DNA of 62,973 nucleotides, the filler included, from Lenisia limosa (Eukaryota > Protista > Breviatea), in the NCBI GenBank assembly GCA_001655205.1. It is 17 parts of 17 records of this genome, joined end to end, with 100 filler letters (N's around TTAATTAATTAA, not from the genome) between each part and the next. Parts side by side here need not be neighbours in the genome. Positions count along the whole stretch, not along the records: positions 15,629 to 17,879 come from LPNZ01004375.1; positions 17,980 to 20,151 come from LPNZ01000618.1; positions 20,252 to 21,412 come from LPNZ01004097.1; positions 21,513 to 23,223 come from LPNZ01003254.1; positions 23,324 to 24,419 come from LPNZ01003906.1; positions 24,520 to 26,614 come from LPNZ01008503.1; positions 26,715 to 33,993 come from LPNZ01007806.1; positions 34,094 to 37,281 come from LPNZ01004578.1; 9 more parts are not named here. The stretch is one strand, 5' to 3'. Shown here in pieces: positions 1-62,973 of this stretch; the first letter of the stretch is position 1; every line of letters starts with the position of its first letter. The notes below the pieces were generated by a model. It searched no databases. It was given only the letters and a program-made list of their open reading frames with translations, and had not been told where the DNA came from. The translations under genes were made by a program, and so were the position numbers.

Positions 1-280
1 GTAAACTTTCCCGGATAGTTGCCATTTATTCCTTGAATGTGGCCTTTTATAACGGTTTTTACTTGTTTTTGACAGTGAGCTCAGGGACTTAATTTGGTTT
101 TGACCCGACAATATGTTAAATTGGGGTTTCATGCTTTAATTAAGATTGAGATTACTTTCGAAAACAAAAGGGAAATAGGGTTTTTGGGTGGTTTATGGTG
201 ATTTTGTAGGGGAAAACTCAAGCTGTCCGGGAGTTTTGATGTGTCCGGGAATTTTGAATGATGTCCGGAGCTTTGACTAT
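1..280 (+). mobile_element. Right end (TIR ~221-280) of a pogo/Tc1-mariner-type DNA transposon, same family as 7051-8238
   Basis: 221-280 is the near-exact reverse complement of 7051-7110, with three internal TGTCCGG/CCGGACA repeats. It ends in CTTTGACTA|TA next to an AT microsatellite, consistent with a TA target. Confidence 0.65.
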
Positions 281-359
281 ACATATATGTATAATATATA
301 TCATATATACAAATGTATTTATGATAAATATAAATATAATATTAAATCATTTCACAATC

Positions 360-3300
360 ATGTGCCTGGCACGTTGAACAAATATTTACCCTATTCCCCA
401 ACCTCTCTTTGTGATGACAAGAAGGCGATTCCACCACCGCTTTGTCTTCCCATTGAGCTTGGTGCTGCAGTAAAACACGGTGTTTGGATCTACACAAGTG
501 AGCCTTGGTGAATTCCGAGTTTAAGCAACATAATGGCCATGTTTTTCAACCAAGAAAGACTTCCTAGAGAGAAAATTCCCTTTTAAAACCCCAAAATTCC
601 CGAACAAACTTCTCTTTGGGTTGTGAGCGGCCACACAGCACAACGGGAATGTGAATCCAAGACAGCAAGGCGAGAGCCGTCTTGGCTAAAAACAAGCTAA
701 AAAGGTTAGTACTACTCTCTCCTTAGCTCAAAATGTTAATGATAGCAGGGATGTTTAATAACTTACCGAACAAGGATCATGCAATTTAGTAGCTGGGGGT
801 GGAAGGGTCAAAATTGAGCACGGATGCTCATATGACCTAAATATTGTGAATATGAGGGCAAAAATCTGGCTGAGATTGTGAATTAAATTATCTCTGTTGT
901 AAGCTTCATTTTTTCAAACGTAACGCTCAATACAAAAATTACCCCTTCATACCAGAGCGAAACTGATGAGTGTGATGAGGCTGATGCGAAAAGAGGATAC
1001 GTTGGGTGGGGTGCAAGGATATGTGCATGTGCCTGAGGTAAGTGAGATGATAACTGCTACTGTATCTGACAACAGGACATGAAAATCGCAAAAGAGCAAT
1101 CCTTGAGCCAAGCTTTCTACCAGTGACCAAAATATTTTAATGTTGTTGTTCAGAAATTCTCCACAAAATACTTTTTCATAAGTGCAATCAGTATGAGTAG
1201 AAAGGTGGGAAGGCAGCACTGAGGGTCCTAATACGGTAAAAACAGTGATCGGATTACAGCACATCACTACCCCTTTTTTCAGGTTGAGTGAAAGGTATCT
1301 GATCAAAAATTGAACAGCCACCTCGTATTTCCTGAGTAACAATAAGATTGGTGTCAGGAGATAACATCTACTCCCACCTGGAGAGACACCAGAGCTGAGC
1401 GAGGAAGCCGATTGTGGTCTCAACAATGAATACCCAGAAGAACTCCCTAGATTATAACTCAGAATTTTGATATGAGAAACACGAAGACAGAAGTAACGGA
1501 AATTGCAAACCTAGTGGAGAAGGGTGTACCAGGTTTGAAGATTGTCTTAGCGATTAAAGAGTGTAAATAATAATACCTCACACACAACAACCAACAGTAT
1601 GTTACAGCTGTACAACATATAGTTATCCCACCTAAGACTGTGGAAGCTACTCGCAGTTTTAGGAAGGGCTGCAGCTCTATTCAGTTCGGGCTTTGGGCTG
1701 GCAGCAACCTAGACACATCAGCAGGGTTTTCATTCTGATGCAAAAAATAAGAGTAGGGTGTATTTAGCTTGTAAAAGAAAAAAAGAAAAAAAAAGTGTGG
1801 CTGTGGTGAAAAGCCCATCACACAGGTCAATCTCACAACTTTCAAAAAGTGGATTTTTTGCTCCGGGCAAACCTCATGAATAGTTGGCTGCGAAGACGAA
1901 AGAGCTCTGAGACCTCTGATTGATGAAGTCATCACTACTTCGGGAGTAGGCGTTGAGGAAGTNNNNNNNNNNNNNNNNNNNNNNNNNNNNNNNNNNNNNN
2001 NNNNNNNNNNNNNNNNNNNNNNNNNNNNNNNNNNNNNNNNNNNNNNNNNNNNNNNNNNNNNNNNNNNNNNNNNNNNNNNNNNNNNNNNNNNNNNNNNNNN
2101 TAGTCTAGGAATGCTTTTGTTTTCGCTTCGAAAAAGAAAACACGAGGGAGGAGTGCATACCGAGCTTTGAGAAGCCGATTTCATAGCCGAGAGTTTTGAG
2201 GAAGAGCTAGAGTAAGGAAGCAGTGGCTTTGACCTTCAGTGTGAATGAAACAAGAGAACCTGGTTAAATCGCATTACAAATTCCCAAAATCATCACAGTA
2301 TCAATTCATTTAGAAGAGAAAAATAATTTCTTGAATATTTGACGGATTCATAGAATATTTGGAAATATATGTAAGAAATCCTCTTGTCCATAAAGCCACA
2401 AACGCAGAGAAGTGCCCTTGTGAAACAACCGAAGAAGGTCTGCTCCGTTGGGAACGAACAACAGCTGGTTTGGCCCACATCCTTCAAGTTGTCAGACATC
2501 ACATAAACGATTGGACAATACCTTGTATTGTCTACTTTTCTATTTATTATGTTCATTGTAGTATATCGTATATATACAGTATACTATGTGATACAATTTG
2601 TAAGTATCGTATCTACATAATGTAATATATAAGCTACATGGTTTATCAAATAGTATATTACATATTATCCTTTCATATAGTATGTATATACATGTATATT
2701 GTCTGATATTTCTATATCCTAGAGTTTGACAAGATTATTTCAACTTACATTGAGAAGGAAATGTTGGGAGAAAAAAAATGGGGAGGAGGGGAGGGGGGGG
2801 GGTAAATGCTCACCTCCTCTGTGCCAAGTTGGCGACTTTGATAACTCCATGATGAGTAGCCGTGGCTATTTGTATTCCGTGAACTCGGTCAGGGCAGCAA
2901 GCTCTGAATGTATCAGACTGGTTAAGGATGCCTCAGTTTTTCAAAAAAGTAAAGTTCAATTACACTGTTCGAGAACACCCAGATTCAGAAGTCACCCCTC
3001 CACCCAATCACCGAGCATCATTTAGAATGACTTCCCCTGGTCCCCATGGACTTGCTAAGTATGGTAAGTTGGGAAGAAAGGCGATAATAACCTGAACAAT
3101 ATGGTTACTAGATATAACAACCACTGCTTCAGTACCTAGGCTCCCAGAAGTAACATTGATGTCCTCATCAACGGAATGCTTTGCATGCAGAATTGACAAA
3201 TTGACAGCAGCTCTGGCCTCCACCCGCAAGGATGTCAAATGGCTATGGAGGACCAGAGACCGCCAAAGGGCCTACATATAATTACAAGGGGAAAGGGCTT

Positions 3301-5870
3301 CATTTTGTTTTCCAAAAAGTCATATGAAATCAGATATTTTTTTGGTCCAATTAAACAGAAGTTAATTTGAAATGAAAGAGCTTATCATACCAACCTGTTT
3401 AGCATCCGGGGTTGCAGAAAAAAGCTTTTTTGGAACCTCAAGCCAACACGTTGCAAGTGATGCTAAAACGTAAGCAACGACAATTTTGCTTTTGCTACAC
3501 GAACACATTTTCATTTCTAATAGTTCCCAAATTACCTGGGACAACAGGGCCCATTTTTTTGGGTCGTGCAGAAGCGGCAAGGCAGGCAAGAGACAGATCA
3601 AGCTTCAATCGGCCTGTTAGAATTAGGATTGAAATAATAGTACAAGACATCCAGTCCATATCATCTAAAGATCGATGCATCTCAACGTTCCATTATCTGC
3701 CTGCTACATAAAAACTCATCTAGTGCTTGGAGTACATATATACATATACCTACAGAGTAGGTGTACAAAAAGGTCCCCCCCTTATAAGAAAGATCATTAA
3801 GATTAGAAAAAATTAATACCTTCGGCTTCCCATCGATCGATGCATGTTGAAGTTGCTGTTGCTTTGGACATCGTGTCATGAGGGGGCTTGACCAACGGCC
3901 AACTAGGATACGCAGGGGCCATGAAGGTGTGTACCATGTGGTTAACCTAAGAGAGAAATGAATGGATGCTTAACATTTAAATAGCTTGAAACCAACGTGT
4001 CGAGCCATAAAAGTCACAAGCATGGCGTCTTGAACTGCAGTGAGCAAAAGATCGTACGTGTGACGATGCATACGTCGAACCTTAGTGGTTAAACGGCTTA
4101 GGGTCATATTTCAATCAAATTTCATTTGTGTACTGATTACCTTGCATCTTACAACACAAGAATGCACAATGATACACAAGAATGATACTAAAGGATATAT
4201 ATACGATATTATAACATGTATCACAAAATAAAATAAAAATTTCAAAAAAAGGACTGAACCACCTTAATACATGTTTTATATATGTACGTCACATAATTTC
4301 CCAGATCGATAAAACCAGTCCTTTTGAGAGGAATTGGCTTATCATCGGATTCTGCTCAAACCTCGTCTGATTCTGCGAGCGGTGACGTGCGACTATCAGG
4401 GGTAGGTTCAAGCCATGGGTTTACCTCAAGCGCGGGCTAAAGAATTGGCCAAGATAAAACATAAATGGGGGGGGGGGGGANNNNNNNNNNNNNNNNNNNN
4501 NNNNNNNNNNNNNNNNNNNNNNNNNNNNNNNNNNNNNNNNNNNNNNNNNNNNNNTTTGCCTGCTTTTTGCGCCTTCTTCTCAACAAGCGCAATGGAGCAG
4601 ATTTACCTATGATAGTTAGTTAGGTGTGTCTTAACCAGACATCTTATCAAATACAAAAAAAACTAAAGTGAAGCAATATTTCTTGACCTATATTACAAAA
4701 TTGTTTAAAAAGCCCCATTATTAATAAAAGACTATCAGAGGCATCCTCTCGTGGCAACCTACACCCTTCCAACCCAAAGAATCCCGAGTCATCTTAGCGA
4801 GTTCCTGTAGTTTGTGATGGTATTCTTCTGTACATACAGGCCGTGCATCAACTTCGTCTAAGCCTATACGGCCTACAATCTGCCCGTGTAAATTCAAAGG
4901 CCTGCTTTGGTGTTATTATGATTTTAAAAGGAAAGAGTAAGACGATAACAATTGACAATAAAAAAAAAACTTTTTGAAGAAAAAGGAAGATCAAAATCGA
5001 ATATTTGAGGGTTTTTATGCTTTGTAAAAAAGTTCTTATCATAAATCTAGGATCAGCAGTCCTTTCGGTGCCAACCGTCCAGTCGTCATCAATATCACTT
5101 GCTGGATCGCTGTCGCTTGATGAAACTTCTTCGTCTGATACACTGATGTCGACTTCTATGGGGGTCAATGAATGTCGGGAAGGATTAAGTATTGGGAACA
5201 TAACCCCTCACCTTTTGGGGGTTCGAAGCTGAGCAAATTTGATATCCAGTCGCTCAGATGAGTAGGTAAAAAGGGGTACTGTCCAGGCTCAGTTGAGGGG
5301 TGTTGGATGTCTTCGCTTTCGATGGCAACAAGAGAAGCACTTCGCGTGATGGATGACGGGTTCTAAACCATAAGGTGAATAACAAGGCTGAGCTTGTTTT
5401 TGTTTTTGTTTTTTAGGCAAACAACAAATTATTTGAATTAAAGAGGATTAATTTATAAGTTTGATCCAATATCGCTATTATATTACTCTTTTATACCTTG
5501 AATGAAAACAATACCAATATTTTAATGTGAAGCAACATATCAGACAATTTTCTTCTCTGTTCAATAGAAAACCTACTTCTAAGGTGGACTCAGACGCTGC
5601 TGAAGGTTTGCCAACTGAGTTCACGCCGACACCAAGTGAAAGACTGGGTCAAATAACAAAAACAAAATAAAAGCCTCATGCTGATGTAAGACTGAATGAA
5701 AGGCATGAAAATATATACAAAAAAACTCAAAGAAGGTTAAAAAAAAAACCCGGAAAAAAAGTATTCAATTCATACTTTTGGACAGACTCAGAAGCTTCAA
5801 ATGTTGCTTCCGAAGGGTGAGTTGAGGAATGCTGAAGGGAAACCAAGGTTCGAAGGTCTGGCCACCTCCA
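360..5870 (-). pseudogene. Multi-exon, apparently degenerate coding region with WD40-like segments and an acidic segment
   Basis: Short GT-AG introns with TACTAAC-like branch points. Peptides include QDGSRLAVLDSHSRCAVW, GIQIATATHHGVIKVANL, IDRWEAEGGTFLYTYS and EVDISVSDEEVSSSDSD. I could not join the exons without stops or frameshifts. Confidence 0.3.
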
Positions 5871-6409
5871 CGGTTCTATTGAGGGGGGTTACTTTGCAAA
5901 GAAGCTCAACATACACCCAGTGTCAGCGATAAGTCACGACAGATCCTAAAGCTCAGTGTCCATGCCATGACTTATCGCGAGAAACAAACTTACAAAAAAA
6001 CAAAATAGAAACAAGAGAACCTCACGTTAGGTAACACGAAAACAAAATCCAAACCACCTGTAGCCTTTCTGAGAGTAGCATAATCGTTCAACACAAGTCC
6101 AACACGAATCACGGTCATGAAGAGTGAAATCACTACCCGACTGACAAGCCAGCTGGTTTGCTCAAGCGACGCAATAGAGTACGTACTGTGTGGTAAGTTA
6201 CAAATGAGTTTGAATAGGATACTACGTATGAAGAACACGGAATCCTACAATATATTGTTGTTAAACAAATCCCCAGCGCACTGATATATATATCCATAGA
6301 TCCTGGAAATTGCCTCTGCTCTCCTGAGCATTGAAAAACTCTACATTTGTCAGCTTAAAAATAAAAGAATATGATAAATAATCGAAATAATCTTCTTGAG
6401 AATACTCTG

Positions 6410-6870
6410 TAGAAATCCTTTTGCAAACCTGGGAGACAGTTGCATGGTGCGTGACAGAATCTGAGACATCCCCAAGGAGATTTTCACATGCATCTAAAAG
6501 CCAGTCCCTTGCTTCGGCCTACAGGATGTCAGCAATTTGCCTCAAGAAAGAAAATCTTTGAGCATTCCCTGGGGATTTTGGTAACAGCAACTGCGGGAGA
6601 TGTTATAATAATATACTACACTGTATATCATGTTTTTCATACAAATATGAGTAAACACAACCCACCTCAGAGCCTCCTCCTTCCTCGAGAATAACTCGAC
6701 AAATGAAGGCTACCTCCCATGAACTCCGCGCACTAAACATAATGACCATATGCACGCACTTGTTGTTAAGGATATATGATAAGTTTATTATACTAGCAGG
6801 CATCTTACCTGAAGAAATGAGCAACTCCTCTGCGTACAGCCTCACGAGAAAGACCAGCCTTCAAAGTAAA
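6410..6870 (-). pseudogene. Possible decayed IS630/Tc1-type transposase N-terminus (HTH region) split by introns
   Basis: Peptides YFEGWS/REAVRRGVAHF and FLRQIADIL*AEARDWLLDACENLLGDVS loosely resemble tandem HTHs. There are in-frame stops, and no DDE core or TIR was found. Confidence 0.2.
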
Positions 6871-7050
6871 TCTTAATATACAGCAGAATCATACGTGTAA
6901 CATTACAATTTTAAGTGTTGAATACCAAAGAAAAGTGAACATCTTTGGTTTTCTTATTCAGTCCTAAAAAATACTTGTAAAGGAAGCCCTAACACCGTGC
7001 CAACAAAGAGCTTGAGTTTTTCAAAAAATCTTCAATAAATATGTATATAT

Positions 7051-8238
7051 ATAGTCAAAGTGCCGGACAACATTCAAAATGAACCGGACACATCAAAACT
7101 CCGGACAAGCTTTTTTTTAAAAAAAATACATTTCTTTGTTTGCCCAGTTTTTGAAGACTACAAAGCTAAAAATTAGTACTATTTCTAATGTAGGCAATTT
7201 CAACCCGAATCTGTGTTATTATGCAGTTTTTACCAACCTTCCTAAAAAGGAAAGTCTCATCCTTTATGTGATAAAATGAATTTTGTGGTGGGTTTTGTCG
7301 TTTTATTTGATAAAACTTAATATTAGTTGTTTTTTTTTACTTTTTGTTAATATACTAACAATAAAATGTTAAAGTGTGAGGTGAATTACCAAAACGTAGG
7401 GTTGGTGGGTGTCAGATTGACTGAATATTTTTTGATGGAAAATCCAGTCAATTTTCAAGAATTAGACGAAAATATTTTTATTTTATTTTTTCACAAAATT
7501 GCCCTCTTACCAAGTGTTTATTACCTTATTAGTAGTTTACATTAGTTCTAAGTGAAATGGTGTTCGTGAAAAAGGATAAGGCAACGAGCACCGAAAACCT
7601 GAGAACAGCTAAGCTCTTGCTGAGGAAGATCCCCGGCTTCTTACAGCTCTCAGTGCAGGAGAAGGTGATTTCCCTGCAAGGAATCGTCAAGGACCACTCA
7701 TTTGAGTTTACCGTTAGAGATTTGGCAGAGTTGATTGGTATTTCCAAATCAATTTACTCTGATGCTGTCAAACGAATCAGAGAGAATAAGATCCCAATAA
7801 AGGTTCACACCGGCAGAAGGCCGAAGCTTTGCCCTGATGTGGAGGGAACTCTTCTCTCTTGGGTCTTCCAAGAAGTTCTTGACGGTGACTTTCCCAAAGA
7901 AAGAGATCCGTCTGATGGTAGGCAGTTTTTGAGATCTTGTCTTGTTTCCCCCTGATCTCTTTTCTTAACCGTTTTCAGGCTGCTTCCTTCCACTTCACCA
8001 CAACGTATGAGACCATCACCCTCTCCACTTCCTGGGTTGACCGCTGGCTTTCTAATTATGAAAGCTTCTTCAAAGTCATGGTAAGAGGTGATAACTTGAA
8101 AACCCCTTCTCTTAAGTTCCTTTTTAAAAAACTAAACTATTTCAAGACCTATTTTATCCTTTAACATGACTTCAACCGATTCTATGTTACCTTTCCAGAC
8201 ACCCAATATTGTTGAAGGAAATCGACATGAAGCAACTA
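7051..8238 (+). mobile_element. Left part of a pogo/Fot1-like DNA transposon: TIR plus intron-containing, frameshifted transposase N-terminus, truncated by scaffold end
   Basis: TA|GTCAAAG TIR with 3 CCGGACA repeats. ORF from 7557 has an HTH (TVRDLAELIGISKSIYSDAVKR), a GRRPKL linker and a CENP-B-type HTH (LLSWV...KEIRLM|AASF...LSTSWVDRWLSNY). Intron 7918-7978; frameshift near 7893. Confidence 0.75.
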
Positions 8239-8338
8239 NNNNNNNNNNNNNNNNNNNNNNNNNNNNNNNNNNNNNNNNNNNNTTAATTAATTAANNNNNN
8301 NNNNNNNNNNNNNNNNNNNNNNNNNNNNNNNNNNNNNN
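8239..8338. other. Artificial scaffold-joining linker (first of 16)
   Basis: Identical 100-bp N44-TTAATTAATTAA-N44 with stops in six frames. Starts at 8239, 15529, 17880, 20152, 21413, 23224, 24420, 26615, 33994, 37282, 41502, 43319, 45175, 46756, 56643, 59791. Confidence 0.98.
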
Positions 8339-10750
8339 TAGAGTATGGCAGTACACCCTTTCTCCACCTCCTCAGGAAAATAAGTACAACGACCATCTTA
8401 TGGCATCATGTCGAAGTGCAAACATATGGCTCCCCCATCTACTCTCCCCCTTTTGCCTTTACCCCTTATTCGGTGCGTGGATATTCCTATGGCACCCCTT
8501 CACAATGAAAACCCCACCCGGTCTAGCCAGAATGCGCCATGCTCCCCGACCACAAAATCATACTCCTCCAACATGAACACTTCTTTTCCCAAGGGGCAGG
8601 AATGATTATATTTCCCAGAATCTCAAGCACATAGTAGAAGCCAAATACCTGGACAAGGAACCATCACAGGAGTTGTCCTGGGAGAAGGGACCTGGCCAGA
8701 CCTCTCCCAACGTCTTGTCATACTGTCAGTATACCTTCCACAAGACGAAAACCTGAAATCAGTTTAACTGGGGAAAACCCCGATTACGCCGTTGCAAAAT
8801 AATGAGGCACAAAGGAACAATCTCCCCCTCGTACGATTGAGCAGCAAACTCCAACAACGCCGCCATCATCATTGGAGGCGATTTCAACGGAGTATCCTAG
8901 ACAAAGTTAGCCAGCAGTCTGGTATTGCAGTTCGAGATCAAGCCTCTCAAGACTCAAAGAAACTGGTGCCCACGACGTTTTAGAATCACCAACCCGGCCA
9001 AGTAGTCCTTCATCTATGGGGCTTAATTCCCACTTCCAGAATCGACTACGTTTTCATACATTCCACCAGAGCCAACTGCCTCAAAAACTGCGAAATGCCC
9101 CATCTCAATATGTCAGTGACCACAGGCCAGTTACCAGCCAAACCAGACTGGACTAGCTCTTCCGTATCAAAAGCGCCCCCCAAAAATTCATCCCCCCTCA
9201 TCAACCCCTCCTCTTTTGAGCGAAGAAGACAAATAATCAAAAGCGAATTTCGGCATCCAAATTCCCTACCATTCAAGACGACAGAAATCCCCAAGAAAGA
9301 AATGACAACGCACTAGCGAGTACGGTCGTCTTCATTCAGCAACAACTAAAGAATGAAGCCGCAGAGGGAATAGCCCGTACAGTAGAAAATGGGAGCGTAG
9401 TGACAACAACCTCAGCGTAACCAACCAAGCCAGACGCCTAATCCTCATTAAATAACCTACTTTCAGTCAATTCGAAACTCCGCAAGGAAATAAAAAAATG
9501 GAGCAAGCTCTCGGAGGAATACAAAGATGAAAACAGGAAAAGAACCTACGGAATCGAATATTTGAAAGTAATTGGAGCAAACATAAAAACACCCAGGACT
9601 CCGCCTGTGCCATCAATACTTGAACCCCCTCAGAAAACAAAGGGCATTTTCATACCACTGAAGAGAAAGTTGAAGCCTGTTTCACTTAGTACTATCAGAA
9701 CCTTTGCGCATGTACGAAACCTCCTAAACTGGATCAGCTCTGGATTCAAAGATCAAGCAAGAGAAGATACCACCACCTCCCATCGCACCTCACCTGTATG
9801 GGTCTAAAAGTGATCAAGATAACTATATCGGGAACGAGAACCTCTGGGAAGGCTGTATCTCCTTCTTTCTTTGGGATAGGGCTGACGAGGCAGCTTCTGT
9901 GAGGAGAAGGGGAAAGCCTATGACGGAGGCATTCGGAGTAAATTGATGCAATAAGTTCTAGTACGTTGTCTGGCATGAGGTTTAGCATACTGTTAGTTAT
10001 TCCATCTTTACCTGGCTACGTGTTGTTAGCATTAGAGAATTAGGACTTTACTTCTGAGGGAATTATGAGTTAAGCTACTCGATGATTCGATTAGTCTTTC
10101 GCCCCTACACCCAAATTCGAGCACCAATTTATGTCAGGACGCTTTCGAACATGAAATCTATTGCAATTTCTCTCCAAGCCATTGGAGTCCCCAAAACTGT
10201 ATCAATTTCGTTATTAGCCTCAGAGAAAATGCTACCGCGGTAAAACAGTCTATGGCTAACTTGATTTGCAGACTTTCACAATATTGGCCTCAATTTGAAC
10301 AAATGCTCCTTCACTGGACAAGTCTTAATGCCAGGAAAAACTATCAACCCCCCCCCCNNNNNNNNNNNNNNNNNNNNNNNNNNNNNNNNNNNNNNNNNNN
10401 NNNNNNNNNNNNNNNNNNNNNNNNNNNNNNNNNNNNNNNNNNGTGGGTCCCCCCAGAGACCCTACAATCACCTTAGGACGCGGAACTTCGACTTGGCAAA
10501 GCCTGGGAGCTTAGAGAGATAGCAAAATCCCTCAGTGGATATATTTCAACTCTCAAATTACACCCCAAACTCCTTGGTCATCAAAACCCATGTTAATAGC
10601 AGACTAGTCTACATTGCCGAACACATAGGCCTAAGTATAACCAAACTCGGATACATCAACTCTTGTATTGCAAGAGGAATCCGCTCTGCCTTAACCTAGG
10701 AAAATCTGCATCCACCAATTTCATTTATCTTTCAAAAGAAGACGGTGGAT
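8339..10750 (+). mobile_element. Degenerate non-LTR retrotransposon (LINE, APE endonuclease plus RT) with internal inversion
   Basis: APE motifs on +: LVILSVYLP, IIIGGDFN (~8870-8889), SRIDYVF, SDHRPV, then YYQNL. RT N-terminal motifs on - (~9790-10070): EVKS..NNT*PGKDGI, LIASIYSECL, PIPKKEGD, FRPI. RT resumes on +: SLQAIGVPK, GLNLNKC, YLSKEDGG. Many stops; no YADD motif seen. Confidence 0.9.
10073..10149 (-). rRNA. Short fragment of eukaryotic LSU (28S) rRNA embedded in the LINE; not a functional gene
   Basis: The minus strand reads ...TCGAATTTGGGTGTAGGGGCGAAAGACTAATCGAATCATCGAGTAGCT. This matches the conserved eukaryotic LSU stretch TTTGGGTATAGGGGCGAAAGACTAATCGAACCATCTAGTAGCT with few mismatches. 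Confidence 0.75.
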
Positions 10751-10788
10751 AACCAGGGTCCTAGTGTGGCTATCAAATCTGCACAAAA

Positions 10789-11100
10789 GCGCAGTGTGTA
10801 TCGTTGGGCAAAGTTGTTGACTCTAGTCATCCAGTCCGTCTGGCCGTCATCGTACTACTACTGAGGAAGAACATTTTTGAGAAGGTCACACCATCTCAAA
10901 GTCGTGATCTCAACCAAATTGAGCATGCGTAGCAGCTTCTTGACTCCAAGTTACGAGCTTCTGGCATCAAATCGACCTTAGAATCCGAGATGATGGAAAA
11001 ACTGCAAGTCTCATTGGATAAGATCACCGCTGCTGAGACTCAGTACTTCATTTCATCAATGGGAAGAAGGTATCAGGTCGTTATTGACGCAGAGGTACAA
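10789..11100 (+). mobile_element. Tc1-like transposase C-terminal fragment (decayed)
   Basis: PSQSRDLNQIEHA*QLL corresponds to the Tc1 WPxQSPDLNPIExxW motif, and FISSMGRRYQVVIDAE to LIxSMxRRxxxVIxAxG. Confidence 0.8.
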
Positions 11101-11509
11101 CGAAATATTAGTGTATTTTCATGGTTTTGACATGTCTAATTTATAGAGTTTCCACATACACGCATTGCCACCAGCCTCTCCATATGATATGTCAGTATTA
11201 CTCTTGACACTCGATTTTCTCAAACAAAGTTGGCAAAAATTAAACAACTGGTGTTGTATTTTGTACGGAAGTCGGAAGTTGAAATGTGCATGTTTTTGAG
11301 GACTTCATGGCAATTAGTTGTTGAGATTGACAAAAATTATTAAAGTGTCGAAAGGGAGTTCCGGTTACAATATTATGTCCTTATGGACTACTTTTTGATA
11401 GAGTCTTCATCAGGTTGAGGGTTTATCAACAAAAACAAAGAAAGTAACAAAATGAAAGGGTTGATTCAAATAATTTGACAGCTTCCATTGTTAGGTATAA
11501 TCGTTTAGT

Positions 11510-11832
11510 CGCTACCTTTGCAACCATCCAGGTTGCAATCGGGTGTTTACTTACTCCTCAAATTTATCTCGTCATCGAAGAAGTCATTCTGGAAAACGAA
11601 GTTTTACTTGCCAACAGGAAGGTTTGACAGTTTTACAATAACCGCAGGATGTGTTGGCTCTTTTGTGACACGTCAGTCCTTGTTGAACCATTATAGATTA
11701 AAGCATCCTGAGGTGTGCTCTGAAACACTTCCTCAATGTGCCAATGTTAAAAGGCTTCGGTATTTATCTACAGGTTTGATTTTTCTTTGTTTCGCTTTTG
11801 TTTAAGATGAGTCAAACGAGATGTGCTACTAA
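11510..11832 (+). CDS. C2H2 zinc-finger protein, partial (two fingers)
   Basis: RYLCNHPGCNRVFTYSSNLSRHRRSHSGKRSFTCQQE|GCVGSFVTRQSLLNHYRLKH. A 25-nt GT-AG intron (11622-11646) restores the second finger. Start and end are uncertain. Confidence 0.75.
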
Positions 11833-14800
11833 CCGCTCTACCCCCCCCCCCCCCCCNNNNNNNNNNNNNNNNNNNNNNNNNNNNNNNNNNNNNNNNNNNN
11901 NNNNNNNNNNNNNNNNNNNNNNNNNNNNNNNNNNNNGAAGGCTCGAGAGAACACGAAGACCCTCTGTTTTCAGAGAAAGCCAGGATTGGATGGATTTGGA
12001 TATTTTCTTCCCTTGGGGCAAATTCCCGATTTCTCTCTGTTCAATGCATCTTTTTCTCTATTCTCTTTTCAAATGATTGTATCTAACAATCAATTCTGAC
12101 AACAAAGGACAGAGATCAGACAATTGTGGAATATGTTTTTTTAAAAAATATTTTGTTTATTAAATAAAAACGTGTGCAAGACTCGAACCCAAAAAGTTTG
12201 ATGCAACCAGGACTACATTCAGCCCGTATCTCTCTGAAAAAGATACAACGGACTCTACCGTGTGTGTGTAAACTGCACTTTGACCTTTTGAGGGAAAGCT
12301 TTGATGAACTGACAGTTAAGTTGTTGTCTGGATATCTGAAGCATTGCGCGTCATATTGAACATGATTTACGTTTGCCTCTTTATTGAGTCATTATCAATA
12401 CAATATTGATTAACATTCATAAATCGCTCTTAGGAAGGCCTATTCTTCTATTATTCATCTGCTATCCGAGACAACTTTCCCAGATGAAACCCTGTTTTAA
12501 GGTGGTGGTTTTATGTTGGGTATCGCATTAGATACGCTTTACTTCCATTATTCATTCCCAGAAATCGACAGATGAGCCAGTTTAATGGTAAATAATACAT
12601 GTATCAACTTTGCAAGAGTTTACCTGGTCGGGGTTGAAGAGCATCAAAATCAAGGATCGCTAAAGGCTTGGAACATGATGATAACGTAAATCCGCAAATA
12701 CTTGACGGGAGAGTACAAATACTGTAAAATACCGTTCAGAGACTTACAGGGGAGGAGAGAGGCTTGGGTAACCGTTGAGAAAAGAAGGAAAAAAAAAAAA
12801 CCACAAGTCGCTTCTGAACACTCGCAGATTCTCTATTCTATGGCTCTACTGGCTAATCACCAGATCAAATCTTGAGTTGTTCAGAGAGCATTTAAGGTTG
12901 GCGCCAATTCCTTTTACTCAGAGAATTCTCGATTTTGTTCCTCTTTTTCTAGTTTTTCATGATGATTAGTTAATAGAAGCATATTTAAGAGCATGAGAGG
13001 TATTCAGGAAGTGATTAGTGTTTTCGTTTTCTTTTTCCGTAATATTTAAATTTGTATACATTTTGAAAATATCCTCGTATATCACCTTAATGTCTCTTCT
13101 TTTTGAGCGTTCTTGGTTGAAATCCCCTGCTCTCATCCTGATTATTCAGAATATTTCTTTTTTGTATTGACTGGAGCTTTTCAAGGATCCTTCAAAGGCA
13201 TTCTAAAAGCTGCTCCTTTACTCTTCTCTTCATTATTGTTTTCTGTAGTTGAAAATACAAAGACAATAAGGCTATTTTTGGGATCACTCTTTTCTTTAAT
13301 GGGATTGTTACCCTCAGTTGTTCGTTCTCCTTTATATAATGTATTATGTGCTTTACCAACATAATATAAGCAATTATTTCAGGAGTTCACTTGCTCTCAA
13401 CTTCCTCCTCAATTGATCGATCACATTGAAGACCTTTGGGGAGCATCATGAATGGAGTTTTAGAATGAAGTCCAACTTGTTCTACAGGGCGATTCCCATT
13501 GTATTGGTCGCAACTTCAATATCAACCTTCTCAAGTAATTGTTTTTTTCTGTAGTCGGGCATGCTGCGAACAATGGAAGATGTGAACTCGAAAATGGACC
13601 TTCTTGACTTGATGACTGCTATGCTGAATGTTTTGCAGTCTTTGATCATATTCCTAGGTGTTCTACTGGAGGTGGTGCTTCTTTCCTTATGGGAGATGAT
13701 GTTGTTGCATAATACAATGCCCTTGGCTGCTGACTACAAAAAAAAGGTGGGAAGGGGGAGGTTTTTTACAACAAAAAAACAACAGATATAAACCAACAAT
13801 CAAAGACAGTATTCCTCTTGGAAGGTGATAGATCCATATAGTATATGTAAATCTAGATCTATAAAACTGGTTCTCCCAAATTATCTATAATAAACTGTTG
13901 TGTGATAGTGATGTGCTGAAAATAATTAAGTTGAATTCTATCAACCAGGGTTTCGTGTGTAAACTATCTTAAAACCTTGAAATTAAAAAAGTAACCAGTA
14001 ATGATTAAGATGCGACAGGATGTGGAGGATAATGATGAAAAAAGAGAAAAATTAGATCGATGACATTTATGTTCAAACACTTTTCATACCTTCTTGAGTT
14101 CTTGAATTCTGCTGGCAGAATTAGATATTTTGCGTTGTTCAGACAGAGGCGAAAATTGCAGCCTTTCGGCTGCACAGATAGACAGAAAGAAATGTTCATA
14201 AACCCCAATTTATAAATTTACACAAAAAAAGGTCAATCAGCTTTGATTCTGAGTTATTGCCGTTGTTTTCCGATATTCTGCCACCTGACTGAGAGAAAGA
14301 GCTTTTAAAGGGGTCTCAATTCTGGTATTTTACTTCTGGAAATTTCAAATTACCCTCGGATAGTTATAGTTACATCCAAGGACGTGGTCAACCACTTGAC
14401 TGCTTCATCAAACAAGAAGGTCACAATCTTAACGCGATGAGAATGAAAGAAAACCGCAGCCTCCTTCGCAGTGTACTTTAACTGTCATACCATGGCCTTT
14501 TCGTGTTCTGGATATATTTAGAGCTCACCCTAAGTTCTAGACGAGGAAGAAGCACATTATGCGGCCTTTCAAAATTCTGTTTTTTTGCTAATTCTGTTTT
14601 TTTTACAATGTTTTGAATTATAGTATTTATTTTTTGCTATCCAGTACATCTCCTTAGAATTCCTATGAGTCAACAAATAAGCTTCAACGGGATTCAAAGT
14701 TAAAAATTTGGGCTTCTTAGTGAGCTCTATGTATCACAAATATTTTTGACTAGAATTTGAACCGACTTTAGAAATGAATAGAAAACAAATCACCCCGAAA

Positions 14801-15476
14801 ATGAAGGGTAAACTAAGTCAAGATAATTTTACTTCTAATTTTGCGAAATAAACACAATATTTACCTATTGTAGACTTGTTTTTCTCAAATAGAGTGAATC
14901 TAGTAATATTAAAAGTTGGATCAGAAAGAACTTTTTAATATGATGGAAACTGAAACAAGGAAATTGGAAATCTCATATTTTTTCAAAACGATAATACATC
15001 ATATTTTATGATAATAATATAATAATCTTTTACATTACAAAGGGGGCAGGGGAGGTAAAAAGGGAGGGGGAAAGGAAACTTTGGTAAGGGGGCGATTGAT
15101 TTTTTTTTTTCGGATAAAAATAGGTGAATATTTTATTAACGTGAGCGATTGATAAGAGTTAGTGGCGGTGTTGGCGGCGATGTTTTCCTTGGTATTCATG
15201 ATGATTAAGGAGGAAATAGGTGGAGACCTGGGAGATGAAAATACTCAAACCTTTTACTGGAGGAACACCTTTATTTTCATAAATTATTATCTACCTCCTA
15301 GTGAAATTGTTAATTATCAATCGCTCACAGTAAAAAACTATTTTCAACTAAAAATTAAAAATCAATCGCACCCTAACAACACTTCATCAGAATGTCAAAA
15401 ATATGATACAAATTACGCCAAATTATGAAAACGGTGATATAACTTCTATCATACAAATATCATATATAATATATAT

Positions 15477-15528
15477 AGGTGAGTGCACACGACCGCGACC
15501 TGTAACATAACCGCGACCGCTTTTCTGA
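15477..15528 (+). mobile_element. Probable transposon terminus (TIR-like) cut by scaffold end
   Basis: Follows a TA run and has two ACCGCGACC direct repeats 20 nt apart. Similar architecture at ~59699-59760 (two ACCGCGAAC). Confidence 0.4.
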
Positions 15529-16414
15529 NNNNNNNNNNNNNNNNNNNNNNNNNNNNNNNNNNNNNNNNNNNNTTAATTAATTAANNNNNNNNNNNNNNNN
15601 NNNNNNNNNNNNNNNNNNNNNNNNNNNNCCCAAAGGGTTTATGAACTCTGCATCTGTTGGAGCATTGAGAGAGGTGTTTTACGACACACTGGCAATGTGT
15701 AAACGTATGTTTATTTGTTGTGACTAACATTTTCAAGAAAAGCCATCTGCTTCTGTTTATTCCACCAATTTGGATTGCCGTGGACCAGATTTCTGGAGTT
15801 ATGCGGAGTTTTCTTCAGCCATTGAGAGAATCCAGTGATTCAGGGTATGGCTACGGAATAGTTTTACTAGACAGGCTGGTAACCAAGCGTCTCCAAATGT
15901 CCCCATTGCCTCTCTGCCAACACGACAGTGTTAGCGAAGAATGTGAATCTGTGCGAGCCCGTTGATGTATGCCTTGGTTAGTTGTTTGTGATCACAAGAT
16001 CTTCCGTTTGAAGAAACTCAAGCACATCCCTTCAGTGCTTAATTTGCTGTTGTCATTCACCCATGGATTCCTAGGTTTTCTTTTTTGTTTTTGTCATTGC
16101 TGATTGGACTAACAAAGACCTGGTAAAGGTTTCAATTAGTAGTTCAACTTATATTGAATGTAATAGTGCGATTAAAAATGAAATATGATAAAAACTACAG
16201 AACAAAACTCAGAGTGTAAATACATGGCACCTGCGGCCGAACCATCTTAAGGATCACTGAAGCCACTTCAGCTTCCAGCTCTTTCTTCTTTCAATACAGT
16301 TTTTAAAGTTAACTCCGTCAAAAAAGAAGCATTTTGGCGGTAACGTGCTCAGTTAGTGTTGGTACCCCCAGACTCCATTATATGATATGGCAAGATTATA
16401 CACCCGCCCCCCTA

Positions 16415-16510
16415 GGGCTTCACTTCGGTTTGAAAAAAAGACTGTATTTCTCGATAAATCTTAAAAACTATCAATATTTAACCGAGTTTTTTCGAACCGA
16501 AGTGAAGCCC
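16415..16510. mobile_element. MITE family A (~95 bp, TIR GGGCTTCACTTCGGTT, TA target); first of ~15 copies
   Basis: Copies or variants near 16415, 18418, 20365, 20456, 20581, 21150, 22545, 23650, 27112, 35800, 36178, 43637, 45111, 60448-60542 (TA on both sides) and 62693. A subfamily has TIR GGGCTTCCCTACGGTCC. Confidence 0.9.
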
Positions 16511-16552
16511 TCCTCCCCAACACTATATGATCAAGGTCATACACCCCCATAC

Positions 16553-17786
16553 TCCAACACGAGTGGTCAGCAGCATGACGTCAATGGAGGGGTCGTTATT
16601 AAACTCGCGAACCATAGTCTGACGCGAACCGGCCGGAGTACTGCCTGAGACGGGTAAGGGATATTGTATGATTGTCTGGGGGTATATAATGGGACATTGT
16701 ACGGGACACTATATAAAGGGGTATATAATGGGGGTACTATATAAAGGGGTATATAATGGGGGTACTATATAAAGGGGGTATTGGGGTATAAGATTGTTTG
16801 GGGGGGAGTAAAATTGGAAAATGTATATCACAAAACCCCAAATCAACTCTGTTGGCTGATAACACACGAGGGTTGATAACAACAAAACAAACGAAGCTCA
16901 GGCCAGTCGCTTCTGCAGAACCGCATCCCATTCCAACAAATAAAGCCCAGACCTGTCGTATAATGAGTGTGCTTGGCAGTATTAGACCCTCATCCCCCAC
17001 ACACAACCATACAATAATACTAGATTAAACATGCTTTTGTTTTGTTTGAGTGAAAGATCGCTGGGATTCCTCTGATACTAGTATCAAGTCCGCTCGCGAG
17101 TGACGAGATTAGATTCACCCCATAAACACTCTATATATTTTTTCCCATCCATCAATAGCATCCCCCCCCCCCNNNNNNNNNNNNNNNNNNNNNNNNNNNN
17201 NNNNNNNNNNNNNNNNNNNNNNNNNNNNNNNNNNNNNNNNNNNNNNNNNNNNNNNNNNNNNNNNNNTTTCAATGAGGTCCATCATGGACTGATTGTAGTT
17301 AAAAAGGGACAGAAAAGTTGAATAAAGATGTCTGTCAACAAAGTGACAGAAAAGTTTAATGAAGATTTTAGTCCCACTCGTTAACCTAACTCAACCTAAC
17401 TCCCCCATTACCTCTTCCACGTTAACTTGCCAAATTATATGTAATACATATCATATGTATACGTACATATATGTCAATACTTGATAAGTTTGCATGCACC
17501 CCCCCACGTTAACTTGATGCATGCACCCCCCACGTTAACTTGACAGAAGATTAGAACACGGTGCGGGGTTAGCGACGGGATAATTGACGAAGACTCATCC
17601 TAAATACGGTGAAAATAGGACCTTTGAAGCTATAAAGGGGGTGGTAATAGGAAGATAGTTTGCCCCCCCCCCCCTTTATACCTTGCCTATGCCGGCGTCT
17701 CTCAGAATGTCCCTCAGGGCTATGAGCTTGGCAGAGGCCTCGAGGCCACTCACGGCCACGCCGTGTTGCTGGGCTAGGTCTTGGAG
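16553..17786 (-). CDS. BTAF1: TBP-associated SNF2 ATPase BTAF1/Mot1, helicase C-terminal exons (partial)
   Basis: Exons 17786-17682, 17599-17534, 17288-gap, 16644-16553 give SAKLIALRDILRDAGIGK|...PHRVLIFCQVN|SMMDLIE...|MVREFNNDPSIDVMLLTTRVG, the Mot1 signature motifs. Confidence 0.9.
16800..16935 (-). repeat. Intronic repeat family B (~130 bp, no TIR); first of about 14 copies
   Basis: Consensus GGGATGCGGTGCTGCAGAAGCGACTGGCCTGGGCTTTG..AACCCTCGTGTGTTGTCAGCCAACAGAGTTGATTTTGGGC..CATAAATTTTCCAATTTTACTCCCCCC(AG). Copies near 16800, 17787, 20765, 20970, 23150, 24240, 24520, 24995, 26320, 37012, 40945 (x2), 43419 (x2), 45323. Confidence 0.9.
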
Positions 17787-18229
17787 CTGCGAGAGAGTAA
17801 AAATAGGACATTTATGAAACAAAAAAAGCCCAAAATCAACTCTTTTGGCAAGCAACACAAGAGGGTTGAAAACAGCAAANNNNNNNNNNNNNNNNNNNNN
17901 NNNNNNNNNNNNNNNNNNNNNNNTTAATTAATTAANNNNNNNNNNNNNNNNNNNNNNNNNNNNNNNNNNNNNNNNNNNNATGGCTAGGTTCAGGATGGTA
18001 ATACGTAATATGTGGAGGGGGGTCCTGTCTTGGAGCAATTTCTGTCGACAAATAATCAAGCTGACATGGGTATTGACTTTTTCATGAGTTTTCTTGCATG
18101 TATACAGAGCAAATGATTGGGTGATTTAGTACTATTTTAAAATCCAATACCTCTTATAAGCGTGATGGTGTGGACTGCTTCGGCCACTACCTGTTTTTCT
18201 TTATCATCTCTATGTATTTACCGCTGTAG

Positions 18230-18664
18230 GGATCTCGTTCCTCTGGCTACCGAAAACCACTTCAACCAAGCCATGGAGAAGACGAAGGACATGTCTCTGA
18301 TGGAGCTGGAAGAGCTTGAGAAACTGGCTGGAAATGGTAGGTTGATGCCTTACTTTTTTGCTTCGTAAGTTTTCCATTTATGCGTTTGTTTCACGTTGTT
18401 TTTAACCCTCGTGGGTAGGGCTTCACTTCGGTTCGAACAAGACAGGTAAAATATCGATAGTTTTCGAGGATTTTTGAGAAATTCAGTCGTTTTTTCGAAC
18501 CGAAGTGAAGCGCAAAAGTGGAAATTATTTCGTTTTACCGATTCAAAAAGAACCGTAGCAATTTTCACTCCCCAGAATCCGCAACCATCGAGAACGAACT
18601 GGAGGAACTTGTGAGGGAATCTGAGGATACCGTCCCACCCAATACTATGCCCACCATTGCCTAG
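18230..18664 (+). CDS. C-terminal exons of unknown protein
   Basis: DLVPLATENHFNQAMEKTKDMSLMELEELEKLAGN|ESATIENELEELVRESEDTVPPNTMPTIA*. The splice phases are compatible and the intron carries a MITE A. Confidence 0.55.
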
Positions 18665-20686
18665 AGCTAAGGACATTTTTGTCCGTTTTTTTCGTTGTTA
18701 CCCCACTGTGTCAAGACCTTCAGTGTTTTCTTTGATTTTTCTTTCGATGAATGGTACTGATTCATTCATTATCTTTCCTGTGCTTGAGAGGGCTGTTAGC
18801 AAACAAACAAATAATAAAAAAAGCCTTACCACAGCACTTCTGGATATGGGGCAACATTCGTCCCATTTTGACCAAGCAAAAATGTTTTTATTGATGAAAT
18901 CGAGCAACTCCTGCAATAATACTACTGGCTGTCATATGATTTGGTGAATTAATATTAATAATTCAAGCGTGTTGTGGACGGTTTTTTTTATTATCTCAGT
19001 TCTTTTTTTTTTGTTTTTTGTTTTTGACCCTTGTTTCTTTAATGAACAGAGGTGGATTTATTGATTGTTCAAAATTTTTATGCGCGCAGAAAGCGACTGG
19101 CCTGGGCTTTGTTTTCAAGCCTTCTAGCATACAATTATTTTGGCTAATAAATTGTGCAATCCTCCCCTACTAAACAGTGGGAACATCACACCTACAATTT
19201 CACACCGTTAAGTCATGTCCCAAGGTGGTCGCTTTGCTCCCATTGGGCCATTATTCACCAGTAAAAAATTTCGGTATGCTGTATATATGCCGTGCCCACT
19301 CTATACCATTCCCCGTTTGTAATGGCACAGAATATAAACATACATTAGCAGAACACAATAAAAAAGTAAAACATCGAATCGGATAAATACACAGACGGGT
19401 AAAATCGTAAACCAAGAGTGTTCATGGGGGCGATAGGGCGCCTCTACAGAGGTGATCGGGATGAAGATAGTTAAGAAAGGTGGGGGTATAGAGCGTTAAT
19501 TTCCGTTTATTTTGCTCGACTACTAAAAAGCGTTTGACATCGTTTTCAAAAGAATCTCAAGTGTTGTGAAACATTAGATTAGCATTATATAATATATAAT
19601 ATATCATATAAATTATATATAATATATGATGATATATATGTACAGTATATCGATATAGATGAGAATTAAAACAAAGTTGTCTGGCCGAAGCCGTCCACCC
19701 ATGAGATATTGGATTATAGTAGTATTATTACAACCAATCAAAAGTTATAATAGCAATGGTGAAAAATGTTCTGAATAAACAATCTGAATAATGCATCCAA
19801 TCTCGCGATTCGTTTACTGGAAGTCTTTCCTGAAAAATTCTTATCAGTAGTTTTGAAAAAATTGGGTAATTTTTTGTAAAAAGAATGTCCAAAAGGAAAG
19901 AAACCAAGCCTCACCACGAGCTGGAGTCATGGTGACATTCCGGATTAGGCAGTTCCGGATTAGGCAAGTCAGCCAGTTGCGCGTACGGCGCGGCTTGTAT
20001 TAGGGCTGGCGGCTGCCAATCCCGGGCCGGACCCTCTGGAGATCTTTCGTGATCGTCTTGGGGGTGCAGTGTGGGAGAGTTTGAGAGCGAGCGAAGATGT
20101 TGGGGGCTGTTTTGCGTGGCGTGTGTCGCGCCATAGTTTACCGGTGAGGATNNNNNNNNNNNNNNNNNNNNNNNNNNNNNNNNNNNNNNNNNNNNTTAAT
20201 TAATTAANNNNNNNNNNNNNNNNNNNNNNNNNNNNNNNNNNNNNNNNNNNNCAGCACCGCATCCCATTAGTGCGTAAGAAATAGGGGGGTATACAAGCTA
20301 GAATATTGTCTCTTCTAATGGAATGATAGGGGCGTTGGCAATGCCCCTCAGGTATTATGATCAAGGCTTCCTTCCGGTAAGGTGAACTATCGACAATTAT
20401 CGAGGTTTTCAAGTCAGTCCTTTTTGAACCACATGGAAGCCAAGTCCTGATAACTGGCTTCACTTCGGTTCACTGAATTTCTCGATAAATCTTCGAAAAC
20501 TATTGACATTTTCCTGCATAGTAAACCCTTCTGATAACCCCCAATCCACATTCCTTGAGCCTACTTTCAAGACCCCCAAATAGGGTTCCCTACGGTCCGA
20601 AAAAGACCAGTAAAATATCGCTATTTAACGATCAGGCCTTTTTGGAACCATAGGGCCTACCGCCAATCCACAGTCCTTGAGCCTAC

Positions 20687-21412
20687 TTTTGAGATGGCAT
20701 CGAAGTCGTAGACGGCGTTGGTAAAAGACTCGACATCCATGTTGTCCGCCGCGTCACAGAGGGCCTGGGGGGGAGTAAAATGGGAAAATTTATGAAACAA
20801 AAAAACCCAAATCAGCTCTGTTGGCTGACAACACACAAGGGTTGATAACAACAAAACANNNNNNNNNNNNNNNNNNNNNNNNNNNNNNNNNNNNNNNNNN
20901 NNNNNNNNNNNNNNNNNNNNNNNNNNNNNNNNNNNNNNNNNNNNNNNNNNNNNNNNNNNNNNNNNNNNNATGGGCTGGGCTGAAAACAACAAAACAAGCA
21001 AAGACCAGCCAGTCATCGGGTGGGGGCAAATACTGCAGCATCACAACCACAGCATCAAAAACGCAGCATCAAACCAAAACTGCAGCATCAAAAACGAAAA
21101 CCTGAAACTCCAAACTAACACAGAACACCAAACAAATTATAAACTCTTGGGTTTCACTTCGGTATGAAAAAGACCGGTAAAATATAGATAGACAGACCGG
21201 TAAAATATAGATAGGATCTATCGAGAAATTCAGTCTTCTAACCGAAGTCAAGCCAAGAAAATGAACCCCCACCTCCAAAAGCTTGGCCTCGCGGGAGCCG
21301 ACAAAAGAAGGGTCCATGTTCTGATACGACTCCAGCCCGTTACGGGCACAGACGTAGTCCTTAGTGCAAAGTCTGCAGATGCCGGCCTTCAGAAAATAGT
21401 CCTTGGCACTGT
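20687..21412 (-). CDS. NAPA: Alpha-SNAP (Sec17), C-terminal exons (partial)
   Basis: Exons 21412-21273 and 20764-20687 give SAKDYFLKAGICRLC...YQNMDPSFVGSREAKLLE|ALCDAADNMDVESFTNAVYDFDAISK. Confidence 0.92.
21085..21150 (-). repeat. Intronic repeat family C (~120 bp); first of ~7 copies
   Basis: Consensus GTTGGTTGCTCGTGTTTGTTATTGCTTG..TTTGGAG..TTCGGTTCGTGATTAGTA..CCAATATTCTTCATTGAAATTTCC..TTTACTCCCC. Copies near 21085, 23355, 25310, 31571, 40803, 41168, 46016. Confidence 0.8.
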
Positions 21413-21549
21413 NNNNNNNNNNNNNNNNNNNNNNNNNNNNNNNNNNNNNNNNNNNNTTAATTAATTAANNNNNNNNNNNNNNNNNNNNNNNNNNNNNNNN
21501 NNNNNNNNNNNNCTCCCTCCCCCTCCAGTATCCAATTATACCCCCTTAC

Positions 21550-23089
21550 GGCAGTTAAAATCAGGGTGCCATCCAGACTCGACGAAAAAGGTCACAGATC
21601 CGGCCATTCTGGTGAAGGCGAAGGGCGCTTTAATCTCCACTAGGCTGACCTGATAATGTGACTCTTTGGCATGTATGCTGCATATTCACGCAGAAAGCTA
21701 TGTGCACAGTTGTAAGAAAAAGGATTGGGTGAAATAATATACTACATATATTATGTGAAACGAAGAAAATTCCGATTGAGAATCCAAGCCAAGACGCAAA
21801 CATACTGTTGGGTCAGGATCGAAAAAGTGGATGTAAGAGGCATTGCCGGCGGCCACGTAATTGACCGAGCCCGTTAGCACCGTGATCTCCAAGCTGGGTG
21901 GTGAAGAAATAACGACTGGATGGTGAAGATACAAGATTTCCAAAACTGGATGAATGAATATGTAAAATGCTGGATAATGATGCAAAATTGTGTGTTTTAA
22001 AAGGGTCTTCTCCATCCAGTTTGGCGAAAATATGCATAGTATATTATATAATAGTATATCATATAGTACGTATAAATTTGCATCTTCATAATCCATGATA
22101 TGCTGTGGACGGCTTCGCCCAGATACTATCATCAATATCCCTTCTAAATCCATAAAACATGGTGTGAATTTATAAATCCCATCAATATGGTTTTTGAATA
22201 GCTTTGACCTAATATAATATATAATATTTAATACTGGGATCTTGGTGTAATTCCCGCCTACTCTTCGGGTGTTGTGGAGAAGCCTTCGCCAATACATCTA
22301 AACAGTTGTCAGCTGTTGCAAAAGTATTTTGTCAGATATGGAAGGAGAAATGAAAATGAGAAATACATACTCCATTTACTCAATCACCGCCCCCCCCCCC
22401 CANNNNNNNNNNNNNNNNNNNNNNNNNNNNNNNNNNNNNNNNNNNNNNNNNNNNNNNNNNNNNNNNNNNNNNAATTATATCGATATAATTCCAGGTTTTT
22501 TTTCGAGAAATTCTCCTCTGAACTAACTCCTCGGCTTGCTCAGCTGTGAACCTCAGGTCGGTTCAGAGTGAGAAATTCAGTCTTTTTTGAACTGAAGTGA
22601 AGCTCTGATTGCAATCCTACTTATTCTTGTAGGTGAAGCCTCCCGTGTAGTTCACAAAATGGTAGTGATGATCCGCTGCATTTAAACACTGAAAGTATGA
22701 GTATATTGAGAATAAAAAGAAAATATCCAGAATAAAGGATCGTAAGCATTGGAATGGGGGAATGAGTGAATAATATGTAATAAAATAATGCTTTGCATCT
22801 GTTGACCCACATCTATTTAAAAGGATTAGTATGAATATAATTGAGTGAGTACCTTATCTATGTCGATATGTACATTTCCATACATGTACATCATATAGTA
22901 TACTACGATATAGTACATCTGCGAAACGAGAATTGTAACTATAAATACGGAGAATTGAAAAGGTGTGTTATGTATGCTAAATCTTATCCTCCCAGATCCC
23001 CTTCTCCCACCTCATTAGGAATATCCTCGCATTTTTGAACGGGTTTGTTGGTGGACCCAGGGCAGTCGAACAGAGTATCTTGTTGGAAG
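21550..23089 (-). CDS. Multi-exon fragment of unknown protein
   Basis: GT-AG-bounded open exons FQQDTLFDCPGSTNKPVQKCEDIPNE, CLNAADHHYHFVNYTGGFTYKN, LEITVLTGSVNYVAAGNASYIHFFDPDP and VSLVEIKAPFAFTRMAGSVTFFVESGWHPDFN. Phases were not fully reconciled. Confidence 0.45.
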
Positions 23090-23757
23090 CTGGAAGGTGA
23101 GGAAATATAACATAATATAATGTGATAAGAGGTCAGAAAAATAGATGATGGGGGTGGGGGAGTAAAAAAATCAACTCTGTTGGCTGACAACACACAAGGG
23201 TTGGTAAACAAACAAACAAAGCCNNNNNNNNNNNNNNNNNNNNNNNNNNNNNNNNNNNNNNNNNNNNTTAATTAATTAANNNNNNNNNNNNNNNNNNNNN
23301 NNNNNNNNNNNNNNNNNNNNNNNAGGTGTGGTAGGTAGGTGTTGATAGCCTGGTTGGTATAGTGATGCTCGTGTTTGTTATTGTTTGTTTGTTTGGAGTT
23401 TTGGATTATTCGGTTCGTGATTAGTACCTGTACACCAATATTCTTCATTGAAATTTCAATTTCCACTCCCCAGCTCACCTCTTACTGTCAGTCTTACTTT
23501 ACCCCCACCCCACTCCCAGTTGATTTTGAGATTTGCTCTATGTTCTTTTTTATCTTTGTTTTACTGAATGTTTTTTCGATAAATACATTTTTTTTGTCCT
23601 TTCAAAATGCTCTTTGACTTCCTCAGGAAAATCGGCCAAAAATTACCCCTAGGGCTTCCCTACAGTCCCAAAAAAGACAGATTTTCTCGATAACTCCTCG
23701 ATAAATATCGATATTTTGGCGGTCTTTTTTTGGACGATAGGGTTTTTCACTCCCCAG

Positions 23758-24419
23758 TGCCCAGCACAACTCCCTCCTGGCCTTCCGTGAAAACGCTGAG
23801 AAACAAGCTGCTGAAGACCGTGCTCTTTTAGTCAGGCAGTTTACTAGTCTTCTGGAGGACTTCGATGCAAGGAGACAGGGTGATCTCGACCGTACATTGG
23901 GGGCGGTTGGTGGGGGCATTGTCTTGTAGTATACTATATGGTATGCTGGGGAGCACGCAGAAAGCTGTATGCACAGTTGTAAGGCAAATGATTGGGTGAA
24001 TTAATTTTATACTTTCATCCAATATCTCTTATAAGCGATGGTGTGGACGACTTCGACCGGATACATCCTTATTTTATTTCTCATCGCTCTACATACAGAC
24101 CAGGATAAGTCGTGACCGATTTTTCTATTGGATTTCCCAAGGAAAATAGATCAACACTTATCCTGGTCACTGTATATTACAATAGTAGCTACATTACGTT
24201 CAGAGATTCTAATAAATTACATGGTATTAATACCCCCTTGTGATGGGATGCGGTGCTGCACTGGGCTTTGTTTGTTTGGCTGTTAAACCTCGTGTGTTGT
24301 CAGCCAATAGAGTTGATTTTGGGCTTTTTTGTTTCATAAATGTTCCAATTTTACTCCCTCCCCCCCCCACCCAGACCATCAGCACGCTCTCTTCGGCTCA
24401 GCAGAGCAGTGCCGAAAGC
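23758..24419 (+). CDS. Coiled-coil protein fragment (two exons)
   Basis: AQHNSLLAFRENAEKQAAEDRALLVRQFTSLLEDFDARRQGDLDRTLGA|TISTLSSAQQSSAES, using donor 23906 and acceptor 24374. Confidence 0.5.
23950..24095 (+). repeat. Dispersed repeat family E (~150-170 bp, no TIR, both orientations); ~12 copies
   Basis: Consensus GCACGCAGAAAG..GTTGTAAGGCAAATGATTGGGTGAATT..TCCAATATCTCTTATAAGCGATGGTGTGGACGGCTTCGGCCAGATACAACCTTATTTTTTATTTCTCATTGCTATATA. Copies near 18100, 19660, 21680, 22080, 23950, 25950, 26445, 27630, 35470, 40600, 53080, 54970. Confidence 0.85.
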
Positions 24420-24619
24420 NNNNNNNNNNNNNNNNNNNNNNNNNNNNNNNNNNNNNNNNNNNNTTAATTAATTAANNNNNNNNNNNNNNNNNNNNNNNNN
24501 NNNNNNNNNNNNNNNNNNNAGAGTGAGGTAAAAATAGAAAACAACAAGCACAAATCAACTCTTTGGCTGACACCACACGAGGGTTGGAAACAAACAAAAC
24601 AATAAGCCCAGCCCCCCAC

Positions 24620-26199
24620 CAGGTCAGGGAAGGGGATCTCTTTGCCCTCTTTCTCAGCATCTTCATTGGCAAGGAACTTAGCGCAATGCTCAATATCGCC
24701 TGTTATGGTAAGTTCACTCTCCGCTTATGGAAACTAGAATTTCCTTTCATATTGTTTCATGGAATGCACGTTATCTTACTCAACATGCATGTATGGTAAA
24801 TAATAAGAAACATTTTCATGTAACACAACTATAATACCATATAAACCCATATGGCAAGTTCCATATTTGGCAATTTAGCAAACCAGGTCTGATCTCGTCA
24901 TTGGACATAAGCTCAGGGTGGTCCTCACGTATCAAACGTCCGGCTTGCCACACATATGCCTAGGAAGTGAAAATCTACGAATGAAACAAAATAGCCCTAA
25001 AAACACAAGGGGGTTGAAAACAAAAGTGAAACTAAAAAAAATTCCACAATCAACTCTGTCGCCTAGTAACATACGAGGGNNNNNNNNNNNNNNNNNNNNN
25101 NNNNNNNNNNNNNNNNNNNNNNNNNNNNNNNNNNNNNNNNNNNNNNNNNNNNNNNNNNNNNNNNNNNNNNNNNTTCCTCAAGCCCTCCTACTGGGTTGTT
25201 GAGGCAGCTGTATTCCTCTTCAATCATATTTTCGGGATCAACATCCACGAGTACTTTCTACGAGGATTAATCGGTACAAAATGTAGAAAGATGATGAAGA
25301 GAAGGGGGGAGGGGTGTAAAACGAAGGAAATTTTGATGAAGAATATTGGCGTGAAGATACATCTGAAACTCCTCACAAAAAAAAACAAGCAATAACAAAC
25401 ACGAGCAACCAACACTAAAACTAGACGATGATGATAATGACGAGAAGAAGAAGAAGAAGAAGAAGAAGAAGAAGAAGAAGATGATGATGATGAATGAAGA
25501 ATGAAGAATGAAGGATGAAGGATGAAGGATGAAGGATGAAGGATGAAGGATGAAGAAGAAGATGATGAAAATGAAGAAGATGAAATAAGAAGACGAAAAA
25601 TAAGAAACATAGAGCCAGCCTTCAAGGATTACTGCATAACGTCTCCTTTGAAATTAGGGGGGGGGGGGNNNNNNNNNNNNNNNNNNNNNNNNNNNNNNNN
25701 NNNNNNNNNNNNNNNNNNNNNNNNNNNNNNNNNNNNNNNNNNNNNNNNNNNNNNNGGCTGTTTGGTGAAAACTGAATGCGGTGTTTAAAAACAAAAAATA
25801 AAAAAAAAGATAAAGGGGAACATATATAGGAGAGCCCGCGGGGGGGACTCAAACTCTGAAAGTTTGACAAACACACAAGTAAGAAACACAAGACCTATAA
25901 ATGATCAAACAAAACACTCCTCCCCTACTATAATTAAATAAATGTCTTATATATAAGTGCGTGGTATGGACGGCTTCGGGAAGATACAAAACTTATTTTT
26001 TTATTTCTCATTGCTATATATCATATAATCAAACATAAGCCCCTTTACCATTACTGTGATCGAACGAGAGGGCCTGGTACATTTCCGAGGCCTGCCACTG
26101 TTCGCGATAATGGTCGGCACGCTCTTTGGGCGTTTCGAAGGTGTCATTAACGAGGTTCGGCCACTTCTTCTCCAACTCAGCCTCGTCAATCTTAAACAT
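24620..26199 (-). CDS. Multi-exon fragment of unknown protein
   Basis: Exons MFKIDEAELEKKWPNLVNDTF..., KVLVDVDPENMIEEEY..., and AYVWQAGRLIREDHPELMSNDEIRP|GDIEHCAKFLANEDAEKEGKEIPFPDL. The last two splice in phase. Confidence 0.6.
25440..25580. repeat. (GAA)n/(GATGAAG)n simple repeat, intronic
   Basis: Visible tandem GAA then 7-bp GATGAAG units; the 7-bp period argues against coding. Confidence 0.9.
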
Positions 26200-27430
26200 C
26201 TGGGGGGGGGGGGGGGNNNNNNNNNNNNNNNNNNNNNNNNNNNNNNNNNNNNNNNNNNNNNNNNNNNNNNNNNNNNNNNNNNNNNNNNNNNNNNNNNNNN
26301 NNNNNNNNNNNNNNNNNNTAAAAAATAAAAAAAAGCCCAAATCAACGCTGCTGGCTGAAATATGGACGGTCCGAAAAAGACTGGCAAATATTGATGTTTA
26401 ATTGTGTGATTCCGACTATTTATGTACTATTAACAAAATATAACAATGAGAAATAAAAAAAATAAGGTTGTATCTAGCCGAAGGCGTCCACACCATCACG
26501 CTTACAAGAGATATTGGATTAAAGTACTATATTAATTCACCTCTATGCAGACAACTTTCTGCGTGCCTCCCCAAAATCCGAAGAAATTATGGGACATCTG
26601 GGGACCACAAACACNNNNNNNNNNNNNNNNNNNNNNNNNNNNNNNNNNNNNNNNNNNNTTAATTAATTAANNNNNNNNNNNNNNNNNNNNNNNNNNNNNN
26701 NNNNNNNNNNNNNNTGTGATTGGTGGTGATTATGGATTAATTTTTTATGTTTGGGGGAAAGAAAGGGTGGAGGGTGAGGGATTATGTTTTGGGCATGTTT
26801 TTATTAGGGAGTGTGTGGGGTGGGGGTCGGAGTATTCCAACGAACTATTTTTGATAGAGTCCATGATATCCTACTAATGAATTATCTCTTGTCCCATGTG
26901 AGCCTTAATTATCTCAAGTCCCTTTCCTAGTAACTATCTTGTCTATTATTTCTAAGTAATTGTTGTCCCTTGTTTTTCTAGTAACTGTCTTGTCACATGT
27001 TTTATTTTTTATTTTCTAGTCCCATGTTTTCCTGCATCCGGCTCACGACATTCCCCTTCTCTCCGCTCAGAAAAACCAAGTACTCTCACAGTGGGTTTGA
27101 GATATAAGTGGGGCTTCACTTCGGTTCCAAAAACGACTGAATTTCTCGATTAATCCTCGAAAACTATCGATATTTTACCAGTTTTTTTTTATCTTCAGTG
27201 AAGCCCAAAATATAAGTCCTAGAATACAACCACTTTCAGTTCAGTCTTTTTGGTACCTAGCATGAAGGAATTGTCGGTGAACCTTTTTTTCAACAGCTTT
27301 ATAATACATATACCCTCTCCCTCATATCTCAAATNNNNNNNNNNNNNNNNNNNNNNNNNNNNNNNNNNNNNNNNNNNNNNNNNNNNNNNNNNNNNNNNNN
27401 NNNNNNNNNNNNNNNNNNNNNNNNNNNNNN

Positions 27431-29181
27431 AAACTTTGTCAGGAATTACGTTTTCACACCCAGGACAAGGAAATACGCAGCCACATCCGTTGAAGAGGTT
27501 AACGGAAATCTTACGGAGGCTGCGTTATCGAAAATTGACCATATTTCCCAAGATGCTCTTGATGGGCTTTCAACGTGTCTTATAATGACAGGGGAATCAG
27601 GTGAGAGGGAAGGGGGATTGTAGTTATTGTATTCACACACAGAGTTGTAAGGCAAATGATTANNNNNNNNNNNNNNNNNNNNNNNNNNNNNTGTGGACGG
27701 CTTCGGTCAGATACAACCTTATTCTTATTTCTCATGCTATATATTATGTACATGATATAGAGTCAATCCACCCTCTTTCCCTATAACGCGAATACAACAC
27801 TTTAAATGCGTAACAGCAGATTTTTCCTCATAGTGTACCTCAGGATTGGGCAAGACGGTGTCACTGTTCTCTCAAAATGGCCTTGTGCAAGGCATTTGTG
27901 CTTCTCTCTGCGGTAAAGGTAGGCGGAAGATGGTTTTAGTGTTATATTTATTATTTTTTTCAATAATTAAGTAATCCTTCCCATCCAGGCTTAACAATAG
28001 AACATATTGTCGATAAATAAATCAAAACGTATTCCTCACCAATTTGCTCCCTTTCCTAGGCTCTACAATTGCCCTCAGCGCTTGTGAGATTGTCAAAGAC
28101 GAAATTATCGATTTGTTCTCCTCTCTGGCCCAATCAGAGGAGCCCCAGAGCCCGGGTAATCTTGTCGGACTCAACATTCGATCCAGTCATGAGTCGAAGT
28201 TAGCCGTAGATTTGGCCACGGCGGCGTCAACAGGGTTCACTACTGGCAATGATGGTGGGTGGGGGTTAAAATATTAAAAGGGAAAGATAGTGGGGAGTGG
28301 AGGGTTATTGTATACCGTATGATATATGATATATGATATACTATGCATGATTGATATAGGGACTATGCATGATATATGATATATGATATCCAGTGACCGG
28401 GATAAGCGATTTTCCTTGGGAAACCAATCACTTAGCAAATCGGGCAAGTCTTATCCCGGTCATTGTTTTTATACATATTATATGATATAATATGATAAAG
28501 TTTATAGATAATGTGATAGGTTGGCGAGGAAAGCAGAATATAATTCTATGAATTGAGACAATTTTCCTTTTTTTTTTTTTTTCTTNNNNNNNNNNNNNNN
28601 NNNNNNNNNNNNNNNNNNNNNNNNNNNNNNNNNNNNNNNNNNNNNNNNNNNNNNNNNNNNNNNNNNNNNNNNNNNNNNNNNNNNNNNNNNNNNNNNNNNN
28701 NNNNNNNNNNNNNNNNNNNNNNNNNAGGGTATCCTTCAGCCATCCACACCACATCAGTCATACTCCTCCGGATATCAGTGTTCCATGCAGCCTCCAACAA
28801 GTTGTCTTCTATTTTTGTTGTGGATCTCCCGGGACTTCCCTCTAATGGTGGGTTTGGTTTTCTGAGAATATGAAAATAGTTCCACAAATACAACACAAAA
28901 GCAGTAGTAATTCCCACTAAATCAGTGTGTTTCCCAAAAGCCAACAGTGTTGATTCTTGGTTTATTTTCTTCAATTNNNNNNNNNNNNNNNNNNNNNNNN
29001 NNNNNNNNNNNNNNNNNNNNNNNNNNNNNNNNNNNNNNNNNNNNNNNNNNNNNNNNNNNNNNNNNNNNNNNNNNNNNNNNNNNNNNNNNNNNNNNNNNNN
29101 NNNNNNNNNNNNNNNNNNNNNNNNNNNNNNNNNNNNNNNNNNNNNTCTGAGAATTCTCCAGCATATGGCAGAGAAGAGAAG
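27431..29181 (+). CDS. Divergent kinesin motor-domain protein (partial)
   Basis: In-phase exons (..27600, 27844-27918, 28060-28254, 28728-28847, ..29181) give DALDGLSTCLIMTGES|GLGKT (P-loop), LSACEIVKDEIIDLF, and IHTTSVILLRI...SSIFVVDLPG (switch II-like). Confidence 0.7.
28391..28465. mobile_element. MITE family D (~78 bp, TIR CAGTGACCGGGATAAGTCTTGACCGATT, TA target)
   Basis: Best copy 42261-42338, flanked by TA on both sides. Others near 24100, 28391, 33615, 36510, 41738, 60135. A CAGT end plus TA target is typical of the pogo/Tc1-mariner superfamily. Confidence 0.88.
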
Positions 29182-29873
29182 GTGGGTAGCAATGGGTTGA
29201 GTTGGGGCTTGACCTCTCTAAGTCTCATTTATGCGTGATTTTGAAATATGTTTCGTGGGTCTCTACCTTCACTCTTGCACCCATCATCCTCTCATTTTCT
29301 CTCTAATTTTTTGTCTGATGTTCGATCGAAACATGTGTGTTAGCAAGAAATAAGATACACGACACAGAACTCGTGATCCTTCTCTTTACTTCTGAACACG
29401 ATTTTACTCCTCTTTGCCAATTTCGGCAGAAGATTATTAGCTTTTTAAATAGAAGTAAAATAAAAGTGAGGAGGGGTGGCACGCAAACCTCGGCAGAGGA
29501 TCATCAGCGTTTTAAATAGAAGCAAAATAAAAGAGAGAGAGAGGGGGGGGGGTGGCACGCAAACCCCGGTGCTATATATTGACTGACACAGTTTGTCTGC
29601 TCTAGCCTCTCATGGCGTTTCTCCACTTTTTGAACAGTCAAGGACCAGCTTAGTTAACGCAAAGTGTTGTTTTCAGATCAAACATCATTGTACTGGGGTA
29701 CATCATTCTCTACAAGTCGGGAAATGCCGATGAGTATTTCGCGCCTTATCAGGTATTAGAATAAGTAACAAACCAAATTGACAATAAGTAACAATTGCAA
29801 TGCTAATAGTTACAATATGAAGTGCCTATTAGCATTGCACTTTCCAGTTGGCAATGAATCAGTAGGTCAACAG

Positions 29874-30064
29874 TAGCAGTGCTGGAAGCAATGAAGGGAA
29901 GAACTCACGTTGTAACTCCCCACTTCCAAAATCCTGATCATCTTGTGTCGTCAATTCAGAGACTTTCTGATTGGGCTACGTGGGCAAATGGGCTGTTGGA
30001 TACGATACTCCACTCACTTGATCACAGAGTTGTTCACGAATTGCGTCGACGAGATATTCTTGAG
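29874..30064 (+). CDS. Probable exon of unknown gene
   Basis: Open, AG/GT-bounded AVLEAMKGRTHVVTPHFQNPDHLVSSIQRLSDWATWANGLLDTILHSLDHRVVHELRRRDILE. The neighbouring exon has a stop. Confidence 0.3.
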
Positions 30065-31152
30065 GTGGTAAATAGACCATCAGAGATATCTACAGTTTGA
30101 CGACACCATATCATGTATTATTGTTAAGGCAGATATTGTGTACTCAAGGCAACCAATCCAGAAATTTTCGCCTCCATTGGGGTTGACCAGACGTTCCTGA
30201 GCGGCCCAAGATAACGCGAGGAAATATTGTTGACTGTAGGGAAATCATGTTATCAGCGTTGTCGTTGCCCGGAAATGAGCTTTGACTGACGACTGTGTGT
30301 CAGAAAGGGTAGAAGGGGGGAGTGTCTGTCACAGGCATCATATGATTACATATCACATTGTCACACATTGCAGCTTTACACAGGCTTTGTCGAGTTTATT
30401 CGACTTTTTTTGACTTTGGAACGAATGGTACTCCCTGAATTGTTAAACTCGAGAGAAGTTTCTGGTGAATATAACAACCCAAAGATGTTTCCATCGTTTA
30501 ACTTTGATGTGCCGTTTTTATTCTTTTAATCACCAACTCTGCTTCGATGCTGTTTTTGCTCTTTAACATTCTTATGGCTTTCATTATTGGCCCCCTCCCC
30601 CTTCTCAATTAATCATTTTGGAAAACCAAAGAATTTTTATAACATTTTGTTATTACCACAAATCCTATCTCAAATCAACGTTTGGTCAAATTGAATGAGA
30701 AATCAATTCTTACCAAAACGTTTACCGATCTAGCGGCTTGGTGACTTCGAGTCGTGACAACACTGTGGCCAGTCTTCTCACCCCAATTATCACCACCAAC
30801 ACCCAGGTTTGCAAATGAGAGACTTCGGAAATTATACTGTGTTCATGAGCGATTTCTTCTGAAACTTGATGTTTAATCTTGTAACTATAGGTAGGCATTT
30901 TTTATTTTTTTGATGAACAAAGTGAGGGAGAAAACGAAAGAGACCCATACCAGAAACGAACCATATTGTTGGTTCGTCTAAAAAACGGGGTGGTATTGTT
31001 TTGCGTTACCAGTTTAAAAATAAAATGTGATAAACGTGATGTTTTTGTTAATCCTAAAACGTAAAGGTCAATTTTGTAACTACAGCCGTTTCACAATAAT
31101 TGTACTCGATTTTGAGACAAGCCCCGTTTTCCAACTGCAAGGGAAGCACCAA

Positions 31153-31349
31153 CAATACTATTAGCCTCATATTTTAGATTGTTCTTGGCACCATCACTAC
31201 TAGCCTCATATTTAGATTGTTCTTGACTCCGTCACCATTAGCCTCATCTTTTAGATTGTTCTTATCAACATCACTACTAGCCTCATCTTTTAGATTGTTC
31301 TTGTCACCAGTACTACTAGCCTCATCTTTTAGATTGTTCTTGTCACCAG
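31153..31349. repeat. Five ~39-bp tandem repeats ending at a splice acceptor
   Basis: Unit (CAG)TACTACTAGCCTCATCTTTTAGATTGTTCTTGTCAC. Confidence 0.9.
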
Positions 31350-31832
31350 TATCTCGGCAGACGCCTCTCCGGTGCTCCAGAACGCATTGCTTTCGGTCGC
31401 TTCGGGGTGAGTACTCATAACATAAATATCATATCACTTTCTGTATCATTTTCACATACGTGTACTACCATTTTTTCACGCACCCCTTATGAAATCCTTC
31501 TGTTGGACTCTTCAAAGGCTACTCGGGCTTGTTTTTGTTTTTGTATTTTTTTTTATCTGGTTTTTGTCAAGTTTTAGCGTTGGTTGCTCGTGTTTGTTAT
31601 TGCTTGTTTTTTTTGTTTTCTGTTTGGAGTTTCTGATTATTTTTTTCGTGATTAGTTCCTTTACGCCAATATAATTCATTGAAATTTCCTTCATTTCCCC
31701 CTCCTCCCCCTCTCCAGAACAACCGGAATTGTTTCGAGTGTAGTGAAGGGGCATGATGCAGGAGCGGACGTTCTTGGCCACCTGGATTCGTGCTCTCTTC
31801 TGAGCATTGACCATCTGCTTCCTGTTCCTGCT
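31350..31832 (+). CDS. Two exons of unknown protein
   Basis: 31350-31406 and 31718-31832 splice in phase 2 to give ISADASPVLQNALLSVASG|TTGIVSSVVKGHDAGADVLGHLDSCSLLSIDHLLPVPA. The donor is GTGAGT. Confidence 0.55.
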
Positions 31833-33277
31833 GTGGGGGGTGGCTATTTTTCGTTAATGTACTTTGGGGCTGGGATTCAGGATATGTCTGTAAATCCTCG
31901 ATACTATCGATATTTTCATGGTTATTGTCGGACACACGTGAAGTATCGGTCACTCCCTTCCATCTGTTCCATGAGGGGGTATATGGATGTCTTGTTTCGA
32001 CATTACTTTGAAAGCTTCAAAAACAGGGGAAAAAATAATCCCATCAACCAAACGCCTCAAAATCACCCATCAATATTGATGTAATAATCTTCATACTTCT
32101 GATCATATGTGATTGTCTTCATACTTCAGGCAACACAGTTTGAGACCTCAATAAAAACAGTCCCGTCAGCCGACCCCTTAAAGCCAAACAGTGGGTGTTG
32201 CTAAATCAACTTTTCAATATTTGACGTTTGTCTGACTTTGAATGTCTATATTTGTACGTTTGAAATTGATTGATATTCTTTGAACTTTTATTTGACCAAC
32301 TTTAATATTGATTAAAAGCATCTTTTCTTCAAATATTCATTTACGTTTGAACACATTTGATAACTTTGAACATAATCATAGAGCTTCAATCCACCCCCCC
32401 CCNNNNNNNNNNNNNNNNNNNNNNNNNNNNNNNNNNNNNNNNNNNNNNNNNNNNNNNNNNNNNNNNNNNNNNNNNNNNCACACGTCCATGCAGAAAACCC
32501 CTGTTAGCAATCCCCCAAAACAACAGGCCGAAACAAGCCCCGAAAAGCCCTCAGCACCACCCTCGCATGTCGACGATATCAGTGAAATTCGCTCGGTTCC
32601 TAATGACTTGCATTCCATTGCTGGAATCAGTAGCTTGTTAGGGGGAAACTTGGCAAGACACCACACCCGCCTTGCTACTAAATATCTTTATAAAGCGCTT
32701 TTGCCCCCTGCAGTAACAAATATACTTTTTAAATGCTGATTTCCTTATATTATTTTCCCAATTATTCACTGCTTTTAGGGATGAGCTTGAGGAGTTTGTC
32801 CACTCCATTATCCACAAAGAGGTGAGAAGCTAATGTCGTGAACTTCCAGCCTTGTTTTGTCACCTTCACTGGTACTTGTAATTTTTTGGCTCCGTGCAAA
32901 TAAGTGAGGAATTAATTTTGATCAACTTGGATTTTTGAAGTGAGATGATATTGTGACCGGATCTCTGTTTCAGCCATTTAAATTCCAAATTTTATCAATT
33001 ATTTTTTTCAAAATCTAATTGTACGGAATTCGAATGTCGTCGTATATATTATTGCTGAGGTATAGTTTATTCTTTTTGAAGCCGTATTATCACCCAGGGA
33101 AAATGGTCAGAATTTCCATACACTATAGTGAGACCCTGAGAAATATATTATGTAACTACATCAGGAAACAAAAGAATATTACATGTACATGTATGTGTTC
33201 ATTTCATGCAAGATCTATATAAACAGAATATTGGTAGACCCTTGCAAAACTCTTATTGAATTTAGAAATTCAACCAG

Positions 33278-33775
33278 TCCCAGAACATCAGCACCACCAA
33301 CACCAACAACACCACGTTGAAGCAACTGGTATGTTTTTGGCTGCTGGTTAAAAGAGTAAATATTTCCCCCTTTCTTATTGTATTCTGCCTACCTCTCCTA
33401 CCATATCTCCATCGGCCTGATGTTATCGTTTATTTCTCATCTCTTCTACAGAATCACTCCGTCCTATCCGAATCAAGCTCGGCATTGAGACGCCCTCTGA
33501 AGGTTGGAACATGTGTGACATATCCTGCTCTTTTTTCTGATATTTTGAGTTCACAATTTCTTCTGATTTTAACTTCAATATCTGTGTATTTTGATGATTT
33601 TTTTTGCAATTATACAGTGATCGGGAAAGTCTTGACCGATTCTCTATGTGATTTCCACGGTCAAGACTTATCGCGGTCGCTGTACTCATATCTCAAATTA
33701 ATCACAGATAGTTATCCCCCCCTTTTTCCCCCCCATTTTTCTCTCACTATCTAGCCTGCCAATTCAATCGCTTCG
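33278..33775 (+). CDS. Small exons of unknown protein
   Basis: PEHQHHQHQQHHVEAT|ESLRPIRIKLGIETPSE|ACQFNRF with phase-compatible GT-AG introns. Confidence 0.4.
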
Positions 33776-34093
33776 GTAAGCCTTTTGCCTAGTTTATGGA
33801 GCTACCAGGAGGGGGTTTGGGTGTTTTGCTCACCTGCTTTACAAGCTTTCCCCTTAGCTTTGTATTTAAACTTTTTACAGCATTGAAACATTAATCTATC
33901 TTTTCATAGTATCCTAAATCACAGCCTTTTAAATTTATTTTTTAATCATGTTATGATCCCAGACCCCCACAAAGAGCTCACCCAAAAAGGGGTNNNNNNN
34001 NNNNNNNNNNNNNNNNNNNNNNNNNNNNNNNNNNNNNTTAATTAATTAANNNNNNNNNNNNNNNNNNNNNNNNNNNNNNNNNNNNNNNNNNNN

Positions 34094-34468
34094 GCTGAGA
34101 AGAAGAGAATTGAAGAAGAAGAAGCTGAAAAGAAGAGAATTGAAGAAGAAGCTCTAAAGAAGAGAATTGAAGAGGAAGCTGAGAAAAAGAGAATTGAAGA
34201 AGAAGCTGAAAAGAAGAGAATTGAAGAAGAAGCTGAAAAGAAGAGAATTGAAGAAGAAGCTGAGAAGAAGAGAATTGAAGAAGAAGCTGAAAAGAAGAGA
34301 ATTGAAGAAGAAGAAGCTGAGAAGAAGAGACTTGAAGAAGAAGCTGAGAAGAAGAGAGTTGAAGAAGAAGCTGAAAAGAAGAGAATTGAAGAAGAGGAAG
34401 CTGAAAAGAAGAGACTTGAAAAAGAAGAAGCTGAGAAGAAGAAGGAAGACGAAATGGAGGAGAAATAA
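34094..34468 (+). CDS. E/K/R-rich C-terminal repeat (AEKKRIEEE)n, single-alpha-helix-like; 5' truncated
   Basis: About 12 units of 27/30 bp, all frame-preserving, ending EDEMEEK*. Length variants are always multiples of 3. Confidence 0.65.
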   Translation, partial: AEKKRIEEEEAEKKRIEEEALKKRIEEEAEKKRIEEEAEKKRIEEEAEKKRIEEEAEKKRIEEEAEKKRIEEEEAEKKRLEEEAEKKRVEEEAEKKRIEEEEAEKKRLEKEEAEKKKEDEMEEK

Positions 34469-35202
34469 GGAATTTTGTGTTATTCATGGTTTTATTTACA
34501 ACTTGATGGAGACAGCTGCCCAAATCAGTTATGTTCGCCAAATAGTACTGAATTAATAATGAGAAAATAATTGTGTTGTTTTTAAGCTTCATTAGTACTC
34601 TCAGTTCCTCAATTCATTTGTATAAAGAGGCGTATGATAGATAATACACCGCTTTGTTATTTTGTTTTTTTACAAAGCAAATTCCCTCCACTTCTCCTCC
34701 AATTATTCACTTGTTAGACCCACCACCCTCCCCTCGAAGAAAGTAAGCGAAATATGTTCACCCATATCGATATCCACTAGTGATATAATCATATGACCGG
34801 CTTTCAAGTCGAAATTGAACAAAGAAAACACGAGGTTTCATTCAATTACCATACGTTTGGATTGTCATATCACTGCGTGGAAAATGACAGGTGCACGTGT
34901 GAAAATGACCCAAAAAGCAATATGAGCTTCATTCCAAGAGATTAGTTTGCTGGAACCGAAAGTGAATCTCAACAAAATCTTTGCTTGGAAGTCACATATA
35001 TACACTACAGCGCATAGGCATAAAAATCACCGAGCGCATTGAAATTCTATGCGATTTTCTCGAAACAGAGTGGTCCATTTATTTTTAGAATGCATCAAAT
35101 ATGGAATTTTAAACCATATAATATGGCAATTCTTTTAACACTCACTTGGACCACAAAATGGACTCTCTCAAAATATATCAGTAGCTAAACCTACAACTAT
35201 TA

Positions 35203-37275
35203 TTAGTTGGTTTTCTTTGCCTCCTTCTCTTCCCTGATTTCCTCCGGGGTTGGAGGGACTACAACAAGAGGTTCATCGCCATCAAACCTAACATGTAAAA
35301 AACGATCTCATATTGATAAACAATCAAAGGTGCAACAGACTGATTGGGTAAAAATAAATTTCTATGTTTGAGTTTCATCATAGAAATAAAAATAGGTGTG
35401 TTTGGCCAATTGCCCACATCATCACACTTAAGAGAGATCACACTTACGAGAGATGTAATACTATTTCACCTAATCATTTGCCTTACAACTCTGTGCACAC
35501 AAATCAGATACTATGAAGATCGACAATATCAACACACAGAGCCCCACCAGTCGTAAATTGACAGGGCAAAGCCAAGGTGAATCCATAAGAAGAGAACCCT
35601 CGCCATTGAAGCATGTCGGGAAGTCTATGGGGGGGGGGGGGNNNNNNNNNNNNNNNNNNNNNNNNNNNNNNNNNNNNNNNNNNNNNNNNNNNNNNNNNNN
35701 NNTTCGATGAGGAAAATTGGCGTAAAGGTAACAAAAGGGTGGGATGCACACGAAGATTAACGCTAATCGCACCACTAACATTCATCGTTTTCATTAGAAC
35801 TTCACTTTTGGTTCCAAAAAAGACTGAATTCTCGATAAATCCTCGATAAATACCGATTTTATCTTTCTTTCGGAACCAAAAGTGAAGCTCTGCTTTTAAT
35901 CAACCCCTCCACCAACATTTGAGATATTGCCCATTTTCCAATGGAGCACATAGAGGAAAGCCACTACAGAGCGTAAAGAAAGAAAAATCTGGTGAGTAGT
36001 TTGCTTCGGCAAATAAACCGAATGTGATTCAATACTATAATCACATCGTCTTGGTAGGATTACCACTATCTACATGGAAACCCACGGGTAAAAAACACCA
36101 CATTGCCCCCGTACGTCCCGTCAATAAGACACTCCTGGTAACAATATGGACGATTTTCTCAAAGCAAATCCCCACTAGGGCCCTACTTCGTTTCGAAAAA
36201 AAAGACTGAATTTATCGATAAATCATTGAAAATTATCGATACTTTTTCGGATCGAAGTGAAGCCCAACCTAAAACCTTCCCCCAACACACAACATACATC
36301 CTCCCCTCCCCACTTATAGCAGCTTGGCTTCCAATAAACAAAGCAGGCTGTCTTGAGCCGAAGAAAATGACAAGAAGAAGCAGGATGGAAGCAAATAGAA
36401 GACACGCTGCAGAGAAGTCGTAGAACATTCGCAGGAAGTCCTGGCCAGCTCTGAAAGTATTATTTTGAATGTACATACATGTACATATGATATATAATAC
36501 ACGTATGTACAGTGACCATAATAAGTCCTGACATGATTGACTAAAGATAATGCTCAATATTCCTGTAAGGACATATTGGGGTGAGGCAAAACATATTTTC
36601 ACTTCGGCTCTATATTAGACCCCCCATTATCATTCTTAAAGCAGGGTAAGATTCAGAAAATTGGCTCGGATTTTCGTTCAATTATCCGATGATTTGCGCA
36701 TATTGAACGTGATTTTCACCAAATCTTGGAGTCTTTCAAACTGAAGTAACGGGAAGTTATTAACAAAAAAGTAATTCGTTTCAGAATTACCACCCTTCTT
36801 TAATACCCCTACCCATTAGCGTCGCTGAAGAAAGATGAAAGCTGTTGCTTTGACTGCAAGCCAAACATTTCCGCATTAGCTTCCCAATCGATCATCCATG
36901 GCTAGGGGGGGGGGGGNNNNNNNNNNNNNNNNNNNNNNNNNNNNNNNNNNNNNNNNNNNNNNNNNNNNNNNNNNNNNNNNNNNNNNNNNNNNNNNNNNNN
37001 NNNNNNNNNNNGTGGCTGATAACACACGAGGTTGAGAACAAAACAAACGAAGCCCGGTCAATAATAATTACATTTATTGCACCAAATACAAATCACACAA
37101 GTCCCTCTGTCGGTTCTATTAGTACCGAATTTCTCGATAAATCCTCGAAAACTACCGATGAGTCCGCTACGTACCTCCGGGGACATGAGAAAAGAAACCG
37201 ACAGTAAAATTCCGACTGATGCAGCAAAAAAGACGGCAGAGCCTGAAATGAAGCGGATAGCCTTCATACTGAGCC
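35203..37275 (-). CDS. Multi-pass membrane protein, unknown family
   Basis: Hydrophobic exons MKAIRFISGSAVFFAASVGILLSVSFLMSPE, ACLLFASILLLLVIFFG, VVAFLYVLHW..|VVRLALIFVCIPPFCYLY, and RVLFLWIHLGFALSIYDW|FDGDEPLVVVPPTPEEIREEKEAKKTN*. Confidence 0.6.
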
Positions 37276-37440
37276 CTGGGGNNNNNNNNNNNNNNNNNNN
37301 NNNNNNNNNNNNNNNNNNNNNNNNNTTAATTAATTAANNNNNNNNNNNNNNNNNNNNNNNNNNNNNNNNNNNNNNNNNNNNGTGATATGACTTATATATA
37401 ATATATAACAGTAAAAAACATCACTCAAGCCTTTCCTTAC

Positions 37441-38482
37441 CAAAGGAGGCCGATTCCGGAGAGAGTGGTTCCGGTTAAGTCACAAAGAGCAAAGAGAGTG
37501 AAGATGAAGGATGGCTGAATGGTGATTGAAGCCCCAGATTCTTTTTATCATTTATTTCTCATTGCTATATAGTGTATCGATATTTTTCAGATTGTTTCGA
37601 GGATTTAATAAGATCCATTACCAATACAATAGAAGTCATAACGTCCAAATCCCATCCGCGTACCTTGGGGAGATTGAGAATTTTCTTGTCTTCTTCAGTG
37701 AGAGGCTTGGTAACCTCAGTTGCCTCTTCCTCTTTACGGACCTAGGGGAAGGGGGATGAAAATGGACAGATTTTTGATGATTTTATTTATTTAAAAAACC
37801 AATTGATACACAGACTGGCTGGGAATACGAGCCAAGTTTCTGGTTTACCAACCTGCTTTGAAGCAGGGTAGTAATTCAAAAAATTGGCTCGGTTTTCCGT
37901 TCAATTTTCTCTAAGATTGTGACAATTTTCTGAATTATCAATCTGCTTTAAAACATCCAACCTTTCTTCTCATACGGAAGCGGAGGAAGATGAGAAAGAA
38001 GACACAGAGCTAGAAAGTCAGCAGGGGAGGGGGGGGGGTGAAAAAACAAAAAAAAACAAAGGAGTTTATTTGTTCACAGCAGAAAATAGATCAAATACAA
38101 TCGTCACGGTATATGATATGTAGAAAAATAGAAAAACACAGTCTTGTCCAACCATAAGCTAACACCAAAGTCTTGTCCAACATAAAAATACGCAAAATGA
38201 AAAAGTTAACAGCTGTAGTGACTTTTCTTTGTAATTTCAGGGAGTCTGGAGGAAGAGACGATTCTTCCAAAACGGATTAAACATTGATGCACGTAAACTA
38301 AAAAGCCTGATTTTCCACACCTATCACCCCCACCTTCCACACCTATCACCCACCCCTTCTCACCGATTCTCCTATGAACATAGCTGTCGTTTGGAGGCTA
38401 AAGGGTGAGGGTAAACTAAGGCTTAAACACTCACTGTTGAACCAAGTCACGTGTCCACACACACACACAGACATACACACAC

Positions 38483-38522
<40 letters not shown>

Positions 38523-39471
38523 CACCCATACACACACACACACAGGCTTAAACAGCGTATTTGTGGGATTGTGGTTCAAAATCAGCTGAGGTATAATATA
38601 TCGATATATATGTATGTAGTGGTAACAGAGGATTAATCAGGAAATTCAGGCAATGTTGATCAAAAAGCGAGATTATTTAACCGGTTTTTTTGGACCGTAG
38701 GGAAATTAATTAGATAATCTCCCGAACTGGGTGATAAGGTTTCTCATCCTTCTTACAAGGGGAAAGAGAACTTTTCTCCGTGTGCCTCCTGGTTGTTTTG
38801 GAACCTGGAAAATGACGCCTTAAGAATCGAAGAATAATGCTGTGAAATGATGACCCATATCCAAGCCACAAAACAAGCGAAGAATAACGCTGAAATAATG
38901 TTGTGAAATGATTAAGAATAACATCTTGAAATTAAGGAGAATATTTCTTGGTGATTTTGGAACCTGTAGAATGAAAGAGAATGAAGGGTAATAAAAGGTA
39001 ATAAAGGAAGAAAAGAAAAGAAAAGGGAATACCAATGTGATATTCAAATAGACTGACTGGTGCCCTCATGCTATGGCTCCTATTTGTAAACAACTAAAGA
39101 ATGTTCTCGAAGAATTCTAGAATATCGACAAGCTCAGCTTACTTCTTGGAGATGGTGTTGATCGACCCTAGATAAATGAGAGCAAAAACTGGCTCTTTGT
39201 CAGAGGTAGCCAATACATTGCTGTTGTGTCATTGGTTAGGAGGCGTATCTCTCTTAACAAACACCAAATTGTACCATCATATATTGTCAAAACATCTATA
39301 ATATTGGCAAAAAGTAGTTAAGCCCCAAAACAAATGCAAATATGAAAATAATCATTTTCATCCGGAGGTGAAGAAGTAGATTTAGGATGACAAGAAGGAT
39401 GACAATTACGTGTGCATCTCACCTGTCAGCAACATGCCGATCACAATGACCCAGTCGGACGCAGACACCAT
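37441..39471 (-). CDS. SLC35F6: SLC35F6-like (DMT/EamA superfamily) transporter, N-terminal part
   Basis: Seven in-phase exons give MVSASDWVIVIGMLLTG|SINTISKK|FQNNQEAHGEKFSFPF|LQTTAMFIGES|LCVFFLIF...|...|PSFIFTLFALCDLTGTTLSGIGLL. This matches the SLC35F6 motifs MLVTGSINT, PFLQ..MFLGE and ALCDMTGT. Confidence 0.8.
37861..37948. mobile_element. Minor palindromic MITE-like family G
   Basis: Imperfect TIR AAGCAG..TAATTCA.AAAATTG. A related copy starts at ~36637. Confidence 0.55.
38455..38545. repeat. (CA)n microsatellite in SLC35F6-like intron
   Basis: Visible interrupted CA run. Confidence 0.95.
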
Positions 39472-39780
39472 GATGTACGTTAAGGGCTGTGAAGAAGGTC
39501 AGGAAGAGTCCAGAGGGGTCTTGGAGCGAACAAGTCAAAAGATTTTACGACACCTACCTTGAACTCTGAATCAAATTAGAGTTGAACAGATACACTAAGC
39601 ACTCTGACGTTGAAAAAGGGGCCATTTTGCTGAATTGTCATCTTTTAAAGGCTACCTCGCGCAGCGGAGCCGATCAAATGTGAAATCCAAAATTATTTTG
39701 ACAAAAACAACAGAAAAAAAAGTCTTTATAGTGGTTATGTTGCGTAATAATTAAACAAATATTGACGTAAAAGTGCCGAA
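39472..39780. promoter_or_regulatory. Putative bidirectional promoter between divergent SLC35F6-like and VPS11 start codons
   Basis: Only 309 bp separate the two head-to-head ATGs, and the region is repeat-free. Inferred from position only. Confidence 0.5.
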
Positions 39781-41454
39781 ATGTTTCAGTGGCCAAAGTT
39801 TGTACCTTTATTCATTTCCCCAGTCGTGCTAATCGGTATTTAGGTTCCAATTCTATAACAAGGAAACCCTTCCTGCTAATGGGACCACACAGAAGCTCCA
39901 ACAAGCAACTATAACTGCCGTTTCATCCGGAAATGGTCTGCTATTGCGTTCTGAGGCGTTTCCCCCATTCTCTTTAACTTATTTTTATAGGTTCCGTTGC
40001 TGCAGGTTCAAATACCGGCGAGGTCTTTCTTCTTTCGCGAGATCTCACAGTGACCTCCTTGAAGGTTCTGGGGAAATTAGGCAAGCGCAAGGTATTTCGA
40101 ATGACAAGACTTTTATTCAAAATTTTGCTTATGTGAAAGTTAACCTCGAATATTAATGTTCAAGGTTGTTTTTGCATTCCCCTTGAAGACTCTTTTCTTC
40201 GCCTTATTGTCTTTCCTCTTGAAGGCTTTTCTTCACCTTATTATGCTTCTTCTTACAGTCTTTTCTTCACCTTATTCTTCCTCTTGAGGCTTTTCTTCAC
40301 CTTATTGTCATTCCTCCTAATAATGTTCTTTCGTTCAACTTGTTCATTGAGTCATCTTTTCTGATAGTCTTAATGCTTTTATATTATCATTTATCATTCC
40401 TTTGAGGGTAGTTCCGGGACTTTATAAAGGGTTTCTCAGATATAGTATTAAAAACATTTTTGCAAATTGAAACTAGGATCATAAATATATTTTTAGGAAA
40501 GTGTTGGTTGCTTTGTTCTTTCCTGGTTAGTCTTGATCGATTTTTTTGCAAGGAATTTTGATTCAATTGGTCAAAGTTTGAGCAAAATATGAGAAGCTTA
40601 GGCAAATGATGAGGTGAATTATAATTATACTGTAATCCAATATCATATCTCTAATAACTGTGATGGTGTGAACGACTTCGGCCAGAGAAAGCCTTGTTTT
40701 AAATCTCATCCCTGCATATGCTAAGCGTTTATTCGACTTTGTGAACCTAAATTTTACTCGGGTTGTATTAGTAGAATGACCCCTTTTATCACAGGCATGT
40801 CATGTTTTTTGCTTGTTATTTTTTTTTTATTTTTGTTTTTTGTTTGGAGCCTCAGATTATTCGGTTCGTGAATAGTATTACGCCAATATTCTTCATCGAA
40901 ATCTCCTTCGTTTTACTCCCTCCTCTCCGAGAATATGAGCTTTGTTTGTTTCGTTTTGTTACTTGTCAACAGAGTTGGTTTTGGGCTTTTTTTGTTTCAT
41001 AATTTTTTTCCAATTTTACCTGGAGTGATGGGATGCGGTGCTGTAGAAGCGACTGTCCTGGGCTTTGTTTTTTTTTTGTTTATTTTTCAACCCTCGTGTG
41101 TTTTCACACAGAGTTGATTTTGGGCTTTGTTTTGTTTCATAAATTTTTCAATTTTACCCCCCATCAAGTTTTAGCGTTGGTTGCTCGTGTTTGTTATTGC
41201 TTGTTTTTTTGTTTGGACTTTCAGAATGTTCGGTTCGTGATTAGTACCTTGACGTCATCAAAATTCCTTCATTTACTCCCCCCGCTCCCACGTCTTTAAG
41301 AAAATCCAAGTTAACTATCAGGGTTATTATTTTCCAATTTCACCCCCCTCCCTAGGCATTCCAGCACTCCACATCCGCCGTGGCTCTGAGCAGCAAGAGG
41401 GACCTACTAGTTGCATGTGGTATTGACGATCTAAACGATCCCGGAATCCTGGCT
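39781..41454 (+). CDS. VPS11: Vacuolar protein sorting 11 (HOPS/CORVET), N-terminal beta-propeller exons
   Basis: Exons 39781-39797, 39844-39935, 39991-40064, 41356-41454 give MFQWPKFQFYNKE..ITAVSSGNGSVAAGSNTGEVFLLSRDLTVTSLKAFQHSTSAVALSSKRDLLVACGIDD. This matches VPS11 W.RF.FF.KE / IT..DSGRG / L..VGED. Confidence 0.85.
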
Positions 41455-42479
41455 GTGGGGGGGGGGTAATATATAATTGAATTAACGACAGCATAGGACC
41501 TNNNNNNNNNNNNNNNNNNNNNNNNNNNNNNNNNNNNNNNNNNNNTTAATTAATTAANNNNNNNNNNNNNNNNNNNNNNNNNNNNNNNNNNNNNNNNNNN
41601 NTAACTTTTTCGTGTGGTCACTTAGTGTTCGTTATTTTTGCCTGTAAAAACCTTCAAGCACCAATATTCCAAAAAAAGCATCGATTTATCTAAAAAGCAC
41701 CGTTTTTTGTGGAAGGGAATATATATTCATATAGAGTGAAGAACAGGATAAGTCTTGACCGATTTGCTATATGAGTTCCCAAAGCAGATAGGTCAAGACT
41801 TATCCTGGTCACTGTATATATATACATGTATCGTTTATAACGATGACAAGTATCAGCTCACATACCTCCCCCCCCCCCCNNNNNNNNNNNNNNNNNNNNN
41901 NNNNNNNNNNNNNNNNNNNNNNNNNNNNNNNNNNNNNNNNNNNNNNNNNNNNNNNNNNNNNNNNNNNNNNNNNNNNNNNNNNNNNNNNNNNNNNNNNNNN
42001 NNNNNNNNNNNNNNNNNNNNNNNNNNNNNNNNNNNNNNNNNNNNNNNNNNNNNNNNNNNNNNNNNNNNNNNNNNNNNNNNNNNNNNNNNNNNNNNNNNNN
42101 NNNNNNNNNNNNNNNCGTGTCGCGGGAACGGTCAAAAGTGAGGGGCGTGACAATGAAGGGCGTCGCTGTGGTTTTGGGCGGAGCTGATGGGTAGTTAGTA
42201 CAATAAAGGATTGAATTGCTGGACAAACTCTGGGTTTCCTTGCCCCAAAAACTTAATATACAGTGACCGGGATAAGTCTTGACCGATTTGCTATGTGATT
42301 TCCCAAGGAAAATCAGTCAAGAGTTATCCCGGTCACTGTATATCTTGATAATCCTTGGTAGATATCCACATTTTCCCATCCCAAATATCACAGAAGCGAT
42401 GAAAAATACTATGAGAATGAAACCAAACTATCTACATCATCACAAAAAAAGCCAACATGTAAAGCTTCAAAACCAATAA

Positions 42480-42655
42480 TAAAAATAGTAACAATAATAG
42501 TAACAATAATAGTAACAATAATAACAATACTACTACTACACATAATAATAATGCAATAATAATACAATACTAATAGTAGTTAATAACAAAAAAATAATAC
42601 AAGTAGTTAATAACAATAAAATAATACTAAGTAGTAGTTAATAACAATAAAATAA
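42480..42655. repeat. AAT/AAC/AGT low-complexity tract
   Basis: AATAATAGTAAC-type units. Confidence 0.85.
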
Positions 42656-45445
42656 AGGCTGGAGCGCCAAAACTCCGAATTTTATAATATAACTCCGAAT
42701 TTTATTTTTTCCAACAACGCACAAATAAGTTCATATTTCATGAAAACAAAGAAAAAATGCACATAAAACATAAAATGAAGACAATAGAATACTGTATTTT
42801 CCATAAAAGAGCAAAATTGGATCACTTTTTTTTGCTGATCTTGCCTTGATCTTGAAAAAAAAAATTTCCCCTGAAACATCATTTTCTCTCGTTTCCGCGT
42901 ATTTTATTGATATTTTTGTAATATATTTTCATTTTCGAGTGGAAAGGTGCAGGAGGGCGCTTTAAAGAGGACTTTTTGGACTTTTTTTTTTATCCAGATT
43001 ACAATTTGATTTTTAAATTTTCTTCTTCCTTTTGCCAAAAGGCTCTTGAAGATATAATATACGAAATAGTTCATAGATAAAATCAGCAAAAGTTNNNNNN
43101 NNNNTGTTTTCCACTCCGCTCCCTGTCTAATATTGAGCATTGCTATTGTAAGAAGCTCTCTATGAGAGGAAATCACCCACTCACGCTTCTCTATCTGATT
43201 CATCTTCTAACAGTCAACTTTTTGCTGCTACCATTTGACCTTATTCAGTGGCACCATGCACTACCCGAAAATGGTTACCCAATCGCTTCCAAAGCCTACT
43301 TAAAGAGGTTATGCTCAANNNNNNNNNNNNNNNNNNNNNNNNNNNNNNNNNNNNNNNNNNNNTTAATTAATTAANNNNNNNNNNNNNNNNNNNNNNNNNN
43401 NNNNNNNNNNNNNNNNNNCAAACAAAGCCCAGGCCAGTCGCTTGAGGATTAACCGCATCCCATCACTCCAGCGTAAAATAATATGGGGGTAAAACATGGG
43501 GTGGCGGGGGATTTGGAATAGTTATGAGACAAAAGAAAGCCCAAAATCAACTCAGGCTGAGAACAACAAAACAAACAAAGCCCAGGTCAGTCGTTTCTGT
43601 AGCCGTAACATTTCATTTTAGCATTGTATATTGGGGGTTTCACTTCGGTTTTGAAAAGACCGGTAAAATATTGATAGTTTTCGAGGATTTAATCGAGAAA
43701 TTCAGTCTTTTTTGAACCGAAGTGAAGCCCATCTCATAAAATATGAAGCCACAAAAAACGTTCCCATTGTATTTGAAGGGAAGGGGAATGCTCAACACCC
43801 ACTTTTGGTGCAGGGGAAGGGGGGGGAGATAGTAGGGTACTTGAAGAATTCTGAAACAGTCAACACATAAAATCATTATGTATTACTGAAATCCACTAAA
43901 CCCATTTAAATCTCGGGAAACATTTTTTATTTTTTCATACAGTATCATACCAAAAGAGATATCAAATCTAAAGACAGATATCCATTCCAACCCCAAACAA
44001 ACTGAAGGTAATAACCCCCTTGGGTTTATATTATTTTTGCAGTAAAGTTTCTATTGAAACTAGAATCATAGAGAGTAAAGTCTCTATTGAAACTAGGATC
44101 CAGCGGTTGACTACACAAAAGAATCCACAGAAAACGACAGAAACAGGAGGACTTCACGAACATATAATTATTCAAATATGGTTTCAGGCTATCTTTGAAT
44201 TGAGACACGAGTCCTCAAACAACATAAATCATCTCAGTAAAAACGGCAACTTTCCTGGTACCCCACTTTAATAATACCCTTCCTCCCACAAGCCTAGCCT
44301 GTCTTAGCCGGTCTTGGACTCGTTGGGCTNNNNNNNNNNNNNNNNNNNNNNNNNNNNNNNNNNNNNNNNNNNNNNNNNNNNNNNNNNNNNNNNNNNNNNN
44401 NNNNNNNNNNNNNNNNNNNNNNNNNNNNNNNNNNNNNNNNNNNNNNNNNNNNNNNNNNNNNNNNNNNNNNNNNNNNNNNNNNNNNNNNNNNNNNNNNNNN
44501 NNNNNNNNNNNNNNNNNNNNNNNNNNNNNNNNNNNNNNNNNNNNNNNNNTAGAATGTAACTGTAACATTGATACAACAATAAAACCTAAAATCAACTCTG
44601 TAAGTTAAACATTTGCAAAATCAAGAAACCAAAAACAGCACCCCTCACCCTCAGAGGGGTACTGACTGTGGATCTCTAAACAGTTAATCCGTGTGCAAAT
44701 CAAATCTATATTCAGGGTGGGGGCAAATCAAATCTATATTCTTGGTGGGGGCATTGCGAGAAAATAGGATAACTCTTGACTCGGACCATCATGAAGCCAA
44801 ATAATACTTCCTACTACTAACATTATATATATATATTCAACAGGTATTCGATAATATTGATGCAATCAGTGAGCCAAATACGCAGGTTCTATTTCACAAT
44901 ACATGTACAACCGAAACAAAAAAATCATACTTGGGTGTGAAATAGTGAAGGCATCACAGAATATTTAAATAGTAGGTTTGGTTCCACGCACCGGTGGTTT
45001 GACAGGTGTTGCAGGCTGGGGTGTCGAGACTGGAGGAGGTGCTGACGCTCGTTCAGAGTCCCTCTGTACCATAAGTCATCATTCCCATTATGTGCTCTCG
45101 TCCATCCCAAGGGATTCACTTCGGTTCGAAAAAGACCGGTAAAATATCGATAGTTTTCGAGGATTTTTCGAGAANNNNNNNNNNNNNNNNNNNNNNNNNN
45201 NNNNNNNNNNNNNNNNNNTTAATTAATTAANNNNNNNNNNNNNNNNNNNNNNNNNNNNNNNNNNNNNNNNNNNNAGAATACTTTCAAAACTCCTCGACAC
45301 CCCCCCCCCCTAGTGCCGCAAAAGCGACTGGTCTGGGCTTTGTTTGTTTTATTGTGGTCAACCTTCGTGTGTTACCAGACAACAGAGTTGATTTGGGCTC
45401 TTTTTTTTTGTTTGTTTCATGAATTGTCCAATTTTACTCCCCCAG

Positions 45446-46506
45446 GCACCATTCGACTCCTCACACCAAGTCTGGAGGTTACCTCGAAGAAGAGACAGCA
45501 TCGCGAGACTATTCAGTCGCTGTCGTTCTCTCCCAACTGCGAAATGCTGGCTGCTGGTGAGCGGGGGGGGGGGGGGGNNNNNNNNNNNNNNNNNNNNNNN
45601 NNNNNNNNNNNNNNNNNNNNNNNNNNNNNNNNNNNNNNNNNNNGAATGCAAGGTGTTTTTTTGATACATGGTGGCATAACTCAGTTATCAAGATATTGTC
45701 ACATTAATCTTCAATTTCAGCAGAGAAGTGAAACCTTGGCTTTGAGGATAATATTTGAAATACTATATGGATACTATATATATATTATGTAAATTATACA
45801 ATTTTAGAATAGTTAATACACTACAAGGTTAGGTGCTTTTATATCATATTCCTCTTTTTCACCCCCCCCCCCCAGGCTCGCGAGACAACTACGTCGGAAT
45901 ATTTGGTGTTGAAGGCGGCAAGTTGAGACGCACTGCTATCGGCCGCGGAGCCTCTTCTTTCGTTACACACGTGGACTGGGATGAGACTAGGTGGGGGGGG
46001 GGGGNNNNNNNNNNACGAACCGAATCTGAAACTCCAAACAAACAAAACACAAGCAATAACAAGGGTAAATGGGATATTTATGAACGAAAGAGCCCACAAG
46101 TATCTGCTAATGGGATTGGGATGAAAGGGGGAGTGTAATCTGGGAAGGTGTTGTTGGGATGGAATGATGGGGACAAGAGAGATTGAACTAGGTTGGAGGG
46201 GCAAATAGCTGGTGTTCTGTTTTCAGTAAAATGCTGAGCTGACAGAGCTTTTTTTTTTTTTTTTTTTNNNNNNNNNNNNNNNNNNNNNNNNNNNNNNNNN
46301 NNNNNNNNNNNNNNNNNNNNNNNNNNNNNNNNNNNNNNNNNNNNNNNNNNNNNNNNNNNNNNNNNNNNNNNNNNNNNNNNNNNNNNNNNNNNNNNNNNNN
46401 NNNNNNNNNNNNNNNNNNNNNNNNNNNNNNNNNNNNNNNNNNNNNNNNNNNNNNNNNNNNNNNNNNNNNNNNNNNNNNNNATGAGGTACTCTACTTCTCT
46501 GCTAGA
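45446..46506 (+). CDS. EML/EMAP-family WD40 protein, internal exons
   Basis: 45446-45556 and 45876-45990 give HRETIQSLSFSPNCEMLAAG|SRDNYVGIF...GRGASSFVTHVDWD, matching EML GSHDNFIYIY / GHSSFITHLDWS. A further exon EVLYF ends at 46506. Confidence 0.85.
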
Positions 46507-46861
46507 GTAAGGGGAATGGGCTCATTTGGCGTAAATGAGGGGAGGTGATGGGAGGGAAGGTAAAACTGTTTTTTTTTAAAAGTGATTTTAAAATTCCTTC
46601 AAATTGTCTCTCATTTTCTGCATTACTCGCCCAATTTCAGATTATTCGTTTAGAAATTTGTAACTTTACGCTCATATTCGCCAATCAATCTTTCTCAACA
46701 CATTGTTGGATTTTTATGATATTCATTCGAATTTCCTTACCTCCCCCACGTTCTTNNNNNNNNNNNNNNNNNNNNNNNNNNNNNNNNNNNNNNNNNNNNT
46801 TAATTAATTAANNNNNNNNNNNNNNNNNNNNNNNNNNNNNNNNNNNNNNNNNNNNCAACAG

Positions 46862-49452
46862 GTGTCTCAACGACCCCGACTCCACCGTCAAAAATGCCGC
46901 TGCTGATGTGGGTGGTTTCTATGGGACCAAATAGAGCCGAATTTTGTATTTCGATGATTCTTTCAAGTTTCCCCCTCATGACATATTTATTTTACCTGAT
47001 TCACCTCAGTGTATTCCTGAGCTTGCGTGCCACACCATGCGTCTCGACCATCTTCTCATCGAAATCAACAATTTCCACAAGGCTGGTGACAACGTATGCG
47101 GCTTGATATGCGGCTTGATATGGGGATAATGTGGGTACCTTGATACAGTTGATGTTTTTTTCTCTTCTCGGACAAGTCTAAGAATAGTCCTCACCACCCC
47201 CCCTCAGGTGACCCGGGCCGTGTGCCTCAAGACCACAGCTAACGTGCTCATCAAAACGGCTGGTGGAAAGGTCAAAATCAAGCCGGCCACCTACGAGGCA
47301 ATTTCTGAGAGTGTCATTGCGAGACTGTCTGATGACGACCCTGCTATTCGCGCTGTGNNNNNNNNNNNNNNNNNNNNNNNNNNNNNNNNNNNNNNNNNNN
47401 NNNNNNNNNNNNNNNNNNNNNNNNNNNNNNNNNNNNNNNNNNNNNNNNNNNNNNNNNNNNNNTTTACCCCGTTCCCATTTCCTGACTATCAGTCTGCTGC
47501 ACTCGCTGTCGCAAGCTCAGACTGGCCCGAAGCCCTCTTCGAGACCGCGAGTCATTACAACGTCGCTGAGCCCCAGGTATGCATTAATGCTGTGCTTTCG
47601 TTTGTATGTTATACAACTGAGTTAGCATTGGCGTCTATGTGTTTAATATCATATGATACCATATGATACAGTACAACATTGGTATTCTATACAGCTAAAT
47701 GTGAATATACATGTATGATGTTTTGGTGGAAATGATATTGCTCTGCACGCACCATCTGGCGTTATTGAAGACGCTCTTTGGCCCACATCCTGAAATGAAC
47801 CCCCTCTTTGTTTAAACTTTCCAACTTTACTCCCCCCAGTTTGCTCGTCACGGAGCCTCCTCTGTCGCTGTTGCAGTATCCAAGGCAGGCCGTGCTGGTG
47901 GGATGGGGGCTTTTGTCAGTTCGTCGTCGTTTATCGGATATTTCAAGGGCCTGATCAAAATTGAATATCTTTTTTTTTTTTTTTNNNNNNNNNNNNNNNN
48001 NNNNNNNNNNNNNNNNNNNNNNNNNNNNNNNNNNNNNNNNNNNNNNNNNNNNNNNNNNNNNNNNNNNNNNNNNNNTAGTTGGGATCACCTGTTTATTGGT
48101 ACTCTTTTTTTGACGGTTCAGGACAAGTGCCAAATCTCCTGGAGAACATCCAGGAAATGATGAAGGACCCTTGGAGCTTCGTTCGTCAGGTATGTTGACT
48201 ATGGATAGTAAATCTAGTATTGTTACAAAAAAAACCCAGGTATTTAGCTTGCCAATGGAATATTGAGCTTATCATGTTGTTATAACGGAATATTGGGCTT
48301 TTGTTATAATAGGCTGTTGAGTTTATCATGTTCTTTTTTCCAATTACCTTTATTAGCTTANNNNNNNNNNNNNNNNNNNNNNNNNNNNNNNNNNNNNNNN
48401 NNNNNNNNNNNNNNNNNNNNNNNNNNNNNNNNNNNNNNNNNNNNNNNNNNNNNNNNNNNNNNNNNNNNNNNNNNNNNNNNNNNNNNNNNNNNNNNNNNNN
48501 NNNNNNNNNNNNNNNNNNNNNNNNNNNNNNNNNNNNNNNNNNNNNNNNNNNNNNNNNNNNNACGGACCACCAATATTCCCTATTTTTTCATCCTCATCCT
48601 CTAGGACGCTTGCACTGCTTCCGGTCATCTCTTTGCCAACGAGAATACTAGTGGTGGGAGGGTGGTTCTGAAGGCATATTAATCTGGATTATCAGTATTA
48701 CCGCGACATGGGGTTTCTTATCTAATAATATTGAATTTTATTGATTATTGGAGTGTTATTTCCATCATCATCGTTGACATCCTAGCCGAAGAATGCGCCA
48801 CTTTAGGCAAGGCTGTCGCCACTTCAGCCCTCGACGTCGACATTGAGACCAGAGTGGGACTGGATCCACATCGAATAAAAAGTTGCCCATTTTTACCCAA
48901 TAATGGATTGGTAGTGTTATTCCCCTCTGACGTTTAGATTGAGGCAATCATTGCTATCAAAAAGTACTACAAACACCGCCCACAAGAAGCCGCCAGCTCA
49001 GCCGTTCTGACCATCCCGGCTCTCATGGGTGCTGTAACGTGAGCAACGAGGCTTTGCTACTGCTAATATGGGGCAATTGGGGCTGTTTTAAATGGAGATA
49101 GTGTTTCGGGACACTAATTGTCACCACCAACTATCCTAGTTCGACTTCGGCCTCAACCTTTTTCTTCTTCGTGAACCACTTTCAACAATTCAGACAACGC
49201 GTGTTGCCAGTCAAGCTTGAAGCCGAGCGCGCCCTTTTCTACGCCCTCAAAGCGGCCGGCGGCGACATCAAGACTCTCTCAACTCCTACCAAGAAGGTGC
49301 GTGCCTTGCCGGGTTCCTGTGTTCTTTGGGCTTTTGTTGCTATTGTTGATCTCACTATCTAGATTCCTCACACATCCATCACACAAGCCGCGGACTACTG
49401 CCGCCGTATCATTTCCAAACTCGACTCTGCTGACTCGGATGATGAGGAGTAA
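46862..49452 (+). CDS. GCN1: GCN1 (GCN2 activator, HEAT repeats), C-terminal exons
   Basis: CLNDPDSTVKNAAAD|..RLDHLL..|VTRAVCLKTTANVLIKTAGGK..RLSDDDPAIRA, KDPWSFVRQ, AIIAIKKYYK..IPALMGAVTQRVLPVKLEAERALF, and acidic end SKLDSADSDDEE*. These parallel the GCN1/ILITYHIA C-terminus. Confidence 0.85.
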
Positions 49453-49781
49453 CCCCCAGGTTCCAATTTAAATTATCGTTACATCTGGGTGTGCCATTTG
49501 GGGATCTCTCTACTAAATACTGCTTCATCAACATCACACGACACCACTTTTAAGATTAATACCACATGGATAACATGTTGAAATAATGTGATAATTTAAA
49601 TTTGGCTTCTGTAAAAAGAATGCCAGGATACGAATTCGAACAATAACTAAGCCTATCACAGTCTTCACAGATGGGGTATATATATGCGGTTGTGTGATGG
49701 ATCAAAGGATTCAAAATTCGAAAAAATAAAATCAAATGTAAACTCGGAGCCAATTCTATCTGCAAGATCGAGGCCGAAGGG

Positions 49782-52219
49782 TTAACAGTTTTCCATCTCT
49801 GAAATGACACGAAGAGTCTGAACTGGTCAGTGATAGCGTCACCGCTACAAATCAACACTAATATAATAATGTAGCTATATCATATGCATATCGTTGCACA
49901 TATAAAAACTCTACAATTTGTTGTAATCCTATNNNNNNNNNNNNNNNNNNNNNNNNNNNNNNNNNNNNNNNNNNNNNNAGTACCCCCCCCCCCACATGGT
50001 CAAAAGGCAGACCGTCTATTGTCATTTCCTGGGTTGCAAGAATGCCATCTCTCGCACCAGCTTCCATGACAGACTTGTGCATTTCTGATTAAATCAACCC
50101 ATAACGCTGGACAAGCACTTAATAAACCCCATGACGCTGGACAAGCTTAAAACAATTGAAAAAGGTGAGTGTCAATGGATCTATTTTGAACTTCACGGAA
50201 GATATTGATTGCTTTGAATTTTTCAGGACTCCATTTACCAATCTCCGACTGGCCAGTGGGGACAATGAGGGACTTTTCTGTCTAATCACGGGTTAAAGCT
50301 GACAATAGCAGTATCATTGTAGAAATGAGAGATAAAAAGGCTTTATCTCCACATAAGTGGCATTCCAATGAAAATAGTTCCCGCAGATTAAATAGCCAGA
50401 AATACCTGGGGGTTCAGCGCTGCAAGGCCGAAAGAAATTGCGTTGCCACCCCAATTTGAAACGCTACACACAAGCTAAAATGACAGGTAAGACAAAAAAT
50501 GACGAAATTTCAATGGATAGATTTTCCAACCCCCTCCCCCCTCTATGTCAACAATAGAAAACCCTCCAACATTATGGGTGGCAGGAACTATGGAAGCGAT
50601 GTTCGGTCCGTTTTTGATGTGCTTCTTGACAGCATCAACACAGACGCCCATTCCAACTGATTTCGTAAAAAAAAATACAACAGTGTAAAAATAAAACCCC
50701 CATGTAGGACTCAGCATACCTTCATTACCACCATCCCCAACAGCAAGGGTAGTAACTCCTTGAGCAGGGTGGAGGAATAGTTCATCCTACTTCATAAACA
50801 CATTTATTATCAAATGAATAAGGGACCATCCACAAAAATAGAAAGATTTAAATAAACAAATATCACTCGTAAAATACTACCAAATAGCAAACCCAAAGGC
50901 AATTCCAAAGACTATATCATCTCAAGATAAGTCCCATTACTGTCTTCATTCCTTCCCACCAATTGAGCCATTACTGTCTTCATATTCCTTCCTCCCATTG
51001 TGTAGTAGTTGCCATCTGCGGCTCTTCCACTCCTCTCAATCTGCAGTATAAGCGAAGCTAACACGAAAAGCAACTGACAAACATTAGCTGCAAAACCCCG
51101 AGAATGAACAAGTATGCCGCCTCCCACCGCAAAGAGACAGTCACACTCAGCGGCCCTCTTGAGAACACTCTCAGAAAGGGGTCCTGGGGCTGCTGCAACC
51201 ACCTCAACCGACGGCAGGTTCTTCATGGATTGCACTACGCATGCCTTGTTTACCCTGGCGGTGAGGTGCAGCAGTTGATTTCGTGTGGTTAGGCTCAAGT
51301 ACAAAAGCCAGTTGATTGTGAAACAAGTACACAAAAGATTGAAAGAAAGCTACAATACAGAAAATATGCCTAGACTCTCTCGTATCATGATAATAATAAG
51401 CAGCATATACTGCCTAGCAAATAGACTAAGTAATATGTCTTATCTTCCTTGGGTATTAGAAGACTAATCGCGCACAACGATCCAAGATAATCTGACCTCT
51501 CTCAATATTTATTCTATTGGCCAAAGTAATGCGAGCCTAACCCCCCACTCGTCAGTGAATACCAGCACTTCGATCCTGAGTGCGACAAGAGAAGAGGCTA
51601 CTGAGGCCGCCCCCTGGGAAGTCAACTAAGCACCAGGCTGAACATTCAAAACGTAAACTGAACACCAGGCTGAACATTCAAAACGTAAACTGAACACAAG
51701 GCTGAACATTCAAAACGTAGTATGACAGACCTTCTCAAAATAGGTTAATACTATCTACCCAACAAATGAAGACTAGGCTGAATACTAGGTATAAGAATAG
51801 AACCCTCTCCCCCTTCCCAGAGGAGATATTTTGAAGGTATGGGGGGAGAAGTGGGAGAGGGGAGCATTCCACACCGCCCATTTTCCAGCCATCCCCTACC
51901 ATCATATCACAATTCCCCTACCGCCAGTCCATCCGTCTCTGTTGGAGGGTCATAATCCAGCAAGCAGGGGTATCCTGTCAGGATTCCAACCTAAATAGTA
52001 CCATGAACGTGTGTATCATCTCAATGACTAATCAAACAAATTGAATATGTCAATTAACAAATGATATAGATTTTAATTTGCTTCCCCTCTCCCCACTCTT
52101 TTAGCTTTATTCAGGTCAGAACAGATGTTAAAGAGCTCAGGGCCTTGGATCAAATGAGCAATGCCACGTTTGCCTTCATCTTGCTGCACCACGGCCTCCA
52201 ATGCTTCGAAGACAGTCAT
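49782..52219 (-). CDS. DUF4392 / D-glutamate cyclase C-terminal-like protein, apparently complete
   Basis: Exons give QDEGKRGIAHL, VGILTGYP..ETDGLA|GAA, IERSGRAADGNYYTMGGRN, LAVGDGGNE|VGMG, VSNWGG, GARDG..IDGLP, and TLRVISEMENC*. Confidence 0.85.
51631..51718. repeat. 32-bp tandem repeat (~2.8 copies), intronic
   Basis: Unit CACCAGGCTGAACATTCAAAACGTAAACTGAA. Confidence 0.9.
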
Positions 52220-54227
52220 CGTTCTAGGGGTTTAAATATAAACAAGTTTATTCCCCCTTGAAGAATAAACACATATATGTTCCTCCCCGTGTCTCCACAT
52301 TTATAAACATGTATCCAATGTACCTTTGAATACAAATGGACGAATGAGATAATTCCAGGAAAAGAGAACGAAGGACTGAAAATCTGATGAAAAATAATAA
52401 TAATAATAAAAAAAAAGTCATCATCAAAACCGAATTTAATTTCGGTATATTTCTATTCGCTATTTTTTTTATATAATATATTATATTTCCACCATTTCCC
52501 TCTTTTTCTCACTCCACGCAGCTGTATAATATCTTTATGAAGCTAATAATGATGTCAGGAAGAAGAAATAAAAAAGAAGAATGACCGAATGGTTATGATG
52601 GAGTGATGGTGACGAGACTACTTTCACCACCTTTGCTCACCCTTCTCTCGTGTTATAGCTTTTGATTTTTGAGCTTTATAGATCCTTATCTTTGAGATTT
52701 TCGATAACGATAGTAGTTATAAATCACCGTTTGTTTTATTTTTAAACTGGGGAATATCACTTTCTTGTAACGATGGTGTCATCTTTTTATGCTGTAATTA
52801 GCCCACATCCACCTTAAGAGAAGTAGCAAGCAGCAGATGGTGACTATTTGGTATGATGGATATGGAGAGGGTTGTGTTGATATTTTTTTGTAAGCAGTTT
52901 GAGGGGGGGATGTGAAGGGATCAACAAAATGCTTTCGTGAGAATTTTTGGTGGATAATTTGCTATTGTTTGAGGGTAGTAGGGCTTAACTTTCAGTCTCA
53001 CAAAAAAAAAAATCTCAGTAAAAATTTACCAGCTCTGAGCATTAAGGCAACCAGAAAGCTAATTAAAATTATAATACAACTCAATATCTCTTATTGGCGG
53101 GCGGTTTCGGCCGGATACAACAACCTTGTTTATTTCTTATCTCTCTCTATATACTCTGATACAACTATCTTCTATAGCCGTGTGATTGTCTTTCTTTAAA
53201 TAATACTGTTCTCTGTGATTGTTAGCTTCTTTATTGCACAAACGATATATTACGATAAATCAATGACAAATAAGGCATGATGTTTATTATTCCCACAATG
53301 ATATGCATGATTTCGTTGTAACATGGAAATGTGGCAATAGGTCAGGTTTTTTTTTTTTTGATTGGCTCATGTGTGTTGTTTCAAAGAGTGTTCTGGCCGA
53401 AGTTCAACGGACTCAAAGCCCCTGAACTGACGATATGAGATATTAATTGTGAAGACTAAATTGATCATTGAATGCCCGCTTTTTGTGTTCCACGTTTTTT
53501 TTTTTNNNNNNNNNNNNNNNNNNNNNNNNNNNNNNNNNNNNNNNNNNNNNNNNNNNNNNNNNNNNNNNNNNNNNNNNNNNNNNNNNNNNNNNNNNNNNNN
53601 NNNNNNNNNNNNNNNNNCCATACACTCCGTCTACATACATATCATATACTATATCAACACCTTTCTGCCATGTACGTATCATATATATATCTCAACACCT
53701 TTCTGCTACGTACATATCATAACAAGGAGCAGTACATCGTTCTCTCGTGTCTCATTGCAGCATTATTTTGTAGAAAGAAGATAAATGACAAATAACAGAT
53801 GCCTTGAGTCATGTATACCATAAGGAAGACAACGACAAAGTAATATACTGTATTATTTATCGCCATGCTTTCCACCCTAAATTATTGGTTCACATGCACT
53901 AACAACCAACACAACCATCAAAACCATACATTCTATTAGAAACCATTAACATCAATACAGCAAACTACTTCTTGCTTCTTGGGGAATGAACTGTCGAAAT
54001 AAGAAAAGCACATTTTCAATCTTTCTGGAGAAACTCTTTACAAGATAGTATAATTTATGAATATATTTAGCAATGACAACGTATTTAATGAACCAAAACT
54101 GAAAATGACGCACAACTTCCGTGATCAACCCCCCCTTCGGTTCATAAGACCCAAGCAATTAGTTGCTTAAGAATACAAGATAAATCTGAGCACATCTTGG
54201 TCCTTTTCACCAACCATGCAACTGACG

Positions 54228-55929
54228 TCACTTCATCTTAACTTCTTGGCGTAGCTGAGCGACTTCAGTTCGTAAGGCCTGTAGCTCCTCAAGAATCGTG
54301 TTGAGAATGCTGAGTATAATGACGGGTGTCATAAATACTATGTAGATGGAATATACACAGAAAACTGATATAATCAGGACTGAAAAAGACAGGCTATCTT
54401 TGGTGACTGATCAATTAATCAACATTATCTTATTTGGTGACAGGAATGGAAACGCGCCAACATATTATGTTATTCGCTGACATCCATGAGTACAAGTTTG
54501 TAAATAACAACAGCCCGTACCCCCACGGTAAGTCCATTGAAACGGTCATTGTAGCGGGGGCGGCAACAGGAATGCGGGTCTGCTGCGAAGGTTCAGGCGG
54601 TGTTGTTTCGGGTGTATAAGAAGAAACAACGGGATTTCGGCTTTGGGCTGAGCTAGGAGGGACGTAAGATGTTGTTGGTTTCGGGACAAATGACTCCGGT
54701 GCTTCTTCAATGGTTGGAGCGGTATCAAGTGCTTCACTGTGGCTTTGTTGGTTGACAGTTGCTGATGATGATGGTGTGGGCTTCTTTTTCCTTGACTTCC
54801 TCCGTTTTCGCGATCCTTCGGGGACCGCGGTCGCAAAACTAGTGTATTAGCATTAGCATTAATAAACGATAATACGCCTGAATCTTCAATTCAAAAGGTA
54901 TTTTGGTGGAACAAAAAGAAAGCCACCATCGCAATATCGAATCATTTCAACATATGAGAAATAAAGATATATAGCAATGAGAAATAAAAAATAAGGTTGT
55001 ATCNNNNNNNNNNNNNNNNNNNNNNNNNNNNNNNNNNNNNNNNNNNNNNNNNNNNNNNNNNNNNNNNNNNNNNNNNNNNNNACCCCATACCAATCCTCCG
55101 GGAGCAAAACAGGAGCCCGGTTGGCACCAGGAAGAGTTAACGTGGTAAGTTCCACGTCATCTTCGTCACTATTCGGGTCCAGGCCGGCATTGAGGGAGGC
55201 AAGGAGGTTGGTGGGAGCAACACGCGAAAGGTCGGCTACACGTTGCGCTAGAGCCTCTTTTGCCTCCAAGCCGATTCCCCCCAAAACCTAAAACATAAAT
55301 AAATTTCGTAAACTCCTAATTTGCATATTTTCAAGAATGGCACGTTCTTACAACTTGCACTCCCTCCTACTTTCGGTTCAACCATGTTGGTAACAGGTTG
55401 AAGGTTTCTAGTAGTCTCATCCAAAGACTTCTTCAGCCCCTCAGCAACCAAATTAGCGTGCTTCTCATTGAGCTCCTTTGACATATCCAAATCTGGCCTG
55501 GCAGTGTCGACGGGGAGGATGGAGGTGAAGACAATCGGCGTCTCGCTGAATGACAGCGATCCTGTGTTGTGAGAGGATTTTAAGTGATTCAAACTAGTGT
55601 GTGAAATAATTATATCATATATATATACATATATATATATATATATGATAGAGTGTCGTACTGAGCGAGGTACACTACTTGATTGTGATATGGATAACAA
55701 AAAAGAAAGTGGAAATGAATTTTGCTGCTACTGTTGTTTTTCACGATCATTTCAAACTATCTAACCGGAAGAAAAGCCTTGGAACGCAGTAGGTCTGAAA
55801 TCCTTCGATTCAATATCAACTGCAAAGGCTCGGAACACGGATGACGTCACCGAAAGCCCACAAAGCATGAGGTGGTTTGCAACTCTTGGTTCCTGGAGCA
55901 GTGAAGACGAGAAAGAGTGTCATCCATGG
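54228..55929 (-). CDS. Multi-exon unknown protein with basic cluster, P/S/T-rich region and coiled-coil tail (5' part uncertain)
   Basis: In-phase exons ..FQGFSSG|SLSFSETPIVF..VEPK|VLGGIGLEAKEAL..PEDW|..RKRRKSRKKKP.., and terminal ILNTILEELQALRTEVAQLRQEVKMK*. Confidence 0.6.
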
Positions 55930-56782
55930 CTGATATCAATTACATGATTGCTGTGCTGAGCAAGTGAGCAATAGCAATATCAATATGCAATAGTTGTTCA
56001 GAGCAAGTGAGCACTATCGATATGCTATTGTTGAGTATTTTCGTTTAAAAACTATTTCAACGGAAAAAAAATGGGAGACATGTTTTCTGTCCCCTCTCAC
56101 GAAATAAGATGCCGCACAAGTTGAGAGGTCCAGGTGGGCAATTTCATTGGACCGCAACGAGGCTAGAAGGAGACTTGTCTACGGGCATGAAAGGAAGGTT
56201 CTTCGGACTGTAAATAGAAACAATCCCATGAGTTCCATTTTGCATAGACTAAAAACACCCACAAACTCCTTTGCCACACATGGCAGTAGCAGAGAGAACT
56301 TTGGCCTTGACTTTTGTGGATACCTCGAGCTGGATTACTCCATTGTTTTGGATCTGCTTTACAAAGATGACTCCTCCACAGTTCTTTTCAAACTGAATTG
56401 TTTAGGACTGCAAAAAGGCCATAATATTATCGAGGAATCTGTTTTGAAACCGAAGTGAGGCCCCGAAGTCAGTCATCGATGAAGGATAGATGCACTATGG
56501 TACATTTGTAAAAGCCTGTTACTATTACATATCACACCGTCCATATAACTGTGAATTTTCCTCTATCTGTGATTTTTTTGAAATACGGAAAATTTTGATA
56601 AAAATATGGCATATATAAACAAAGAGAATTGTCATAAGACTCNNNNNNNNNNNNNNNNNNNNNNNNNNNNNNNNNNNNNNNNNNNNTTAATTAATTAANN
56701 NNNNNNNNNNNNNNNNNNNNNNNNNNNNNNNNNNNNNNNNNNTATATATATACATATAAATTTCCATTACCCCCCGCCCCAG

Positions 56783-59261
56783 CTAAGCCTGGACAACAAC
56801 CCCACACTGCCCCTCGTCCACAGCCGGATCCCCATTCTCGAGGCACTCTTCTTCCGCAACCCGCACTGCCGCTCTGTGCGGGCCAACGCGTTTTGGGCTG
56901 AGCTCTCCGACGACTGTCTCGCCAACGCCCACGAGGACTTTCCTAATCAGGACGACCTTTATGATTGTTTTGATGGAGACACGCCGCTGGAGCAGAGCGA
57001 TTCTCTCACTTCTTTGTCCAGCTCGGTTTCAAATACATTCGTTTTCACTACGCCTCAGTTGAAAAAACGGCCTCTAAGCGCGATTCCGTCAAAACCATCA
57101 AATAGGGGTGGCAGGCGCCTCTCTATTGATGTTTCTCATACACCATCAATAGTAGGGGGTGAGGTTTGCTTTTTTTGGAAATAGCCTCTTCCCTGATTAC
57201 CTTACTGCTATCTAAAATGAAATAGAATTCCTCGATTGATATTTTGCCAACACTTTTTGATACATACCGATGACGCAATTAGTCCAGACGATTACCTGTG
57301 CAATCCGCCACTTCCGACAGTCGACGGCCTGAGAGCCCCCAATCGCGTGGCGGCCGCAGAAACAGTCTTTCCCGCTCCGGCTCCATGGGGGATAGTGGGG
57401 GGTCGTCTCTTTGACTTCTAATACAGCCGATATAATGTCAAGAATAATGGGATTTATGGTTCTGGTATTTTGTACACTTATTACCCCCAGGAAAGGGCCT
57501 CTTTGAGTTTCAAGCCACCAAACGCATGGGGCTGTCAACGGGATACTCAGTCGCAAGGATACGCAAAGTGCGTGGCTGGGTACACTGCAATAATATCAAA
57601 TGTTTGACCCCCTTTCACCATAGTAAACATTAATGCTGCTTGACCTATTTTATCGTCTTTTTGACTAGGCTTCTTTGACCTATTTTACCGTCCTTTTGAC
57701 AACGTAGGGTGATGGCAGGTCCCCTATAGCACCAACCCCGCGACCCGGCCCTTTCCCCTTCCTCAAAGTCCTGAATAACGGACAAATCAGCTCGGACGTA
57801 GGCATTGCTGATACGATCGCTGTGAAGGAGAAATGTTTCAGCTTTTCCACATAATGGGCTTATTTGAACTCCTCACTTGTCTTGTCATTTATTGTCCCTT
57901 TTGACCAGCAGGAAATACGCCTAGCTCGAGCTGAGGCTCACCTTTCCAAGGGACTCACAAATAAGAGGTTTGTGGTGCTGATTGGGGATTTAAGAATGGG
58001 TCAGATTAAAGCCTCAATCTGCTTCTTTAAAATGCAAGCCGCTGGGTTGTCTAGGTTTTCCTCAACTCCACGTTATTATCCCCCAGAATCAAGTCCATTG
58101 AAAATGCGGAGGTCACTGATACGATCGAAGAAATTGACTTCCCTCTCGAAGAAACACCACCACTGTATGTCAAATGCTCCAATTGTTTTGTTCATTTATT
58201 TTATTATTTCGTAACTTTTATCCCATGAAGTTCCAAGTGTTATTTCCTTAGTTCTGAGCGGAAGGAGTCAAATCCAAATGATGAAGTAAGGAGACTCAAT
58301 AAAGTACTTCATTTGTAATCAATATTGTCTTGTCGCGAAATCATATGATGTTATCTATTTCACAATCTTAGTGTTGTCTCATTAATGATATAGTTTTGGA
58401 TTTAACCTTCTTAGCCCTCAAAACCCTCAGTTACCTTTGCACCCAACGTGCCAAAAGTAAGAACATTCATGTGGTGTTGAATATGAAAAAAAATTAAACA
58501 CTACTAACAAGTATCTCTACAATAGTTTTTCGAAATATACTTTTATATATGAGCGCAATCCGATTGTGATTGTAGCCAAAAGAAATGCTCTCATAATTTG
58601 GGATAGATGTTATGTAACTTTATTTTATTGTATTGTAGCATCTCTGCGTGTTATCCGCAGCATTTAACCCTTAAGACTGAGTTTGAAGCCCCATCGGATT
58701 CTGACTCAGACTCTGAAGATCTCAATATCGCTGAACTTTTAAAGGTATTCACAGACTTTTATTGACAATAACAGTGTTATTTATTCTGATTAGCGGAAAG
58801 TCCTTTGCACCACTTGTTTTTCTGCTTGTTTTCCCCGCTTAACGTCTTAGCCCGCAATGGACTTCTCAAGGACCAACTCCATTCTGACCACGTCATCAGT
58901 ACGTTCGTGACCATTTTCTAACAGGGTCTACTGATATCGTTGAATTACTTTTGACACTCTGCCAAGCGTAACAATGCATCTTCATGGTAACCCCCCCCCC
59001 TCAACTTAGAGCCTAATCATGAGTGATTTGCCCCTTAATCCCCAATAGGGTTCGCTGGAGCCTCCTTCTTGTCGACTCACAATTGAGCCTACTACGCCGC
59101 CATTGGAGGGCAGGATAGGAGGTGAGGCGTTTATACCGAATGGTGCTTCAAATTGTAGCAACTTGAAGCCTTTTGAACATGCCTTTTCCCAGTGTAACCC
59201 CACAGGCGACTCTCCGTCCACGCCATTCACCCCCGACGCTGCACAAACCCCGGTCATGCTT
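56783..59261 (+). CDS. One or two multi-exon unknown genes; first exon ends an LRR-like unit
   Basis: LSLDNNPTLPLV..LEALFFRN, an S/R-rich exon, DSDSDSEDL, and other AG/GT-bounded open exons. The model was not fully reconciled. Confidence 0.4.
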
Positions 59262-60308
59262 GTAAGCCGTCATCATGTTCTTCGCTCTATCATCAGCGGA
59301 TATCACTTTTTGGTTCTTCACACGTCTGAACGACCATTTTTCTCACAGTAGTATGATACAGCTATCCACTCGTGTGATAATTGACCGCTCGGTAATACTC
59401 TGAGTTGGTCATATTATCATAGCACCAGTAGATAGTGGTCGTCATAATGGTTATTGGACTGTTACCCAATGTCATCAATTGCAGAAGGATGAAACCATTG
59501 CAAAATCCGTAACACTCCCTTCAAAGTTGAAAGTGAGCTGCAGCAATACACATACATTTTTAGCTTCTTCAGATGTATGCCCACCAGGGTGACACCTTTT
59601 ACTGATCTCTTTTTTCATTCCGTTCTAATTCCCACTCTATCTTTCCTTTCAAATGTTAGCTAACAGAGTTGGTTTTGGGATTGTTTATAGTATATATGTA
59701 TCACTTAACACAACCGCGAACACTCACATTACCGCGAACGCTTTTTTAAATATTTGATTTTTTGGCTGTTTTCATTGATTTTTTACTAAANNNNNNNNNN
59801 NNNNNNNNNNNNNNNNNNNNNNNNNNNNNNNNNNTTAATTAATTAANNNNNNNNNNNNNNNNNNNNNNNNNNNNNNNNNNNNNNNNNNNNTGATGACAAG
59901 ATGAGGTTTGACGATTTGGGTTTTGAAAAGAGAAGAACCGAGCTGTTTCGCTATCCGAAAAGTTTGGGTTTCTCAAATATCGAATATGTCAAGGAACAGT
60001 TATAAGGTTCTCATTCGGGTCCCCAAAAATTCCAGAAAAATTGTACGTAAATTTACATTCGTGTACCCGAACGGTCCGGTCCCTAAGAGTACAAAGCACC
60101 ACAAGGTCAGAAAATTAACATGGGAAAAAGGTGGACCGATTTGCTGTGTGATTCCTAAGAAAAATAGGTCAAGACTGATCCCGGTCACTGTTATTTGATC
60201 GTATACATGTTTGTTCGCCATTGTCTGCAAATCTTAAACATTTAAAGTGACCAAGTCAAAATTGGAACTCATTATAACAAGCTGGGTTGCGAGTGGATTC
60301 CATCCAAC

Positions 60309-62154
60309 CTGCGGGGGGACCGGGAGCGGCGGGGGGTGCGAGACCTTGAAATATGAATATTTCTTGGGAGCAAAAAAACATGTCATAGAATCATTTCGAT
60401 ATCTCGAGAATCTTTGATAGTTCTTTAGAATTTAAGGACTGTGTGTAGGGCTTCACTTCGGTTCGAAAAATACTGATAAAATATCGATAATTTTCGATGA
60501 TTTATCGAGATATTCAGTCTTTTTTTAACCGAAGTGAAGCCCTAACTATGTGGGGTAGTATATCCTACTGCGGGGGCTACGGGAGCGGCGAGGAGAACTG
60601 AGGGGGGAGGGGTGGAAAATTTCAATTTTATGAAAGAACAATAACAATTCAAAATTAGCTGTTATAATGCGGATAATACGAAGGTTGTAAAAAACACAAT
60701 CATTGATGAACTATATATTACTGTATATATCGCTAAAGGGATTCCAAAATAATAGTTCTAAAAACCAATACTCTGTGTATACCTGCGGGGAGTGCGGGAA
60801 CGGCGGGGAGAACGGGATCTAAAAATTATAATTTTTTTTGGAGCTACAAAAACAAAACTAGCAAATCAAATGAGACCAAAAGAGACACAATAAAACAAAA
60901 ACTATGATAAATATCGATAGAATTCTGGAACCGTAAGTGAGTAAAGCTCCACTAATGTCACCTTTAGCTTACCTGCGGGGTGAGCGTGATCTACGAGGGG
61001 AGCGGGAGCGGCGGGGAGTGCGTGATCTGCAATAGAATAAAAAAAACACTGGTTGGGTGAAGTAATAGTAACAGTATCGCATAACATATTTGGTGGTCTT
61101 TACGAGATATTTCAAGGGTATTAAAATGTCGACACGTCTCTACCTGTATCTGGGGGAGTAGCGGCGACGGGGAGGAGATCTAAAAAGTCGATTATGGGAT
61201 ATTGGGGAAGATTGAGGGAAGTGAGGTATGGGGGATTAATTAAATGGCAGCTGATATTACAGCATAAAAAAATGCAGAGGTATGATTAAAAACGGTTTAC
61301 TCTCAGAATTGCAAAAAAAAAACCAGTGTTTGCAATTCTGAGATTTAACCATTTTTCATCATACTTCTGTATTTTTTATGCTGTAAGGAGAGAAAACGAC
61401 CCCACCCCCAAGTACCTTCTATAGTCTCTGCTACTGCGATAACTGTCACTACAGTGGTGAGAATGGCGGGAATGTGAGTTTGCAACGTCATCAATCACCT
61501 TCATAATCCTAATTATTACACACCATCTTCACCTCATCATCATATTGAACCTTCATCACCAGTACCATCCTACTAACCATTCTGACAAATTGGTCACTGT
61601 ATATCCCAACACTCAAAAAAATATCATGCACATCCTATCACTATCCCACCACAACAATTCCGATCATATCACCTTCATCACTTAAACTCCCACCATCCTA
61701 CTGAACATCACGAACAGCATCACCATCATACCGACGTCCATAACGGCGATCAGGGCAGTCACGGGCAAAATGGCCGCGTTCACCACATTCAAAACATTTC
61801 TCATTCTCAAGACGGGGGTTGGAGCGGCCTGAAGCCCGGGTCCACTCTACAGTGATCCTGGAAACGGTTATTCGCCGAGTAGTCCTCTTAACTTTTTGCC
61901 TTGCAATTCGGTGTTATCAAGATCCGCAATGGCATCTTCAGCATCCTTTTCGTCTTCGAAAGTGACGAAAGCGAAGTTACCCTGAGAACGTGAGACCAAG
62001 TGGTCTTCAACCGAGAACAAACCCTGTGTTCGCAACGAGAAAGGCGTCCAATGCGACCGAAGACGTCCTGAAGGGTTATTTCAATCACAGACAATTTTAC
62101 CTCGAGGTCAGCAGTACGGATGTAGGGGTCGAGTCTTCCAACGAACAGAGACAT
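60309..62154 (-). CDS. SRSF7: SR splicing factor of the SRSF7/9G8/RSZ type (RRM, CCHC knuckle, RS domain); 3' end not resolved
   Basis: MSLFVGRL..|DVFGRIG..|GNFAFVTFEDEKDAEDAIADLD..|..KCFECGERGHFARDC, followed by RS exons at 61448-61416, 61179-61144, 61026-60973, 60818-60783, 60597-60569, 60344-60309. Confidence 0.9.
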
Positions 62155-62840
62155 GTTTACTGGTTCACAAACCTTAAGCTTTTGTAAAAAGGATGAAAGG
62201 TGAATTCGGTGAAAGTTTTTCATGATATACTGTATAAAATTATCTGCAGGGGACAGTTGTTCTTGAAAGAAAGCATGACGAAAAAATGCCTCTTTTCTGT
62301 ATGTATTGAGACATTTACTGTGAGTCACTATAAAACAAGGAATATTCCGTCGATTGCCTTTTTACATATTGTGTGAAAACGTTACACCCACCTCCTCTCG
62401 CCATTCCTGTAGCTATAGCAACTAAACAACCTGTTAATACGATTGAGAAGGCTGACTTTGTGAAGGTCGCCAATAATGGATGATAGCCCCCGAAACTTGA
62501 TCAGAGGCATGACACATGTTTGCTGGGGTCAACCTGGAATGAATAATGGAAACACATGACCAGAACCGGGAAGACCACTATGCTGATAGCTGGAGTTTGA
62601 TGTCTGTTTGCTTGTCCGTTTGTATTGTTTCCCTTTATAAAATTTTCAATTTTCATATCTGCATCATGTACCCACCTCCCACCTCAATAGCTAGGGCTTC
62701 CCTGTAGTTCCAAAAAAAGACTGAATTTCTATAAATCCTCAATAAATAAGGATATTTGACCGGTCTTTTTCCGACCGTGGGAAGCCCAAAATACAGCACA
62801 CATATGACATCATACCCACCATCTTTTCATCAAAATCACC

Positions 62841-62973
62841 GCCATCTTCTATTCATCATTGAAGTTACCTTCTTTATTCAGCCATCTTCTATTCATCATT
62901 GAAGTTGCCTTCTGTATTCAGCCATCTTCTATTCATCATTGAAGTTGCCTTCTAAGTTACCTTCTTTATTCAG
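62841..62973. repeat. 40-bp tandem repeat (~3 copies, runs off window)
   Basis: Unit GCCATCTTCTATTCATCATTGAAGTTACCTTCTTTATTCA. Confidence 0.9.

Follow-up and report, generated by a model that had tools for sequence, protein, structure and literature searches.

A repeat of about 140 bases, here called family B, lies in introns of unrelated genes of the breviate Lenisia limosa, and in several of them its last bases apparently form the 3' splice site. Does such an element make new introns, as introners do, or does it take over the ends of introns that were already there? We followed up a sequence-only reading of this DNA by analysing one stretch of 62,973 nucleotides, filler included (assembly GCA_001655205.1; hereafter the window). 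One of its exons is identical to a protein whose source is named as this species. The window is a chain of 17 small, unlinked scaffolds with 100 N's between each and the next, and the host genes of B are therefore not neighbours.

An intron-shaped repeat family

B is a real repeat family. A profile of length 147 gave 19 non-overlapping matches in the window at E<0.01, spread over 15 introns of 11 host genes and making up 2.5% of the non-N bases; the reversed window gave zero matches at E<0.5. The unit runs from GT to AG and is thus shaped like an intron, with a tail composed of a branch point, a C-run and the AG. Five of the seven intact heads carry a GT with a G-rich stretch after it, resembling host donors. 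Median identity among the eight most complete copies is 79.9% (28 pairs). We looked among these eight for near-identical full-intron copies (>90% identity) and found none, the best pair reaching 88%.

The sequence-only reading described a repeat with no obvious terminal inverted repeats or target-site duplications, and this holds: the ends of three full copies are not complementary, and comparing the flanks of eight copies revealed no consistent duplication. Both are hallmarks of a MITE that B lacks. Non-autonomous Helitrons insert before T and end 3' in CTRR, shortly after a GC-rich hairpin. B does not fit this description either: its acceptor copies end in CCAG, GCAG, TCAG, ACAG or CTAG, the next base being G, C or A, and the consensus hairpin is weak (-2.3 kcal/mol, with a two-sided change in one of nine pairs) and far from the end. 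One of five copies folded better than shuffled sequences (z -3.3) and the others did not; no covariation was found in B RNA structure. With E allowed up to 1, none of the B copies matched an Rfam family, tRNA, 5S and 7SL included, and no clear B box was visible by eye on either strand. (On families E and T and one other site, Rfam gave chance hairpin matches only.) We saw no mobilising enzyme for B.

Scans for the B motif gave 0 matches in metagenome and viral contigs and three in prokaryote genomes, each of them on a eukaryote contig that had been mis-binned. Five extra contigs, apparently from the same organism and mis-binned within a bacterial genome, also carry B.

Orientation relative to host genes

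Within the window, 18 B matches are sense to their host gene and none is antisense; the host of the remaining one, a degenerate copy 3' of a stop codon (19088-19160, + strand) that is possibly not intronic, is unknown. The extra contigs contribute eight sense matches, no antisense match and one unknown, the match at L094 1449 being without a clear host. This makes 26 sense and 0 antisense at threshold. Counted per host gene, the ratio is 14:0 (P 1.2e-4), or 14:1 (P 0.001) if a sub-threshold antisense piece is included. That piece, a B tail at 46065-46099 (E 0.39) joined to a fragment of family C (E 1.5e-4), lies beside the donor G-run of an EML intron (46015-46099, - strand as a whole) and is the lone exception to the earlier claim that every copy is sense. 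Host strand was set by homology in three of the 11 window hosts and weakly (E 1.3) in one of three new hosts, and by splice motifs, open frames and AT skew in the others; the sense strand of B is T-rich, as host introns are, which could favour weak sense matches. Among the host names, alpha-SNAP and EML were supported by Pfam, and BTAF1 by PDB matches to SNF2-type helicases that go by the name Mot1/BTAF1; VPS11, assigned by eye, received no tool support, and searches put no name to the remaining hosts.

The bias was said to be specific to B. Family E does occur in both orientations (six sense, 11 antisense and two unknown in the window), and families E, T and F pooled are split 16 sense vs 16 antisense; E and T have inverted ends. 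However, family C is biased as well, with seven sense copies and one antisense, and it too ends in a branch point and C-run. B and C showed no likeness except T-runs and the tail. A full C copy (31566-31717, +) ends at an apparent acceptor, and further copies lie at 23364-23478 (+), 25302-25426 (-), 35703-35730 (-) and 46635-46685 (+).

B tails at splice acceptors

The tail of B is the acceptor in 10 visible cases, five on the extra contigs and five in the window; a transcript-derived protein confirms one of the latter, in alpha-SNAP. A B tail does precede the AG at each of the four acceptors first attributed to B. Three have the tail directly at the AG: 17787, belonging to a BTAF1-like exon, where the 3' two thirds of a copy cut by the scaffold end remain (17787-17879, -); 20765, in alpha-SNAP (20765-20858, -); and 45445, in EML, where a 5'-truncated copy (45313-45445, +) stands right after an older C-run and TAG. 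The fourth is a full copy (24236-24374, +) with its GT head at 24240, at the 3' end of a longer intron, where 12 extra C-rich bases separate the tail from the AG at 24374. In addition, two degenerate tandem pieces (24960-25079, -) end with a degenerate tail at the AG at 24960. Transcript proteins for two other hosts were not found, and the acceptors at 24374 and 23757 are thus inferred.

Among 36 hand-curated acceptors, only five derive clearly from B and two others resemble it weakly. Of the non-B acceptors, 24 were scored, and 20 of these already have a branch-point motif at 6-15 bases before the end. The suggestion that B seeded this genome's 3' splice signal is thus not supported. Tail-only copies had also been proposed at four introns. 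At 47839 (47808-47839, +) the acceptor is indeed weakly B-like over the 32 bases that precede the branch point (p 0.003 vs shuffles); those at 18575, 23757 and 41355 (p 0.11, 0.23 and 0.22) are merely ordinary acceptors.

Other copies lie inside introns, and four of these have an intact tail with no AG after the C-run. A near full-length copy in an SNF2/BTAF1-like intron (16799-16936, -), with a partial copy ahead of it (16935-16961, -), has its acceptor 154 bases further on, and one with an internal deletion (23155-23223, -) has it 65 bases further on; neither tail ends in an AG. None of the 12 B-bearing introns with a visible donor opens with a B head, and in only one does B come to 10 bases or less from the donor. 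Where the donor of a near-full copy is visible, in three cases, the copy sits 200-360 bases into the intron. An earlier B tail immediately precedes four of the seven intact heads, joined right after the TTTTAC branch-point motif in three of the four. One such stack, in the VPS11-like gene (40800-41355, +), runs from C through a partial B (40936-41020), a full B (41020-41165) and another C to the ordinary acceptor at 41355; elsewhere, two copies lie head to tail (43499-43605 and 43419-43470; 43419-43605, -, strand inferred from AT skew and donors). Of 12 B 5' ends, seven have a C-run or branch-point motif in the 30 bases before them, vs 11% of intronic positions, though the pattern was chosen after seeing the data and three of the seven positives are tandem copies. 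The motif may also be part of B's own 5' end.

B makes up most of two short introns, at 24619 and at L096 2086-1979, and may have created them. The former (24520-24619, -) was described as nearly all B after its donor, and so it is: GTGGGGGG, a G-run donor, is followed by B from model position 37, with the AG beyond the scaffold end. We regard it as the best candidate for an intron made by B.

The window also holds a B head cut by the scaffold end in the next alpha-SNAP intron (20252-20272, -), a partial copy within alpha-SNAP intron 21272-20765 (20977-21014, -), a degenerate tail before a gap (44556-44602, -) and a weak fragment (59654-59704, +). Three more run into gaps: fragments at 26325-26359 (-) and 37013-37058 (-), where the next contig starts with a C-run and AG or a C-run and TAG, respectively, and a degenerate copy at 28925-28967 (+) before an exon that is kinesin-like by eye only.

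An old intron with a B acceptor

Can any of these introns be dated? Alpha-SNAP intron 21272-20765, whose acceptor is the B tail at 20765, is the one B-ended intron that can, and its junction is the only one confirmed by a transcript. The exons on either side adjoin in the transcript-derived protein P0001 (residues 191-236 and 237-262), placing the intron after E236 in phase 0, and 40 of 40 aligned homologues have no gap near the junction. Intron 7 of soybean GmSNAP11 also follows the equivalent of residue 236 in phase 0. As the two share both codon and phase, this intron was not created by B. A human NAPA intron presumably maps to the same site. The exon junction is AG|G, a context where parallel intron gain is more likely. 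Alpha-SNAP loci from metagenomes are intronless across the site in 80 of 80 cases and hence uninformative. Soybean intron 8 and the next alpha-SNAP intron (after residue 262) differ in position by one codon, and we did not count the latter as common.

The only dated intron is far older than B. It is therefore likely that B gives new ends to introns of long standing and does not generate introns itself. The sequence-only reading left two options for B. An intron-generating element fits poorly with a position common to a distant orthologue (one of one dated), which that reading had itself named as a refutation, and with the lack of B heads at all 12 donors. A mobile acceptor cassette agrees with the sense-only, 3'-anchored copies and with the tail serving as acceptor, a pattern repeated on independent contigs.

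Comparison with introners and Alu

B falls outside the introner definition because none of the 12 donors carries a B head and its copies are only about 80% identical. It does carry splice signals within the unit and lies in the sense direction, as introners do; it lacks similarity extending to both boundaries, new intron positions (in the one tested) and near-identical copies. The introner elements of Micromonas pusilla (IE-A to IE-D) are sense-only, leave remnants in conserved introns and can be nested or merged (PMC3879977). B resembles them in its intron shape, lack of clear secondary structure, partial copies in pre-existing introns, merged copies and decay by indels. However, most Micromonas elements are whole new introns at unique positions (PMC3879977), whereas we saw no clean stand-alone B intron; and Micromonas remnants have lost both splice sites (PMC3879977), whereas B copies supply the acceptor of their host introns, one of them common with plants.

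Wide surveys include introners with only a 3' splice site and others without terminal repeats or target duplications (PMC9860276, PMC12130899; review PMC11282704), and B is like these in being a repeat family tied to intron ends. The two surveys demand that similarity extend to the splice boundary at either end, and they discard secondary insertions into existing introns, steps that would remove B (PMC9860276, PMC12130899). Since one-end matches are discarded, a B-like family would be invisible to them. The main text of PMC9860276 does not mention Lenisia or breviates. Searches on Lenisia introns, breviate genomes and acceptor replacement found no such repeats described, although the species' own genome paper may describe them.

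A further parallel is the human Alu element, which in antisense supplies cryptic splice acceptors, mammalian intronic elements being orientation-biased (PMC3088655). Both Alu and B are short repeats with a one-strand 3' splice signal and an orientation bias near exons. However, the acceptors of Alu give rise to new exons within the repeat, and selection acts against them near exons (PMC3088655), whereas the signal of B forms the extreme end of the repeat and is used by the downstream exon of the host.

What kind of element is B?

We lean, by a little more than an even chance, towards B being an aged introner-like element whose copies are pasted into the 3' ends of introns already in place, where they capture the acceptor and leave the coding sequence as it was. 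New copies would come from intron RNA or a transcription-linked single-stranded copy, as proposed for the Micromonas elements, and would enter the branch-point/C-run region of pre-existing introns, anchored by the short likeness between B and this genome's ordinary acceptors. A copy landing flush with the exon would keep its AG and become the acceptor, one landing further upstream would persist with no AG after its C-run, and repeated landings on an earlier tail would build head-to-tail stacks. Family C would then be another element that behaves in this way.

Perhaps B is instead an ordinary but old introner that made many new introns, with MITE insertions and deletions later separating or erasing the 5' part, and with the copies in ancient introns being a nested or merged minority as in Micromonas. 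The full GT-to-AG unit, the five donor-like heads of seven, the sense-only orientation and the two short introns that are mostly B all suit this, and introner decay to ordinary introns is known from the literature. Nevertheless, the absence of heads at visible donors, the near-full copies deep inside introns and the soybean-shared position make it unlikely. We consider it improbable that B is a non-autonomous retroposon in which the C-run tail acts as a primer for reverse transcription at G:C runs. Acceptors have these runs in sense and donors have them in antisense, which would give position and orientation with no link to splicing. Such priming would account for 5' ends that vary while the 3' tail is kept, for the C-runs upstream of several 5' ends and for the antisense B/C piece beside a donor G-run. 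Repeat-targeting non-LTR elements exist, and our literature search returned nothing on them. Yet donor G-runs are common and antisense copies almost absent, target-site duplications and matches to tRNA, 5S or 7SL are lacking, and a LINE-like remnant in the window was seen by eye only and was negative in Pfam.

Random insertion followed by selection, clearing antisense or misplaced copies and sparing sense ones near acceptors, as with Alu near human exons, also seems improbable to us. Selection is an established cause of orientation bias for mammalian elements, and it agrees with the lack of an AG in the four copies that lie inside introns and have their tail intact. However, it requires insertions exactly flush with the exon, of which we saw 10 cases; mammalian elements are depleted rather than enriched near acceptors; and families E, T and F lie in the same introns with no such bias.

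Even if B were an aged ordinary introner, it would be the first record for breviates within the searched literature. If B instead replaces old acceptors, splice signals could be turned over and homogenised genome-wide with no gain or loss of introns; for lineages with transformed splice signals, the route of change is still an open question (10.1101/2022.06.08.495308). A broader and more doubtful proposal is that B and C, and perhaps other families, are mobile cassettes of the 3' splice site that form a class of their own in Lenisia and spread by pasting intron 3' ends onto other introns. These would have replaced the acceptors of a sizeable share of introns (about one in six here), including some as old as the last eukaryotic common ancestor, and left proteins unchanged. 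If so, the intron positions of this organism would be ancient, and their splice signals recent selfish DNA.

Source sequence and host genes

The window consists of 17 small scaffolds linked by 100-base runs of N. It contains many further gaps, often at runs of G or C, and only relations within a scaffold are counted here. Host strand was assigned independently of B: three host genes were stranded by homology (alpha-SNAP and EML via Pfam, an SNF2-type BTAF1 gene via PDB), and the others by donors, acceptors, open frames and repeat-masked AT skew. The alpha-SNAP exon at 21273-21410 (minus strand) matches P0001 at 100% identity; P0001 is an alpha-SNAP of 285 residues from a transcript assembly assigned by its source to Lenisia limosa, a breviate.

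Introns across the whole window frequently show a G-run immediately following GT and a C-run immediately preceding AG, and their branch point sits some 10 bases short of the end; many of these runs coincide with assembly breaks. Other genes include an RRM and zinc-knuckle SR-like protein (61701-62080) and a D-glutamate-cyclase-like protein (50478-51349), both with Pfam support, as well as GCN1-like (46856-49450) and kinesin-like (27431-29190) genes read by eye only.

Structure and orientation of repeat B

A B profile of length 147, built from eight window copies, gave 19 non-overlapping matches in the window at E<0.01 (2.5% of non-N bases), while the reversed window gave none below E 0.5. The repeat opens with a head (TGGA-GTGATGGG), continues as T-rich blocks and a conserved core, and closes with a tail comprising TTTTAC and a C-run, to which some copies add AG. 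Identity among the eight most complete copies is 71-88% (median 79.9%). We found no terminal inverted repeats, no consistent flanking duplication and no Rfam match, and no RNA structure was supported.

The matches are spread over 15 introns in 11 genes. Eighteen are sense, none is antisense and one lacks a clear host, in agreement with the sequence-only reading of B as sense-only. An antisense piece in EML (46015-46099), directly after a donor G-run, consists of a sub-threshold B tail joined to a fragment of repeat family C. The bias had also been described as specific to B; however, family C is itself 7:1 sense, so the bias is common to B and C (the other families, sense to antisense: E 6:11, T 3:2, F 7:3).

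The B motif also matched two contigs in G001, a bacterial metagenome-assembled genome. These and three more G001 contigs (L092-L096, that is C39, C43, C60, C67 and C69; 27,643 bases in total, with no overlap with the window) carry B, C, E, F and T together with spliced-looking genes, and are therefore eukaryote DNA mis-binned in a bacterial species genome, apparently from the same organism as the window. On them, B has nine matches at E<0.02 (none in the reversed control), one without an assigned host and the rest replicating the sense orientation independently, at 8:0 in three hosts. Counted by host gene over window and contigs, sense outnumbers antisense 14:0 (P 1.2e-4); adding the weak EML piece makes it 14:1 (P 0.001).

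Other repeats and genes

Family C (~145 bases) ends in a branch point and C-run, stacks with B, and is the apparent acceptor at window 31717 and L095 311. Copies lie at window 31566-31717, 23364-23478, 25302-25426, 40800-40934 and 41164-41290, and at L095 311-416. Families E (~97 bases) and T (~80 bases) occur in both orientations (window 43634-43730, 60447-60543 and 42260-42340, among others), and resemble Tc1/mariner MITEs: their ends are inverted, and several TA flanks are present. Introns also contain broken transposase-like frames (L095 701-1566 and 2332-3140, L093 1078-1957 and L094 160-1130), one of them Tc1-like by eye; these are possible former partners of the MITEs. Family F (~145 bases) is intronic, with a copy at window 23951-24095 and 11 other matches (7 sense, 3 antisense); in one copy, folding is better than in shuffled sequences (z -2.1).

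A decayed LINE-like stretch at window 8339-10357 contains endonuclease- and reverse-transcriptase-like words by eye, and a Pfam search of it found nothing. A 139-codon frame at 7536-7952 has weak helix-turn-helix matches and is perhaps a pogo/CENP-B-type remnant. At L094 4065-5500, a DnaJ-like gene read by eye only differs from the other genes in its very short AT-rich introns (~25 bases), some of which apparently lack AG; it may have decayed or come from a different organism.

B tails and ordinary acceptors

As previously claimed, the B tail is the apparent acceptor at 17787, 20765, 24374 and 45445, and also, in degenerate form, at 24960. Three more window copies end in gaps just short of the next exon. 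On the G001 contigs, the tail is the apparent acceptor in five of the eight host-assigned copies, two of these in successive introns of one galactokinase-like gene. Among B acceptors, splicing is confirmed for the alpha-SNAP junction only, whose flanking exons are residues 191-236 and 237-262 of P0001, gapless. In the four tail-bearing internal copies of the window (16799, 23155, 41020, 41162), the C-run is not followed by AG. Between B at 16799 and the acceptor at 16645, positions 16660-16795 are filled by short tandem repeats with a TACCCC-containing unit.

We hand-curated 36 window acceptors: 5 B-derived, 1 C-derived, 5 tail-only candidates and 25 unlabelled. A branch-point motif lies 6-15 bases from the end in 20 of the 24 scorable unlabelled acceptors, taking the form TTTAC or TTCAC in seven, with a C-rich spacer added in three. 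The B tail motif is thus a common form of ordinary acceptor, and the idea that B seeded the genome's 3' splice signal finds no support. Of the proposed tail-only copies, 47839 is B-like upstream of the branch point (p 0.003), as is the acceptor at 60598 (p 0.013), in a loose test where a few unlabelled acceptors also reach p<0.05 at lower scores; no such likeness was found at 18575, 23757 or 41355.

Origin of the B-bearing introns

The suggestion that B generates introns is not borne out. Twelve B-bearing introns have a visible donor, and none of them starts with a B head; B begins 5 to 3,383 bases inside, and the only copy adjoining a donor, at 24619, lacks the head. Moreover, the B-ended alpha-SNAP intron (after residue 236, phase 0) shares its position with soybean. 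Soybean GmSNAP11 has a variant in the splice donor that closes exon 7, and published probes place this donor directly after leucine and alanine codons. The mutant adds three new residues and then stops, giving the reported 239-residue product; in the soybean numbering, published for the paralogue GmSNAP14, that alanine is residue 236. It shares an alignment column with residue 236 of the Lenisia protein, around which 40/40 homologues are gapless; the soybean sequence was matched by eye through a motif and a plant-like alignment row. An intron position common to breviate and plant is most simply ancestral, although parallel gain at this junction (AG before, G after) is possible. This dating of B-ended introns rests on one intron; 0/80 metagenome alpha-SNAP loci have an intron at the site, which is uninformative either way.

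Comparison with known systems

Micromonas introner elements are also sense-only, with proposed movement by reverse splicing into pre-mRNA; they include nested or merged copies as well as 32 remnants that lie within conserved introns (PMC3879977). B resembles this nested part; unlike B, the remnants have lost their splice sites and the bulk of the family are whole new introns. Wide introner surveys demand that similarity extend to both ends of the intron and discard secondary insertions (PMC9860276, PMC12130899), and by that test B is therefore rejected as an introner. Alu-derived acceptors are the other analogue, but they are depleted close to exons (PMC3088655). In a search of main texts that was light on subscription papers, we found no acceptor replacement by a repeat family, and a similarly light search on Lenisia or breviate genomes found no description of these repeats.

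Proposed mode of spread

The full B unit has the shape of an intron: in five of the seven intact heads, GT leads into a G-rich stretch that resembles host donors. An earlier B tail precedes four of the seven heads, three of them right after its TTTTAC motif. The truncated B at 45313 is preceded by an older C-run and TAG, and the copy at 40936 by a C tail and AG. A C-run or branch-point motif precedes 7/12 B 5' ends vs 11% of intronic positions, a pattern picked after seeing the data and including three tandem matches.

From this layout we infer copying into existing introns, every step being a proposal. Copies would be pasted into the branch-point/C-run region of pre-existing introns, anchored by short likeness there, from a template of intron RNA or another transcription-linked copy, which would account for the one-way orientation. 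A copy landing flush with an exon would become its acceptor, while one landing elsewhere would persist without AG. Most of the initial observation holds up and replicates, and on small numbers the reading of B as a mobile acceptor cassette is supported.
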